Below, one piece after another: positions 1 through 64,000 of a stretch of DNA of 64,000 nt (positions within the stretch are counted from its first letter, which is position 1; every line of letters begins with the position of its first letter). The notes below the pieces were generated by a model. The model ran no database searches. It was not told where the DNA came from and saw only the letters and a list, made by a program, of their open reading frames with translations. Position numbers and translations under genes: made by a program. The DNA is from Owenia fusiformis. Taxonomy: Eukaryota. The stretch is taken from the NCBI GenBank assembly GCA_903813345.2, contig CAIIXF020000001.1, positions 25,234,001 to 25,298,000 on the forward strand, given 5' to 3'.

Positions 1-1006
1 CACTTAAAAGATTAATGCAAGCAAAACACTATAATACCATTTTATCGGACTGGATTTAAAACACTTTTTTCATAACAACTTTATAATCTTGGCTAATGCT
101 CAAAGTGAGTCTGCAACCATATATCAAAATGTGGCACTCCACTTCATTGGAATGTTTTCAATTGCTTCTACTACAAAGAAAGAGGCAATCTTGAATACAT
201 ATGGACAATTGCAATCAACAGATGCAGTTAGCGCGCAACATGTACATGTGAAAGTGATTTACAGTATATTTATTAACACCAATGCTGTTATTCAACGTTA
301 TCTGTTTTCCTCACGTTACAATAAAACCCGTCTTTGGAAATTGCTCTTTCCAGTGATAAATATTTCTAGTAACATACTTAATTGACTTCTGTAAAACAAA
401 CTCGTTTGTGACTTACCTACAGTTAACCCTTTTGGTCCTATTTTTCTCCATATATAATCACACTCAGGTTTTACCTATGTACTTACAGTCTCTCCGAGAC
501 ACTGGAAATGTGTACAGTTTACACTGATATCATCCCAATATGATAGAATTCGGGTTTTATTAAGAAATCGGTTATATGCAATGAAGATAGACTTCATTTA
601 GTTATTAATTGAAATGAAATATTTCAAAGTTCAAGAGTACACGAGTTTGCGTACGCGTTTTCAGATGCGTCATTCTCTAAAACAAAGAGTAAATTGGATA
701 CTCTTTTGATCTAAAAGTAGAAACTCACTCAATGCTCGTTGGATTGTAAATGCCATGGATAAAGTAAAGAAGGTGGAAAAATCACAAACTATTGTTTTCG
801 TATAGCACCGTCTGCTCAGAATGGAGATGGACACATTAGAAAGGTTACGCACGTTTTAGCCCCACGTATCTAAAATCCGTAACGCTCACCAGATTTATGC
901 GTAATAGTTCAATTGAAACGAGATGCGGTTACGGATACGTTCTAGCTATACCCTGTTGTGCGAATCCTCTCTACTAAAACAAAATTGCCGTACTGTTCTA
1001 ACCCCC

Positions 1007-1802
1007 CTATCACACCAAACTAGTTCTTACCCGTTCTTGCCAGTCCTACGAAAACGTCGTAAAACGGGCTCAATCTGGCTGTGGTCGGGAAATATATGTC
1101 TAAAATAATTAGCTACTTCGTCCATAAACAGTTTTCAATACGTCCATGTCATTCGCAGTTCGTTCAGGTCGCACCACGTCGGTGTGCAACGTCGTATAAC
1201 GCGTCCCTAAGTCTAGAAGGTCATCAATCATGACCTGATTACAGAACGGTATGGTCGCCATCGAATTTTGAATCCTTTCAAAATTCTAAAATCACCTTCC
1301 CGTCTGAGAAAGTTCATGAAGTTCGTAAATAGACCTTAGAAAGTTGCAGCTACATTCATTCCGTTCGCACACAGTTTAAAACCAGTTTTGAAGAACGCAG
1401 TGGCAACTTGTTTGGTGTGATAGCTATATTTTTGCTAACTCGTTCATAAGCAGTCTTTTAACGTTTTAGTCAGTTTAAGCCCGTTTTCAATTAGTTCTAC
1501 CTCGTTCTCAATACGTCCTCAGACAGTTCAACTCGTTGTAAAAACGTCCGGATTGAAGTAAGACGGTTCCGTTCGTAGTACGTCCAGCTCGTCGTTAGTA
1601 CGTTGTCACTCGTTCTAATTGTAGAACGTGACGACCGTGAGAACATTTTGAGCATGTTCCAAGTTCCAGAGGACCTACCCGTTCGAGTACGTTCGATGAA
1701 GTTTGTAAAATAGACCCCAAACGGTTCTAAGTACTCCAGTCCGTTCGTACACAGTTGAAACCCGTTTTCGAGAACGTAGTGAGAACTAGTTTGGTGTGAT
1801 AG
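1007..1802. mobile_element. Putative non-autonomous DNA element with 21-bp inverted ends
   Basis: CTATCACACCAAACTAGTTCT at 1007 and its reverse complement ending at 1802, with a third copy of the end motif near 1405-1423. The interior is CGT-rich. No TSD found. Confidence 0.5.
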
Positions 1803-4717
1803 TTCATAAACAGAACTAGCATCATAATTAAAATATTTCATCCCGACCACATCCCGTTAAACGAATTTGTGTCTGAAAATTCGTTCTGAGGGTTACGGCA
1901 CATTACCCTGCGTGCAGAGTCTAGTTAAACTACGAAGCTCTCTTTTAAGAAGTGAAGTCAAACGAATGCAAAGGGTACGGCACATGGGCCTCTCAGTTCG
2001 CTAGCGATTTCATTAGCGAATTCTGTTGCACGTTGCATTAGAGGAGTTTCTAAATGATTTTGAAATCTCGCTAATTCTCGTTTTTTCATGAGATTTTAAG
2101 AGATTTGCACATTTTACCTCTAATGACTTACTTTTCTTTCTTTTTAATAGCATATTTGATTCAGCTTTATTTAGCTATTTAGAAACTATACTATTAGCTG
2201 TTCTATCCGTAAAAAATATAGTCTTGCGAATAGAGAGCGCAAAGTTTGATGACGTATTACACAACAGCTATACGTAAATTATAAGGAATCTTATAAGTGC
2301 GCCAATTACGTAAATAACGAAAGTTCTATATTATCAATTTGAGAAACATTCAATGTCCATGCTTTCCCATTTAAAAGCCTATTTGGCCATATTTCTTCTA
2401 CCCCGATCTTTCAAAATATAACACACCTTGACAATTGACACCAGCAGTTTCAACATGTCCTTCAGATAAAAGGATCACTACCTATCTGCAAGATCGTTTG
2501 AAAGTTACAACATCAGCAACAAATTGCCTCATTTATAATCGTCAAACTGCCAGCCTGATGTATGGCTGACACAGTAATGTAAATACAACATACCTCGCTG
2601 AACCAATTGGTTAATTTTTATATTCATTACCTTCAGTCATTTTTATCTGGAAACCAGAGGGAGAAGGTTTCTTATCATAAACAATACCAGAAATAAAGAA
2701 ACCATATGCTATTGCAATCCTAAACTTTTCAACTAAATAAGAACTAACCAAACTAATGTGCCAGACCATTGACCGATATTTATCATTTTCAAGCTGATGA
2801 TTAAAAACATCCAGGCTATCGTGGAGGAAATACGAAATACGTGGACGAATTACGTCTTGTAATGAACACCAGGTTATCAATTCGGGTCATTGATCATAAT
2901 GAATCTGAAAATAAAATGGTTCTGATCATTATCACGAAGGACCATTTCATGCAATACGTAGTTTGGTAATGAGTACCGCTTAGATTATCATATCGGACCA
3001 TTGATATGTCGTAATGATGAAACATTGTATGTTGAATTGATTAAATTGTGTTTGGCGATGGCACGTTATACGCCTAGTATATATACATTATCATATTGAA
3101 CCAGTGAACCCCATGAGTTTGGTAACGAAATCTATATGTAATGTATCATGCACAACGAATGCACGTTATACGTCGTGTAATGAGTACTATAGATGATCAT
3201 ATCGGACCATAACTCGTAATGCGTCTGAATTTGAACAATGGAGACATAAGCTGACATATAGAATCGAAACGCCAACCTGTACGTATGAGATCACCCTATA
3301 CAAATGCAAGCAATTTTTATTTTATTTTATTTTTCACTAAAATCAATGTAACATATTTACAGGTTGTAGTGCCCCAAGAGGGAGTATTAGGTGCCACATT
3401 ATGGTATTTACAATGTATTATAAGAAGTGTTCATGTAGTTGTGTAAACATAAGTGTCTCACAAGTCGGCACCGGCTGGTGATGTTACAAAATGTTGCAAC
3501 TGGCCATATTTCCCTTATTACTTGCAGGAATTAATTTTTATTTTCACATGTTGTAGAGGAAGGTCTAAATTTTTTGTTCGTACCATACATTTTTCTTAGT
3601 CTTGAAAGCAGAAATTATAAGCCCTAACCAAACATTACTGAAAATGGACAGAATGTGATTTTCAATATCCGCGATTCTTCAACCCTTCAACACATTTCCC
3701 CTGAGAATTTTCTAAGCTGCAGTTTTAAAGAAGTAATATTATCTGACTTTGTTCAATTTTAAGTCTTGCACTTTATGGCTTAAAACTAGCATCCTACATT
3801 TGTTAGTTGCAAAGTTATTGTAATCCAAAGAAATGTGCTAAGCTTCCACAGATGAAAACATTTTCCAGTGAAATCATGAACATACCCCTATATGATCTTG
3901 AAATGTCAGTATCTTCATAAATCATGGACCAATTCTAATGATATATGGCTCAAAACATTGAATATTGGATTTTCTTTTGATTTTTTAAAAATATTTGATG
4001 AAGAGGTTATCAGATTCCTGGTCACATGGGGCAACTTCCTTCCATAAGAGGCCCCCCTCTAACAGTTGGTGTAGGTAACATACCCTGAACTGTTGAACAG
4101 TTAAAAATGCTTCAAAATGATCAATGAAAGTGTGAAATGTGTTATATGCTTGAATAGTGTCCCTTTTGTCATATGGTAGGGTTTTAAACTTGTATCTCTA
4201 ACTGAAAGCTGTTTAAGATCATCCAATGTGTTTCAACAATTTCCGTGAATCACATTTGTAAAATTGTGTACAATATCTAATTTCCAGGCATGTTTGTTAA
4301 ACGCCTGTAATTTCTTCAAAATTTAGGACTGAGAATAAATTATGGCATCAACCAAAATTTTAGACCTTTCTCTACAACCTGGATAATATGAGCCAATTCA
4401 TGCATGTATTAAGAAAAATGTAGCCTGTTGCAGGGGTTCACTTTTTTGGACCACCCTGTATATTGTATTGTAATATCAGTGACACAAAAATAAACTATTT
4501 TAAACTAAAACTAAAAAACTTTAAAGTATGATATTGCACATAATTGAGAAAATAAACTGATTTAATGGAATTGATTAGATACAATAGCAGGTACAAGCAA
4601 TAAAAATGTGTACGTAGAGTAAGAAAATATACAATTTCAATATTACATTATTAAATAGTATGACATGATAACATCTGATGAGATTGTACAGTAGTTCAAG
4701 GAACTACTCCTCCAAGT

Positions 4718-5225
4718 CACACCGGAATAGCCTGACAACGGTAAAGTCAGATACCGTTGTCACAAATGGCGGACATAACCGTCGCTTCAATTAAGTTTTC
4801 ATGAACTGTATGTTTAATAGACACCTGGACTAAATTCCTTTATTACAACAATCAATCAATACTTAATACTCATTGTACAGTTTATAGTTCTACCATCGAA
4901 GTCTTTATTTAACCGATCAAAATGAGATACGGGACAACGGACACTGTAATTACCATATGCCGCTGTCTTTCTAAATTACTCAAATTCAGATTCGTTGTCA
5001 TTGACGATATCGAAGGCGCTATATTGTGGCGATTCACGACCCAATTTGATCGAAATTGGGATTTCATATGAAACATCATCACAAGAGCTTAATACATGCA
5101 CACAATAAGTGACTATAAAATCCCATAAAATGAGGACCAAGTGATTAAAGAGTTGAAGCGACGGTTATGTCCGCCATTTGTGACAACGGTATCTGACTTT
5201 ACCGTTGTCAGGCTATTCCGGTGTG
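4718..5225. mobile_element. MITE with 73-bp perfect TIRs (CAC...GTG ends)
   Basis: 4718-4790 is the exact reverse complement of 5153-5225. Each arm contains the inverted pair TGACAACGGTA / TACCGTTGTCA. No clear TSD. Confidence 0.8.
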
Positions 5226-8200
5226 TGAGATGTCATTTCAAACAATACATCTTGACTACATACGTATGAGTACTCCTCACACAGTTGGGGAGATGTGGTG
5301 TGGGGGGGGGGGGCAATGGCCTGTAGCTAGATTAATGGGAGTATGTAGTTTATTTTGTAGGACAATTGCATAATGAGAACAATTTTGTTTTGATTATCAT
5401 GTCGAAGCCTTGACCGTCTTACGTCTCACTTTCCAAAAAATTCTAGGGGACGAGGCACCTCTTAGGTGAGACTTAATAAAATCACACTATTAAGAATAAT
5501 GCATGGCATAACACAGCGGAATGTTGCACGATGGCATAAAGATCAAGGGCATAACACAACTGCCACAACATTTCGAAAATGCAGTAAATGTCAGAATGTG
5601 TTAATTAGGATGTAAACATCGACGATTTGTGTAGTTCTTGCATTGATTCCGAGTACAGTTTCAAAGCTACATAGTGGATTATGCATTCAGCAGCAATCGA
5701 AGTGAGACGTTAGAAAACTCAAGCTCTTCGAATAACAGAATCCAATTAACAAAAATATATTTTCATTAGTGTTGAGACGTACTAGAGTTTAGCATGGGCG
5801 GTGTTTCCATATGGAATAAATAGAGATTATCCTATATGAGGTTCAGGATATTGGGATTATCCCGAGGCCAATATAATATATCCCGCCCGAGGGCCGTAGG
5901 CCATACCAATCTTGGTCATCTGGTTCACATTGTTCAATGGTTGTTCAGTTGGCCACACTTCACTAAAATTTCAAACCAACAGTGGAAATATTTTAGAATA
6001 TTCATGCCCAGTTTTGTTTTCTTGGCCGCGGCTGGATTTTCCTGTTCTTTCAAATATTCATCCACATTTATTTTCTCGAATCTTTGATTATTAACAGGAT
6101 GCTTCTGCCCTTCCTTAAACTCCGTTTAAACTATCAAACAGATCGCGATTGTCTGCTTTTTTCTTCATTGTCGTTTACAGATATAATGCGAACGTTACAA
6201 AAATGAACCGAATATGCGAACGGCGACTATGACGTAGCTTTATTTAGTTAATTAATGCAACTACCGGAAACAAAGGTGAATTACATAGAAATGAGCTTAC
6301 ATCTTGTAGAGAAATATAAAATAAACACAAAAACTAGAACGAGGCCGATAGGTGCTCCACCTATCGGCTGAACTCAAAACTACATTTCTGCATTGATCTA
6401 CACTATTACAATGTGGTCTACCAACTTCAAGGGTCTCTAAGAACAAAACATTCTTCACATATGCTACCCTACGGTACTATTTAGCCATACGGTGCTAATT
6501 AGCCATACAGTACTAATAAGCCAACCTGCAATTTGTATCTAACTGAGTAATTTGAAATCATTCTTTAATTTTGGGCGTCGCTTTAAACACACCTTGATAT
6601 ACGAATCTAATTATGACCCACTATCCTCTCCAGCGTCTAAAATACAGGAATCTTTATCCACTCTATAATTTTAATTTCGATATATCACATTTCGACATGT
6701 CTTTAAACCATTCAAGAAATTATTTCGTATCTGACCTTGTAATTATGTACCGTGATAAACACATACAACGTATGCACATCAGTTATGTATCATTACAAGT
6801 ACTGAGAGCGGAGGAAGAGGAAGTCGGTCCTGTGGATTTTATCATTGACATACTGTGTCGTTTAAGCGCAATATCATATTTCAAACTTCATCTTCTAATT
6901 CTGTGGCGGAGCAATTGGATTATATAATTGAATTACATAAATGAATTTAGAAAATGTGATATCAAAATGTAATTATATAATATTATTATATAATGTCTTT
7001 GTATGAAATTAATATATCGGCTTTAACACTGACTTTAACACTGACTTTTTTACTTTGACAGCGAGATCGAAGACAGATGAGAATATCAGGATCATTCATA
7101 CATTAATTAGTATATTTAATATATTGAATCTTAAAATGATGATTTAAGTATAAATCTAATTTCGTCACAACACGGAAACGGCAGCATATTCTTATTTGTA
7201 GTCCTTGAATCATTCAAATGTATCGAGTCCTCAAGTTATTGTTCATTTGTATATTACTTTAGAACATTCAAATGGTTCTTACCTTATTTCATTGAAATAA
7301 GTTCAAGTAACTGTTTGTCATGTCTACCACAGAAGAGATACCAGTATACATTTCGCCTTTGAGTGATTGTTTACTTCCACCCTGATATTCAATATTTATA
7401 AATCATATGACACACGCACAGTTGTTATGGCATAATTATATGAAACATACCTTTATGCGTACATTTGCAGAATATCAGCCCATATCCCCGTCCTAATCGA
7501 TTGTTATAAATATTTGTAATTTAGCTAAGTGGAATTTTATTTCAAAATGGCCTCCATTTTTCTGCTGAGTGAGCTGTATAAATTGCGGATCTGTTGAGTT
7601 TGATGTTCTTTCCGAAAAGAAATTTTGAAATATCTTAATTCAAACAAGCAACGCTTCAATTTAAATATAATTATTATTCTTATAAATATTTATAAAAATT
7701 ATTAAATAGGAGTTCTAGGTGTGTGTGACACTTTTTCTAGATTACATACAAAATCAATGAAGTTACATCTCGCTGTAAGAGACTGATTAACCATTATATA
7801 CCTTTTAGCCTAACTTCAATTTCAATACAAAAATAAATAATGGAATTTTTCAACATTGATTATTTACGTTTCGAGACTAAACCCATTCAGTGTCCTTGAA
7901 ATCTAAACCTGTTTTAAGAAACGGGATGCCCCTAAGTTTATTTTTCAAACAATGTGTTAATATGTGTCAGAAAGTTACGAACTGATGACCTACCTGTATA
8001 TTTTACCTAGACTGACGTCTCAACTCGTTGTAGAAAAATTGCCTGCTAGATAAAGATGTTAACAAAACTTACCATATGGTCTCTGTTGATGGGTCACAGT
8101 GATTTTTGATGTTGCTGGATGCAATCTTAAAGTACGAGAATCAAATCCTAATTATCACAGGTAGATCACTGGTTAGACATATTTTGAAAACTTTCCTTTG

Positions 8201-8499
8201 AAATACCGTCTTTGTTAAAGAATCGATCTCAAATGAATACTTTCTTCATTTCAGGCCCAACAAGCCACAGTACTGTTTTATTTCGTCAGTGAAAATAAAA
8301 TCAGAAAAACTTGAGTTTTGATTTAGCATGAATGCTCTAAATCACCCATGTACCTGAACCTACTGCTAATTCGTGCATTTCCTTTCTACAAGTTAACAGT
8401 GTACGCTGCTATCAAAGGTGGTACTTTCTGGCATTGCAAACTACTTACTGGGTTTGTTACAAAATATTTAAAAATCGTACATACTTAACCTAACTTAAG

Positions 8500-8850
8500 T
8501 ACTTGAAACAGTTATAAAAATAGACTTGTTCTGGAAAAGAAAATGATTGCAAAATATCATTTTCCTTAAATCATACCTATACTACGCTATTTGATTCGGC
8601 CTTATTTTGTCTGGTAATCTATAGAATGAAACCAATATATATCGACGATTCTGCCAAATAAAAATCAATTATATTAATTAACCATCTAGACGATGATCAC
8701 CTAAGACTACTTTTACAAATATTCATTCATTCTCATTCTTTATTGTTTTTTCTTAATGTTACCGTAACAATAACACGGGCTTAAAAGCTCCATCAAATCT
8801 AATTTGTTTTAGCTATGTGGCAAACGGCATTCGTTTTAATTCCTAACCTC
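8500..8850 (+). repeat. Dispersed repeat of about 330 bp, copy 1 (copy 2 at about 11420-11750)
   Basis: Collinear blocks TTGCAAAATATCATTT, CCTTAAATCATAC, GACGATTCTGCC and AACCATCTAGACGATGA are present at both loci. Confidence 0.75.
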
Positions 8851-8993
8851 CAAAGATAACGTGCCTATAGACACGTACAATCCATTCCATGCCTCCTAAT
8901 AGGTGGAAGCAGAGCAACATCTCGAAGTTAAAGTTATGTCTTAAATATTCAATATATTTTTGTCTTATATCATTTCCTGTAATGCCTACCATA

Positions 8994-9222
8994 CAGGGTG
9001 TCCCGAAGGTATGGGCCCCCCTAGGCAGACATATACTGTCTCCATAGAAGATGTCGTATATTATTTTAAAGCTCATCCAACGTTACATTGATTTGCCAAG
9101 TATCATGGTTGAACTCACAAATGGGAAAAAGTTACAGGCATTTCAAAAATGATATATGACACAAACTGTGGAGACATTGGTATATGTCTGCCTAGGGGTC
9201 CCCATACTTTCGGGACACCCTA
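8994..9222. mobile_element. Tc1/mariner-type MITE
   Basis: TA|CAGGGTGTCCCGAAGGTATGGG..CCCCTAGGCAGACATATAC is mirrored at 9180-9221. The right terminus is slightly decayed. Confidence 0.75.
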
Positions 9223-9264
9223 TCTCTAAAACTCAGATCTTAACATGTAGTATGGATTAATTTA

Positions 9265-9470
9265 CAGGCCCGTAGCCAGGATTTGCCAAGGGGGGTTCAG
9301 TTTTCAAAAAATTCCAGGGGGGTTCACATTTGACAATTTTGGCCCAAATATGACTAAAATCACTTGAGAAGTGCTCAAAATTTTGAAAAACTGCATGATT
9401 TTGAAAGAAATTTTGGCCAGGGGGGGGGGGGGTTCGCCCGAACCCTGCGAACCTCCTGGCTACGGGCCTG
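9265..9470. mobile_element. MITE with CAGGCCCGTAGCCAGGA TIRs and 5-bp TSD ATTTA
   Basis: 17-bp TIRs at 9265 and 9470 with ATTTA on both flanks. Related partial copies at about 28520-28658 (minus) and 39240-39325. Confidence 0.8.
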
Positions 9471-10013
9471 ATTTAGGCTATACATTGTAATTGTGGGTAT
9501 CAACATTTTCAAATGTTTTAAAGATCTTAGACATTTCTACAATTATATGGTTATGACTGCACAATATGATAGAATATCAATTTGATAATGGTAAAAAACA
9601 ATTAATCAAGCTTTAAAAAATAGTTTTAAATATTTTTATATAGTTTTAGATGAGAAAGGTTTCCAACTGAGGGAAACAGGTATATTGTCTGTTCTTGATC
9701 CATGTATTGCAATACCTGTATATCTATATATGTAATACCTTGGTTGATCAAAATGGCAGATTCCAAGCATGCCAGTTTATAATTGCAATTGAAGATGACA
9801 CAATACAATAATAATGATACCTATATTCAAAGAGAAGAACGTCCTGCCTATATGCAAAACTGCTACACATTTTTCTTTAAATGCTAATAAATGGATTCAA
9901 CCCAGGAGAAAGTAAACACCTATTTTATTTGTGTTATTAGTGGGACCGTGGAATTTCTATATGCATTTCTATTCCCTTTTCATGTTTTATCTACACTGTT
10001 ATGTTACCGATAA

Positions 10014-10156
10014 TGCCTGGGTCATCACATATGCTCCGATCCATCGGCCGGCGACCGGCCGATTGGGTGTTTTGTTCAATATTGTATTCAATTTTGAACA
10101 AAATACTCAATCAGCCGGGCGCCGTAGTGAAAATCGGAGCAAATGTGACCGAGCCA
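10014..10156. mobile_element. PIF/Harbinger-like palindromic MITE, TSD TAA
   Basis: Near-palindromic 143 bp (GGTCA..ATGCTCCGAT / ATCGGAGCAAATGTGACC) flanked by TAA on both sides. Second copy at 15255-15393. Confidence 0.75.
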
Positions 10157-11419
10157 TAAATTATTAAAAAGGGTTACTAGATCAATTCAACCATTGCTAA
10201 AGGATTAGATAAATTATTCCGAATTCGCATAATTTTTGTTGTTGTTGATGTGACACAATTTGCACGTAAATATAAATTTTTGTATGTTTGAAGTTTTTCC
10301 ATGGTATCCAATACTCCATGTTGAAACTGTGTTTTGTAGACAAATATAGGTAATCGTTGATAATAAGTTAACTTATCGTAGAACCCGCGGCCGTCAGTGG
10401 TCAAGGTCCAAATTTAGGTCAAATATTTAAAAATGACAGAACATCATGTAAATCTATGCAAACGTTTACGTTCGCAGCCACATTGTATTTTGACTGTCAA
10501 TTTTCAATTATTTATGTACAAAAAAGTTCTTATTTGAAATACTGAGGCTCCTCCATTTGTTATTTATTGCCATTTTAAATATAAAAATATCATTTTAAAC
10601 CTTAATTACCATCACCATGATAACAAGTTGAAATGAGCTAAATAGGTCAGAAACTCTTCGGGTCATGGGCATCCGGCAAAATCTTGGTCAAATCTATTTT
10701 TCTCAGTTGCGTGGTATACTTCAATATAGTTGGATCATAATAACTTATATAAATACGTTTCTAACTTATTTTCAATGAATCTACGCAAAAAGGTATAATT
10801 AGAACAAGTGCTGCTTTCTTTAGAAGGGCAATGGTAAGATATGTGGAATCACGTTACATGATAATAAGCGCAATCCGGTTACACCTAGCCTAAACATCTG
10901 TGTTTAAAATGATTGTGTAAATACCCTTTAACCATCAGTACAAATTCATGACTTGGTCAGAAACCGTTTGGCATCTGATTTCAAAGTATCACGATTTTTC
11001 CTACTTGTCTGAGGGCGGGCTTGTGGCAGTTGCCAATTAATTACTTGTTGATTCGTTCATGCATTCCATATTTAAGGTTGATATACGCGAAAAAATATTT
11101 TACAATTCCAAGAATCGCAGAAGTGCCCCGCTGTCGTTTGAGTGACGTGATCTTGGATTCAAGGTGGGTAACTCCCACCGTATCTCCGCATGGCCACCAC
11201 CTTTATTAAGAATCCACTAGATCTAAAGTATTTGATTTAGTGAACAATCTTTCCAAACAAATGTTCTGTTTTTAGATTTTTCGGCTCATATCATTCCTTA
11301 TTCTATCTATTCTTTTAGTGTTGAACTCATACCTTTTTTCAAGTAAAACTAAATTGTAAAACGTATGTGGTACATTTTCTTTAAGTATAGATATAGATCA
11401 CTTGCCTAACAGCAACCGT

Positions 11420-11750
11420 TATATACAAGAAACCTAGAAATGAAAATAATTGCAAAATATCATTTTCCTTAAATCATACATATTCTAGGCTATTTGATTT
11501 GGCATTATTTTGTCTGGTTAACTATTAAATGAAATTAAGATATATTGACGATTCTGCCCAATTAACATCAATTGAATTAAATAACCATCTAGACGATGAC
11601 AACCTAGGACTATTTTTGCAAATATTCATTTATTCACATTCAATTGTTTTGTTTTAACGTAATAATAAGACGGGCTTAAAAGCATCATTAAATCTAATGT
11701 AATGAAGCTTTTAAGCATTCGATTTAATTCGTAACCTTCTAAGATCAAAT
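11420..11750 (+). repeat. Dispersed repeat of about 330 bp, copy 2
   Basis: Same blocks as 8500-8850, in the same orientation. Confidence 0.75.
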
Positions 11751-12441
11751 GCCTGGAGATATACGTACACACGGGCCAATTTAGCCTTAACTTGGGGATA
11801 ACAACATTTATTTTCGAAGAATTTGGACATCTCCGCAATTATACAATATAATAACCACTCACTGTGATAAGATCACAATTATGAACCTTATATTTGCATA
11901 TTTTAAGAAATTATTTATTGCTAGTATCAGAAAAACCAGTACCTTGAATAATATACACGATTGTTACTATCCATTCAATCGTTGAATTAGCAAGACGTAA
12001 CGCATAATAGCTTATGCTATAAGTCAATTATAAACGATTCAATAATCACATTATTTCAATACCATTTTGTATTTAGTTGTCCCTTTATGCCATAGAGACA
12101 TTTAAGTTGCCCCGCTTTGCCCCAGCAGACCATCAGTAATAATTAAATATCTTCAAAATATGCGTCATGAATTCTGTTTCGTCTATTTTAGGAAAAAATA
12201 AACATGGGGTGCTAAAAACAACATCCCATGTTTCGAATATGTTGGTATGATTAATCAAGATGGTCTAAAATTTAAATCTATCTCTAAGGTTGTCCCAGAG
12301 CGTTCCCGGGGCCTGTTACAAGTACGTCTCCAGATTGTGAACGACGCAGTAACCTATGATAACCTAATTGACAAACGCTTGAAACAAATCGACACTCCTT
12401 TGTTGCCCCGTGTACCGTTTTGCCCTGATCTCCCTTAAGTA

Positions 12442-13507
12442 CAGGGTGATCATTAAGTTCTGGGAATTGGTCTGCCATTTCAAGATTTCTCAACCATTTG
12501 AGTTGAAATTTTCAGCAGGTGTACATTGTATAATTCTGAATTGACAAGCAATGTTTCATATACATATCACATCTACAATTTATTTTATTGTAATTACAAA
12601 AAAAGTAAAAGTGGTTCGCGGGTCAGCAAATTTTGACTGATGTTAATTTGAAAATTTCCTGCCAAAGCATATTCATCTTGCCTAGATAGTTGCTTCAAAC
12701 TACTTGTACTAGAGGCAGAACAGTACTCTTGAAGTCATTTATTCAGAAGTATTCTTCATTGCTGAGAGGACCATTTCATTTATGATTGTTTCCATTAGCC
12801 TGGACGCATATGTGTTGTTGACAAACTTAGTCCATAAAGATGTGTTCCAGTCCTCCCTTTGGCATCCCTTGAAGATTTGCTCAAGCCGTTGAAATCAGTC
12901 CCTTATTGGAATCAAACTTATGACCTCTCATATGATGCTTTAGCACCCCAAAATGTAGTGAAGCCTAATGATGCTTCATCTGGGGAATATTGCCTGATGA
13001 ATATGGGGCAGTAATAACTTGTGTGAACCCCAATTCTTCAAGAGTAGTATGGGCAGCTTGAGTAATGGGAAGGAGCATAGTCATAATGGAAGATAACTTC
13101 CCGCTATTTTTGGTCATGATTGTTACTTTGAGATGCTGATGAATGATACAAAAGTAGAGCAAAGTACACTCTTATATAACTCTTATAATAAAGATGTTAC
13201 TTTAGAAACTTAAGTTAGAAGTATTTGAAAATATAAAAAATCACAGAAATGTGTCCACCAAATAGGTATTTATTAACCATACTTTTGGATCAAGCAAAAT
13301 TTGAATTCATTTTTATTTTACTTGACCCGCTACGCCATTTATCATGTTGCTATAGTAACAATAATTATCCATTGTGACATCAGATGACAATGAGACTGTT
13401 TTATCCAACCCAAAATTACATTCCCCATTTACCTTGAAAATTTCAAGTAAATTGGTTGAAAAATAATGAAATGACAGATAAATTCCCAGAACTTAGTGAT
13501 CACCCTG
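12442..13507 (-). mobile_element. Decayed mariner element
   Basis: TA|CAGGGTGATCATTAAGTTCTGGGAATT ... AATTCCCAGAACTTAGTGATCACCCTG|TA. Internal minus-strand remnant LEELGFTQVITAPYS resembles the mariner HPPYSPDL region; frames are disrupted. Confidence 0.8.
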
Positions 13508-15254
13508 TACTATGAAATATAAAATGATGTTATATTATCACGATAATATACAGAATCCAAAGTGCAAAATTCTTTAATTTTCACGTTTTTCCCATTCAAA
13601 AATATTTAAATAACGTTTTATTGATCGAGAAAGAAGATTTACCAATGATACGAATACTTTAAATAAAAGAGTTGTGAACAATCATTTGGAAGAATGATAG
13701 TTTGCCAATATTATTTTACCTCGTCGAACTTTATCATATGACGTATTGTATTTAACGCATGATTGTACATGTACGTAAATGATTATAAAGAAGATCTGTG
13801 TATATCACAATAGTAACTAAAGAAGCTGTCCTCACTTTGGGACGCAAATTAGCCAAGCCTTTGTAAAGGGTACGGCGTTAAGCTCAACTAACAAGAAAAC
13901 GTTTCAAGTAACTCGGATGTAAAAACACGAAGATTCATCGTTTCAGTCTTGATAATATATATACATAATTCACACATAATACACAAACATGTACAATTAA
14001 GTTTATCATACAGCAGGTATTACCAATGCCTCATATTTTCCATATACCTGTGACACTGACCCATATTGCTTGCAGTAAATAGAGCAAAGCAAAAACGTGC
14101 TGCAATTAGCACTAAAGCCAAATGTCCGATTTTTCAATCTGACATATCTCAAGCACTCATACTTGAGTTTTATTTTTGAGAAGTTCTAGGCCACCATATC
14201 TTAAAGATTGACTGGCATATTATGATAACAAGATTTTCATATAAGGTTATTTTGAACTTTTATTTTACAGTATATCATAGGTGTTGTCAAATTGAATCGC
14301 AATTCGTAGATTTCATCATTTAAGCGTTTCAATGCTTGCTTCCAATCAATAGTACAGTTTTCATATAGCTTTTGAAATCTCACTAAATCTCGTTTTTCGC
14401 GAGATCTTAAGAGATTTGGCATATTTGAATTCAGTAAACTCTTTTCTACAAGAATATCTTTGATTTATACAGTTATGTTATTTAAATCATTTTCCATGAC
14501 TTCCTCAACTGATCTGAAAGATCTCCATTGATGTAATCTTTAAATTCTCTAAAAACCTTGCTTGGTTTATTAGTTTAACAACCCAAGTTTTGATGATCAA
14601 TCACAATAAGTATGTTAAAAGGGTCATCACATGATATATCAATCAAGTTTTAAACAGATTCAACCAACACTTTTTAATCATGAAGATCTTAATATGGAAG
14701 TCAATGGGAGTCTGTCCCGAGAAAACACCTGAATAAAAGATGGAAGCACTGATTTTCATTCAGTTTTTCTTACCACGATATCTCATTACAATGCTTGCGT
14801 TTAATTACAACGCGACGATTGCTTTTATGTCCCCATAATGAATAATTGTATAAAATTGTTCCGATAGTAAGGTTCCATATATAGTATTCGAACATGACTG
14901 TATTCACGCCTTTTATAAACTGTAAACAAAGTCAACATTTCACCCGGGATATATTCGTGAGGAATAGCCCTGGTAATACGTGTAATGTGTGACGTCATAA
15001 CGGCGGGTTCGAATCGTAATATAGACCTCAGAGCAGGGGTAATATCGTCGAATACACCCCGCAGGACTAGGCACAAACGTTTTCTGTACCCCGGACGACC
15101 GAAGGGAGTGAGGGGTTCGGAAGCTTTTGTGCCTAGCCCTAATTTTACTCGTGCCACATTCAGACGTACAGTACATTGAAAAATAGCATTGGTTATAATA
15201 AATATGAGAGGAGTTATTATCTCAATATTTGTGAACAATATCTACGAAGGCTTA

Positions 15255-15393
15255 TGCCTTGGTCACATTTGCTCCGATTTTCACTACGGCGCCCGGCCGA
15301 TTGAGTATTTTGTTCAGAAATGTATTCAATTTTGAACAAATACTCAATCGGCCGGGCTCCAGCCGATGAATCGCAGCAAATGTGACCCAGGCA
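15255..15393. mobile_element. PIF/Harbinger-like palindromic MITE, TSD TTA
   Basis: Reverse-oriented copy of 10014-10156; TGCCTTGGTCACATTTGCT...AGCAAATGTGACCCAGGCA flanked by TTA. Confidence 0.8.
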
Positions 15394-15614
15394 TTACTAT
15401 ATAAATGTATACTCCTTCTTTTCAACAAAACTGCCCTGTTACTTAATATCAATATCAGTTATTCATTGTACTTAGAACTCGTTTGGTGTACAACAGATTT
15501 TTTAAAATATAGATGTCGCCTACTTACACGAACAAACTTTTCGACAAATGCTGCATCAAAACCTTACTTAAATATAGATGCTGTCTGGTATATAGAAAAT
15601 GGTTTCTATACATT

Positions 15615-16088
15615 ATACAATTGTAGACCTCTCTTGAGGTCAACTGGCAAAATTGTATACCGATACTGTAAACCTTTACTGTTTACTGTTGAGATATACA
15701 CTTTTGCCAGTTGACCGAATAGAGAGGTTAACAATTGTTTTGTTAATCCGAAGAATATAATAATTGGAAGGATTATATTATCGAATGTCAGGTGAACATA
15801 TTTGATAAGTGTAGCTGTATCATATTTTAGCAAAGGCAAAAAATCTTCAACCCGTCGAATATTTATAATTTTTTCACAACTCATTTTTTCGATTTCTTTT
15901 CAAAATCAAAAAAAGTTCAACATTTTAAAAAACCTTTTTTTCCAAAAGTAGCGGTCAACAGTACCTAGTACAGTACATACGCTCATCAACCAATCAGAAT
16001 TGAGTATTTCAACTGAGGTACTAACAATATACAATTGTAGACCTCTCTTGAGGTCAACTGACAAAATTGTATACCGATACTGTAAACC
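15615..16088 (+). repeat. Pair of about 60-bp direct repeats (15615-15675 and 16030-16088)
   Basis: TACAATTGTAGACCTCTCTTGAGGTCAACTGRCAAAATTGTATACCGATACTGTAAACC occurs twice with one mismatch. Confidence 0.8.
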
Positions 16089-16765
16089 CTGAAAGTGCTT
16101 CTATGAATGTTCATATCTCTGGTAGTAATGTTCTATTGACAAAGTGTTGATTTTTTGATGGACATCCTACGAAACGTCAAAAAATATCTCTGAGAAAGAA
16201 AATCAACAACTTTGTCAATAGTATTTGAAAGTACTGTTGACCGAGACCGGAGGTCGACCGCTAATTGACCAATCAGATGCGAATATTTCCACCGAGGTAC
16301 TAACAACATGATATGTTTTCTCGGCCGATCCTGACTTCATATATTCAAGTATATATAAGTATGTTCTTGTTTTACTCTTTGGCGTACTATTCCCGTCCAT
16401 TTGTCCAAAACAAGTAGAGAAGCATCATGTATGTTTAATAAATGAATATTCACATAATATTGTATTGTATAATATCATTGTACATTACAATTATATTATG
16501 TATTAGAACGAGAAAATCCCATATTTTGACTCATTGTTGAATCATTGATTGTGTCATTTCCATTCTAGAGATCCATCAACACCAAAATTAAAGTCGGTCC
16601 ATCATTGTAAGATTAATAGCTAGGTGAGCGATAAATACATGTGATATTACCCAAGGGTTATCTCGCAACTAACCTCATAATACATTGAATGCTAAATGCG
16701 ATAAACTGCATATTTATATTGACATTTTAGAAACGAAGATTAATTAAGTTTTGGAGAATGTAAAG

Positions 16766-17330
16766 TACGAAGCTTTAAAAGGGACATATTTTTCAAATTA
16801 AAAAAAAATCAATTTTAATTTTTCAAATCTCAAAAAAACTTATAAAAATTCACAAAGTACTTATATAAAATCTAAAAACTTTAATAAAACACAATTTTAG
16901 TTTTGTAATATATCAAAATATTAAATGAAAAATCGATTTTTCTGTTTTAAATCTAAAAAACTTATAAAAATTCACAAAATACTTATCTAAAATCTAAAAA
17001 CTTGAATGAAACAGGATTTGATTTTTGTAATTTCGAAATTCATTTTTCAATTTATTTATTTTTTATATTTATGGAAAAATACCTAGATTACTTTAAAGAA
17101 ATCAAATTAGTTTACAGATTTTAAAAATAGTTTTATAAAATACGATGGGACTTTTGCAATTCAAAATATTATTTTCAAAATAATTTTCCAAAAGTATAGA
17201 ATTATAAAAATAATTTTGCAAAATAAAAAATAATTTTACAAAACTAATATTGAAAATGCATAAGTATTTTAATTTTACAAAAGTCTTCTGTAAAGGAGAT
17301 TTTGTAGAATCTAGATGCGGCGTGTCATGA
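16766..17330 (+). repeat. Left terminal inverted arm of the IS3EU-type element
   Basis: 22-bp perfect TIR, then AT-rich subterminal repeats (AAAAACTTATAAAAATTCACAAARTACTTAT..AAAATCTAAAAACTT near 16835 and 16956), ending in AAGTCTTCTGTAAAGGA..ATGCGGCGTGTCA. Confidence 0.85.
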
Positions 17331-17348
17331 CTTATAATCGAAGAAGAA

Positions 17349-19216
17349 ATGGAGTCAGATCGAGATGAATGTATAGCCACATACTTTGAAGACGGTTTTA
17401 CGTACAAGGAGATCGGCATGTTGTTAAAGTTCCGTCATGGAATTACACTTTCGGAGAGACAGATCAAGAGGGATTTAAAGAAGATGGGGCTCTCAAGAAA
17501 ATTCGATAAAACTGCCATTGGCACAGTTGCTGACGCTATCATTCAAGAGATAGATCATGGCAGTGGGTCAGCAATGGGATACCGGAGTATGCATGGCAAA
17601 ATCACAAAAGTCCATGGGTAAGTCAATTGATTGATCAATCTCCACAATTTTACCATCGGGGAAGTATCAATGTCCTGATTCCGGAATCGAGAATAGTATC
17701 TGGTACCCCGAATCCCGATTGTAAAATTGTGGAGATTGGATTTGAAAAATCAGCCCCACATTTATGAGGTACATGTATGGGAAGGCATAGGCTGGAATGT
17801 GATTCCGCCAATCAGATCACTTTAAGGCCAGCAACTATTCTGCCGTCAACTGAATACTTTTCTTGAAAATACCTACTGTATGCTGCCCATCAAGTCAGTT
17901 CAACATACACCAGTACTCAATACATGTTACCTAGGTCATCTCAGTACCTGTACCTGTCGCTTAGTTTTCATTGAAGGCAAACTCAATTATTAAAAAGATG
18001 TCATCATGACGTTTGAAACCGTTGCCACTTGTGGCATAAGTTAAAAAAGTTGTGTCGTATCTTAATCTCAGTACATGTATTTTCCCCTTTTTGGTCCTCG
18101 TCATCTCATTTTCTGGTATATGTCACCTCAGAGTGCTGTTGTTTCATTTTCTGTTACCCATCAATTCAGTTGTTCCCGTCAACTCAGTTTTGTACCTGTC
18201 ATCCCGCCCAATAAGATACTCATAAAGTTCTTTACCATTATACTGTATTTCACTATTTTATCTCCCCTTTTTCTGGCATAAAATAAAGTATGACAGCTTT
18301 TGTGAATTGCAGGCTGAAAACAGATCATGAAACAATTCGCCGTTTGCTCTCAGTTCTTGACCCAGAAGGTGTACACAAACGATCAACGAGACGCTTACAA
18401 AGGCGACAATATACATCTGAAGGGAGCAACTATATATGGCATATTGATGGCTGGGATAAACTAACTCCATATGGTTTAACTGTCCATGGATGCTTGGATG
18501 GATTCAGTAGAAGAATATTGTGGCTCAAAGCAGGATCTTCAAATAAAAACTCTATGTTAATTTGCAAATACTTTTGCGATTGTGTTAAAAATGTAAATGG
18601 TATTCCAAAGATTGTTCGCGCAGATCGGGGGACTGAGAATGTCAAGGTTGAACTGCTTCAAACTGTTCTACGCTCTGTAAATGATGACTGTTCATGTAAA
18701 GTTGCATTTCTGTATGGAAAATCAACTGCAAACCAGAGAATAGAAAGTTTCTGGAGTAAATTTCCAATATATGGAGCAGCAATGTGGATATCTCACTGCC
18801 GCCAGCTGTTAGATGTTGGCATTATTGACAATTCAAACATACTAGACATTGAGTGTATGAGATATTGTTACATGGATCTACTGCAAAGAGAACTTGACAC
18901 AACGCAAAGAATGTGGAATACACACCATATTCAAAAATCAAAATCTGTCAGTTCAGTTAATGGGAAACCAGATATTCTGTACTTTGCCCCTGAAGAATTT
19001 GGACATAAGGATGTGTTGCAAAAGATTGACCAAGAAATATTTGCTCAGTTAGAATCTGACAATACTTGTGTTGTAGAAACTAACAAGGAACACTTCAAAG
19101 AATTATTCCAAATGCTTATGGAGGAAAGTGGAAAATCAACCCCTAACACATTAGAGGAGGCAAGAGAGTTGCTGGTTTTTCTGTTAGATAAAATTAATCA
19201 TGAACTGCAACAATAA
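17349..19216 (+). CDS. IS3EU-type DDE transposase/integrase, 2 exons, 390 aa
   Basis: Exons 17349-17617 (GG|gtaagt) and 18313-19216 (ttgcag|G) join in frame (phase 2). N-terminal HTH/Clr5-like segment YFEDGFTYKEIGMLLKFRHGITLSERQIKR. Catalytic motifs WHIDGWDKL, VRADRGTEN and STANQRIESFW, with 39 residues between the second D and the E. No stops or frameshifts. Confidence 0.92.
17636..17738. repeat. About 100-bp hairpin (mini-MITE-like) in the transposase intron
   Basis: CAATCTCCACAATTTTACCATCGGG pairs with CCCGATTGTAAAATTGTGGAGATTG (24 of 25). Confidence 0.7.
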
Positions 19217-19687
19217 TCCATTGAATAAGCTTATTCACATCAGTAGGCTTTCAGATTTTTTGAATCAAGCCTGAAGTGTTGATGTTTTACAATTCTGTAT
19301 AATTTGGTCGTAAAGCTGTTAATTGTAATGATTTTTCAAGTGGTTGGAAGTTTTCAGGTAGTTTGTCGGTGCAAGGGTTTTTTCAAAATATCACCAAATG
19401 GCTAACTCCTACTTTGAATTGCAATTCTTTCATTTCTATGTCAGTGCATCCATCTGTTTTTTTGTTGAAAATACAAGAGGTGAGTGAGTGAACAGCCAAT
19501 TTGAAATTGTTAAATGGATGTTATAAAAAATGACTTTGGGTGCATTAGACTAGTATTATGCAATGCAATTATATGAAATACTGTGTAATTAGCTGGAATT
19601 GGACACCTTTCCTTGCATAACATGAGCTCCTCTTTCGGTGGGATAATAATCGTATTGAATATATTGATAATGTTCATTCATTTCCAG

Positions 19688-20219
19688 TTTTTATGTCACC
19701 ACCAAAAGTGGTGACATATTGTTATGGTCTCGTGGTCTGTTTTTTGTTACGGCGGTTGGTGTCTGGTATCTGGTCTGTAACAAATTCTTACAACTTTCAA
19801 TAACTTTACAAATACTGTTTAGACTGACTTCAATTTTTTTCTGAAGCATCTACAAGGTCTTAGAAGTGCATATCTGACTTAAAATATGAGATTTGACCTT
19901 CAATGACCTTCTCAAGATCAACAAAAAAAGGTCAAAAAGGTCTTTTTTCAACTTGCTTCAAATTGACAAAAATTTTTTCCAAATCATCTACAAGTTCTCA
20001 GGAATTCAAATCTGACTTTAGATTTACGATTTGACCTTTAATGACCTTCTCAAGGTCAAAACGGTCTTTTTTACTCTGCTTCAAATTGCACAATTTTTTT
20101 TTCAAAATCATCTACAAGTTTTCTGAAGTTCAAATCAGACTTTAGATTTAAGGTTTGACGTGCTTTAAATTGACCAAATTGTTTTAGGTGGTGACATTTT
20201 GTCATGTTAATGCCTTGTT
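19688..20219 (-). mobile_element. Helentron-derived (HINE/DINE-1-like) family A, copy 1
   Basis: One end AACAAGGCATTAACATGACAAAATGTCACCACCT, the other a hairpin TGTCACCACTTTTGGTGGTGACA followed by an A-run. Subterminal inverted repeats plus internal repeats. Confidence 0.7.
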
Positions 20220-21282
20220 CTTATTCCAGTCTATTGGGATGCACTGGAGTTTTACTTTTCCACTGTGGCCACCCTGTACAATATGCCATTATACTTGTGG
20301 GACAAATAAAATGAAATAAAAACACTTAGCATTTTAGTATCTCATTATATTTCTCATAACTAATATTACACAGAATAAGGTATTTCTGAATTATACACAC
20401 CAAGATGCACTAGGACTCAGTATTCCTTAAAAAGTAACATCATTATTTAATTCTTTGCAACTGCAAATATTGTTCTTCTTCGTTCTTTGGGATAATGAAT
20501 GCATCTTAAAAAATTTAACTTATAAACTAAAAAGTACTTGTTATTTTGATACAAGTGTCAGATACTCTAGTTTACAATTATAAATCAGAGATTTAAAGAA
20601 AATTTGCTTCATTCTTTCTAAATATGGTATAAAAATGACATGGTATAATGATGTTTGGCATGTTCAAAATATTGGCAATATTTTACATGCTTCGAAGAGT
20701 AATTCTTAACATGATGTAACAGCAATCAATTTACAACAGATAAACTTCAGCTTAAATTATGCACAAATCAAGTACTGAACCGATTTCTTAATTGGCAATA
20801 CAACTTACAGAAATCTCCACATTCTATCCACAATTCACACTTACATGTAAATTCACATTTTCAGCATCTAGTAGTATTACATCACACAATCCATAGCAAC
20901 AATAATCAACATCTTAAATTATTCAGGAATGTATATGATATACCTAATAACAGCTCTCATACAGTCATCAAAATTTAGTAATCAAAGTTTGTATAGAATC
21001 GTCTAATTGTTAATACTAAGTACTGTACAGGAACACTTAAAAATATCTTAAAACAAACTTTCTCAAGTACCTTTTTCATAGGCAAGCTAATGCTATAGGT
21101 ATATTGATCATGACTAAATAAATATTTTTAAAAAGCTTTCAGAATCAGACTACAAGTGGTCCCACAATGTGTTGGACATGCATCCATTTTAGCTATAAAA
21201 ATAGCAATCACATTTGAGTATTCATAGTCAATAACATATGTCACAATTTTGATTGCATTTCTCTTCTTAGGAATGATAAATA

Positions 21283-21889
21283 CAGGGCGACTCAAAAAAA
21301 AATGACACCCACCTTTCGTTGCATAACTTGTTGGTCTATGGTCATACAGACTTGTCATTTAGCACATTTAAAGAAGACATAATGTGTAAAGACCTCAAGA
21401 CATTTCAGATGTGTAGCTCAAATGGATCAAATTTTATGAGCGTTACAAGATTTGTTCCATATGACATATATGACGTACATTCCTTTGTAGGCGAACATGA
21501 ATTCTACAGGCAAAGTTGTTGATTACCCTTACACATTGAGATATGGCCCTGATCTTCCTTGTAATTTCTCTCTTTAAGTCAGCTGTTTTGGGGATGTTTT
21601 GTCTCATACATATGGTCCTTTAAATACCCCGAGGTAAAAATTTGGTGGGTTAATATCAGGGGAATGGGGTGCCCACTCAATCTCAGATCTGCGGCTAATG
21701 AGAAAGTCTCCAAAGTGAGAATTTATTGTAATGCTCATAAAATTTAAACCACTTGAGCTACATATCTGAAATTTCTCGAGGTGCTTACGCATTATGTCTA
21801 CTTCAAATGTGCTAAAGGACAAGTCTATATGGTAATGGACAAATAAATTATGCAGCATAAGGTGGGTGTCATTTTTTGCGTCACCCTTG
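21283..21889 (-). mobile_element. Tc1/mariner deletion derivative with about 170-bp TIRs
   Basis: TA|CAGGGCGACTCAAAAAA..TGACACCCACCTT is mirrored at 21859-21889|TA. Internal remnant EWAPHSPDINPPNFYLG resembles the WPxxSPDLNPxDF transposase motif. Confidence 0.8.
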
Positions 21890-22235
21890 TACATGATGAA
21901 CGTCATCCAAATATATCCTATTTTAAGAAAATACACAAATTAACAATGTTTGGTCATCAACTGTTTCAATTTTGCTGGAGTTCTAATGAGATTGTGTGAG
22001 ACTGGACCCAAAGCTATCCTATTTACACTGTAGAACTACTCCATAGTCAACTTTATTAGACCACAAGAATAATATTACGTCATAGTCAGTGCTCTCTCAT
22101 GTTAAATCTTTTTGACACTATGCCTGACACATATTCACTGTACCCTCCACTGTCCACTATTCACAAAACAGCCCCATTTTAATCCACTATGTTATAGAAG
22201 CGTCTGCAGTCTCCTTTGCCTTCAAACTAATCATC

Positions 22236-22912
22236 AAACTAGACAACACTGAGCAACGCCGAAGCGTAGCAAATCCCATCGAACAGCCATTTTACAAAAT
22301 CCTTCTTCTTTTTCAGTTATAGCAAAAATTCATCATTTTAAAAATGGTCGCTCACTAGCCAAGAGTAATATATGTTTCTAAGTAGGCACATATACAATTT
22401 CAGCAAAATCACACACACAAACATGTAAATGGTGGCCATTTTTCAAAATGGCTGCCTACTACCTAAAGTGTCATAAAACAGTGTGCCATGCTTATGAGTA
22501 TTCACATATCAAATATGAACAAAATCGCTCCACTACTTTTGAAGTTACAGCAAAAATTGTAAAGTAGCGTGTAAAAGCCGCCATTTTTCAAGATGGCTGC
22601 CATGTGTTTCTTAAATATCTACATTTCTTGCTTTATCAATGTCCTATATAATTTTTTTACATTTTAAACACATTGCTATTACAGTTTTATATATTGTACC
22701 TAAATTACTGTAAAATCGGCACTAAAATGACCGCCATTTTGAAACGAGTGGCCATTTTGAAAATCGGCTTTCGAGCAGAACTTCTACTCTCAAAACAAAA
22801 TCGGGCAAACGGTATTTGAGTTATCCCCCGGACAGACGGATGTACGGAAGGAAGGACGTACGGACGGAGGCGTTCCCTATATCCCTCCGAACTTCGTTCG
22901 ATGGGATAATTA
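22236..22912 (+). mobile_element. HINE-like family B copy (GGAC microsatellite, terminal hairpin)
   Basis: AAACTAGA..GTAGCAAATCCCA start, internal GCCATTTT repeats, (CGGA)n, and TATATCCC..GAACTTCGTTCG..GGGATAATTA end. Other copies at 28029-28226 and 38177-38919. Confidence 0.7.
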
Positions 22913-23044
22913 GAGAAATGAATTCTCAGATGATAGCTTTAAAATGCTAATGCTAAAGAAATCTTAAGCTTCAGGCAATGTCCACTAAAAAATGTAAATC
23001 CTGACAGTGCGCCAGGAAACATGTACAGTATGTAGACAAGACTT

Positions 23045-26000
23045 TTAATGTTTGCCAAAGTACTTATTACTAAATGCATAATCAAATTTTGCAAATACAC
23101 TATCTTGTTTGATCCCATCATAATATGGAAGGCGGAAAGTATTTGTGCATGTAGAAGATGTTGGGATATCATCATTGTTGTCATAGAATTCAATGGTTAA
23201 TCCCGGGTCGAACCCTGTTATGGGTTCCGTTTCAGAGCCTGTTATGAATTTAAGTATCATTGGGATATCAACTGGCCTGTTGCCATCTGAAAATACAAAA
23301 TATGAAAAGTGAAACACATGTTTATTTTCATTCCAAAAGAGACTTACTTGTAATTCATAAGTTACTATACTAGTAGTAGCAATATTATGTGAAAAGCAAA
23401 TAAAGTAAATAATTGAGTGAGTATAGTTAACCTGTATTGATAAATAGAGGACACTTTGATAATTTTGTTTAAACGAGACCTCTTTAAAGCACTTATATTT
23501 ATTCCATATACTGTAATCAGAAGATGTAAGTCAGACTTAGTGTTTTATACTTCTAATTAGCATTACTTGCGCTTGCATGTACAACAAGGCATTAACATGC
23601 AAAATGTCACCACCTGCCATTCAGCTATTTGTGATAGACACAAACTGCCGAACACTGAACACCAACCACCGAACACCATCCACAAAAAAGTTGGAGACCA
23701 TAACAATATGTCATCACTTTGGGTGCTGACATAAAAATGAAAAATAGAAGATAATTATCAAAAATTGTTATTTACGCTGTACTTCTATTAAGTATTTGTT
23801 GAACATTCGAAATATTTTCTCTTCTTTTATTTTACTGTTGGTTCCCGCTTCGGAAAACACAGGTTTTACGAGACTCTTCAACTTGCGCATTGTCATGACT
23901 GCCTGGGTTCCTGGGCGAAGCAGATACCGCATAACGGGCTTCTTCCTTACAAGCTAAAACAAAATGATTGAAGTACAGTTAGAGGTTTCAATGAATGCAA
24001 GTGGCAAATTAATATAACATTTGGATTTGTAAGAAAAGTTTTTATCTTATGCTACAAGTGCATGCAACCATATTGTAATATATCCTTACGATTCTCAGAA
24101 AACCCATCTGACATTGTAATCAAAGTCTAGCTACAGATGCTGCCGTTTTAACATTTTTGAGAACAAGTTCCTGAATTATTGCACAAACACACAAATACAT
24201 GTAGATGAAAAAATAGATGGATTGATGGGTACTCAAATAAATGGATTGATGGGTACTCTCTCTGAACTTTGTTGGGTTTAAATATATATTTACCTCAAGC
24301 ACACCATACATGTTCATTCCTCTTGAAAACTCTCGCTCTCCTCCATTTAGTTCTAAGCTTTCCTTATTTAAGAGTCTATCCATCTGCCCCTCTGCCAGGA
24401 AGTTGACAGGTGGTCCCTCAAAAAGCAATGCCATAGCTTAAATTAAAAAAAATATTTCATTTATTTTCTTCAAAGAAAACATTTATGACCCCTACATATT
24501 TTTAGCTTTCATTTGAATCTAATGGAAAGTACAAAGGCTACTTCATATCAAAGATCAGAGTGACGAAATGACGAAAACTATTCAACTTATTTTGAAGCGG
24601 AAGTCAATACTCTAAAACGTTTTTAGAAAAGTTTTTCCATTTAAAATGTCTTTGGAAATTTGAAAATGACTGGTGAAAAAAATTATGTCCAGCCAAAATG
24701 TCTGACAACGGATTAGTCCTTAAGGCAAGCACTGGATGGGATAATTAACTTTAGAAGCAAAAATTAAAGAGCCCATAGGCCTAATATTAGTTTAGACAGC
24801 TACTCACCAACAGCAACACCAGCAGCAAAATATCCTATGTGTTCTCTTTCACTAGTACTGATCCAGCACTCATTGTTGATCACATTTAGGAATGGTGAAT
24901 CATCGCCTTTGATGTACCTGCAATAATTTATCTTCGTGAATCTTCAATAAGTTTAAATAATGCATTATGTACCATTCAAATGTTTGCATGAGACACCCCA
25001 CAAAAGGGTAGAAAATTATCACAGTAGCATCCAAGGAGGTGGGATACTGCCATCATACTGTTTCCTGGGAGTAGGAACTTCTGAAATGTGAATTCCTCCT
25101 GGGTATTTCATGTATTTCAACTATATTTGACCAGCTATTATTGTTACCAGGATGGGGAATTTAACTCACTTGATTGCTACATAGATGGGGAATTTGGCAG
25201 CCCATTTTCTATTTTGTTGAAATCAAGTCTCAGTAAAACCTTTAAATATTACATTATCTAATTCTATATTACAGTATGCTCAATCCACTGTTGTTTTTCA
25301 GAAAACCCAAAACAAACAAAATAGTCTGGGAACATAACTTGTACTGGTCTCACCTCCCATATACATCTTAATCCAAGATTTTCTTGGAGGAACATTCATA
25401 CATACAGCTTTTTGTTTGACCAATTTTATATCTGCATTGAAACTGAATGAAAATCAGATATCATAAAAAATATTATACAGTAGCAAAAAGAAACAAGACA
25501 CTAGGAAAACAATACTGCACTCTTGAATAGAATAGACAGTTTTTGGAATGAAAAGTCCAAAATGGCTATATTAACATTTACTCAGAATGACCAAAAACTA
25601 ATCATTACTAGACTTTCAATAAATAATTGAGCTAAAAAATTTAGGTCAAATGGTTTGGCTTGAAACATACAGACAAGACTTTTCAGACGAGATTTTAAGA
25701 ATGAAAATCCAACCCCTTATGAAAAATCTTGCAAAGGTTACAATATTAATTCCTTCATAATATTTTCACTTGCTCCAAGTTACACATACATTATATCTAT
25801 TGAGAGAATATTACCTTATTAAATCTGTAAGAAGTTCTCGACGTGGCCCACCAAGATCTTTGGCATTTTCACCATCGTACATCACCTCTATTCTCTGCCT
25901 AAAGTGTGTAGGAGGCCATGTTCGCACTTGCTCATCAAAATCATCAAAAATGATTTTCCCATCATCTCCAGTCAATCTAGTCACACATATTAGAGCATCT

Positions 26001-29000
26001 GTCTCTTTGCCTCTATCGAATCCATTGTCATCCATATTGTTCATTTCATCTCCCTTGAGAATCATGATACGGTACGATTTCAACACAATCACTGGATTTA
26101 TTTCATTTTTCCTGAAATAAAGCATTATTGAATGTTATTAAAGAGATTTTGCAACTCACTTATAGCATGTTTATTATTCCCAAATAACGTATAACTTTTG
26201 ATGCGTTTTATTATGTCATCATTTATTGGGCAGCTCTATACGTCCATAAGTGTGATATTCTTACATAGACAACGATTTATAAGAATATCACACTATGTAC
26301 TTACAGACCTGCGCAATTCATGTAAATGATGACGTAATCAAACGCTTCATAAGTTATACACAAGGCATTAACATGACAAAATGTGACCACCTAAAACAAT
26401 TTGGTAAATTTAAAACAAGTTGGAAGGCCTTTTTGCCCTTGAGAAGGTCAATGAAGGTCAGATCTAAAATCTTAAATCAGATTTGAGCTTCTGAGATCTT
26501 GTAGATGATTTTGAAAACAAAATTTAGTCAAATGCTGATTTTGAAAACAAAATTTAGTCAATTTGAAGCAAGTTGAAAAAAGACCTTTTTGACCTTTTTT
26601 GACCTAGAGAAGGTCATTGAAGGTCAAATCTAAAATCAGATATGAACTTCTGAGAACTTGTAGATGATTCAGAAAAAATTGAAGTCAGTCTAAACAGTAC
26701 CGGAGTTTCTTGCGAATAGGCCCATGGGCGTTTATTTGAAAGAGGGGTGAATGAAAAAGTTTTTTTCCCTCTTTATAAAGGCCCATGGGCGTTTATTAAA
26801 AATGATTTCAAATAAACGCCCAGTGGGCGAATTATTCGAGAAAAGGAATGAAATTGCGAACAGTACATATGTAAGGTAATAGGTGATTACTGTCATTCTA
26901 GTACAAATAATTAATAAAAATATGACAAGAGGTTACATATTGGTCAACGTTCTTGCCCGCGTTCATGATACTAGTGCATGAGTATGAAGGACATGTGTCA
27001 TATTTGCGATCTATAATATCCCTCGACATAAACGCCCACTGGCTTGGGAGAGCTATTTTCCCTCTAAATAAACGCCCACCCCCCTTGGAAAAATGTTTTT
27101 TCCCTCTTAATAAAGGCCCATGTGCGTTTATTAAAAATTCTTTCAAATAAACGCCCAGTGCAAAATAAACGCCCGTGGGCCTATTCGCGAGAAACTCCGG
27201 TATTTGTTAAGTTATTGGAAGTTGTAAGAACTGTTACAGACTCCAACCACCAACCGCCATCACAAAAAAACGGAGACCATAACAATATGTCACCCCTTTT
27301 TGGTGGTGACATAATTAGACGGGAATAATATAAGTGAGTTATAAGTGAGTTGCGAAATCTCTATTATCATGGCAGTTCCATTATAGATATTATAAGAGGC
27401 AGTGAAAATGTCTTTCATCAATCATTTTATTTAAAAAATCAACAATGTTGATAGAATGACTGACCAATCAATGTATAGTCAATCCCATGGGCTTGTTTTG
27501 TCAGCCAAAAGTGATATAATGGTCTTCTCGAAATGCTGCCTAAATATGGGTTATTGGATTTTAATCTCACCTTGACTGAAAGCACATTCACTTAACTCCT
27601 ATAGATGTAAATGATGGGAACTACTGCCATTTTTATGCCCTATACTGTCAACCTGATAAACACTAACCTCATTGTGAAACCATGGCCATAGCCACTACTA
27701 GCCAGGCATAAGGCAGGTGAGGCAACTGCCTCGCCAAAATTTAATAGAAAAATATCAATTCAGACATTTGTTTTGAATTGAAGTTGTGAAAATGAACTCT
27801 TTTTATCTTTATAGTGTTATTTCGCTAGTGCCTCAAATTTGCCTCGCCAAATAAAATTTGCCTCGTCAAATTTAAGATCCTGGCTATGCCTCTGAAAAGC
27901 TCCAATATGTTCATCTTTTTATGTTTAAATGAGAATCATGGTTTTGTGATCATACTGTATATTAAATATACAAAACACAAAATCCATGGTCATTCTTGCT
28001 CTGTGGGGCTTTATTTCCTCAAATATACAAACTAGAAAACAGCAACTTCACCGAGTAGCAAATCCCACCAAACAAAACATGTCTCGATAAATAGCAGCCC
28101 TCTTGAACAGAGCTCCCTTATCCCCATGCATCAACCAGTATTTGAGTTATCTCCTGGACAAACAGATGGACGGACGGACAGACGGCTTTCCTATATCCCC
28201 TCGAACTTTGTTCGGTGGGATAATTACCAAATATATTTCTGTCTTTAAAGGAAGTCTGCTCTACTTACATGTTGAATATAAAATCCTCCATCTCTTCTTT
28301 TGAAAGGCAATAGTCCATCCTACAAGGTAAAAAGTTATAAATGTTACTGATTGTATTGTATAGTATTCTTATAAGACTCTAACTGTCTAATATAAGACAG
28401 TTACAATACAATGTTGTTCGAAATGCTTGTATAATGTTGTATCTTTCAAATTGTTTTCAGTACCAAGCCTATAAGGGGACCTTTTTTGGTTAAGTCTAGG
28501 TTTGCTAAATCCATACTGAAATTACATTTTTGGTTCACCATTCTGAGCACTTTTCAAGTGATTTTGGGCATTTTTGGGCCAAAGTTGTCAAAAGTGAACC
28601 CCCCTTGAATTTTTAAAAAGCAACCCCCCCCCTTTGGCAAATCCTGGCTACGGGCCTGTACATGTATGTATATGTGGGTTAATCTAAGGTAATGCTCATC
28701 ATAAACCTACTGCCACTCATCAGAATACATGTATTTGTGGATTTGTTTTAAGTGAAGATTCATATGAGGGTCCTGTTGAGAGGTTCACTCCTAAATAATA
28801 CTTTCTAATGACACTGAATGAACTTACTGTATATCACTGGCACCTTCAACTGCCTTTCTGATGGTATCCTCATTCCTGAAAATTCAACAAATGCTTCATT
28901 AAATAACAGCTTTTCTACAACTGTTTCATTTTTTAAAAATCTTTCTAATCAAGAGATGTACACATTATGGCTGGATAACTGAGAGAGTCGAAGATGTGCT

Positions 29001-32000
29001 TGGCAAATCCAGTAAACCCAGCTTCAGGAAACCAGGTTTACTGTTTGTTTCTGTTGACACCTGTGCAAAACTGCATTCGTAATCCATACCACAATGAACA
29101 GGAGGTTAACAGTCAAACCCAGGTTTGCTAGTCCCTTATTAGATTTTCGTATCACAGACCAGGGTTCGAGGCTATTCCAGGCCATAAAATATAAAAGAAT
29201 CGCTTAATCAGAAAATTGTTTGTGTTATCTACCAAGACATTAAACAAATATGAAATAGTACTTATTATGAGTGGTCTAAAATAGGCAGAGTTAGAAGACC
29301 CCTTATACTCATTCTGTCTCTATTTCTACATTAGATAATGGAAGAGGAGTCCCCTTTGCATTTGTTCGACTTCGCCTCTTAAAAGAGAGCTTTGTCTTTG
29401 GAATTTATAACAAGACTCTGCACGCAGGGGAGAAGTCGAAAAATCCCAGAATTCAAGATTGGACCCTGTTTTCATATAAAGATGACATGGTTTTTTGCAA
29501 AGGTAAATTTGGAGAGCAGCAAACCTGGTTTTGAGGGTGCAATCTATGCCAATGAGTGCTTCTGGGATAAATGGACAAAAATTGGATGGATCAAATACTG
29601 TACGATTGAATGGACCGATTACTTTTAAAATCTTATTCAAATCTTTGCTCCTAACTATTTCTGTTAGATAACAATGCTTTCTAATGAACTTACTGTATTT
29701 CACTGGCAGCTTCAACTGTCTTTCTGATGGTATCCCCTTTCCTGAAAATTCAAACAAATGCTTAAATATTTTCTGCCACGTTTTGTTAACATATCTACAG
29801 GTAAACTAAAATTAATTAATACTTTTTACCAATGGTTCTGGGTTTATTATTCTAGACCTGATTACTTTTGGGCATGCTTTGTAAACTGTAAGATGACTGG
29901 CTAAATGTGGAAATTTGCATTGGATTACAGATTTTTCTAGTTGATCTTACTCCATCCCATAATAATAAAGTGGCTCAGCCTGTAACACAATATACACCTG
30001 AACTGAAAACACCAAAATTAACTGAAACTTTTCACAATATTCTCTCAAAATTGCACCATCAAGTTCTAACAAGGCATTAACATGACAAAATGTCACCACC
30101 TTGTTGCTCACAATATTATGTGTTCAAGTCTTTTTGGCGGTGACTAAAAACATTCTTTTCTGTAAATGTCTGAAAAATTGGTATAACAATAAAAGAAAAA
30201 GGCAAATATGTATTCAGGCAGTTAGAGCATTTAGACATATGGAGTTCTAAGTATGGATTATTACTTTTGATACTGCATCCGCATATAGTGCATGTATGTA
30301 CTTACGATGTCGTAATGTCTGCACTCGAACCATTGAGATCCTCTTCATCAGTCATTGCTGAGCTAAAATGAAAATTTAAAGAGGTGTCATTTTTATACCA
30401 ATTCTCATATTCTTTGATGTTAGGGTACTATTCTTTGTTTTATACCATTCAAAGTGTCTTCTTTGCACCTCAATTTAATTTTCAAAAATTGGGAAAATCT
30501 AATTTAGCACTAAAATTGTCAAATTCAAGATCCACCCCTGCAAATCACTCTGTTATGTCTCTTTTGAGACTTAATATTAATGAAGAGTCTCATCTGAATT
30601 CCCCATGGAAAAAATGACTATTTTAGAGGGAATCTGCATTGGCATTAATTTTATCCATGTAGTTTTGATCAGGGAGGTGGTACTCTTTAAATTCTGAAGG
30701 ATATGGAGTGAAGCATTCCACGTTTAAAATGCCTCATTCCTCATTTCTTGGATTGCTCCCATGACATATTTCCTTCATCAGAAGTTTGAAAACTGATTCC
30801 ACTGAGCTTTTGGTTATGAGGATGGCCTTATGTCCTAGGGCATTTTCCCAGTGAAGGCTGTAAGAATCATCTATCCCAGTCATGTAATTGCTACTGTGGT
30901 GCTTTCTCAGAAAATAAAATAATTGACTAAATATTGTCTGAGATTATATATGATCCTACATTGAATCACTGACATTAGATTCCCATGGTAAAATGAAATA
31001 AATAGATAATTATATTGAATTATCAAGTCCAGAACCAATCAAATAGTAGAAGCTTTAATCTTGAGGTATTAACTAAATAATGTTTGGGGAACATCTGTGC
31101 CAAGTTTCAAGAAGATTGGTCTAGTAGTGACATTACTTCTGGATCACCTTGTATGTTGTTATTTATAGAATATTAATTACCTGAATGGGTAGCGAGTCTT
31201 CATCACTTCAATATCACTATTGCTGTCACTGTCACTTTCTTCATCATTCACTGGAATACACTTGCAAAAAAGTCTTATCTGTCCTGGTATTAATTTAGCA
31301 TCCAGATATTTTCGTAATGAAAAAACACCATCCACTGCATCCTCTACACTTCGCCCAGTAATGTCTGTCAGTGTTAGATTATAACAGTTTACATTTCCAA
31401 TCATTATATTTAGACCCTTGGGAAATAATGCAGCTTTCACCTGTTGAAGAATATCATGGTAAGAGTCTTGTGTTCCACAAGTTAGCTGAATAAAGTTTTT
31501 ATCTCCTAATGGAGACTTCACTAATGTAAGCTTTGACTTTTCTGATGCGGAGGCTACATAAAGACCAAACTGTACCACTCTCGAACTTTTCAACGGTCTT
31601 CCCATTTTTTCAGTTTTGGATTGTGTGCTGCTCATCATCATCTTCAGCAACTTTTGTCGCCTATCATCTGGAAAGTAGGATACATACTTTTACCACAAAG
31701 AATAACTTATTTTAGCTTTATTAAAGGTCATTTATTCTTTACTAGTTATGAATACTATGGGGACGGTTAGGGGACAATGACCCATGAATTAAACATTAAT
31801 TTACATGATCAGTTCACTTTCACAAGTAATGGTGATTTAAAGTACTGACCCTCAGAACCCTAAATACTCCAAACTTATTGGTGCAAAATAATTCAAGTAT
31901 AAAACATTAATGTTCATGACCAGTTCACTTTTGGATGCTTGTAACCTAATTCAAGTGCAGCATAATGTTTTACTTATTCTCTTTATTTGATTGATATTAA

Positions 32001-35000
32001 GTAAATAGCAGGAGCACTTGGCCATGTAAATAGTGTTGTTGGGTTAGGTCAATATTTCACTGTTCGTCAAAAAACGTAATTGATTTAGCAAGGTTTTAAC
32101 CCCCCTCCCCCTTCTCACAAAAGTCAGTGCGCGAAATAGACGTCCGACATCGGCCATTGGCCTGACAAAATTATAGATGGCTTGTTTTGATAAAAACACC
32201 CAGACATTTTGGCCTGCTAGACATTTGTGGCATTCGTTAGATTGCCCATGAATAGAACTTACATATCAGTCCGGAAATCCTCCGAATTCCCTGCGTTTTC
32301 GGCTTATTTCATGACTTTTGTTGAAGATTGAAAAACATTTCAAAATATTTTTGTTTGGTACCGAAGCACAAGATATAACGTGACTTTCGATTGGCTGTTG
32401 TTGTTTGTTGAAATTACAGTGATTTTGATTGGCTATGAATGACTCATTTCTTAATTGTCGTTCGCAAATCGAGTGCATTATCAGTATGCCGGATGTAGGA
32501 AAGAAATTGAAAAATCGAGCCGGCATCTAAGTCGAAAAAGTCGGCAGTTTGGAAGTATTTTGGGACTCCGATATCACAAGGTAAACGAATTGGTGATAGT
32601 ACACCATGCAGACTATGTGAAATGCCGATCACATTCGCGGCAGATGCTTTATATTTGATTTAATTGACGTATTTCTGAATGTGATTTTGAAAAGTGAAAC
32701 TGAAAGTGAAAGTGAAACTGTCATCATCAGACGATTGTATCATTTTTAGTGTTCTGTCTGTCCCGTCCCGTCCCGAAAGTACCGTATCCCGAGACCATTT
32801 GTACCGATCCAAACCGTACCGAATTTTTTTGACCGTGACACCTATAATATATACCTTGAATTTTAGTGGAGTCTGTGTACATAATATGTGTTTTTGAATA
32901 CCTTGAAGCTTCTGATTTCTGAGCAATTCTAAACCGACCAAAATCAGTACAATTTAGTTTGATCAATATGTACATGTTCCTCATGTTTTTGCAAGGTGAA
33001 TCTAGGGGGGGGGGATCAACACACTCAGGCTGTTGGTTAAGTCATCAATTACAGTATAGTGAATGATACATGACATGCAATATGCAATTAGTTTTATCTT
33101 TGTTAATATTGTACTAAACTAAATCTCAATTTAGAGTGGTTGTGGAGAAATATGGTAAGTGAAATTTTTGGCCAGAGAAGGAAGAAACAGCCTGCCAAAA
33201 ATTGGCCTAAGAAAAAATGATATGGCTTGTTAAAATCTGGCAGGCCTGCCAAAATGTCTAGGTTAAAAAAATCCTTATTTCATGCACTGAAAGTCAAAAT
33301 GTTGTTTCGTGTACAGTGTTAAAGAATCAAAATGTTGATTTGCATGCAGTGTACAAGTACAACCCCAGCACACAATATCTGCTTCTGCTATAAACACATA
33401 TCAAATTCTCTATCATATCTGTTGTATATTAAATGATCATACCATTGCAGAAGATGAAACTCTGAAATCAATGTCTGTCACCTAATTAAACAAGGCATTA
33501 ACATGGCAAAATGTCACCACCTAAAAAATTGGTTAATTTAAAGCAAGTTGAAAAAAGACCGTTTTGACCTTGGGAAGGTCATTGAAGGTCAAATCTGAAA
33601 TCTTAAGTCAGATTTGAGCTTCTGAGGTCTTGTAGATGACTTTGAAATTTTGAAGCAAGTTAAAAAAAGACCTTTTTGACATTAAGAACTTTATTGAAGG
33701 TCAAATCTCAAATCTAAAGTCAGATTTGAACTTCTGAGAACTTGTATATGATTTAGAAAACAATTTAAGTCAGTCTAAACAGTATTTGTTAAGTTATTGG
33801 AAGTTGTAAGAATCTGTTACAGACTCCAACCACCAACCGCCATCACAAAAAAACGGAGACCATAACAATATGTCAACACTTTTTGGTGGTGTCATAACAG
33901 GGATTTACACCCTCCCCCCTTACATAATTAATTACGTTTTTTGACGCACACTGAAACATTGACCTGACCTCTTAAGCAATTTAAAGTACTCGCAACCTTG
34001 AATACTCCAAACTGGTGCAAAATACTTCTTGTATTTAAAACATACATGATCAGTTCACTTTGGTATGCATAACAATTTTTAAATCATAGGGTTGAAGGAT
34101 TGTATCAGATTAGCCATTGGTATATTCGCTAGAAAATCAACTAGTATTGATGTAATATTGTAAACATATACATGTTGGTAATAGCACAATCAGTTCAAGT
34201 TATTACCTGATTACAGCAGTAATATATTTTAAAGATCTCAAATGAAATGATTTAAAGTAAACACTCAGAAACCTAAATACTCCATACTGGTGCAAAATAG
34301 ATCACATATTTTAACATTTGTTTACATGATCAGTTCACTTTTGGAAGCATGTAATCTAATTTCAGAGCAGTTTAATGTGTTACCAATGATCATTAGTCTT
34401 ATGATGGTAACAGATATCTATCTTATCTGGAGCGTGTGGCAATGTACAGAGTATCTAAGTGATGGTGAATTGAAGTACTCACAACCCTCAAGTTCCGAAC
34501 TGGTGCAAAATATTTCACATCAATTTACATGATCAGTTTCCCTTTCAATATGTAACACTAGATCTGATTATATCTCTTAAACATCTCAAACATACTCAGA
34601 ACCCTAAATACTCCATACTGGTGCAAAATAATTCAAATATTTAACATTAATTTACATGACCAGTTCACTTTTGGAAGCATGTAACCCAATTTCAGAGCAG
34701 CTGTTGCAGCATGTTGATAAATAGATAGCTGGAGCACATTTCTTGAATTTAACATGTAATATAAATAAGTAAGAAAATCTATTGCAAGGGCGGAATTGCT
34801 TGATTGCTATGTTATTTCAAGGATACACGTTTTTAAAAAGGGCTAACTATGCTACAGAAGCCAAATAGCTGGCAGTTGAGCCCAAGTTTTTATAGAATGA
34901 ACATCAAAGTTATGAATTGATGCTATGGTATTTTATGAAATTATAACTCAGATAGAATTTAGTTCTTTTCAAAGGATATGATATAGATTCAGTCAATGTG

Positions 35001-36164
35001 CACATTTAAATATAGGTCATAAGTTAGTTAGGATAAGTTAAAAAGCATTACAAAAGTCCAAACAAAGATAGAAGAATTCAAAACACAGACAAAGGAATTT
35101 ACCTTGTCCCAGTTCTACTACAAGGAGACAACATAGATGGTACAGGTAATATTACATATATGTAACACCACTTTACATGTTGATCAGTAGGTGTAATGTG
35201 ATATATTTTAAACATCTCAAACACACAGATTTAAAGTACATACTCAAAATCCTAAATACTCCATACTGGTGCAAAATATGTAATAGTCATGTAATTCAGT
35301 ATTTGTTAATATGACTAGTCCACTTTCGGAAGCATGTAACCTATTAGCCTACATGCAAGTAGAAATAATCTTGATTTACATCATTAAATATTCAAAATTC
35401 AGTCGATGTGATACCATATTGAAATCTACATGTGGTAACAAAAACAGTTAATCAACTTTCAAAATTTAATTTTCTTTGAAAATGTGACTTCTAGGTCGGG
35501 GAGATTCCCCATAGAGCCCATGTTATAAAATCACAAAAAGTGAATGATGTCTTTTCATTTAGTGGACAGATAGTGGACAGATAATATTTTGCTTTACTTG
35601 ACATTTTTTTCATTTGTATAACTATCAGATACATAAGGGTTATATGAAAATTATTCGACCAGAACAGATGGATATTTAAGTTTAAGGGCACTTTCTGCTA
35701 TACCTGCCATGCTATTTACGCCGAATTAGCCACCTGGTGGTGAAACTGGTTACTAGTTATTACTACCTACTTGCATCTGGGTAATTCCAGTGCAGCATAA
35801 TGTGAAACTAATACTCCATTAGTTTAATTATGGTAAATAATTACACAGAGTACACAGCCATTTAAAAAGTACTTGAGCAAAGATGGTTCAAAGTACCCAA
35901 ACCCCCAATTACTCCAAACTGGTGAATGGTGCAAAATAATACACTCATTTGACATTGATTATAAACAAATACTTCTATACAAATTATAAAAGTGCTACTG
36001 TTAAAAGTGTACAGTGTACCTGTATATCCAAATAAATAATAAATACCTGAAGACACACTACCACTACTAGTGCCTGGACTGGTATTTGGTGTTGGTTGGC
36101 ATTTTACACCACAGTGACAGCAAAAGTTTCCCACAGCTGGTTTCCCACAGCCAGTGCAAAACAT
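23045..36164 (-). CDS. Transposon-borne zinc-ribbon + HECT-domain E3 ubiquitin ligase-like protein, 11 coding exons, 592 aa
   Basis: Minus-strand exons 36047-36164, 31181-31667, 30306-30362, 29694-29741, 28828-28875, 28269-28319, 25815-26111, 24808-24917, 24294-24436, 23776-23953 and 23045-23286. All are GT-AG with matching phases, 1779 nt in total. N-terminus MFCTGCG..NFCCHCG; HECT motifs YDGENAKDLGGPRRE, ILKFITGS, catalytic PTSSTCTNTFRLP, and C-terminal YFGKH. The small middle exons are the least certain. Confidence 0.85.
23583..23737 (+). mobile_element. HINE-like family A, short copy
   Basis: Same two ends as 19688-20219. Confidence 0.7.
26360..27314 (+). mobile_element. HINE-like family A copy interrupted by a MITE
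   Basis: Same ends and body as 33489-33897, split at TAAACAGTA|TTTGTT by the 26700-27200 insertion. Confidence 0.75.
26700..27200. mobile_element. pogo/Tigger-like MITE, TA TSD
   Basis: TA|CCGGAGTTTCTTGCGAATAGGCCCA ... TGGGCCTATTCGCGAGAAACTCCGG|TA with internal ATAAACGCCCA repeats. The empty site TAAACAGTATTTGTT is visible in the paralogous HINE copy at 33776-33790. Confidence 0.88.
28029..28226 (+). mobile_element. HINE-like family B, internally deleted copy
   Basis: Both family B ends within about 200 bp. Confidence 0.65.
30068..30150 (+). mobile_element. HINE-like family A, minimal copy
   Basis: AACAAGGCATTAACATGACAAAATGTCACCACCT ... TTTTTGGCGGTGACTAAAAA. Confidence 0.6.
32125..33289. 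mobile_element. Non-autonomous DNA element with CAGTGC ends and 5-bp TSD AAAGT
   Basis: CAGTGCGCGAAATA ... TATTTCATGCACTG with AAAGT on both flanks. Confidence 0.65.
33489..33897 (+). mobile_element. HINE-like family A copy
   Basis: Same ends and internal TTGACC..GAAGGTCATTGAAGGTCAAATC repeats. Confidence 0.75.
35450..35780 (+). repeat. Dispersed repeat of about 300 bp, copy in the HECT intron
   Basis: TTGAAAATGTGACTTC, GGGAGATTCCC, CATGTTATAAAAT, CTATACCTGCCATGCTAT and GCCACCTGGTGGTGAAACTGGT are shared with 58660-58955. Confidence 0.8.
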
Positions 36165-37665
36165 GTCTGTAAAACAAAAATTTCATTAATCTGAGAATAG
36201 TGGTAGTTTAGAAAATACATCACCAATAAAATGCATGATGGGGCTCCCGTAGGATAATTGCAGCATGCACAATTTACCTATTTCTAATCACATTTCCACA
36301 TATATGCGAATATGCTCACTATTTCTTTGCATTATTTAGGACCATAGACGAGAAAACCCTGTTTCGAAATCTGAGGGGGCCCCCGATTGAAATCGTGAAA
36401 AACTTTGCAAATTTAATCACTTATTCTGGACGTTTTAATTCAAACGGTTTAATATCTTAAAATAAAATAATGTCAGCAGATGTGGTTGTCACAAATCGAG
36501 CTAATTTAAAGTTTAAATGTCATTGGAGATAAAGTTTCTTATTTGTGTCATGGAAAATCCTGAACTTCCAGATTGGGATTTACCAAATTAAATAAACGGC
36601 TTTATTAGATTCTAGCCACATTTACAATTTTACCGGCAATCATCTAAATGATTGATTTAACTTCTGGTATCAGTAAAACCCTAAATCATTCGAAATTCAA
36701 ATGTAATTGGTCGTAATTGGCATCCATGGTATTGCCAAAACAAGATGGCTGCAGGTCCAGATAGAATTCAAAATGGAGGGAGTTTGTATTAATTCACGGT
36801 ATTTGTTTGTGAATTAAAGCTAATGATGGTCTGTGTAAAATTTAATTAATGTGTATACAGTATGCACAAAAGTTGAACAAAGGGTCGATCAGACTCAATC
36901 TTACTTGAGTGTGATAATTGGTTACGTAACAAAGCTTTACTGCATGGTCATGGTGTATTCTACTCTATTTTTATGCATGCTTCCAGGCCTATGCTGCTTA
37001 TACTGCATGTTTACTAGTATTTTAGAAAATGTGAATAAAAATTGGTAATTTAAAATTGTATATGTTGTATTTACCCTTCAGGAACCCCAAAATGCATTTT
37101 ATTAGTGATGTATTTTCTAAACTACCGAGAATGGTACATCCTTCCAAGCATGTATTAGTACCATAAATTAAAGTATAAATGTCATTGGTCATTTCAAAAT
37201 ATATGGTACATTGTCATCATAGCCAGTCAATTATACTTTACATGGCAAATGTAAATTTTGCCTAATCACCGGTAAATTATATCAATTCATTCAACTCACT
37301 TAATCATCAATTCACACATAGCTAGGCAAAGTGTGTCAGATTCCAGCCAATCCGAACAGAGTATTTTTACATGACAGCAGTGCATGAAATAATCAACAAT
37401 AACGCATTTGTTGTGTATAGGTCACCAGTATGATATTCACCCGGTCCTGGGGTAACACCTACTGGTGCACTGATATGCTGCATGGTGAAATGTGTCTATA
37501 GGCAAAGGCAACGCAAGACAAAATATTTTGGAAAATATTCAATCAGACATTCTTTTTTCAGACCCAATGTCATATTTGGATAAGATTTACAATTCCTGTG
37601 ATCGTGCCACATATAACGCCACGCGATTACGTGTTGATTTTAAACTGAATTTGCAATGAAAACGA

Positions 37666-37672
37666 TCGAAGA

Positions 37673-37711
<39 letters not shown>

Positions 37712-37720
37712 CGAAGATCT
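37666..37720 (-). mobile_element. Poly(A)-only retro-insertion with 10-bp TSD
   Basis: TCGAAGATCT at 37666-37675 and 37711-37720 brackets a pure T-run (37675-37711). Confidence 0.7.
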
Positions 37721-37918
37721 GGTACTTTCATTTCTCACATGTTTGATAGCGGGTCATTAACTCTTAGCCTATTATCCATGTCTTATTTTTCACAAAAAAA
37801 ACTCAGAGGAACCCCGCAGAATTCCAGCAGAATTGGCTTTTTTCTTTGCAGAATTCACTAATTTCACTTGCAGAATTCAGTATTTTAACTCACGGAAAAC
37901 TGGGGGGAGTGCCCTAGG

Positions 37919-39162
37919 CCCGGGAGGTTCACTGTATACAAAATTCAGCGGGTTCCTAGGCTGAACCCTCAAATATGATCAATATGTTCCCATACCAATC
38001 TGTTAAATTTCAATGTGTTCCCATACTGACAAAAATAATGCCCCAAAGCACACCAAATGTCCAAATATAAGACCATTGCCATACCACATGTCCAGATGTA
38101 AGACTAAGGCCATTTAAAATGTCTAAAGCCCCGAGAAGAAGGCAGATCTTTGAGGAAAACGATCCAAAACAACCTCAAACTAGAAAACTGCAACTCCGCG
38201 AAGTAGCAAATCCCAACGAACAATATATCAATTACCAAATTAATTCCAATCAGTCATAGAATTGAAAAATTTAGATTTTATGATTGCGAATTCCTGAAAG
38301 GCAGCCATTTTGAATTTTCTGAGGTACAAATCTGAAAAATAATACCATAATTGTGATCTACTCTAAAATTCCTTCAATTTGAGTATAATATAGGCATACT
38401 TTGAAGGGATCGCAAAATTATTGCGAAATCCAACATTAGGCGGCCATTTTGAATTTCACGAGGTCTGAATCTGAAAAAAGATACAATCAACTCTAAATTG
38501 CCTTTCATTTGAGTATAATAAAGCTATACTTCAGAAATACCTCAAAATTAACGAATATTTCTGTTTTCCTGACCCCCCATACACGGCCCCAGGGGGTCAG
38601 CATGAAAAACAAGGAATATATGTGAAATAAATAGATGTTGTGAATATACTACCAAAATTTCAAACAAAAATATTTATTACTTTGGTTTCGAATGAAAAAT
38701 TCATGATTTTTACGAAAAAGTCTAGTCATTTTTAAAGCGGCGGCCATCATGGAAAATTTTTTTTTGGGTAAAACTATTCACCAATATACATCGTTCCACC
38801 AAATATGAAGAAAATCCGTCAACTGGTATTTGAGTTATCTTCCGGACGGACGGACGGACGGACTGACAGACGGAGGGCTTCACTATATCCCTACAGAACT
38901 TCGTTCGTTGGGATAATTAAGGATATGTGTAACTACTAGACCAATGCCATACACAAGTGAGAGGCAATGTATTTTCCATGACCATTCTCATACCAGGAGT
39001 GGAAAAATCTGACCATTGCCATACCTCAAATCATAATTTAGGGGGCATTCTCATTCCAGATCCTAAAAATTGGGTCCATTGCCATACCAAATGTCAAAAA
39101 AGGGACCCCACATGAGCCGAGGATCCCCCCCGTCAAGGTTTATATACAGTGAACACCCCAGG
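37919..39162. mobile_element. MITE with CCCGGG-type ends and 5-bp TSD CTAGG
   Basis: CCCGGGAGGTTCACTGTATA ... TATACAGTGAACACCCCAGG with CTAGG on both flanks. Internal CCATTGCCATACC repeats; hosts a HINE-like family B copy. Confidence 0.65.
38177..38919 (+). mobile_element. HINE-like family B copy nested in a MITE
   Basis: Family B ends and (GGAC)n at about 38843-38873. Confidence 0.7.
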
Positions 39163-39497
39163 CTAGGAGCCCTGGCCCTGTGTCTAGTATTCAGTCAGTG
39201 AAACCCCTGCTCTAGCTAACCATCCCATTAAAAAAAATCAGGGTGATCAACTTTGGCCAAAAATCACTTGAACTGAGTTCTAAATTGTTGAAAAACTGCA
39301 TGATTTTGAATGAATTTTTGTCCAGGCCGGTCTGAGGGGGGGTGATGCACACGTGGTTCACGTCATGTCTGGCTTTTGAATGGTTTATCTGTAAAGTGCA
39401 ACATCTACGTTATTTTGAACAAACAGATTGCCTTACAAAGGTAAAATATATAAAAGATAGTCCACTAGTATAGACAACTAGGCCTACATATACTCAC

Positions 39498-39545
39498 TTT
39501 TCTGCTTGACAATTCCCGCTTCCTTCACTTCCGTTAATTTCAACC
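39498..39545 (-). promoter_or_regulatory. Candidate non-coding first exon / transcription start region of the HECT gene
   Basis: The HECT ATG exon is preceded by an acceptor (ttttacag|acATG, AG at 36168-36167), so an upstream UTR exon is likely. A strong donor AAAA|GTGAGTA lies at 39497, just inside the right arm. Confidence 0.5.
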
Positions 39546-40142
39546 GTGACACGCCACATAAAGTTTTCCTTTACAGAAGACTTTTAAAAAATTTCAGACT
39601 TATCTAAAAATCTGAACTGACTTATGAATTTCCAAAATCAGTTTTGCAAAAAAAAATTGCAAAAATATTTCTAAAAAATTATTATAATTTCTATAAATCA
39701 TTTTACATTTACATATTTGATTTTTGAAATCCTAAAATAGAGTCTAAAGTTTTAAGGATTTTCTAAAAGTGTTTTTAAATCTTTAAATTGATTTTTAAAT
39801 CAATTTATTTAATTTTTTTATATATATTTTGAAATTAAAAAATTAAATTTTCAAATTACAAAAGTTACTTCAATTTTTATTAAAGTTTTTGAATTTTAAA
39901 TAAGTGTTTTGCGAGTTTTCAAAAGTTATTTATGATTTTAAAAAACTATTTACATTTTTATTTAAGTTTTTAAATTTTCAATAAGTATTATGTGAGTTTT
40001 TATAAGTTAATTATGATTTTAAAAAACTATTTTTATTTTTATTAAAGTTTTTAAATTTTCAATAAGTATTTTGTGAGTTTTTAAAAGTTAATTATGATTT
40101 TCAAAAATAGAAATGAAAAAATGTCCCTTTTAAAGCTTCGTA
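39545..40142 (-). repeat. Right terminal inverted arm of the IS3EU-type element
   Basis: Reverse complement gives the same 22-bp TIR, about three related AT-rich subterminal units (39860-40110) and AAGTCTTCTGTAAAGGA..ATGTGGCGTGTCA at the inner end. Confidence 0.85.
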
Positions 40143-40912
40143 GTAAAGTGGTTATTCGGTCCTCCGAAAAACACATTGAGAATGGAGGGGTCACTGCAAG
40201 TCAAATCAATAAATTATTAATCACTCCAGTTTCATAAAAACAGCATATTAAAAATATTCTAAATCTTTAGGCCTCTGATTGAAAAAAACACAAGAGATGC
40301 AATTTGACTTTTACGAAATACTTTTAGACTCTAGCTGTGTTGTTCTCTTGTAGTCTTAACTGCGTAAAACAATTAAAGATGTACTAAACCCTTTATCCTG
40401 ATTATATCCAGCTTGCCTTACAGTATGAAGGCCACACTTTATGATGGGGAACCACCACCACTTCCATAGTGCATTTTACCATGTTATCGGGGACTTAAAG
40501 TCAGCAGGTGCGGCAACACTGATTTCATTTTCAGAGCAAAATATTTACGTCACATTATTCTGGATCTGCCATTCTATTACATCTTTAAATACCGTTTTCT
40601 ATACGTAAATACTTTTTGAGAATATAAAGACATTTTTAATTACATGTAAGATACCCATATGCCAAGTTTAGATAATGGTACTAATGGTGCCATCTCTTGT
40701 TTATGTGTTCTGTTTTTATCTTGTCAACGTCTATAGAAAGAGATACTGCAAATAAGAGGCGATTAATAACAACTTTTAGACAAATGTGAAGTGAGTGCGG
40801 ATCAATATATTTAAATTGTATATGATAACGAGGGGTGATCAATAAGATTGCACATTATATTTACACCACAACCATGCTATACTTCAATGACACGATCAAT
40901 GTGCTTCCATGA

Positions 40913-43900
40913 TAGACAGGTTCCAATTCAAATAATTCAAGTTTTTGAGGCATTTTTTAGAAAAAGCAACAGACCTATTTTTACTAGATCAGTTTTTCAT
41001 GCTGATAAAGATATTAAAAGATGACAGCTCAACGGGGTGGTCACGACACTAAATTTTGGCATTTTTACCCCCCTAGGAAAATATTCTAGGGGGTACTATG
41101 AAACTAGTTCATAACTCAAAGGATATGTGAGCTATTGTTCTGAGTTGTACACCATACATTGCTAGTACAAATATGAATACTATCCTAAAGTTATGGGTTG
41201 ATACCCTTATTGGTCTCAGAAAAATATAAAAAACAGGAAAAAGATACGCAATTTTTGTCTTGCCAATTTTATATTTGTAGCTTCAAGCACAATATGAGAG
41301 CTTTAACAGCTCAAAGTAGTATTTTAAAAACATTTCCAAGCTATGTGTGGTATTGTAATACATCTATTTTAGTTATGAAGTACTATTTTGTAATTTTAAT
41401 ATGACTTTATAGTGCCCTACCCCTGGAAAATTGAAGAAAGTGAATGTGGTGAATTTTATCATTTTGCAGCATTAAGTTAGAAACATGTATTGATAGACAC
41501 CAAATCAATAAATTCATACCATCATCAAATGTTAGGTGACATTCTAATTCATTTATTACTAGAATATAGGACTTAAGATATTTTATATGTAAGTTTTCAA
41601 TTAAGTACATGTATCATAATGAAATCTAGTGTAATCACATACTAGAGAGGTTGGCATACAGTCTGGACATTGACATAAAGTCTAAACATTATAATCATCA
41701 ATTGATCTCATTTGAGCAACTAGACTATGGTGGTCATCATGCACAAGTAATGTACAGTAGAACCTGCTAAGTGGAACACCTCTGTAAGTGGAACACCTCC
41801 TAAGTGGAACGCCTTTTCAAAGTCCCGTTTTAAAAACCCATTGACTTAATGTTAATTGAACCTCTGTAAGTGGAACACCTCCAAACTTGAACAGTGAACA
41901 CCCCATATTGAAAAATTAACCTGCTAAGTGGAACAGTCAATTTCCATAGATTTCAATATTGATATATGTAAACAGAATTAATCTCCCTCAATGATATCTG
42001 GGTATGAAAACAGGTATTACTGTGATAATTGGCAAATTAGGATTTAAATGGATTAACCTCCTGTAGAGGTCAACATGTGATGCAACCAACAATTAATTTG
42101 ATAATCAGCAAATTAGGATTTCATAAGATTTTCATTCAGAAAATTGGATTAACCTCCTGTAGAACTGGACACGTGATGCTACCACTAATTAATATCCCTT
42201 GCTGTTTGTTTCAAACTTAATAAGTAAGATTAAAAATGTCATTTAAAAACAATTGAATTATTAGCAGTAGGAACAAGTCTTTAAAACTTAATTGCCTAAT
42301 CCTTGTACCTGAGACTGGCACAATTAGGAGGATTAAGAATGTCAGAAAACATTTTTGGCAGAATGAGGAGGATTAAGAATGTCAGATACCTTTTTGAGTA
42401 AAATAAATGGATTATTAATGGTATATACCTGCCCTGTAATGAAGGGAGAATCATATTTCCAATGATACATATAAATCCTATATTTGATCTTGTATGTTCC
42501 CTGCGAACCCAAAACCTCCGTAAGTGGAACACCTTCTAAGTGGAACGCTTTGTGGCAGAATGGAGTGTTCCACTTACACAGGTTCTACTGTATTTACATA
42601 ATAATGTTATAAAGGAGCATGTAGGTTATCGCAAACAACTTCAGACAATTCTAACTTGAATTATGAATATTTTCTGACCATGAACATGGGTATATCTTTT
42701 AGATCTATTCATTATCTTCAAGAAAAGTAGATATAATGATTAATCAGACCTAAGTGATATTAAAGGGAATGGCCCAATCAACATACTTTTTACTAAAAAT
42801 GGTGACCTAATTTTCACCAAAGATGCAACCTTTAATTATATTGTTGAATGCATAATTAGAATATGCTTTGAGACATGTTCTATTTCCTAAGAGGAAAAGT
42901 GGATTGCTCCTGGGACTTTAAAGACACTGAATTTGGATGACCAAAATGAACTGAAACCAATGGATAGCATGAATTATTTCAAAGGGGAAATAACATGGGG
43001 AACACTAATCTTAGGGGAATTCAGTTTTCTTTTCAAGAGCTATTTGATACATTAAAATAAAGAAAAGTAATGCATTAAACATTAATAAAATGATAGCATT
43101 TTTGGTGAAAATGAGGTCAACAACTTTGAAAAAATATATTGATGGGTTGATTGCTAGTGAAATATCTCCGAGTCCGATTGACTTTATTATCCCTGTATAC
43201 CCTGACTTCATGGTCAGAAAATAGTCATAATCAAAGATATAACTGTCTGAAATTGTTTGTGATAACTTACCTGAACCTTTCCAGGTCAAATCAGGAGTGA
43301 CAAAATTATTTCCACCAAATTTTTGACATGTCTTCAAATACGATAATATTTTCTTCATAAGATAGAGTGTCACTTGTGAAATTTATTGATTGACCTGAGA
43401 TCGTACCATATCTTTATGACATAGAAGCGAAATAGCCATATTTAATTTTAATGATGTTTGTTTAATTGTTGTTTGCCACTTTTCGACAATTGTCAAAATT
43501 TGGGGGTTTTGGGGGAGGGGTACAATTAGGTTAAAAAATTCACCTGATTCAGACTATCCTTAAATGAGCACTGATTCACCCGAGAGCATAACTTTTTCAA
43601 AACATGTAAGTGTTTCATCATCATTGTCCAAATCGTATGCCATATTTGTTGAGATATATGAATGTTCATTATTAAAATCTTGGCTTCATTTGCAGTTGGA
43701 AAGGATTCGGCATTAGGTGTTATAAGTCCCAGAGCACGATAAATAAAAAAATAACAACAAAATGACATAGAACTGATAGATGTTTTCTCCTGTGCGTGTC
43801 AGCCTTGGTCTACCAAATTGCTATTCAGTAGGAAGAAACTCATTTTTCAGTTTCCATTTTAATTTCCTGACAAATAGGGCGATCATCCCAGGATTTTTTC

Positions 43901-44975
43901 TATGATCTATGTGTCGCCATAGCAACTTCTGTTTTAGAGAACAATAGAACAATAGAAAAGATTACTTTACCATAATTTTAATCATCCCACATTGTAGACA
44001 TATTTAGAATTAAAAATATGAAGAGAATGACAAAACCCCTTAAAACACATTTCTTAGGAAACAAATAGTGTCATATTCTTGTTACTATGGCAACAGAGTT
44101 TTTTCTTTTTGTCATTTTTGTCATACAGATTACCTATCATACCAGGACCAAATCCTGAAAATTTGAATTCAGTATCTTCATTAGTATCTTAGATATATAG
44201 GTTTATTATAGTGTCCCCTGCAGATTTTATCGGATTATATAAGGAAAATGCTCTGAAGAGGGTTGCCCAAGGATGCCACTTAACAGTTCTGGTATTTTTG
44301 AGGTCCCAACCCTCTATTCATGGGAATAGTTAACCATTGTAAAGCTACTCATGGTTAACTGACAGAATTGATTGTATCTTCAACTAAGAAGACAATAAAA
44401 TGTTAAAACCAGAAGAAAACCACACCAACTTTCTTCTATTTACCAGGGGTAGGGCACTATAAAGTCATATTAAAATTACAAAATAGTACTTCATCACTAT
44501 AATAGATGTATTACAATATCACACATACCTTGGGAATGTTGTTAGAATACTACTTTGAGCTGTTTAAGTTATCATATTTTGCTTGAAGCTACAAATATAA
44601 AATAAGCAAGAAAAAATGACAAAAATTGCATATTTTTTTCTAATTAATTGTATTTTTCCGAAACCAACAAAGATATCAACCTATAACTTTAGGGTAGTAT
44701 TCATCTCTGTACTAACAATGTATGCTGTAGAACTTAGAACAATGGTTTATATATCCTTTGAGTTATGAACTAATATTATAGTACCCCCTAAAATAATTTC
44801 ACAGGGGGGTTAAAAACGCTAAAATTCAGTGTTGTGACCACCCCGTTGAGCTGTCATCTTTTAATATCTTTATCAGCATGAAAAACTGATCCAGAAAAAA
44901 TAGGTCTGTTGCTTTTTCTAAAAAATGCCTCAAAAACCCTATCCCTTGAGATATTCTGAAATTGGAACCTGTCTA
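40913..44975. mobile_element. Academ-like non-autonomous element with about 520-bp TIRs
   Basis: TAGACAGGTTCCAATT ... AATTGGAACCTGTCTA. Arms 40913-41427 and 44440-44975 are inverted copies, with TGA on both flanks. TAG..CTA ends, long TIRs and a 3-bp TSD fit Academ; an alternative reading is AG..CT ends with a 5-bp TSD ATGAT. Confidence 0.8.
41755..42590. mobile_element. pogo/Tigger-like MITE nested in the Academ-like element
   Basis: TA|CAGTAGAACCTG..TAAGTGGAACAC ... GTGTTCCACTTACACAGGTTCTACTG|TA with multiple TAAGTGGAAC subterminal repeats. Confidence 0.85.
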
Positions 44976-45509
44976 TGATACATAATTGTTTAGATTACAG
45001 GAAGAAAAGAAGATAGAGACGAATTGAGATTAAATTTAAAAATGTCATAATTTTGCAATACATTTTACCTGAGACTAACATAAAATTTCACGTTTGTCTC
45101 AGATTTTACTCAAAGAAGGGATGTCGTCTCTATTTTCAATGTATTTTGAGATTTATGCATCTTAAAAACTTCAGATTCAAAATAAGTATTGTGAAATTGT
45201 GACAGTTTTCGACTCTATTTGCTTACATGTTTCAATTTTTTTCAGAAAATAAAATTAGGATTTCAAAATGTCTGCCATCAGGACCTGTGAACATTTCGTC
45301 CAGGGTCTATCATCCTACATCAGTCCGCTCAATAAATACTGAATCAAGTCAAGCAACATTGATAAATCGTGAGTGTACAACAATGTATTTGAATAATTTC
45401 GCTAAGAATAGTTACTGTTGTATTTGGTGTATTGTTAGGTAAAGATGCAACCTGCGGTGCCAACTTCAAAAGCTTATCGTTGATTACAATCCATGATTTA
45501 CTCATATAT

Positions 45510-45883
45510 TCACGCGGTCCTAACTTCGACCGTTAATTTTAATTTTTGACCTACCAGGTGCTTGAAAATCAAGGATTGCGAGTCTCATACTGCACCGTTT
45601 TTCTTCAAACGTATACCATTAAAAGCCTTTATCGTAAAGAGTCCCTCGTTCTAGCAGCGTTTTGGTCCCCAGCTGTTAGAAGGACTTCCTACAGCTGGAG
45701 ACCAAAATGCCGCTGGAAGTAGGGACTCTGTTGAAAAGAATAGTGTACCAAAGGGATTTGTGTTATGCTTTGAATGGAACAAGTTTGAAGAAAAACGGTG
45801 CAGTATGAGACTCGTAATCCTTGATTTTCAAACATCCGGTAGGTCAAAAATTCAAATTAACGGTCGAAGTTAGGACCGCGTGA
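45510..45883. mobile_element. Foldback MITE (about 185-bp arms, almost no spacer)
   Basis: TCACGCGGTCCTAACTTCGACCGTTAATTT ... AAATTAACGGTCGAAGTTAGGACCGCGTGA. Pairing continues to the centre near 45680; TAT on both flanks. Confidence 0.85.
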
Positions 45884-48800
45884 TATTACTACGCATATAC
45901 AAGGAGGATTGGCTCCCAGAGTGCACCACCGATATTCTGTCCCATATATGGGTATGTCGTAATACAAAATTCGAATTCAAACAGCCGCCATTTTGTTCAC
46001 TTCAACATTTAAATCGTGAATTTTGGTCTTATTTCCAAACGGAAAATTCCAAAACTCACAAGAAATGATCGAGATATTGGTTCGAATCTTTTGAACTGTT
46101 TATTTTGAATTTATAGTCGGTTTTAATTTCAGAAAATAACGACATTTCGACGTTTTCATTGTTGGAAAATATCGAGTTTCGATCCTGGGAGCCAATCCTC
46201 CTTGACGCATATACAAATAAAATAATCCGTTGATCGGAAGTGACGTCAATATAATGCCTGGGTGTGTTCGTGGCGGACATTTTAAAATATAGGCCGATTT
46301 AAAGATTGGAGTGTATATCAATGCAATTTCTGACAGCCGCTTCTTTTTTGGCTTTGAGAAAACGTTTAGGCCGGTTTTAGAAATTTGTGCGTGGCCGTGC
46401 GGCGTTTTTCGACTTTTCGACTTGACCACTAGAAAAGAAAGCATAACTTGAATCAAAATTTACACATTTAGACATACAATACACCTGTCATTGTCTTTTT
46501 AATTGTTCCAAATATTTCCGCTCTCAACATTATGTATGCCTTCCTGAAACTTTTGGGTCTCTTCACGAGTCAATATTCAATTTACTAACAAATAAGATAC
46601 AATTGAGAATTTATTTAAGGATTCAGTACCGGGTCTATTTTCACCTCTGTTTGCGCAGGTTTTACTTCTGGTTTTAAAAACTTTAATTTGTTTTGATATA
46701 CAATGCGTATTCAACCTAACATTATAATGAAGGTCCATTTTTAAATAGTCACGAAGATTTCACGATTTTTTAATTCTAAAAAGAATAATAAGAATTCCAA
46801 AAGCTTTTTTGAGTTAACGAGTCATATTCCGTCCTTAAAGAAAAAAGTGAAAATTTGTTTTATTTGATTTCAAAATCATATACATGGACAGAACTATTGA
46901 AACTTTATACTCTTTAATTGTTATGACAGTTGGTTCAGATCTACTTTTTAAATAGAATATACATGAGTGTGTCTATTTTTGAGCCACTCTGTATATCTGA
47001 TACAATTACTATGACCTTATTTATCGCCCCTCGTATACGGCTCTTTATACTTATAGTTTAGAGTTCATCATAGAACAAGTCGTCATTAGATACAAGTACG
47101 AGAGAGCCGTCAAACATTTACGCAAGAGCATATACTGGTAAGTAAGACGTTTAAAATGTAACAATATATAGTTTTATGTATTTAAAATTGACAACTTTTA
47201 CCCAATAGTGAAAACAGTGATTATCAAGGAATCTGCAGTAACAAGGGACTACCATATAGGGGCAAATTTACGATAATTGATATTTCCGAAACCTGTTGTT
47301 CTAATAAAGCCTGCGTCATGTGTGTTGATATCAACGACATTTGATGTGTGCTATTTTGATGTCATCACAACTTGTTATCATAATCATGCGATACATATTA
47401 AAATATTGCTAATTATTTCTCAAAACAGCTAAAATTAAACTTTTAAACAAAAAAAACAAAGTTTTGTTTTGTTTGTGGTAATACAAACCCGGATAACAGC
47501 ACAATCATACAATGTTTTGATTTCTGAGCGGGCTGTATTTGATTTTAGCTATTGTTTGCGATCATATTGCACAATATAAGTACATGTAAAGTATTTATCA
47601 CAAAGTAAGATAATTCTATCTTGCTGCTCAAGCAGGCCTCTAATACAATATTCCTTTGATAGTCCTTGTGTGTATATATAATTTAGTTTGATAAATGAGA
47701 CATCGAATATATATCATTGATTGTTGTGCTTATTTTGATAATATTGTTGATTGCATCAAATGTCACTACTACTGTATGTCTTACTTTTCTTATATGTGTA
47801 TTGAGGGGAGAATCAGATCTCATCGTCGGTTCCCACGCTCAATCCCTACGTTCTATCTCGTGAGGACAGGTTCGAAGCTTATTGAAGCAAGATGATCAGA
47901 TCTAGCGAGTATTTTAAAAACAATTCCCCCCATTCAATATGTTAATCACTACAACAATTTATAACACATCGCGGATAGAATTTGTTTACTTCTTTTTGCC
48001 TTTCCAAAATTGAATATATATACTGGTATTCATTAATTTCGTTATAGCTCTGCCTCACAAGTTTTGTGAAGTTTTGACAAGTTTTTCCACAAGTTTTGAA
48101 CAGCTTGATTAACTTCATTACAGAGCAGCTTTAATAGTCTCAGGTACAATTCATGGCACGCGTAAGTCCAAATTATTCAAATGTCTAAATTGGAAAACAT
48201 TGACAGAAATTAAGAAAAACAATGTACATACTAGTACTGTACAGATTCAAAGTCCGGTAATATTTGACCCCTTCTTAAGTTATTTCATGAAAAACTGTTA
48301 AATCCTGGTGTAGAAAGAGAGCTTCGTTCCAGAATAGAATTATTTATGTTCTGAAATAAATCTGAAATCGCCAGCAATAATCAGAGATAGCGAGCAGGCT
48401 AAACAAAAAATTGTTTCAATTTTAGAATATTTTTGGCTCATTTCATTCCTTGTCATGTCTATTTTCTAAAAATCACAAAAGTGCATACTTTATTCAAGGA
48501 AAACGAAAGATTTTTACAATAATGTATTATTTTTCTATAAGAATGGTTACCATTCTTATTATTTGGGAGAATTTAAACATTTTTCACTCATTTTTGCACT
48601 TTGAATCATTAATAACTTCACCAATTTATAACATATTGTGAATCTTTTGGGAGATATTGTATTTGATATGGTAAGGAATAGATTGGTAGGTCAATTATGC
48701 ACGTTGCTTGTAATTTTGTCACCCCCTGTAGATCTGATTCTGCCTTTAATGTCAATCTCAAAATGGTCTAAACTCTCCGCCGAAATAAAAAACTCGCCAA

Positions 48801-49530
48801 CTTTGCCAATTTACAAGAATAGCTATATTGTATTGTGTGTATGTATATATTAATTGCCCTTTATATAAAGAAAATCATATTGTATTACATAATAATAAAT
48901 ATAAATTCCATAATAAAATTACATTAACCAAAAATCTTAATTTTAAAAAAGATATTCAGAAATAAAATTCAACAAAATGAGAATACTCCTGACCCTTCTT
49001 GCCCTTGTGGAAACAGAGATCAAAATAAGTTACACCTTTTCCTCGACTGACCGCTGAGCATAGAAATAAATACATACAAGGCATCCTAAAACTATGTAAT
49101 TTCAATATCATGTATTATTTTGGTAAGACAGTTTTATACTTTTTTGGGGGATAGGAATCCAAGCAATGAACAGAATTCTAAATGTCTTCAATTACGCTCT
49201 ATCGACATTGATAATGTTTTACAATGACCCATTTAAATCAACTCACATCGTATCATCTTTCACTAACATTCATATTCATAAACAGAACTATGGGCTAAAC
49301 CTGGTGGCTGGCAGTCGGCAGCAGTCACCCACATTTGGTATAAATTATATTACCATGTATACTTTCAAACCAGAGAGGAACCAATAATGCGTAAAGCCTC
49401 GTCCCTCCAAAATAATGTATGAATTTATGTATAATTTATCATGCAAATAACAATTAACATCGCGGATTGGGTGATATTGTATTTGAGATTGTACCAATTG
49501 TTCGCAATTATTGCACGAATCGTTTATCAT

Positions 49531-50438
49531 GCACGGACCTGGGGACAATTCGGGAAATACGGGCTGATCTCAGCTTTGAGAGTTAATTTTTGCCTTATTT
49601 AAAAAGCTAACTAGTTGTTTTATATATCATTTTGAGGTATTTTTTATTCGCATTTCAATAAAATTATTTTTCCTTCAAAATGTTGATGGGATCCAATATA
49701 TTTTTAAAGTTAAATATACCCCGACATCGTCAAATACGCTGTAAGACGTAACACTTTACGCTTACAGGGCTCGTTGAAAAAATGATCAAAATACCACTAA
49801 AATTTCACAATTTATTCAATGGAGCATGCATTTATGACGTCACAATTACTCAACGGCTACAGTTCAAATTGTCATATATGAACGCTTTTAAAAGTTTCAA
49901 AATTGTGTAGCCTAAGGTTTTGAAGGCGAATGGGACGAGCAATAGGGTTACCTTCATTTTACCTTCTAATTTAGGTCTGATTTGAAAGAAAAATTAACTG
50001 CATAATATTGTCATGGCGTTTACAAAACAATAACCAGTTTGTTTATTTTGCAAATAATATTAAAATAAGAGCTGGTTTTCGAGACTTGAAAATAATGTGA
50101 CGCATCGATTTTTTACCACAAATTCAATACATATCAATTTTTACTAACGCCCCAAGTGGATTTCTTGACCGTTTTTCAAAATTCAAAAACATTTTAGAAA
50201 TATTGTCCTCGAGATCTTGCTACCCTGTGAATTTTGTCATGATTAGATAAGAATAAAGTATTTTATATTTAGGTTGACTAAACTTGAAATAATGTTACGC
50301 TTGTGGTTTTTGACGTTTTAAGGCTGTTTGCGCCCTATACTGCTCATTGTTTTGTTCTGATCTTTGACGCCATAATGTTACGCTAATGTTTTGATCTTTG
50401 ACGCCATAATGTTACGCTAATTGTCCCCAGTTTCGTGC
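49531..50438. mobile_element. Putative non-autonomous DNA element with 20-bp imperfect TIRs
   Basis: GCACGGACCTGGGGACAATT vs AATTGTCCCCAGTTTCGTGC (18 of 20). Internal 30-bp tandem duplication at 50358-50421. No TSD seen. Confidence 0.55.
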
Positions 50439-51267
50439 TACGTGTCTACCTGATTAGATTGGCTGCCTTTAAGTTTGACAATACAACGAGAAAATTGCAC
50501 TGATAATTCGGACAAATGATAACCTTTGGATTAATAACTTGCACGAACCTAAAATGTGATTCATCGGCCCTTTACCTATCTTCAAATACAGCAACATGTT
50601 TTTCTCGTAGAAAAATCGTAGGATTTAATAAAAACTTAATAAAAATCTAGTATTGAAATACTCTTTGACCAAAAGGGAAAACGACTACAAAATAAAATTT
50701 TGAAGAGAGCTGGGTAAGGTAAAAGTTCTAGGAAATGACGAGTGATTGGTCAACGCAGATTTAGATTTAGATATTTATTCCTCTTCACCCAATTTAGTGG
50801 CAAGTGCACTATTAGAACAGGCAATGTTATCTATTAATCCAATGGGCGGGCCACCGTACGAATTTGAACTTATATATTTCTCAAGATTTCAGAAAATCAA
50901 CCACGCATATGTTCAAGAACAATATGTCCTCTACCTCTGTTAAAATTTGTAAAGATTTAGTCACAGAAACCAAAAGTTCTGACCTGCTGTTCCCGCCATC
51001 TATTCAAATTCCTTAGAAATTGGCGTATGCATCTGGTCAACCAGTACATGTCACAATGTTCCGATATTCTTAAAACATGTTCATTTCTAATGATTATTTT
51101 TTATCATAATACATTGTTATATTAGGATTTAGTTACGTGCGAGATGTTGATACCGTAAAAATGATTTAACATAAAATAAGAAGTAGTGTTCCATGTTTAT
51201 TTAATGTTCAGGATTAATCCTACTCTACGACGATGATTATGTTGATTGCATCCTTGTTCTCAACATA

Positions 51268-52331
51268 CGAGGGGTGATCAGGAATTTCTGGACCGATGGC
51301 TCTATTTTTGACATTTTTTATCCTTTCTTACTGATTTTTTCACATGATATAACCCAAATATATAGGATCACATCCTGAAAATTTCATTGTTCTATGACAT
51401 CATTATCCAATTATTTTTGTTACCATGGTAACTGGTGACGTGGCAAGGTGGAGCTCAGAAAAAATACCAAATTTGAAAAACAACAGTAATTTTATATGAT
51501 GTTTGGACACTGTATTCATTGCTGAATATGTGACATACTATATAGGTTGTATCATTTCATTAAGTATATTCATTAATGTTCATCTATTAGTAACTGTCAT
51601 TATTCTCCCATCAATTCTTATCCTTCAAAGTAGTTACCAGTACTTTGTAAGTATTTGTTATGCCTTTTCAGCCAGTCCTGAAAGACGTGATTCAGACTGT
51701 CTTTGCCTACTTTGTAACATTGGTGTGTGAATTCCTGAATGATCTCATTACTGTCCTCAAAGTGGATACCTCATAATTTGGTCTTCACTGTTGGGAAAAG
51801 ATAAAAATCACAGCCAGCTAAGTCTGGGGAATTTGGTGCCTGTGGTACACGGCCACAGCCGATGGAAACAATCACACTTTGTAGGCAAAGACGGCAATTA
51901 TCACGTCTTTCAGGAATGGTAGAAAAGGCATAACAAATGCTCACAAAATGCTGGTAACTACTTTGGAGGATTAATAATTGATGGAAGAATAATGAAAGTT
52001 ACTATGAACATTAATGAATATACTTAATGATATAATACAACCTATTTCATGTCAGTATGTTTGTAACATACTCAGCAATGAATACAGTGTCAAAAAATGG
52101 CATATTAAACTACTGTTGATTTTTCAAATTTGGTATTTTTCTGAGATCCACCTTGTCGCGTCACCGATTACCATTGTAACAAAAATAGAAGGATAATGAT
52201 TTCATAGAACAGTGAAATCTTCATGGTGTGATCCTATATATTTGAGTTATATTGTGTGAAAAAATCACTTAGAACGGATAAAAAATAGCAAAAATAGAGC
52301 CAACGGTCCAGAAATTCCTGATCACCCCTCG
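51268..52331. mobile_element. Mariner-type foldback MITE with about 400-bp TIRs
   Basis: TA|CGAGGGGTGATCAGGAATTTCTGGACCG ... CGGTCCAGAAATTCCTGATCACCCCTCG|TA. The arms stay alignable to about 51690 and 51915. Confidence 0.88.
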
Positions 52332-54849
52332 TATGTTGATCGTTTTTATATAATTTAGAATTTTGAGAGAAAGTTACGTAGTTTTGAAGTTTATATCTAA
52401 ATGAGAAGTCAATGTTGCTTAAACCAAAAATATCCGAAAAGATGCTATCTTAACCAGATTCAAAAGAATGTTAAGACCGCCTTTTTTCCACATAAGGAAT
52501 GTTAACGAAAGTAACTCTCTTAAAATTTGAACCATACAATAACATACCTAACATGTCAACAATTCAAAATGTTTCACTACCACATTTTCATTCAAGCTGG
52601 CGCTGCTACAGATTACTTTCAGGAACTATATTCACAGTTTTAAACATAGATTTTTTGTCCCCTCCATTTAGCGGAGGGATATAAATGTGTACTGAGGCCT
52701 TAGGGTATTAGAGGTGTCACTACGGTAAATACCACTTCCACTTTTTAAATGTATTTTCTAACGATTGAACGTAGTGAATAAGTTCGAAAATGATTTAATG
52801 CATTAACTGAAGTATTATAACACTTTTTGAATTTGGCGCTAAATGCGATACCGAGGCTCGAATTTGTTTGTTAGGTGTACTGTCGTGTGATTGGTTATGG
52901 TTATGGTTATGGTTTGTTCAGGTAAATTGGTCACTTCGGCTTCTTATGCGGACCAGATAGGTCGTTCACTTAATTTACCAGATATTTTATTTATTTTAAG
53001 ATAAATATTTTTTAATTTAAGAAAAACATTAGAAGGCATTTGTTAAAGACAGTTAATATATTCCAATATTTTACTTTAGAGCTTTGGAGCCTACACCATC
53101 GTCAGTTGTAGGTAGACCTCCTATCTAAATACAATAGATTAGGTACTTCTTACACTTCGTGAGAAGGGTCTCCGCGAAACTGACAAAAGTTCAAAACAAC
53201 TTAGATATGTTATTCATTATCTCATTTTATCAAAGTAATCTTGAAACTTGAAAATTTGAAGTCTTTAAATGTGATGATTACTGTTAATTTTGACAGTTCA
53301 TGTTTGGCTAACAGTTAAGTTACAGGTATAGCCGCTGATATATTTGTTTCACATCATTTAGTAGAAAACGGAGAGATAAACTGTTAAGTTTAGGAAACAG
53401 GTCAACGATTTATTGACTGAAAACATTTATTGCACATATAATAGTGTTCAAATGGCAAAGAAGCTACGTTAATGCTCGGTGCATTGATTAAGGATACTCG
53501 AGTGTTTTGTTAGTGTTTGAGAACGGGTGTTTCTTTGCTTTAATACTTTAAATACGAAGCCATGCCAACTTCAATGGTGTGTGTAGTAGATTTAAGTGTA
53601 TGTACTGTGGCCATTTGAGGTATGTATGTAAAGCTGAGGTCAAGTACGTTCTCCATGTACCATTTTTAGAAAAAAATCGCAAGAATATAGTCCCGTAAAC
53701 TGGAACTACTTTATTCGTTAATTTTCATCAGTGAAGGATGGATTTTACCGAAAAATGGGTCCCCATGTTGGCGTAGTGATATTTAAAAATCGATAGTGTC
53801 ACGATGAAGGTTATGTATAGGGCAACACAGAAATATAGTCATTGTATAGGCTAATTCGTTCGAAAATGGCGATATGTACCCCAGAACTTGAATTTTGCGA
53901 TATTTTTCAATATTTTTCAATCATTTACCGTAGTAACACCTTTGAAAGCAGTGGCCAAACTGCCCTAAGAAAAAAGTATTTTTAAAAAATGAATGAAGTC
54001 CCAACACAATTGTGATCATGACGAGTCAGTAAGCTTGTATGAATTGTAGGTACAGTTGTCATCTATTTGCAATGATAACATGCCATTTCTTCTAAAAAAT
54101 GCGGTTATTTGGGTTCTGAAGGAAAATTTCGAGTCAAGTGGCGTATTAATTTTGGCTTCATTTTTGTGAATTTCAATATCTGTCGGCAGAGATATGTTTG
54201 ACCCCTATTGAGTTTCGTGTCAAAATGTAGCATAGACATTGCTTTTGAACTTCAGATAGGCCAATGGGGTCCCATAAATCCATAACTCGAGATAAAAAAA
54301 ATCAGGTGTTTGCGCTTTTGCCCATTGACTAGTATGGTGACGTGAATAAGGGCTGTTTTGCCAGTGTTGTGCCTATTTGTATTACCTCCAAAACAGAAGA
54401 GCCCAGGCTTGTGAAGTCCGATCTTGAAGGATGGTTCTTAAGATCCCAACCTGATATCGTGTGATATCGTGTGTAATGTGGTGGACGAAAGTGTTTCGAC
54501 ATTTGTCATATTTTATTAAAGGTTCTGTCATGTTAAAACATAGCAAGCCGGTTAAAATACCCCTAACGATTATCTAACGATTAGACAAACAACAAACCAT
54601 GATAATTTTGTTCTTGTTACAAGAATATCATCATAACTTGAGTCGTTATGAAACCCGAAGTAAAATTACATTGCTTCAGCTGCGATTGTGTGCTTTTCAG
54701 TTTATAAGTTTTTAAATCCTTTGCGACGTTTTTATATAAATTATGCAGTGAAACTATAAAACATGAAAAGTTTTTTTTATTTCAAATTGATTCAATTACA
54801 TAATGATAAAGATTTTAACAGGAGACACGTGTTTATGTGTATATACTGA

Positions 54850-55420
54850 GTTTATAATTAAAAATGTATGAATATAAAATAGTACCTTTAATTTATAAGA
54901 AAGAGAGTATGAGCAACTTATTGGGAGCAGGAGCAATGGGGACACCAAACTGATACTAAAGATATTGTACGTATAATGTGTAACATAATGACATCTACTG
55001 AGGATATTAATATGATGAGTTAACAAATAAGGAAGAATAAAAAAAAATGTGTACTATGCCCTAATAATGATTATTTGGAATTTTGCTGATCAGGAAGTTT
55101 TTTAGTCTTGATTTAGAAATACTCAGAGAAGGGCTATTTTTTAGATACAAAGGTAGATTATTCCAAATGATTTGTCCTTGGGTTTTTATTGAAAACAATC
55201 CTATATTCGTTTTAAACGTTTGTGCATGTAGCTCTTTGTTTTGTTTTGTAAAATAATTATGAATTTGGTCATTGCGATAATAATAGTCACCGAAGAGCTG
55301 TTGGTAAATTGTGAGGTTGTTATACCATTCATACACAAATTGACCAATGTTATACTCGAAGATGCTTGCAATTGGGAAAACTTTACTAAGCTATACTGCC
55401 TGAAATTCAAATGTTATATT
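54850..55420 (-). mobile_element. 5-prime-truncated CR1/L2-group LINE remnant
   Basis: Minus-strand peptide HNYFTKQ..LHAQTFKTNIGLFSIKTQGQIIWNNLPLYLKNSPSLSISKSRLKNFLI resembles the C-terminal tail of CR1/L2 ORF2. It is frameshifted upstream. Confidence 0.7.
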
Positions 55421-55573
55421 ACACTGCACAATTTTGAATGATATTGTACAGCGAGCTGCACAAAACAAGAACATTTGGAAAAATACATATATCAAACAAA
55501 TTGAAAATGAACGATAATTCACTGTTCTATATTCATCATTTATCATTTCAGACGATATAACAACCAAAAGAAC

Positions 55574-58500
55574 ATGAAGTTTGGGAATACATTGCTCAGA
55601 CTGAGTGAAAATGACAGCAAGTATGGCCACCAATACATGCAGTATAAACTTCTCAAGATGCACGTTAAGGAGCAAAAAGGGAACAACGACCCACAGAAAG
55701 AAGTGGAGTTTGTCCGCATGCTTGAAAGTGAGCTTCAACGGATCAAGAAGCTTATCTCTGCAAAGTAAAGTTATTTTTGTTAAAGAGTTTTAGATTCTTC
55801 ATATCAGCAAAAAACGGCAGACTGCTAACAATCATGCGTCACAAATGTAAAAAAACATACTGTTGTTCTTTCTACATTTGCACATATCATCAAAACAAGA
55901 GAAAGTTATGTTACGCTTTGTACAATTGTCATCAATGCACGGAAACGTATTATAGATCATCATCCCGATTAAAGTGTAAGAACGCCAAAAAGTAAAACAA
56001 ATACTAAATTATCTACTCTAACGCAAGCAAGGCAACACGTTAAAATTAATTTGCTCAGCATCAGGACCTTTACTTTTATTTTATGTCATGCCAGAGACAC
56101 AGAAAGATACATTTTGGAATATGAACTAAGTGCAGGTAGAATCTGATAGATTAATAGGTTAAAGGGGATTCGTTAATGATTTAAAGCGAAACCCTGTTGA
56201 CGAGAATGTTTGCGTTTCCTTTTTAGAAATATCAAAGAGACAATTCCAAAGCATCGAAAGAAAAAATAAAACAATAAGGTTATATCGCAATGTTATTTAT
56301 TTTATATAAAAATGCCGAAGAAAGTAGGATGTAGGTACTATGTGTATAAAATTTGACGCGAAACAACTAGAGTTTTATAAAGTATATGAATTAATTGACC
56401 AAAGCATGAATTTGAAAATACATACACATAATGGTCCCAAAAACAAGCGAAATGCTTGGCCTGGTAAGTCCTCACACCTCTAACGATTAGTATGTTATTT
56501 TAGGATAGACGAACTAAAGAGTGCAGGACAAGGTTTGCAAATGTCGGTTAAAATGGCGGATATTTCGAACGAAATCCCTGATTTGCAACGTCTGGGGAAC
56601 CAAGCAGATGTCTTAGCGACAGATATGGCTGAAATCGAACGTTTTGTTTTCTACAACAAAGAAGGATTCCGTAAAATTGTGAAGAAGCACGACAAGGTGA
56701 CTGGAACAAGATCGTTTTGGTTCGAAGCCCAGAAGCACGCAGAGTTTTTCTCAGACTTAGCACACGAACTTGAAGGAATTCTTATCCAGCTCAGTGACAT
56801 CTATGAGTATATACGGGAGAAGCAGGGAGGTAACAAGGTGTCAGCAGAGCACAAAGTGTCTCAGGTATGATTGACATAGACCTAATTGCTTATCTTATAC
56901 AATTATATGGACACATCTCGTACGAAATAATGAACCATTACAAACAAACTAGATATAGCTAATATCCATGATAAAAATATATTGAATTTAAAATACATTT
57001 CAGGAAACATTCGAACGTAAGAGTACAAAATATTGGATAGCAATGGAGGATGCATTTCTACTGAAGACAATGCTAGTGAAGCACATGCCATTGTACATCT
57101 TCTCTAGGACAAAGCAAGAAGATAACAAGAGGATGGCAAACAAAAGGACAAGCATCTTACTTCAGGTAGAATTCATTCCAATCAAGTACAATGTTTTAAG
57201 AAGTGCAAGAAACTAGAAAACAGAGTAAGACTCTTCTCTTCTGTCTCTATTTTCAAAAAGTATTTATTGTTAGGAAAGCCCTCGATGTGCATGTAGAGAG
57301 TAAAAATCGGTTCATAGAAAACACTATCTAAGCAAAGGGAAAAGACCAAAAACTGTGAAAAGGCTAGCAAGAAAAGCAAACTCTAATTGTTAACCTGTCA
57401 TTAGAAAAATAGACCATTTTTATCCCAAAAACCATCATGATTTAACGTGAAAAAATAATGTCTAACATTCTCCTTCACCCCTTCAATCAAGAACAAATAT
57501 CAGAATCCAGGACCAAAACACCAAAGGACATTTCATTCATACTGAAGACAGTTGTTGATGAAAGAAATGACGATAATCATAACATCAAAAATAGTTGTAG
57601 ACACTAGTACTCGTAAAAGGAGCATTCGGTCTCAAATGATGTGGGATAGACGAAATCCAGTCTCGAAGCCCATAGACAATTCAAAAGGCCATCATCCGTT
57701 CGCAAAGCCGTCGCCTAATCCATAAAACACTAATAATTCACAATCACACAATAAAATGGTCATCGGGAAAAAATGTAAATGCTTTCGATCCCTATTTCTC
57801 AGCTAATGATATTATAACAAATTTATTTCACATAGGACCATGGTAAGAAGTTTGAAGAATTCAAATTTCTCCAAAAATCAGGCTGGATATCATCGGTCTA
57901 CTTCGACAGTACAGATCTCCACTCATACCACAGGCGAGTGGCCATGAAAGAAGGCGCTACTCTTATCCGTATACGATGGTAAGATTTGTTCAGTATAAAG
58001 ATATCTGACCAAGTTTTCCAAGAAAGAAACATTAAACAAACATAGAAAAAGAGAACAACGCAATGGCATTTTTATCATTCAACACATGTTTCAACAAGAT
58101 GAATCTTACTGTAGAAGTATTATATTTCATCCTGCATCAATAGAACCTGGTCAGTTATTCCGGTGGGAATTTTGAAATAAGGACCGGACCTCTCAATTCT
58201 ACGTTGGTTTAGTACGTGTAACTATGAATCTTGATGAATTGATTTATCTCTCCCTTTTGAAAGTTAATACTATAATCAATATCTAACTATATTAGTAGTT
58301 AAAGTAACCAGTGTTGGATGACTTATTCTACAGAATGAGTAACATATACATATTTCAGCTCTATATGCTCTTTACATATTACTTTTTCCATTTCCGTTGT
58401 TCAAATGCTTTCCAGTGTTTCAGGATAGGTTATGATTGCAGGTATGGTGATCCAGATGAATCAAGCGTTGCTGGCGATATGTACCTTCCACGTCCCCCAG

Positions 58501-61500
58501 CAAAGGGGCTCTTCTGTGAGCGGAAGACCCACCACGAGTGTTGGGTTGCAGAAGACAGTCTCAAAGAAAGATTCCCTATCAAGAAAAATAACATCACAGA
58601 CTTCATAACTGGTGAGTTGTTACTTAAAGTGCATCTTTAAATAGCTTTTGAAAATTGTTTATCAACTTCGAAAATCTTTTTTTTTTGAAAATGTGACTTC
58701 CAAGTTCTGGGAGATTCCCAATAGACCTCATGTTATAAAATTACTAAAAGTTAAGTATTTCTTGGACAGATAATATTTTCTTTTACTGGACATATTTTGA
58801 TTTGCATAACTATTAGATACATATGGGTGATATGAAAATTGAACCGCTAAAAGTGATGAATATTTAATTAACAATAACTGTCTACTATACCTGCCATGCT
58901 ATCTGACCCGAATGAGCCACCTGGTGGTGAAACTGGTAGCTACCTACTCATCTGAGTTATTATGTGTAAATTAATGGGTGATTTAATTGACCATAGTTTA
59001 ATCTTGAATGAAGGGAAAAAACCAGCAGCTGAATGTTGTTTGAGCTCAGGAGATAGTGCAATGTCTTTGGCTGAAGAGATACAGAAAGAGATATTGGATA
59101 ATAAACTTGTACCGATGGTGAGAACTGTCTATAAACGATCAGCATTTCAGCTAGAGGAAACCAATGATGTCCGAATAACGTAAGCATAGATACGGAAAGG
59201 TATAATTTGTAGAATTGCTGTCAACATCTTAATTGTTTATCTTTCTTGTCATTAGCCAGAACTAATCTTTTTTATCTTCTAGAAACGACAACATCAAAAT
59301 AGTTTTCCATCTGTTTTGTCATTTATAGCTTGGATCAAGCCCTATCGTTTGTCAATGAACATCCGAGTGTCAGAGATGATGCCACGTGGCATAGAGATGA
59401 GACAGAGCTTGAGAACAACGAGGACTGGATTAGTTTCCATGCAGCTGTTTTAGAAGTTAAGCTGAAGACTGCTTCCCCAGAATGGTTAGAGGAACTGCTG
59501 AAGTCTCCGATTATTAGAATGGTATGGTCCCTCTTATTAAAATCAATTAAAACCACAAAATGTACGTTGTATTACCAACGGGATGTTATTCACATATTCT
59601 ATTTTTTCTATTATAATCGTATAGGTGAACAAGTTTTCAAAGTTTCAACAAAGTTGTACATCATACAATGCTGATAAAGTGAAGATATGGCCATATTGGT
59701 TCGAAGATGATGAAATAAAAGAAGCAAAGAAAAGAACAAAAAAGGTATAGGAAAACTTCGTATTTCAGAAATTCTCTTTCCAAAATATATAGGATGTTAC
59801 TACATTATGTCATCATATTCTATACTGTCACAGTTTGCCATCGTCATTAAATAATTTGAATTTTTGTTCAATACTTGTCCGAGGCATTGTTGCGGAAGAA
59901 TATAAAATAGCTGAGCATTAGAAACTATTCAGAATTGCACATTTCATTGTTTTAATGCTCAGACTATGTTATTAGATTTCAATGGCAACTCAGATGAACA
60001 GTTTGAAATTTAAAAGGTGTTTGCTTAAAAACTTGAGTATTGTAATCGGTCTTGCTAGCAAATACCTCCTTTGATACTGGTTTACATCAATTAGTAATCT
60101 TTTGTTTTATTTAGATTAGACAAGCAAAGGACGAAGACGAAGGAATAGTCAGGGAGGAAAACAAAGAGCAAACATTAAGAAAGCCAACACCGTCATTTGG
60201 CCTTGAACCCGACTACGCATATGATAATAAGGCTTATGGCGATGATGCACTGGGTGACATAGAGATGGGGATGTTTGAGAAAAAGGCTCCAAGTGTGAAT
60301 GATGTCCCTGGTGGTACGATAGGTAGGCAGACGTTGATCTTAAAAGTAAAAACACATTCCAAAATAAAACAATAAATTCAAATATTACGATCCAAAAACA
60401 TATTCAAAAGGTAATTGCTTGTTGCTATCCATTGAGAAATAGTTTCTTGGGCACATAACAATATACTGCCAAAATCAGATGAAAAGATGAGAAATAACAA
60501 ACTATGAAACTGAAATTTTCACATCAATAGTCTATGATCATGATCCTATTTTGATTTAAAGGTACATTTGTATCAACTGTAAATGATAACCCTCCTGGTA
60601 TAAAAACCATCGATATGACGGAGCACTCATTAAAGAATGGGACAAGTGCGTACAGCAATGGAGGTACAGCCATTACGAAACAGAGAAAACGATTAGCCTC
60701 CGAGAACAAACCAGAAGCCGTATACAATGACAACGATGATAACACCAACTGCTTTGGAAAACCCCAAAAATTCAAGAAGGCTACAAAGCGCTTAAAGATT
60801 GAACCGAAAACATATTTTGCCAACGAAAGAACATTTATGCAATGGAGTACTGCTGCATTGTTTCTGATTGGTATAGGTGGCACTTTGGTTGGAACGCAAA
60901 GTGAGGTTGCAAGAGTTGTAACAATCGTCTTTTTCGCCCTCGCTCTTTTCATGGTGTTGTATGCCTGCGTGGTATTTTATGTAAGTACAACTTCATTTAA
61001 TTTCTTGAAGTTTAACGTTAGGATGAATTCGAAAACTAGTGAATCCTGATGGAATTCCCAATGGTAAGTTTGGACCAAGTTAGAATTACTTGAATCTATT
61101 TCACTGAAGCAAGACATCAGTCTGGCAACGTGTTGTATTATACTCGTATAGTTGACATTGATTAATCAATCATTCCAGGTGCGCATGGTTCTAATCAAAA
61201 GAGGAACATCGGGAAGATTTGATGATTGGTTTGGCCCTGCGCTGTTGACGTGCTTACTCATTACTGGCCTTGGTTTTTCATTCTACGCCTTTCACTATTC
61301 TTGGACCATGCTACGTGAGTGGTGCATTAATTCATATTTAAAACAAACACTGGTTAAATGCTCTCATAATTGAAATGAACACCCTTTCCTAATCTCCTTG
61401 TGGCTGAAAATTGTATAACTATATTCTTAAGAACTGAAATGGAAAGAACTTGAAAATAAATAGATGTTGATCTAAAATATTTCAGCGCTTACCGTCATAC

Positions 61501-62784
61501 CAATTCAGTACTGGGAGTCACCCGTGTGTGTTAAACTTCAATTGAAGAACAATCCGGTGTTCTTCTCTCCGAGTGGATTATCCACCAACGATCCAGAAAG
61601 GCGTTTGGCCTGGACTTGTGCTGACAACAGAATAGCTCAACTAGACCTGGACACTGGAGAGTTCCTGCAGGTTCATACGATTGGAGGTCTGTTCATAATG
61701 ATTTATAATTCTTGTTCGCTGAAGGAATATGCATAGTTTGCATACCTTTCAAATTCGTACAAGTCCGATACTGATATAAATCCCAGGATCAAACAAAATG
61801 CGGTAGATGTGTGGCACGTGTTTCAAGATTGTTATTAATGATAGATTAATTTTCAGATGAGGGTGTGAAAGATTTCGAATGTGTGACATTTGCAAAAGAC
61901 GCAGATGTGATTTGGATTGGTTCTGAGGAACCGGAGAATGAGATAATTGAATACAACATTAAAACGAAGCGGAGACTTCGAACTTTGTCTATGGAACCAG
62001 TATCAGGTCAGACACTGTTTGATTTTACTTTTTTAAAAGAGAGGTTTCTCTACCTCGGATGTACATTAGGATAACTATCATGTACAACATACAATGCATT
62101 ATCTCAAATTATAACGTAGATGATTAAGCATCATTTGTTCTATTCTAGGGAAAAGTACCAAATTAATGGAAGGGCTTGCCTTCATGGACTTTTACTACCC
62201 TCTGCAAGATTTACCCCAAAAGGTGGTTGGTAACGGGACATTCTTTACGCCGAGACCTCAGAGTTTAGGGTCATTTTACATCCCTGTGGGATTCGGAGGT
62301 GTTTCACCAAGATCGAAGATAAAGGTTCCAGCTGACCTAACTACTGAAAAGATTGGTGCCATGACAACTCTTGGTGATACATTATATACAGTGTTCGATA
62401 ACGCTCACGTACTTGTTGGCTATGATATGTTTACAGCGAAAATGGTGAGTATTGGGCGTTCTTTTGTCGTAAAAATATAATGCTTTAAAAACTAAGACTT
62501 TTACTATTTCATCAGATTTAAATATTATAACGTTTTCAAAAAGCTAGAGGTTGAGACAAATGACTTTTACATTTAGTAGTTGTTAACCGCTGCTGTTGGG
62601 AAATCGATACGAGGATCTATTATTGTTTCAGACGCGTTACCAGATTCCAGGCAACGAGAAGAACTGGGAAGGTATTTTGTTCAGGCCACATAGCTCTGGT
62701 ATGTGGGTTTACTTGGCCAAAGACAACCCACCAGAAATATGGAGATTTGACTTCGATACCAACAGTGGTTTCAAAGGATGTTAA
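55574..62784 (+). CDS. VTC4: VTC4-like polyphosphate polymerase (SPX + VTC + DUF202 3-TM + C-terminal beta-propeller-like domain), 15 coding exons, about 1022 aa
   Basis: Exons 55574-55764, 56504-56864, 57004-57165, 57836-57978, 58442-58611, 59014-59179, 59329-59521, 59625-59744, 60115-60322, 60562-60980, 61179-61314, 61486-61686, 61857-62006, 62149-62444 and 62632-62784 (3069 nt, phases match). SPX: MKFG, YMQYKLLK, FYNKEGFRKIVKKHDK. VTC: FERKSTKYW, ISSVYFDS, IRIRWYG, FCERKTH, SLKERF, MVRTVYKRSAFQ, VRITLD, AVLEVKL, KFSKF, WPYW. TM: KIEPKTYFANERTFMQW and FDDWFGP. The exon 6 acceptor and exon 9 donor are somewhat uncertain. Confidence 0.92.
58660..58955 (+). repeat. Dispersed repeat of about 300 bp, copy in VTC4 intron 5
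   Basis: Collinear with 35450-35780. Confidence 0.8.
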
Positions 62785-64000
62785 TTAACATCAAATAACA
62801 CATTTTGGATTGACTTTGAACTTTGAAGTTTTTGCATTTTTATAACGGATACTGTTGAATAGGAAACAGTTCTAGCAATTTTGATAAAGGCTTTATTTGA
62901 ATGGCGATTATGTTGAATAAAATATCGGATGGGGATAAAAAATGGCCGTACTTTGACACTCAATATATCCAAACTCCTACATATACTTCTAAAAATCTGC
63001 ACACTGAAAATGCATCATGTCCTTAATACACAGACTAGATTTCAATTTCATCCATCATGATTTCCGTTCATGGTAGCAAAATCATTTCCTGGTTTCACTT
63101 GAAAAGGTGATCATTTGGTCCTCCATCTTCTCGATAGATGATGTGCAAGTGTTTTCTCCATGAACTGATTGAGCCTTAAGTCTAAGTAAATGTTCACAAC
63201 AGCCTCTTAACAATAATTTCTCGTTTTCGTCTACAATTAAGCGTGGTCATCTGGCTATTGCGTGCATCTGGCTATTTTTGGGCCCCTAGAACCAAATTTT
63301 GAAAAATTAAGGCCCATTTTTTGATAAATTGGCCCAAAAGATCAAATTATACCCAAAAAGGCCCATTTTTGAGGCCCTACAAAATGTTAGGGCCCATAAA
63401 CTAATTTATTCTGGGCCCACTAAAGGGGGAGGCGGTCTCCATGGCCTCCCGGATCCACCACTGAATTCATTAGCAATTTTGCTTATCTTCAACCCTTTTC
63501 ATTGAAACATGTTGCGATCAATTCCTTGTCCGCCACAGAGAAAAATATCTTGATTCAACAAAACCTGTGCTCACCTTGCAGAAATTTCTTTGACACTAAC
63601 TTTTACTAGACATCACTTGACTAACGCGTGTCACATGGGTGTAGTGCATGCTCTACTCATGAAAGCTGGCAGGTGATGGAATGTGAGTAAGTGAACGTGC
63701 GTTTTTGAGGCTTTGATTTCATTTTGACCATGTGTACAGATTAATCAAGCTATGAACTGTGTCAGCACACAACATCATGTCATTTAAATGTCTAAAGTTG
63801 AAAGGGTTTGGATAAAGATTGTAACATCATGAGAGTACGGTCAATTTTGCCATCCCCACCTGATGTAGTTTAAGAAAGGAGGAATTACGAAGACAGTGGG
63901 GGACATTGATACTATAATATTTTAGTAATTATGACAATTTTCTTCAATTAAAATAAGATACTATTATAAAATGGATTTGTCCTATATTTATATTTCACCA

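Follow-up and report, generated by a model that had tools for sequence, protein, structure and literature searches.

A HECT-type ubiquitin ligase gene accompanies the transposase gene in a probable IS3EU/GingerRoot DNA transposon of Owenia fusiformis

In a 64-kb stretch of Owenia fusiformis DNA (the window), the segment 16766-40142 is, with good confidence, a young, structurally complete and autonomous DNA transposon of the IS3EU/GingerRoot type. It appears to belong to an animal clade whose elements have two convergent genes, one encoding a transposase with a helix-turn-helix (HTH) region and an integrase-core DDE domain, and the other an E3 ligase with a ubiquitin-like domain and a HECT domain. 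The placement was made through published descriptions of termini, target site duplication (TSD), DDE core and HTH-like region. What is new is that, as judged from comparative sequence data, the HECT ligase is apparently a long-standing partner of an IS3EU-type transposase lineage and not a chance passenger. To our knowledge, enzymes directed at host proteins are retained by few eukaryotic DNA transposons.

The boundaries of the element are sharply defined. The 22-mer TACGAAGCTTTAAAAGGGACAT has exactly two matches in the window, which form the left terminal inverted repeat (TIR; 16766..16787, plus strand), starting with TA (TACGAAGC...AAGGGACAT), and the right TIR (40121..40142, minus strand), identical to the left one at 22 of 22 positions. 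Both matches are free of mismatches, though the search tolerated three; 0.01 matches were expected by chance, and two matches occurred in 0 of 100 shuffles. No second TIR pair was detected anywhere in the window. The hexamer GTAAAG lies directly outside both termini (16760..16765 and 40143..40148), and by our own estimate a six-base match would arise by chance at the local base composition with a probability of about 4e-4. Without the insertion, the site with its flanks would read GAGAAT-GTAAAG-TGGTTATT; the flanks have no paralogue within the window, nor does it contain a paralogous empty site. The perfect termini and TSD reported in the preliminary description were thus confirmed, and so was its proposal that the unit moved as a whole, since a single perfect TSD around the entire 23.4 kb indicates insertion in one piece. 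Inside the 22-bp TIRs, both ends contain arrays of ~81-122-nt units in inverted orientation relative to each other. The left array (16790..17031, plus strand; direct-repeat family D6) has two ~80-nt units at 16830-17031, and the right array (39799..40107, minus strand; family D1) has four ~81-nt units; they are linked by the inverted pairs I6 and I8, and the arms 16790-16889 and 39956-40055 are 73% complementary. These subterminal repeats are likely to represent binding sites of the transposase.

The transposase gene is composed of two exons on the plus strand that together encode 390 amino acids with no internal stop codons. The first exon (17349..17617; 89 codons and two nucleotides) encodes an HTH-like N-terminal domain that matches Clr5 (E 9.4e-6, 26.1 bits against a cut-off of 22.3) and aligns with the N-termini of homologues, while HTH_21 and HTH_33 match it below their cut-offs. 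The 695-nt intron (17618..18312, plus strand) has GT..AG splice sites, and its junction (17616->18312, cut +1) was found in 109 RNA reads of X22, 234 reads of X24 and one contig of X9. The second exon (18313..19216) encodes the integrase-type DDE core and the stop codon; it was recognized by PF24764 (E 7.4e-33, 114 bits against a cut-off of 26) and by alignment, in which the triad D54, D113 and E153 (numbering of ORF 18287-19213) is invariant across 24 sequences. RNA depth is 60-110 over exon 1 and 124-231 over exon 2, and the strand of these reads agrees with a gene on the plus strand. Exon 1 contains a single cysteine and thus no HHCC zinc finger, and the HTH-like region precedes the core.

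The HECT gene lies on the minus strand, convergent with the transposase gene. Five of its exons, 26065-25815, 24917-24808 (exon 2), 24436-24294 (exon 3), 23953-23776 (exon 4) and 23286-23045 (exon 5), reproduce letter for letter P0125, an annotated Owenia fusiformis HECT protein of 307 amino acids that is labelled 'unnamed protein product'. Exon 1 (25815..26111, 100% identical to P0125) was extended here from the public model, which starts at an ATG at 26065, to an acceptor at 26111. RNA depth over the exons is 5-21 (21.5/20.1 for exon 4, first mate on plus), on the strand opposite to that of the transposase. The earlier claim of two convergent open spliced genes is borne out by the junction reads for the transposase intron and by the agreement of the HECT exons with P0125. 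PF00632 matches P0125 with an E-value of 6.8e-11 and exon 5 separately with 1.9e-10; this exon corresponds to residues 229-307 and encodes the C-lobe with the catalytic cysteine (STC), the C-terminus and the stop codon. The Atlas model of P0125 resembles HECT clusters with TM 0.73-0.82 over residues 1-307 and has both the N-lobe and the C-lobe of the fold. The best solved relative is AREL1 (E 4.4e-4), with whose T-C the catalytic cysteine aligns; in P0125 it stands in the motif PTSSTCTNTF, 33 residues from the end, within the distance of about 30-35 residues typical of HECT ligases. HECT ligases follow the rule of a phenylalanine at position -4, and the C-terminus of P0125, YFGKH, has one there.

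A further exon of the ligase gene probably lies at 31181..31667 (minus strand). It is bounded by AG and GT splice sites, and an X9 contig (record 15, depth 133.7) spans exactly 31181-31667 plus 30 and 234 letters beyond. The acceptor at 26111 (TTTATTTCAG, cut before G) is strong and its phase fits this exon; when the two are joined, the frame stays open for 484 amino acids. The 31181->26111 junction is absent from the reads, and we therefore infer it, together with the 5-kb intron (26112..31180, minus strand), which consists mostly of high-copy nested repeats (X1 depth 4e4 to 5e5 across 26405-30406). The domain encoded by the upstream exon is kept in relatives (32 homologues) and is tied to HECT by P0141, L044 and L023; its structural model (pLDDT 86.8), for which UBL and UBX are the best folds, predicts a ubiquitin-like (beta-grasp) domain that would join the HECT exons in frame. 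No exon matching the N-terminal motif of the relatives was found, and the 5' exon or exons of the gene were not located in 31668..39798. The nearest likeness of the protein is to short HECT-only or G2E3-like proteins of molluscs, cnidarians and chordates (names given automatically to Atlas clusters; TM 0.78-0.82 over 275-284 residues), which are ~340-360 amino acids long and diverged from the well-studied HECT families. G2E3-like proteins, however, have PHD or zinc-finger domains (PF26054 and PF13771 in the Atlas cluster), whereas in the Owenia gene, as far as its incomplete 5' exons extend, neither PHD nor zf-HC5HC2H was found, and no Pfam family matched the upstream exon or the Cys-rich ORF 36182-35865.

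The spacer between the two stop codons (19068..23069) holds high-copy nested repeats at ~19.1-20.4 kb and 21.7-23.1 kb (X1 depth 5e4 to 1.1e6), as well as an inverted duplication (21297-21448 and 21726-21877, inverted pair I2). Between 20.4 and 21.7 kb it includes a stretch transcribed from the minus strand, with first-mate-on-plus RNA depths of 122/53 and 68/49 (20402-21735). More nested repeats occupy 32.4-34.4 and 35.1-35.7 kb of the remaining interior (31668..39798). The element thus owes its 23-kb size to other high-copy repeats that fill its introns and spacers, and not to additional genes.

Read depth suggests that more copies exist elsewhere in the Owenia genome and that the element was recently active. 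In the DNA run X1, eight listed contigs inside the element differ from it at 0-2 positions and have depths of 804-1347, against a flank depth of 65; the ratio would correspond to ~12-20 near-identical copies, although this figure comes from one run and one reported flank position (16469), and contig depths added together do not give a copy number. An alternative is that the locus is immobile, fixed and single-copy, either because the host co-opted both genes or because it is a recent dead end, and that the depth excess is technical. The dependence on that flank position, the single TIR pair in the window and the lack of an empty site there would agree with this, as would the strong and steady, host-gene-like transposase RNA in two runs. 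Furthermore, P0125 is the sole member of its 90% cluster in the protein collection, on one contig, and was the only match of the exon query, so that several intact annotated copies are not evident; the published annotation used a soft-masked assembly, according to the part of that source available. However, loss of TIRs and TSD is the normal fate of domesticated transposases, while here both are perfect and the subterminal arrays are intact at both ends. The X1 depth is also uniform (~800-1350) over exons, introns and spacers, and some unique sites show more than two sequence variants; at 24674 and 24691, for instance, four contigs each were found, with minor variants at 24-32% of the depth. 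On balance we regard an immobile locus as rather improbable, and a young transposon as the preferred explanation.

The relationship between ligase and transposase was assessed in 80 metagenome loci that a search with the transposase had retrieved. A HECT-like ORF is present in 26 of them, in all 26 downstream of the transposase gene and convergent with it, and its frequency by length of downstream flank is 21/31 for at least 2 kb, 15/18 for at least 3 kb and 10/12 for at least 4 kb. Of ten ORFs tested, nine exceeded the cut-off of the Pfam HECT model, the catalytic cysteine is retained in 25 of 27 element-borne HECT sequences, and the N-terminal domain occurs upstream of HECT on the same strand in eight loci. 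Transposases of the HECT-paired loci are 35-49% identical to the Owenia one and, after de-duplication, at least 20% apart from each other. Locus L043 represents a second complete element, 9.4 kb long, with the TSD GATTGT and a ~126-bp TIR starting TACGGAGCCCCA.AAGGGACAT; its termini resemble those of the Owenia element, and its TIRs and TSD enclose transposase, N-terminal domain and HECT. The terminus motif of the Owenia TIR (TACGGAGC..AAGGG) is also present in L014, L021, L023, L043 and L058. As the convergent pair recurs in 26 of the 80 related loci and, in L043, is enclosed by TIRs and a TSD, the ligase is an old companion of this clade and not a recent capture in the worm. The co-phylogeny test that had been suggested for the two genes gave a positive outcome, with transposase and HECT C-lobe distances being correlated (Mantel r 0.61, a value reached in 0 of 5000 permutations), also after removal of three near-duplicates (r 0.45, 4 of 5000; Spearman 0.53, 1 of 5000). 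The partnership nevertheless includes swaps, because the close transposase pairs L014/L022 and L046/L047 carry different HECT types. Among the 31 loci with 2 kb or more of downstream flank, 10 yielded no HECT ORF, and HECT is also missing from L021, a complete element of 2.9 kb bounded by TIRs and the TSD GATTAA, indicating that the ligase is not required in cis on every mobile copy.

These data largely refute another reading, to which we give very little weight: that a host HECT gene was recently captured, or merely lies between two ends, and is a passenger without a role, the unit being either a Pack-type capture or made up of two elements. In its favour, captures of host gene fragments are described for GingerRoot (22 of 77 elements in clubmoss, in the accessible part of PMC6839031), the public proteome lists the HECT gene like any other single gene, and L021 lacks it. 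However, the same gene recurs in the same position and orientation in 26 loci whose transposases are at least 51% different from the Owenia one, it lies within the ends of L043, its cysteine is conserved, its distances follow those of the transposase, and one perfect TSD is hard to reconcile with a composite of two insertions. The preliminary description had called the HECT gene cargo, a term that undersells a ligase recurring as one of a pair.

For an autonomous transposon of this kind, the transposase would bind the TIRs and subterminal repeats, excise the element and reinsert it with a 6-bp stagger. The ligase, as predicted from its catalytic cysteine and the phenylalanine at -4, would be an active thioester-forming E3 enzyme, and the element may retain it because it helps the element. 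The likeliest route would be ubiquitination of a host factor that restricts transposition or acts in the cell's response to the breaks made by the element, whereas action on the transposase itself seems less likely. Degradation of silencing factors, chromatin modification and control of transposase turnover had been put forward as possible roles in the preliminary description. We tentatively propose, as a possibility that may well prove wrong, that the UBL-HECT ligase is an accessory or counter-defence factor. It would mark a host protein of transposon restriction or of the DNA-damage response (or target chromatin), allowing the transposon to move and the cell to survive. Having spread among animal phyla together with this IS3EU/GingerRoot clade, it would also be the origin of many of the short genes that are annotated as 'HECT domain-containing / G2E3-like' in molluscs, cnidarians and fish and have had no explanation. 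A ligase that has stayed next to a single transposase lineage over so deep a divergence would be the transposon counterpart of viral defence-removing ligases. Genome annotation is also affected, as such ligase genes are at present catalogued among the host's own genes. The element is apparently intact and expressed, with at least 21 kb between its ends, and could serve as a tool. Ulp1-type proteases are found in some Mutator-like and Ginger2/TDD elements, where likewise an enzyme of the ubiquitin/SUMO system is kept beside the transposase; unlike these proteases, which remove the modifier, a HECT ligase would attach it.

In the accessible parts of the published descriptions, TA..TA termini and 6-bp TSDs are given for IS3EU (Kojima and Bao 2023, PMC10045372) and for GingerRoot, there in 72 of 77 elements (2019, PMC6839031). 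The Owenia element, which begins TACGAAG, ends CTTCGTA and is flanked on both sides by its 6-bp TSD, agrees with them in these features, in its long TIR/subterminal regions, in its integrase-related DDE domain, in the lack of an HHCC zinc finger and in the HTH-like region before the core. The earlier assignment to IS3EU was therefore upheld, as were the statements that the transposase is intact and that the HECT gene has multiple exons. According to the same portions of these papers, such elements are widespread in aquatic animals. The Owenia transposase homologues come from corals, a sea anemone, a limpet and a brachiopod, which are the kinds of hosts named there for GingerRoot. HECT or ubiquitin goes unmentioned in those portions of PMC6839031 and PMC10045372, and a UBL-HECT ligase as a regular second gene sets the present elements apart; among the papers searched, none contains both IS3EU and HECT. 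As for the previous statement that IS3EU is reported to encode a second protein, the text available documents it for fungi alone, where the proteins are a TET/JBP dioxygenase and an alpha-kinase and not HECT (Kojima 2025, PMC12730594). The alpha-kinase gene is opposite in orientation to the transposase, as the ligase gene is here, and the authors of that study consider that the extra enzyme helps the fungal element escape host silencing. For the little-studied IS3EU superfamily, the HECT ligase would be a defining biological trait of the animal members, to be set alongside the TET/JBP and kinase genes of the fungal ones. The fungal TET genes were swapped among many superfamilies, whereas the ligase has kept to a single transposase clade and shows only partial swapping. 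The TET/JBP-positive fungal families have 6-bp TSDs and termini of the form TAYGG..CCRTA; the relatives examined here begin TACGG, and the Owenia element begins TACGA.

The stretch at 16766-40142 is shown to be an IS3EU-type element that is complete and contains two genes, both of them expressed. Its termini and target site duplication are as perfect as the preliminary description had claimed: the 64-kb window contains exactly two occurrences of the 22-bp terminus, 16766-16787 (+) and 40121-40142 (-), with 0 mismatches at either site even when three were permitted (0.01 matches expected from shuffled sequences), and both ends are immediately flanked by the 6-bp duplication GTAAAG (16760-16765 and 40143-40148). 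These positions therefore delimit an element of 23,377 bp with TA at both outer ends. Subterminal arrays built from a unit of ~81-122 nt are inverted between the ends (two units at the left end, four at the right) and may correspond to the usual transposase binding sites, which they resemble. The element-free junction was computed as GAGAAT-GTAAAG-TGGTTATT; a paralogous empty site was not found within the window, where the 300-bp flanks and the computed flank join match only themselves. Approximately half of the 23 kb is covered at a depth of 1e4 to 1e6 in the DNA run X1, and the spacer and introns of the element have repeat families in common; the large size of the element is explained by other repeats occupying its non-coding parts.

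The plus-strand transposase, previously described as intact, consists of two exons (17349-17617 and 18313-19216) that are separated by a GT..AG intron and encode 390 aa with no internal stop. The open reading frame at 18287-19213 matches the integrase core PF24764 (E 7.4e-33) and the classical rve domain only below the cut-off, and its residues D54, D113 and E153 are invariant in 24 aligned sequences. Exon 1 is HTH-like, with Clr5 above the cut-off and HTH_21 and HTH_33 below theirs, and it aligns with the N-termini of homologues. A word-based search yielded 673 homologous proteins at E <= 0.001 among 1594 candidates, with identity of at most 53% among the best 120 of the 673; named hosts among the matches listed are a limpet, a brachiopod, a coral and a sea anemone (Patella caerulea, Lingula anatina, Montipora capricornis and Exaiptasia diaphana, respectively).

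In the consulted portions of Kojima and Bao (2023, PMC10045372), complete IS3EU families are described as always having TA..TA termini and usually 6-bp duplications, IS3EU is stated to be without the HHCC finger, and IS3EU and GingerRoot are treated as one lineage. GingerRoot elements are likewise characterized in the excerpted text of PMC6839031 by 6-bp duplications and TA...TA termini, found in 72 of 77 elements. The TA..TA ends, the 6-bp duplication, the integrase-core DDE domain and the HTH-like exon of the Owenia element all agree with the IS3EU assignment originally proposed. The element starts with TACGA and its relatives with TACGG; the termini of fungal IS3EU are given in PMC12730594 as TAYGG..CCRTA.

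For the minus-strand gene, an ORF at 23.0-23.5 kb has a Pfam HECT match, and the exon at 26.1 kb is identical (100%) to one protein, P0125, a 307-aa 'unnamed protein product' of Owenia fusiformis. The sequence of P0125 is matched exactly by five exons of the window, which bears out the multi-exon HECT gene of the preliminary description. The catalytic Cys of P0125 lies 33 residues from the end, with Phe at -4. Solved HECT domains are distant (the best being AREL1, E 4.4e-4); the Atlas model of the protein overlays HECT clusters with TM 0.73-0.82, the nearest clusters comprising short HECT-only proteins of molluscs and chordates and one G2E3-like cluster.

Further upstream, the exon at 31667-31181 (-) has canonical splice sites and is spanned end to end by a contig (depth 133.7) of X9, a run labelled 'DNA?', which extends 30 and 234 letters past it. 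Homologues of this exon number 32 at E <= 0.001, including 14 at E <= 1e-10, with identity of no more than 43%; one of the 32, the bacterial protein P0154, was excluded as a weak partial match. The AlphaFold model of the exon has a mean pLDDT of 86.8, and its best folds are ubiquitin-like, UBX and Ras-binding; nearly all top Foldseek matches are beta-grasp folds, with none at E <= 0.001 and the best at 1.2e-3. The exon ends in the phase needed by a strong acceptor at 26111, the frame joined in this way is open over 484 aa and includes P0125, and this N-terminal domain is linked to HECT in the homologue P0141 and in ORFs of the metagenome loci L044 and L023. On the basis of this phase, frame and linkage the gene is read as a UBL-HECT ligase, of which the public model P0125 would be a truncated form; the junction 31181->26111 is a predicted one. 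HECT intron junctions were not among the 15 RNA joints listed (with 2239 further joints), and thus the model upstream of 26065 rests on splice signals, phase and the one X9 contig. The ligase proteins of relatives start with a conserved '...LGL.A.GD...LR.FC' motif, and nothing like this 5' exon was found in the element by tblastn, regular expressions or a small HMM. Two ORFs inside the element, at 30943-30737 and 36182-35865, have no place in the gene model. The latter is on the ligase strand (-), Cys-rich (CxxC...CCxC) and without a match in a Pfam search, with an RNA depth of 20/13 in its bin; it could be a candidate first exon of the ligase.

Expression was assessed from the raw reads of two RNA runs, X22 and X24, aligned to the window. 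The transposase intron junction is spanned by 109 reads in X22 and 234 in X24, and the two bins with transposase exons have depths of 60 and 124 in X22 and of 110 and 231 in X24, with mate orientation as expected for plus-strand RNA. Over the HECT exons, bins without high-copy repeats have RNA depths of 5-21 and the opposite mate orientation. Transcription of both genes is thus evident, and it is about tenfold stronger for the transposase than for the ligase. Read pile-ups suggest that the main transposase transcript starts near 17343-17354. The X9 run behaves like an RNA library, as it contains a contig that lacks the transposase intron and has exon depths far above intron depths (16788-18341); this intron-less contig starts one base inward of the left TIR, at 16788. 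RNA from the minus strand (first mate on plus) also covers 20402-21735 at X22/X24 depths of 122/53 and 68/49, compared with 5-21 over the HECT exons, and in X1 this region is not high-copy (depth ~890-2880). This RNA may be an extended 3' UTR of the ligase gene, or else a transcript of its own that heads toward the transposase 3' end.

Comparison with distant relatives shows that the ligase is a conserved partner of the transposase, the two genes having been kept as a pair. Among metagenome contigs scanned with the transposase alignment, 593 stretches matched and 481 encode a relative; the best 80 of these loci, which are not independent species samples, were used. A first tblastn pass detected HECT or the N-terminal domain in 6 of the 80, and an iterated local HMM found a HECT-like ORF in 26, in every case on the strand opposite the transposase and 0.5-3.5 kb past its end. 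The proportion was 21 of 31 loci with at least 2 kb of downstream flank, 15 of 18 with at least 3 kb and 10 of 12 with at least 4 kb. Pfam HECT was above the cut-off in nine of ten ORFs tested, L070 being below it, and 25 of 27 HECT sequences retain the catalytic Cys, the exceptions (L009 and L031) being near-identical copies with Phe. In eight loci the N-terminal domain precedes HECT on the same strand; in L008 (5939-7261, -) a borderline UBX match (21.4 bits versus a cut-off of 21) comes after it. In L044 (2375-4516, -) the part of the protein that separates the UBL-like domain from HECT likewise has a UBX-like stretch, recognized by eye.

One locus, L043, is a complete 9.4-kb element that encloses the transposase, the N-terminal domain and HECT, with the duplication GATTGT on both sides and TIRs of ~126 bp that start TACGGAGCCCCA.AAGGGACAT, close to the Owenia terminus. 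In L014, L023 and L058 an Owenia-like terminus motif precedes the transposase match by 0.3-0.9 kb, and across all loci the motif has 7 matches versus a shuffled mean of 1.44. Pairwise distances of transposases and HECT C-lobes, the latter from a short alignment, are correlated (r 0.61; 0 of 5000 permutations as high), and after removal of the near-duplicates L031, L040 and L062 the values are r 0.45 (4/5000) and Spearman 0.53 (1/5000). Transposases in the pairs L014/L022 and L046/L047 are 20-26% apart and the HECT C-lobes at the same position are of visibly different types; judging from these sequences, element lineages seem to have swapped ligase modules.

Among the 31 loci whose downstream flank is 2 kb or longer, 10 yielded no HECT ORF; one of these ten (L072) has a LINE in that flank. 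The complete 2.9-kb relative at L021 (296-3180), with TIRs and the duplication GATTAA, carries only the transposase and no HECT, and thus HECT-less forms exist in the clade. In the HECT-less locus L065 the convergent gene (2956-3747, -) encodes a protein kinase (Pkinase E 2.6e-41), recalling the alpha-kinase of fungal IS3EU reported in PMC12730594, although it may be only a flanking host gene.

The DDE transposase would be expected to move the element by cut-and-paste, and the ligase, predicted to be catalytically competent, would benefit the element; its most plausible target is a host factor. Literature searches found no report of IS3EU and HECT together, nor of 'HECT domain', Repbase and transposase together, and second ORFs might be listed in Repbase/Dfam entries and supplements; a word search of the main text of the GingerRoot, IS481EU and Hydractinia papers found neither 'HECT' nor 'ubiquitin'. 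Relative to the literature searched, the superfamily of the element is a known one, and the conserved ligase partner is undescribed.

With regard to activity in the Owenia genome, eight listed X1 contigs inside the element show 0-2 differences and depths of 804-1347, in exons, introns and spacers alike, and the sole reported flank position (16469) has a depth of 65. Unique sites, 24674 and 24691 among them, are each covered by four X1 contigs, and variants in the minority there make up 24-32% of depth. At 20510, 23424, 30279, 30451 and 34423, X1 differs from the window at full depth, and RNA reads at 20510, 23424, 30451 and 34423 nearly all match X1 rather than the window. These data suggest some 12-20 near-identical copies, a figure based on one flank value and on depth, which is not copy number, and a window copy with a few private changes. 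That P0125 is unique in the protein collection, where it is the sole member of its cluster and comes from one 37.5-Mb contig, points the other way. According to the portion of the published Owenia annotation that was consulted, the assembly had been soft-masked and gene-like sequences had been removed from the repeat library, which may account for the annotation of the ligase but not of the transposase.

Several nested features were observed in the interior of the element. The segments 21297-21448 and 21726-21877 form a 152-nt inverted duplication (84% complementary), and its ORFs on the two strands are similar. On the minus strand, ORF 21939-21607 had no match in a Pfam search, and it ends in a motif known from the C-termini of mariner-type transposases. 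Just 3' of the HECT stop codon, 22403-23069 is a very high-copy nested repeat with an X1 depth of 1.1 million, an RNA depth >1000 and many 'goes back' RNA joints (22555->22427). The plus-strand ORF 32455-32660 contains a 'SAVWKYFG...C..C' stretch, typical of hAT BED zinc fingers, and is probably a nested hAT fragment; it sits in a moderately repeated depth bin.

What the first reader, a model, noticed from the sequence alone, without database searches (positions are those of the whole stretch)
55574..62784. Intact VTC4-type polyphosphate polymerase gene in what looks like an animal genome
Seen: a 15-exon GT-AG gene with SPX, VTC and DUF202 domains. Motifs carrying the yeast Vtc4 catalytic residues are present (STKYW, IRIRW, ERKTH, VRITLD, VLEVK, KFSKF), as are the basic channel residues in EPKTYFANERT. 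Established: VTC makes vacuolar/acidocalcisomal polyphosphate in fungi, trypanosomatids, apicomplexans and algae, while a dedicated animal polyP polymerase is not established and VTC is generally considered absent from metazoans. Inference: the surrounding repeats suggest an invertebrate, so this may be an animal polyP synthase, either retained ancestrally or acquired horizontally, with a possible role in phosphate/metal granules or biomineralisation.
Basis: partly seen in the sequence, partly recalled or inferred. Interest (0 to 1): 0.93.

Follow-up and report, generated by a model that had tools for sequence, protein, structure and literature searches.

The report
Polyphosphate polymerase gene in an annelid
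A marine worm (Owenia fusiformis) carries an intact, spliced and transcribed gene for the yeast-type enzyme that makes polyphosphate, a gene that reviews say animals lack, here with an extra propeller-shaped domain.

Summary
Window 55574-62784 (+) holds 15 coding exons with 14 GT-AG introns. Their translation equals, letter for letter, a 1022-aa protein of the annelid Owenia fusiformis recorded on a 62.2-Mb contig. One contig in each of two runs from different studies lacks all 14 introns, and shows a further non-coding exon 8.4 kb upstream.

The protein has SPX, VTC and three-helix DUF202 domains. It keeps 21 of 21 checked sensor, catalytic and channel residues of yeast Vtc4. Owenia has a paralogue recorded on a 40.8-Mb contig. 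The brachiopod Lingula anatina has three gene models that are named only by automatic annotation. A 2023 review states that within opisthokonts Vtc4 occurs only in fungi. Ten literature searches found no paper noting an animal VTC4.

The four animal proteins form one clade. Its deeper position is unresolved: sister to a choanoflagellate-type clade in one tree, not in two others, and two AU tests do not discriminate.

It is a YjiK/SdiA-regulated-like beta-propeller, found in 30 of 181 collected VTC4 homologues. Enzyme activity, partner subunits and biological role are untested.

The parts
47107..47137 (+). 3' end of a non-coding 5' exon; its own start is not determined
   Evidence: 60-73 loose letters before 55551 in the spliced contigs match window 47107-47136 exactly. 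GT follows at 47138.
47138..55551 (+). Intron in the 5' UTR, GT..AG, 8414 nt
55574..55764 (+). Coding exon 1 (aa 1-63; SPX start). The exon itself begins at 55552 with 22 nt of 5' UTR.
56504..56864 (+). Coding exon 2 (SPX, holds the GFRKIVKKHDK lysine cluster)
57004..57165 (+). Coding exon 3 (start of VTC domain, K193 = yeast K200)
57836..57978 (+). Coding exon 4 (VTC; R283, R285 = yeast R264, R266)
58442..58611 (+). Coding exon 5 (VTC; K314 = yeast K281)
58693..58953 (.). Repeat inside intron 5, with very high depth in all four runs laid; not part of the mRNA
   Evidence: depth table and loose ends
59014..59179 (+). Coding exon 6 (VTC; Y382, R384, R396)
59329..59521 (+). Coding exon 7 (VTC; E440, K442)
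59625..59744 (+). Coding exon 8 (end of VTC; K465, S467, K468)
60115..60322 (+). Coding exon 9 (linker with no Pfam match)
60562..60980 (+). Coding exon 10 (linker, then DUF202 TM1-TM2; K654, E660, R661)
61179..61314 (+). Coding exon 11 (TM3; the last base starts the C-terminal domain)
61486..61686 (+). Coding exon 12 (C-terminal propeller domain)
61857..62006 (+). Coding exon 13 (C-terminal propeller domain)
62149..62444 (+). Coding exon 14 (C-terminal propeller domain)
62632..62784 (+). Coding exon 15, ending with the stop codon. The 3' UTR runs on to at least 62941.
61314..62784 (+). Span encoding residues 757-1022: a YjiK/SdiA-regulated-like beta-propeller, inferred to face the organelle lumen

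Best explanation
This is a resident, transcribed gene of the annelid Owenia fusiformis. It encodes a long-form Vtc4, the catalytic subunit of the eukaryotic VTC polyphosphate polymerase/translocase.

Shown here:
- The exon-intron structure.
- A fully spliced form in two runs.
- The four-domain architecture.
- Conservation of every checked functional residue.
- A paralogue in the same species and relatives in a brachiopod.

Inferred from the yeast enzyme:
- The cytosolic SPX domain senses inositol pyrophosphates.
- It activates the VTC tunnel domain, which transfers the gamma-phosphate of ATP onto a growing polyphosphate chain.
- The chain is threaded through a channel made of DUF202 helices into an acidic, lysosome-like organelle.

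Inferred from topology: the N-terminus is cytosolic and there are three membrane helices, so the extra C-terminal propeller sits in the lumen at the channel exit. There it could receive, bind, nucleate or trim the emerging chain, possibly with divalent metals.

The gene most likely dates back at least to the common ancestor of annelids and brachiopods. Retention from the ancestor shared with choanoflagellates is my leaning, but it is not established.
For: Host and residence:
- The exon 10 query hit P0001 at 100% identity over the aligned 86% of the query (the rest is intron flank). P0001 is Owenia fusiformis, on a 62.2-Mb contig. Paralogue P0002 is on a 40.8-Mb contig.
- The spliced translation equals P0001.
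- Intron GC is 31.5%, against 34.1% for the upstream 55 kb; exon GC is 42.9%.
- 16 listed runs from 5 studies, all under one organism label, hold the stretch. X4 contigs cover introns.

Expression:
- One contig of X12 (3309 nt) and one of X15 (3273 nt), from different studies, each skip all 14 introns at GT..AG.
- In X19, a run on record as RNA, 1 read crosses each of two junctions.

Family:
- The best solved relatives are yeast Vtc4: 8i6v_E at E 3.1e-61, 7ytj_D at 1e-58.
- Pfam VTC scores 194.9 bits.
- 21 of 21 checked sites are kept in both Owenia paralogues. They are SPX Y22, K26, K129, K132, K133, K136; tunnel K200, R264, R266, K281, Y359, R361, R373, E426, K428, K455, S457, K458; TM1 K622, E628, R629.

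Relatives:
- Lingula P0035 is the next-best hit after the paralogue, at E 3.3e-156. The next hit after it, Gefionella, is at 1.3e-85.
- The animal clade has support 99-100 in four trees.

C-terminal domain:
- AF2 model with pLDDT 89.5, pTM 0.88, all-beta.
- Best structural match is 3qqz_A (E. coli YjiK): Z 21.9, rmsd 3.0, 216 residues aligned. Generic propellers score Z 16.5 or less.
- Atlas feature hits are SdiA-regulated/Phytase-like, score 0.94 with 191 shared features.
- 3 of 14 aligned members match PF13449 and 3 of 14 match PF06977.

Channel: four copies of residues 640-760 scored 0.38 against a best control of 0.00. The runs agree in at least 84% of contacts and partner pLDDT is at least 59. 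The tool's calibration was 21 of 30 solved pairs of one chain reaching the mark and 0 of 23 single chains. The pass may come from memory of the solved yeast complex.
Against: - No activity, localisation or polyphosphate measurement exists for this protein.
- No Vtc1-like small subunit was found: 118 candidates, none at E <= 0.001. This was a word-index search, and the Owenia genome itself could not be searched. Yeast and trypanosomatid VTC need Vtc1.
- Whole-protein SPX scores below Pfam's cut-off (22.7 against 27.8 bits).
- Runs X12 and X15 are not on record as RNA (kind '?'). The one run on record as RNA gave only two junction reads, from 12% of its reads.
- Deep origin is unresolved. Animals group with the choanoflagellate-type clade at SH-aLRT 95. 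They do not group with it. They sit near the fungal/amoebozoan side (91) and in a polytomy.
- In the AU tests, holding animals with the choanoflagellate-type clade gave lnL +14.5, p 0.741. Holding them with the diatom-type clade gave lnL +10.7, p 0.677. Neither is rejected.
- Only about 40 of the 181 collected proteins carry an organism name.
- The propeller's orientation and role are inferred.
Confidence: 0.75

Rival explanations
1. The gene is a functional VTC4, but it entered an early lophotrochozoan by horizontal transfer from a marine protist (a choanoflagellate-like, diatom-like or other donor). It then gained introns and duplicated. It was not inherited vertically from the animal ancestor.
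For: - Among the labelled hits, only two animal species, both lophotrochozoans, carry it.
- Vertical descent needs many independent losses in other animal lineages.
- The placement of the animal clade changes with data set.
- A tree holding animals with the diatom-type clade is not rejected, p 0.677.
- The C-terminal domain was found in only 1 (strong) or 2 (one weak) of 15 rows of the choanoflagellate-type group, and in neither named choanoflagellate.
Against: - The animal clade is not nested in any sampled protist group, and has a long stem of its own, 0.39-0.52.
- Of the two constraints tested, the one with the choanoflagellate-type clade scored higher, lnL +14.5 against +10.7. That grouping reached SH-aLRT 95.
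- The gene has 15 spliceosomal introns, and intron composition is like the flanks.
- Presence in two phyla puts any transfer before their split.
- Owenia is reported to retain more ancestral orthogroups than other annelids (PMC9977687, passages).
Confidence: 0.3
2. The protein keeps the VTC fold but no longer works as a polyphosphate polymerase/translocase. Without Vtc1 it could act as a triphosphate-tunnel hydrolase or as a phosphate-sensing membrane protein, with the propeller as the main functional part.
For: - No Vtc1-like partner was found.
- Lingula P0035 has lost three SPX lysines (M, E, Q at yeast positions 129, 132, 133), which shows that regulation can drift in this clade.
- The YjiK-like propeller has no known function.
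Against: - 12 of 12 tunnel residues and 3 of 3 TM1 channel residues are kept in both Owenia paralogues and in Lingula P0035.
- These sites are invariant or nearly so across the 72 aligned homologues: 66-72 of 72 for tunnel sites.
- The membrane domain is predicted to self-associate through TM1, 0.38 against a control of 0.00.
Confidence: 0.1
3. The locus is a contaminant or assembly artefact from a protist or fungus living with the worm.
For: VTC4 is typical of protists and fungi, and marine worms carry eukaryotic associates.
Against: - The record's contig is 62.2 Mb, and the paralogue lies on a 40.8-Mb contig.
- The window around the gene has animal-type mobile-element remnants, an rva_4 integrase and a HECT fragment, and the same low GC.
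- 16 listed runs in 5 studies under the same organism label hold the stretch.
- The nearest non-animal protein is only 33-38% identical.
Confidence: 0.02

Closest known systems
Saccharomyces cerevisiae Vtc4, catalytic subunit of the VTC complex (PDB 8i6v, 7ytj, 3g3q, 5iig)
   Same: - Same order of SPX, VTC tunnel domain and three-helix DUF202 membrane domain.
- Alignments cover residues 1-224, 249-493 and 648-748.
- All 21 checked sensor, catalytic and channel residues are identical.
   Different: - Yeast Vtc4 (721 aa) ends just after TM3. The Owenia protein continues for about 270 residues as a beta-propeller.
- Overall identity is low; fungal Mucoromycota relatives are 26-30% identical.
- The linker between VTC and the membrane domain is longer.
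- The partners Vtc1 and Vtc2/3/5 are not found or not known here.
Lingula anatina 'vacuolar transporter chaperone 4-like' (XP_013413499.1, 973 aa; also XP_013422057.1 and XP_013378586.1, 487 aa each)
   Same: - The closest relative outside Owenia: E 3.3e-156, 38% identity.
- Same four-domain architecture, including the C-terminal propeller.
- Forms one clade with the Owenia pair in all four trees.
   Different: - Three SPX lysines are replaced in P0035.
- The two 487-aa models are partial.
- Named only by automatic annotation. No paper found in the searches mentions them.
Long-form VTC4 of protists: Gefionella okellyi, Mesostigma viride, Cavostelium apophysatum, Gloeochaete wittrockiana, Coscinodiscus wailesii
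   Same: - They carry the same C-terminal domain after TM3. A jackhmmer search found it in 30 of 181 collected proteins.
- Shared features are an N-terminal Cys, a WEG motif and, in most, a Cys at or near the very C-terminus.
   Different: - 18-30% identity in that domain.
- They are unicellular eukaryotes of several supergroups.
- None has been studied for this domain, as far as the one search on it shows.
Leishmania tarentolae LtVBP2, a VTC-binding protein (PMC13375126)
   Same: It is a lumenal beta-propeller held at the lumenal end of Vtc4 TMH3. It co-localises with LtVtc4 and is pulled down with it (passages). The fused domain would occupy the same place here.
   Different: - LtVBP2 is a separate single-pass protein, and is described as six-bladed.
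- The best structural matches of the Owenia domain are YjiK and bacterial glutaminyl cyclases, which I recall to be five-bladed.
E. coli YjiK C-terminal domain (PDB 3qqz); Pfam SdiA-regulated PF06977 / Phytase-like PF13449
   Same: - Best structural match to the C-terminal domain: Z 21.9, rmsd 3.0, 216 of 243 residues, 14% identity.
- Atlas feature hits are to the same family.
- Weak Pfam matches occur in relatives.
   Different: - These are bacterial, free-standing or lipoprotein-like proteins of unknown function.
- P0001 itself matches neither Pfam model at E <= 1.

Membership tests
VTC4 (catalytic subunit of the eukaryotic VTC polyphosphate polymerase) | N-terminal SPX domain with the basic inositol-pyrophosphate-binding residues | tested here: met
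   Residues 1-224 align to yeast Vtc4 1-231, domain E 2.2e-17. Y22, K26, K129, K132, K133 and K136 equivalents are all kept. Pfam SPX scores 27.9 bits on exon 2 (cut-off 27.8) but 22.7 bits on the whole protein. That these residues bind PP-InsP is recalled from the literature.
VTC4 (catalytic subunit of the eukaryotic VTC polyphosphate polymerase) | VTC triphosphate-tunnel domain with the catalytic Lys/Arg/Glu set | tested here: met
   Pfam VTC 194.9 bits, residues 189-475. 12 of 12 tunnel residues are kept. R264, R266 and E426 are the positions that differ between chains 8i6v_E and 7ytj_D; I read them as engineered inactivating changes.
VTC4 (catalytic subunit of the eukaryotic VTC polyphosphate polymerase) | C-terminal three-helix DUF202 membrane domain with the conserved EPK...ANERT entry motif | tested here: met
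   Pfam DUF202 38.2 bits. Residues 648-748 align to yeast Vtc4 616-716 and to Vtc1. K654, E660 and R661 are kept.
VTC4 (catalytic subunit of the eukaryotic VTC polyphosphate polymerase) | Synthesis of polyphosphate from ATP and its transfer into an organelle | not testable with these tools
   Needs a biochemical assay or complementation of yeast vtc4 deletion.
VTC4 (catalytic subunit of the eukaryotic VTC polyphosphate polymerase) | Assembly with the small subunit Vtc1 (and Vtc2/3 in fungi) | tested here: inconclusive
   The word-index search for short relatives of residues 640-760 gave 118 candidates, none at E <= 0.001. The Owenia genome is not held. Self-association of the membrane domain is predicted, 0.38 against a control of 0.00.
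SdiA-regulated / YjiK-like beta-propeller (Pfam PF06977, PF13449) | Match to the family profile above its curated cut-off | tested here: not met
   P0001 domain: 0 families at E <= 1. 3 of 14 aligned relatives match PF13449 (best E 1e-05) and 3 of 14 match PF06977 (best 0.00064). P0002 scores 21.3 bits against a cut-off of 27.6.
SdiA-regulated / YjiK-like beta-propeller (Pfam PF06977, PF13449) | Same fold as the solved member YjiK (3qqz) | tested here: met
   Z 21.9, rmsd 3.0, 216 residues aligned, ranked first of 48,161 chains and about 5 Z above generic propellers. Atlas score 0.94 with 191 shared features.
Kinetoplastid VBP2 (VTC-binding lumenal propeller) | Sequence or structural homology to LtVBP2 | not tested
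   Known to me only from passages of PMC13375126. No sequence was available.

The most novel reading that the evidence does not exclude
Some animals never lost the canonical eukaryotic polyphosphate synthase. On this reading, VTC4 in Owenia and Lingula fills acidocalcisome-like organelles with polyphosphate. That polyphosphate becomes the phosphate and metal store behind the gut metal spherocrystals of Owenia and the calcium-phosphate granules and apatite shell of Lingula. The fused lumenal YjiK-like propeller would be the part that captures the chain at the channel exit and nucleates or trims metal-polyphosphate. It would be a Rosetta-stone fusion, explaining why kinetoplastid VTC binds a separate lumenal propeller protein.
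Probability: 0.2. Interest if true: 0.88.

Novelty: new variant of a known kind. Interest (0 to 1): 0.72.

Why it matters
How animals make polyphosphate is an open question. Reviews state that the only known eukaryotic polymerase, VTC4, is missing from animals (PMC10657179). Work in flies, worms and mammals proceeds without a known synthase (abstracts).

An intact, expressed VTC4 in an annelid that is already a laboratory model for development (PMC9977687), together with relatives in a phosphate-shelled brachiopod, would give the field two things:
- an animal in which polyphosphate synthesis can be switched off genetically;
- a direct test of the proposal that polyphosphate feeds phosphate biomineralisation.

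It also changes the evolutionary account. The gene was present at least in the annelid-brachiopod ancestor, so its absence elsewhere in animals reflects repeated loss or a very old transfer.

Separately, the fused lumenal propeller occurs in VTC4 of several eukaryotic supergroups. It points to an undescribed lumenal component of the polyphosphate machinery.

Tried and rejected
- Whole genome of the window: not held, so Vtc1, synteny and the paralogue's locus could not be examined.
- Rfam on the window: 0 matches.
- RNA holders: no RNA holder listed among the indexed rows.
- Vtc1-like short proteins: none found; weak search.
- Foldseek against PDB for the C-terminal domain gave only generic WD40-type propellers, TM about 0.45-0.57. 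The specific YjiK match came only from the wide VIA search.
- Pfam on single exons of the C-terminal domain: nothing.
- Earlier findings of this scan: nothing at this place, by sequence or by the seven-word query. The eight findings listed for 'VTC4' (of 203 holding the word) are on prokaryotic VTC-like or DUF202 genes and do not bear on this gene.
- Literature: 'vacuolar transporter chaperone' + annelid gave 0 papers. Lingula + vtc gave 1 irrelevant paper. Lingula + polyphosphate gave 9 papers, none on VTC judging by titles and abstracts. VTC4 + choanoflagellate gave 2 papers: in PMC5714488 the passages read are not on VTC distribution; PMC4396506 was seen only as title and abstract, on vitamin C biosynthesis, and was not read. 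The six-term searches listed no paper that combines VTC with these animals.
- The careful (bootstrap) tree did not finish in the time allowed, so all IQ-TREE results are 'quick' trees with SH-aLRT only.
- The first tree attempt failed on MAFFT time.
- Considered and rejected: a contaminant (see rivals), and a pseudogene (the frame is open, spliced, and all key residues are kept).


Full report
**1. What is in the sequence**

The window is AT-rich (GC 0.32-0.39 per 2 kb). Stop-to-stop frames on the + strand between 55.5 and 62.8 kb carry recognisable SPX, VTC and DUF202 pieces.

Exon 10 was used as a query. It hit a 1022-aa protein, P0001, at 100% identity over the aligned 86% of the query; the rest of the query is intron flank. 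P0001 is recorded as 'unnamed protein product [Owenia fusiformis]' on a contig of 62,201,769 bases. A 998-aa paralogue, P0002 (50% identical over that exon), is recorded for the same species on a 40.8-Mb contig.

Joining 15 exons at GT..AG borders, from ATG 55574 to the stop ending at 62784, reproduces P0001 exactly.

**2. Is it a real, expressed gene of the animal?**

Sixteen listed runs from five studies, all under one coded organism label, hold the stretch or part of it. I laid four runs:
- One contig of X12 (3309 nt, study P4) and one of X15 (3273 nt, study P5) each skip all 14 introns at GT..AG.
- Both contigs carry 60-73 further letters before 55551. These letters match window 47107-47136, which is followed by GT at 47138. 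An AG ends at 55551. So there is a non-coding first exon and an 8.4-kb intron in the 5' UTR.
- X12 and X15 are not on record as RNA, but an intron-less form of a 16-exon gene is what a transcript looks like.
- X4 contigs cover the introns, so they look like DNA.
- X19, on record as RNA, was read to about 12%. It gave one read across each of two junctions and light cover of exons 7-10, so expression in that sample is low.

Intron GC (31.5%) is close to that of the 55 kb upstream (34.1%), while exons are at 42.9%. Upstream lie an rva_4 integrase frame and a HECT fragment, which I read as mobile-element remnants. A contaminant is very unlikely.

**3. What the protein is**

The best solved relatives are yeast Vtc4 chains (8i6v_E at E 3.1e-61, 7ytj_D at 1e-58). 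Yeast Vtc3, Vtc2 and Vtc1 match more weakly. Pfam gives VTC at 194.9 bits over residues 189-475 and DUF202 at 38.2 bits. SPX falls just under its cut-off on the whole protein.

From the printed alignment I took the yeast numbering and checked 21 sites on a 72-protein alignment:
- six SPX sites: Y22, K26, K129, K132, K133, K136;
- twelve tunnel sites: K200, R264, R266, K281, Y359, R361, R373, E426, K428, K455, S457, K458;
- three TM1 sites: K622, E628, R629.

Both Owenia paralogues keep 21 of 21. That these residues are the functional ones is recalled from the yeast literature. The R264/R266/E426 differences between the two yeast chains agree with that.

Both paralogues are therefore Vtc4-like (catalytic), not Vtc2/3-like.

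**4. A fourth domain**

Yeast Vtc4 ends after TM3 at 721 aa. P0001 continues for about 270 residues.

The named bearers are the Owenia pair, Lingula, Gefionella (malawimonad), Mesostigma (green alga), Cavostelium (amoebozoan), Gloeochaete (glaucophyte) and Coscinodiscus (diatom).
- Structure: an AlphaFold2 model from a 14-sequence alignment is confident (pLDDT 89.5, pTM 0.88) and all-beta.
- Foldseek gave only generic propellers.
- The wide VIA search ranked E. coli YjiK (3qqz_A) first, at Z 21.9, rmsd 3.0, 216 residues. Two bacterial glutaminyl cyclases followed at Z 21.3 and 20.3. Everything else scored 16.5 or lower.
- The Atlas feature search pointed to the same SdiA-regulated/Phytase-like clusters, score 0.94.
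- 3 of 14 aligned members match each of PF13449 and PF06977. P0001 itself matches neither.

I read the domain as a remote, YjiK-like propeller.

With a cytosolic N-terminus and three helices, the domain should face the lumen; this is inference. Two observations fit that: a conserved Cys near its start, and a Cys as the very last residue in the animal proteins and several others. I did not measure any disulfide.

**5. A link to recent work**

A 2026 paper on Leishmania tarentolae reports LtVBP2. I read passages only. LtVBP2 is a single-pass protein with a lumenal six-bladed propeller. It co-localises with LtVtc4, is pulled down with it, and is predicted to touch the lumenal end of Vtc4 TMH3. 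[quoted passage not shown]

The fused propeller described here sits at that same place. Whether the two are homologous is untested, and the blade number may differ.

**6. Relatives and origin**

A full HMMER scan of 1.84 billion representatives gave 1845 hits at E <= 0.001, of which 150 were listed. After the paralogue, the best hit is Lingula anatina XP_013413499.1, 'vacuolar transporter chaperone 4-like' (E 3.3e-156). There is then a gap to Gefionella (1.3e-85), Colponema and choanoflagellates (Choanoeca flexa, Salpingoeca infusionum). Two further 487-aa Lingula models exist.

Only 30 proteins could be looked up by name, plus those named. Most rows are unnamed metagenome or run-assembly proteins, so other animals could be hidden among them.

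The trees gave the following:
- FastTree on 180 rows (P0181 dropped as a near-duplicate of P0035): animal clade 99, deep place open.
- IQ-TREE quick, LG+C20, 72 chosen rows x 618 columns: animals sister to a 12-row clade that holds both named choanoflagellates, SH-aLRT 95.
- 45 rows x 754 columns: animals next to a fungal/amoebozoan/jakobid group, support 91.
- 72 rows x 471 conserved-core columns: polytomy.

On the core set I ran two AU tests:
- Holding animals with the choanoflagellate-type clade gave a tree 14.5 lnL units better than the free quick tree, p 0.741.
- Holding animals with the diatom-type clade also beat the free tree, by 10.7 units, p 0.677.

The free search was therefore poor, and the data do not decide between placements.

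What stands: one animal clade, not nested in any sampled group, present in two phyla. What is favoured but not shown: descent from the ancestor shared with choanoflagellates, with many later losses. The Owenia genome paper reports that this species keeps more ancestral orthogroups than other annelids (PMC9977687, passages), which fits retention.

**7. How it probably works**

By analogy with yeast VTC, which is established knowledge and not tested here:
- SPX senses inositol pyrophosphates.
- The tunnel domain polymerises phosphate from ATP.
- The chain passes through a pore of DUF202 helices into an acidic organelle.

Yeast uses three Vtc1, one Vtc3 and one Vtc4 for that pore. No Vtc1-like protein was found here, in a weak search.

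Four copies of residues 640-760 were predicted to pack through TM1. The score was 0.38 against a best control of 0.00; the runs agree in at least 84% of contacts and partner pLDDT is at least 59. The tool's calibration: 21 of 30 solved pairs of one chain and 0 of 23 single chains reached the mark. Because a like complex is solved, this pass may only reflect memory of it.

The propeller may bind, nucleate or trim the emerging chain. That is speculation.

**8. Possible biology**

Lingula builds an apatite shell. It is described as having Ca- and P-rich granules and very efficient phosphate accumulation (PMC3824353, passages). Owenia fusiformis is cited as having metallic spherocrystals in its intestine (PMC10548688, passage citing Gibbs et al. 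2000). That these spherocrystals are phosphate-based is my recollection only. The coincidence is suggestive, but it rests on two species.

**9. Novelty**

A 2023 review says that within opisthokonts Vtc4 is only in fungi and was lost in metazoans. Ten full-text searches found no paper that notes VTC4 in an annelid, a brachiopod or any animal. The library lacks most subscription journals, and supplements were closed.

The sequences themselves are public, and the Lingula models already carry an automatic VTC4-like name. What is new is recognition rather than data. Membership of the VTC4 family is clear. The fused lumenal propeller makes this a variant of the characterised enzyme.

Noticed in passing
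window 58693-58953 (intron 5): A short repeat with very high summed depth in all four runs laid (up to about 82,000 in X4). Many reads run on into unlike sequence, so it is probably a high-copy, transcribed interspersed element.
   Followed up: no
window 18287-19216 (+): A 309-aa open frame with an rva_4 integrase core domain (114.3 bits), probably a mobile-element remnant.
   Followed up: partly
window 23045-23530 (-): An open frame with the C-terminal part of a HECT ubiquitin-ligase domain (41.4 bits), isolated from any visible gene.
   Followed up: partly
window 19928-20159 and 33537-33759: Two arrays of about two copies of 112-124-nt units. Their consensus units look like reverse complements of each other, so they may be copies of one small element in opposite orientation.
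   Followed up: no
P0035 (Lingula anatina XP_013413499.1), SPX region: The lysine cluster kept in Owenia, choanoflagellates and fungi reads M, E, Q at yeast positions 129, 132, 133. The Lingula enzyme may have lost inositol-pyrophosphate control, or the alignment is off there.
   Followed up: partly
P0056 (EukProt label Rhodomonas salina): This protein falls inside the clade that holds the named choanoflagellates. Either the label reflects a contaminant in that culture, or the clade is not purely choanoflagellate.
   Followed up: no
P0038 and P0040 (choanoflagellates), C-terminal tails: Both have 270-460 residues after the membrane domain that do not match the propeller profile, so other lumenal extensions of VTC4 exist.
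   Followed up: partly

Follow-up and report, generated by a model that had tools for sequence, protein, structure and literature searches.

The closest known system to the locus described here is Vtc4 of Saccharomyces cerevisiae (structures 7ytj_D and 8i6v_E), in which an SPX domain is followed by a TTM/VTC domain, a long disordered linker and three DUF202 transmembrane (TM) helices. The available portion of a yeast cryo-EM study (bioRxiv 10.1101/2023.01.27.525886) names K622 and R629 as channel-mouth residues and places the C-terminal MX helix of Vtc3 on the vacuolar face. In that portion, no element of a VTC subunit other than the MX helix of Vtc2/Vtc3 is described past the third TM helix (TM3) on the vacuolar side. 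The MX element consists of one amphipathic helix lying along the membrane and is contributed by a non-catalytic subunit, whereas the extension analyzed here is predicted to be a folded domain.

For the extension itself, the closest known systems are bacterial. The C-terminal domain of Escherichia coli YjiK (3qqz) is the type structure of the Pfam family SdiA-regulated (PF06977); we found no binding or activity data on YjiK in the literature. Pseudomonas aeruginosa CarP (PA0327) appears in a review table, available as an excerpt, as a 'Ca2+-regulated beta-propeller protein' that affects Ca2+ homeostasis, with homologues annotated as SdiA-regulated domain proteins. By this description CarP mutants disturb Ca2+ homeostasis, which gives the family a link to calcium. 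Unlike the protein studied here, CarP is soluble or periplasmic, bacterial and without a connection to polyphosphate (polyP) synthesis.

Among Opisthokonta, Vtc4 is reported in fungi only in the accessible part of one survey (PMC10657179), and an excerpt of another paper calls metazoan polyP kinases 'still elusive' (eLife 2026, PMC13061417). Our literature searches (Lingula, annelid, invertebrate, SdiA-regulated) found, among the papers listed, neither an animal VTC4 nor a VTC-propeller fusion, although the InterPro counts in the supplement or a figure of PMC10657179 might list them.

We analyzed a window of 64,000 nucleotides from Owenia fusiformis (assembly GCA_903813345.2, contig CAIIXF020000001.1, positions 25,234,001 to 25,298,000). 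The VTC4-like gene in this window lies on a chromosome-scale annelid contig. It extends from 55574 to 62784 on the + strand, as do all features given below, and has 15 exons: 55574-55764, 56504-56864, 57004-57165, 57836-57978 and 58442-58611 (exons 1-5); 59014-59179, 59329-59521, 59625-59744, 60115-60322 and 60562-60980 (exons 6-10); and 61179-61314, 61486-61686, 61857-62006, 62149-62444 and 62632-62784 (exons 11-15). The exons were located by a search for GT..AG junctions, and both tblastn of the database protein P0004 ('unnamed protein product [Owenia fusiformis]', 1022 aa) on the window and the joints in a spliced contig from public run X12 agreed. All 14 introns are GT..AG, their phases are consistent, and a single junction solution per intron reproduces P0004; the translated model is P0004 letter for letter. 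Exons 12-15 encode the final 266 residues of P0004. The original prediction had put an extension of about 265 residues past TM3 at 61486-62784. Both limits hold to the base: exon 12 begins at 61486, and the TAA stop ends at 62784.

We considered the possibility that exons 12-15 are a separate gene or that the fusion is an artefact of annotation or assembly. The record of run X12 is not marked as RNA (we infer its cDNA nature from the absent introns), and the raw RNA-seq runs X16-X18 barely cover the gene, with near-zero depth and one or two spliced reads at three joints. However, an intron-free contig of 3323 nt from X12 (depth 23.2) covers exons 1-15. Its joints include 60980>61179, 61314>61486 and 61684>61855, and it contains the pieces 62147-62443 and 62631-62941. 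This one contig links exon 11 to exon 12, the junction on which the original prediction depended, and runs into the 3' UTR. In addition, the intron solutions are unique and in phase, this architecture recurs in an Owenia paralog located on a different contig (40.8 Mb), in Lingula genes and in single environmental open reading frames, and trees of the enzyme and of the propeller agree (below). A separate gene or an artefact is almost certainly the wrong explanation. Exons 12-15 belong to the same mRNA as the rest of the VTC4-like gene.

Upstream of the extension, P0004 has the same order of parts as yeast Vtc4. Residues 1-224 align with yeast Vtc4 1-231 (phmmer, domain i-Evalue 2.2e-17), and the AlphaFold2 (AF2) model is helical over residues 3-170, indicating an SPX domain at residues ~1-170 (55574..56822). 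Unlike that of yeast Vtc4, this SPX scores below the Pfam cut-off (22.7 vs 27.8 bits). The VTC/TTM polyphosphate polymerase domain (residues 189-475; 57016..59663) matched Pfam PF09359 at E 2e-57, and yeast Vtc4 structures matched P0004 at E 3e-61. In the HMMER alignment, K193, R283, R285, K314, E440 and K468 of P0004 correspond to yeast Vtc4 K200, R264, R266, K281, E426 and K458, which we take to be the catalytic residues of the tunnel (Hothorn et al. 2009). The three hydrophobic segments that had been noticed in the DNA proved to be real TM helices (TM1 653-681, TM2 686-719, TM3 730-751; 60804..61298): Pfam DUF202 matched at 654-713 (E 2e-9), three helices are present in the full-length AF2 model, and the region aligns with yeast Vtc4 616-716 and with Vtc1. 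K654 and R661 of P0004 pair with K622 and R629 of the basic rings at the channel mouth of the yeast protein. By its architecture P0004 is, as read from the sequence, a complete Vtc4-type polyphosphate polymerase that retains, at the aligned positions, the catalytic and channel-mouth residues of yeast Vtc4.

The Owenia and yeast proteins differ past TM3. When residues 616-716 of yeast Vtc4 (8i6v_E, 721 aa) are aligned with Owenia 648-748, the yeast protein stops 5 residues past the aligned TM3, and so does end shortly after this helix, as had been stated, whereas the Owenia protein runs on to residue 1022. In alignment A2, 14 of 16 propeller-free VTC4-type proteins have only 4-24 residues past the TM3 column. 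The Owenia protein adds a linker of 15 residues (752-766; 61299..61514, spanning intron 11), predicted to be flexible (pLDDT <50 in the full-length AF2 model), and a propeller of 256 residues (767-1022; 61515..62781, in exons 12-15 without their introns). It also differs from yeast Vtc4 in its animal host and its 14 introns.

Structure prediction indicates that the C-terminal domain almost certainly has a propeller fold. The AF2 model of the domain was all-beta, with ~21 strands (pLDDT 92.9, pTM 0.90), and every Foldseek match was a propeller, with the best TM-score to 3qqz (0.62/0.67). The original prediction had spoken of a beta-propeller-like domain, gave no blade number, and named AlphaFold and Foldseek as checks; run here, they indicate a five-bladed propeller of the SdiA-regulated/YjiK type. 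E. coli YjiK (3qqz) was the top structural match (Z 21.9, rmsd 2.7 A, 214/243 residues), ranking first among 48,161 representatives and within Foldseek's top 1000. Families with six or seven blades (NHL, WD40, PON/SMP30) reached only Z<=16.5, with six-bladed NHL domains at 16.5 vs 21.9 for 3qqz; these are weaker matches and not exclusions. Five blade motifs align with those of YjiK (S-L, D-E, G-EGLA, D-S, Q-EG). Identity to YjiK is ~14 %, and YjiK, unlike the Owenia protein, has neither a fusion to a DUF202 channel nor a terminal Cys pair.

The plant and bacterial glutaminyl cyclases 2iwa, 3mbr, 3nol and 3nok were at Z 20.0-21.3, statistically tied with YjiK, and the first three (Z 20-21) are also five-bladed and of equal size. 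It is conceivable that the propeller is an enzyme of this type acting on lumenal proteins. However, we found no sequence-family link to the cyclases; no glutaminyl-cyclase family appeared in the Pfam scans (of the domain at E<=10, and among the 15 families listed for 36 relatives), and the sequence evidence favors the SdiA-regulated/Phytase-like family only. We regard a cyclase-like enzyme as very unlikely. A comparison by hhalign of 17 fused-type with 10 bacterial-type SdiA-regulated/Phytase-like domains gave 99.8 % (E 1e-29, 228 columns), and the profile of alignment A1, which included bacterial members, matched 3qqz at E 4.2e-8. Pfam matches (E<=0.01) among the 36 proteins of A1 were to SdiA-regulated in 11 and to Phytase-like in 10. 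Eight of the 10 bacterial-type relatives score above the SdiA-regulated cut-off, and the DUF202-fused protein P0016 itself clears it (27.9 vs 21 bits). The ten best named matches in an ESM-Atlas feature search all belonged to the SdiA-regulated/Phytase-like family (score 0.94). The Owenia domain itself (266 aa, and also as single exon translations) matched no relevant Pfam family, and none at E<=10; for Phytase-like (PF13449), the Owenia paralog P0005 scored 21.3 bits vs a cut-off of 27.6 (E 2.8e-4) and P0004 had no match. Thus the proposed membership in the SdiA-regulated/phytase-like propellers holds by structure and by profile comparison, but the Owenia domain reaches no Pfam model. Homology to the SdiA-regulated family is highly probable.

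All five of the blade-like motifs noticed in the original prediction were found, each coinciding with, or lying immediately ahead of, the first (inner) strand of a predicted blade. FSPSGLS of blade 1 (residues 783-789; 61563..61583; strand 30-33 of the domain model) aligns with S-L of YjiK, and its P is present in 17/17 and its S in 16/17 fused-type rows. The acid of the usual E-P-S motif in this blade is replaced by Ser in P0004 (S-P-S) and by Thr in P0005, which counts against the cation-binding role proposed below. DFECVTF of blade 2 (829-835; 61871..61891; strand 74-79) aligns with DLE of YjiK, with D73 in 15/17 and E75 in 14/17 fused-type rows (domain numbering here and below). For blade 3, MEGLAF (880-885; 62166..62183; strand 128-130) aligns with G-EGLAY of YjiK; E125 is kept in 15/17 and G126 in 16/17 rows. 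IGAMT of blade 4 (942-946; 62352..62366; strand 186-192) is preceded directly by the conserved K941, and domain column 185 is K or R in 16/17 rows. NWEGIL of blade 5 (983-988; 62662..62679; strand 228-236) has W228 in 16/17, E229 in 15/17 and G230 in 17/17 rows, and A1 as a whole (36 rows) shows no variation at G230 and very little at E229.

Seven acidic residues are kept in the fused type (D73, E75, E91, E125, D201, E229 and D247), several of which lie in the blades' inner strands or directly precede them. The domain is net acidic, with a net charge of -2 to -24. The conserved acidic residues are compatible with the idea that the domain binds cations or polyP and nucleates granules. The subfamily also has a specific pair of cysteines. 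Cys771 (domain position 15; 61527..61529), a short way past TM3, is C in 16/17 fused-type rows, and Cys1022 (62779..62781), the final residue, has a counterpart in every fused-type row of A1 that covers the end. Bacterial-type rows have no conserved Cys in the first column and C in 1/10 in the second (P0028 only). Cys771 and Cys1022 are probably joined by a disulfide that closes the propeller; such a bond would fit an oxidising lumen.

We searched 1.84 billion representatives exhaustively with the 266 residues by phmmer; 37 matched at E<=1e-3, led by matches at 6e-72, 1.1e-22 and 8.9e-21, so the domain in exons 12-15 is not a product of chance. Each representative stands for a cluster at 50 % identity, which may conceal close relatives from further species. 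VTC, DUF202 and propeller are found together in P0005, P0007, P0018, P0021 and P0022, and VTC and propeller in P0043, the second gene from the brachiopod Lingula. The survey of same-architecture proteins that had been suggested thus yields at least two Owenia genes, two Lingula genes and unnamed environmental sequences, a count that is a lower bound for named taxa. The two Owenia and two Lingula genes group as a clade in both trees (support 99* for the enzyme, 94 for the propeller), and the propeller tree separates fused from bacterial types at 99*. Because these four genes form one clade in both trees, the VTC-propeller fusion is, on the sequence evidence, old. Word-based searches with exon 14 and with residues 757-1022 returned P0004 alone, and one with residues 1-500 overlooked Lingula; these results are no evidence of rarity, because the first two overlooked the paralog, which is 51 % identical. 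None of 30 other VTC4-like proteins (P0048-P0077) had the propeller by domain HMM at E<=1e-3. A Heterodera protein (P0006, 4866 aa) matched by phmmer in 30 stretches was rejected as a repeat artefact, as the domain HMM gave no match.

The propeller very likely lies on the lumenal or extracytoplasmic face of the membrane, because the SPX and TTM domains are cytosolic and three TM helices follow. The original prediction had reached the same placement from its three segments, and it agrees with the homology of these helices to those of yeast Vtc4 and Vtc1 and, in the available part of the yeast study, with the vacuolar position of the Vtc3 MX helix. It could be that the membrane is the plasma membrane instead of that of a vacuole-like organelle.

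How the domain might work at this site can be pictured as follows. By homology, the flexible linker of ~15 residues would tether the propeller beside the exit of a pentameric polyP channel. The acidic residues of the propeller would hold divalent cations (Ca2+/Mg2+), and through these the propeller would catch the emerging polyP chain. The caught chain would be kept from sliding back, and the propeller would seed cation-polyP granules where polyP is made. A role as a receiver bridged to polyP by cations is a possibility we put forward tentatively. Taken as a whole, a lumenal, cation-dependent receiver of nascent polyP is our best explanation, one we hold at a little under an even chance.

It is also possible that the domain serves protein binding or assembly, without direct polyP chemistry; it might dock lumenal or extracellular partners, sort the complex to a particular organelle, or stand in for the MX helix of the accessory subunits Vtc2/3 by keeping the TM ring together. 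Propellers are often interaction platforms, and most structural neighbors below the top three are NHL/WD40 scaffolds. The lumenal MX helix of yeast Vtc3 packs on TM2/TM3 of Vtc4, by the accessible account, indicating that the position can serve assembly. In addition, P0048 and P0064 have an unrelated extension of ~265 aa past TM3, in which the domain HMM finds no propeller even at E<=10; the position may simply tolerate add-ons. In contrast, what the fused and bacterial types share is a set of acids at or close to inner strands and not a variable surface patch, and the predicted flexibility of the linker argues against rigid packing. We consider an assembly module unlikely.

The same acids bear on a further alternative, a hydrolytic role in the lumen. 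The propeller would then be a polyphosphatase or phosphodiesterase, dependent on Ca2+, that cuts or trims the chain at the channel exit and thereby sets its length or releases the product. The conserved inner-strand acids are what a metal-dependent phosphoesterase would need, and part of the family also matches Pfam 'Esterase-like activity of phytase' (10/36 relatives; weakly in P0005, E 2.8e-4). Human SCAN (2h2n), a five-bladed, Ca2+-dependent phosphoanhydride hydrolase of the secretory lumen that acts on nucleotides, matched the domain at Z 14.5 (rmsd 2.7, 193 residues). However, this match is no better than those of many unrelated propellers, and we see neither a conserved His nor a general base among the columns kept in >=13/17 rows, which hold acids, G, P, W, S, K, C, L and A. 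We found no demonstrated phosphatase activity of any SdiA-regulated family member in the accessible portions of the literature, and a degrading enzyme fused to a synthase seems wasteful unless tightly controlled. We consider a hydrolase unlikely.

With its predicted lumenal position, the propeller would be the first folded domain observed on that side of any VTC subunit, where the polymer emerges, and one polypeptide would allow study of what follows the translocation of polyP: capture, cation loading, granule formation and trimming. The intron-rich, transcribed annelid Vtc4 gene, with its paralog and the brachiopod clade, provides a concrete animal gene for knock-down and expression. According to the part of a review that is available (PMC3824353), lingulid brachiopods have apatite shells and granules rich in Ca and P, so a possible connection with phosphate biomineralisation deserves study. 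The broadest reading is quite unlikely and is offered as speculation: that a functional VTC polymerase was retained in lophotrochozoans, among them at minimum an annelid and a brachiopod with a phosphate shell, and that its lumenal or extracellular Ca2+-binding propeller makes the nascent chain into Ca-polyP granules, which could feed calcium-phosphate biomineralisation or secreted materials. If true, an animal polyP synthase would for the first time be identifiable by its gene, and its granules might serve the apatite shell of Lingula or the tube and chaetae of Owenia.

We found that the last four exons of the gene (exons 12-15; 61486-62784 (+)) belong to one transcript with the rest of the gene. 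The exon chain, rebuilt from the raw sequence, has 15 exons and 14 introns at 55574-62784 (+), with exactly one frame-keeping GT..AG pair near the tblastn boundaries of each intron. The product is identical to P0004, a 1022-aa protein that the database places on a 62.2-Mb contig under the name 'unnamed protein product [Owenia fusiformis]'. The limits in the original prediction were exact: 61486 is the start of exon 12 and 62784 is the end of the TAA stop.

We compared window positions 55400-63200 with four public sequencing runs (X12, X16, X17 and X18). X12 consists of Logan contigs of unrecorded run type, which we took to be cDNA from the absence of introns. One 3323-nt contig from X12 (depth 23.2) covers 55551-62941 with introns removed at GT..AG ends. 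Its joints include 60980>61179, 61314>61486 (exon 11 to exon 12), 61684>61855 and 62004>62147, and the pieces 62147-62443 and 62631-62941 are consecutive. The exon 11-12 junction, singled out beforehand for confirmation, is therefore present in a spliced contig. Because one contig crosses this joint, the alternative that transcripts stop after exon 11, or that exons 12-15 are a separate gene, does not hold, and we regard an artefactual fusion as barely credible. Hardly any reads of the RNA-seq runs X16-X18 map to the gene; three upstream joints are crossed by only 1-2 spliced reads, and expression is low in these samples. Within intron 5, there was an RNA-seq pile-up at window positions 58532-59053 (15-30x in three runs; contig depth in the thousands) with many variant letters, and the majority of the reads continued into dissimilar sequence. 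The pattern resembles that of a dispersed repeat that is expressed. Elsewhere in the window, the longest stop-to-stop open frame (18287-19216 (+); 309 aa) resembles a transposase or integrase remnant.

Sequence comparisons indicate that the host part of P0004 is a Vtc4-type polyphosphate (polyP) polymerase. Pfam matched a VTC domain at residues 189-475 (E 2e-57) and DUF202 at residues 654-713 (E 2e-9); the match to SPX was below threshold. Among PDB sequences, phmmer matched yeast Vtc4 (8i6v_E, E 3.1e-61) in three aligned stretches: SPX, the tunnel domain and the transmembrane (TM) region. In this alignment, Owenia K193, R283, R285, K314, E440 and K468 lie opposite yeast K200, R264, R266, K281, E426 and K458, which we take to be the catalytic residues (the list reportedly comes from Hothorn et al. 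2009). Owenia K654 and R661 lie opposite yeast K622 and R629, described in part of a cryo-EM preprint (bioRxiv 10.1101/2023.01.27.525886) as basic rings around the mouth of the channel. The full-length AF2 model of P0004 (mean pLDDT 80.7) has TM helices at residues 653-681, 686-719 and 730-751. A low-confidence linker (752-766) comes next, followed by a confident beta domain up to the C-terminus. These helices and the DUF202 match bear out the three hydrophobic segments seen earlier ahead of the extension.

The alignments also indicate that the extension after TM3 is real and unusual. Owenia residues 648-748 aligned with yeast Vtc4 616-716. The yeast protein ends at 721, five residues past the aligned TM3 region, whereas the Owenia protein runs on to residue 1022, a difference from yeast Vtc4 that the original prediction had pointed out. 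In an alignment of VTC4-type proteins, 14 of the 16 propeller-less VTC4-like proteins had 4-24 residues past the TM3 column, against 266-301 in the eight rows with a propeller. Two proteins, P0048 (884 aa) and P0064 (969 aa), have a different post-TM3 extension of about 264-270 aa that matched neither the propeller HMM nor any Pfam family. Aligned to one another, these two extensions are only weakly similar (TM plus extension, 26% identity). It seems that a domain was gained at the lumenal end of VTC4 more than once.

The extension is predicted to fold as a beta-propeller, as had been proposed. We aligned the 266 aa of the Owenia domain with 35 of its 37 phmmer matches and one cluster member (36 rows) and used this as input to AF2. 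The domain model had a mean pLDDT of 92.9 and a pTM of 0.90, with all five models above 92, and about 21 strands (DSSP). The five blade-like motifs noticed previously coincide with predicted strands (numbered within the domain): FSPSGLS with strand 30-33, DFECVTF with 74-79, MEGLAF with 128-130, IGAMT with 186-192 and NWEGIL with 228-236. Three more strands follow each motif strand; the remaining strand, 15-17 at the N-terminus, would complete the last sheet. Based on the strand pattern and the structural neighbours, we read the model as five four-stranded blades plus an N-terminal closing strand.

Foldseek against the PDB matched propellers exclusively; the E. coli YjiK C-terminal domain (3qqz) had the top TM-scores (0.62/0.67). 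VIA-align, run on Foldseek's top 1000 and on 48,161 representatives, ranked 3qqz first in both (Z 21.9, rmsd 2.7 A, 214 residues). Plant and bacterial glutaminyl cyclases came next (Z 20.0-21.3) and, below a gap, six-bladed NHL domains (Z 16.5) and GH43 enzymes (about 16). That the propeller is a glutaminyl-cyclase-like enzyme, akin to the neighbours ranked just behind 3qqz, is very improbable.

No Pfam model matched the Owenia domain, even at E<=10, so a direct match to SdiA-regulated is absent. An exhaustive phmmer search with the domain had 37 protein matches at E<=1e-3, of which 8 reached <=1e-10 and 2 reached <=1e-30. Pfam matches among the 36 aligned rows were to SdiA-regulated (PF06977; 11), Phytase-like (PF13449; 10), DUF202 (9) and VTC (6). 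Among the full-length domains, we distinguished 17 fused-type rows, adjoining DUF202 or VTC, from 10 bacterial-type rows, of which 8 were above the SdiA-regulated cut-off and the remaining 2 above that of Phytase-like. Profiles of the two types, each re-aligned separately, matched with 99.8% probability (E 1e-29, 228 columns), which upholds the suspected SdiA-regulated/phytase-like kinship. One fused-type protein, P0016, was above the SdiA-regulated cut-off by itself (27.9 bits), and a second Owenia protein, P0005, had a weak Phytase-like match. The 36-row profile, which includes bacterial members and so is not independent of them, matched 3qqz (E 4.2e-8) in an alignment that pairs up the blade motifs. 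The ten best named clusters in an ESM-Atlas feature search were all SdiA-regulated/Phytase-like (score 0.94, 191 shared features). Given the profile match, P0016, the match to 3qqz and the ESM-Atlas clusters, we file the Owenia domain as a divergent branch of the SdiA-regulated/YjiK lineage. P0006 from Heterodera schachtii (4866 aa) was rejected as a relative: phmmer gave 30 matched stretches to domain residues about 109-169 (E 1.2e-36), and the domain HMM reproduced no match. Repeats or composition probably explain the phmmer match.

The survey of taxa suggested at the outset found VTC+DUF202+propeller in P0005 (CAH1787178.1; second Owenia gene, 40.8-Mb contig, domain 51% identical), P0007 (XP_013413499.1 of Lingula anatina, named 'vacuolar transporter chaperone 4-like') and three unnamed environmental proteins (P0018, P0021, P0022). 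Its coverage of named taxa is partial, and those found are a minimum. Another Lingula gene (P0008/P0043) combines VTC and propeller. Several shorter unnamed proteins, some of them perhaps fragments, have DUF202+propeller or a TM-like stretch ahead of the propeller. In P0025/P0080 (346-359 aa, contigs up to 11 kb), P0016, P0015 and P0010, a DUF202-like TM part without a VTC domain is followed directly by a fused-type propeller; they represent either Vtc1-like subunits that carry the propeller or pieces of longer genes. P0011, 752 aa from a 3.4-kb contig, has the propeller at residues 39-299 behind a TM-like stretch and about 450 residues beyond the terminal Cys without a Pfam match; its ORF may be a read-through.

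In an enzyme tree of 37 VTC cores without the propeller, the two Owenia and two Lingula proteins formed a clade (SH-aLRT 99) with each species' pair as sisters; the remaining fused proteins fell elsewhere, on a weak backbone. The label 'fused' needs two changes on this tree, and well-supported branches force one only. The propeller tree again grouped Owenia with Lingula (94) and separated fused from bacterial types (99). We conclude from the two trees that the fusion is older than the annelid-brachiopod split and that both halves were duplicated jointly afterwards.

Domain position 15 (Cys771) is Cys in 16/17 fused-type rows, and a C-terminal Cys (Owenia Cys1022) is present in every fused-type row reaching the alignment end. 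In the bacterial type, this end column has Cys in P0028 only (1/10 rows). We infer that a disulfide ties the first strand to the C-terminus in the fused type, which would fit an oxidising lumen or the cell exterior. The catalytic domain of a polyP polymerase has to face the ATP pool. In yeast VTC, according to part of the preprint, the TM1 helices taper toward the intravacuolar side and Vtc3 has an extra C-terminal MX helix on the vacuolar face (bioRxiv 10.1101/2023.01.27.525886). The Owenia propeller also lies past TM3, but the yeast element is a helix. By homology to this topology, three TM helices would place the Owenia C-terminus outside the cytosol, near the channel's outer ring, which supports the lumenal or extracellular placement first proposed. 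Candidate membranes are an acidocalcisome- or lysosome-like organelle, or the plasma membrane.

Fused-type domains have a net charge of -2 to -24. D73, E75, E91, E125, D201, E229 and D247 are acidic in 14-16/17 fused-type rows, and column 185 is K/R in 16/17. An acidic propeller cannot bind a polyanion directly; binding via bound cations is the natural alternative. Our preferred reading, which we hold tentatively, is that the propeller is a cation-loaded receiver: its acidic centre would hold Ca2+/Mg2+, and the loaded domain would bind the emerging polyP chain, bias its movement outward and seed cation-polyP granules. Bound cations could also serve chain trimming by a polyphosphatase or phosphodiesterase, which we think rather unlikely; we are equally doubtful that the propeller is a protein-docking or assembly module. 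The one functional hint for the SdiA-regulated family in the literature found is an entry in a review table, seen in excerpt: CarP of P. aeruginosa, whose homologues are annotated SdiA-regulated, is a Ca2+-regulated beta-propeller affecting Ca2+ homeostasis (PMC10574481). In a portion of a 2005 paper, a propeller for this family was a prediction only (PMC1084347). The original observation is confirmed, and its structural interpretation is supported.

We found no published work on an animal VTC4 or a VTC-propeller fusion in the literature searched, and a term search of the available text of a microalgal VTC review found no mention of a propeller or C-terminal domain (PMC12526157). The fused proteins were already public in databases under generic names. 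Therefore, the novelty is in the architecture recognised, not in the sequence. A 2023 review, in the part consulted, restricts Vtc4 within Opisthokonta to fungi (PMC10657179); in contrast, the hosts here, Owenia and Lingula, are animals. Metazoan polyP kinases are called elusive in a section of a 2026 paper (PMC13061417). Lingulid brachiopods have apatite shells and Ca/P-rich granules, as one passage describes (PMC3824353), which motivates a biomineralisation reading of the fusion without directly supporting it. An annelid genome encodes a Vtc4-type polymerase with aligned catalytic residues intact, in a gene with 14 introns; there is a paralog on a different large contig, and two relatives from a brachiopod fall into one clade with it. 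The animal host heightens the interest of this variant on the known VTC system.
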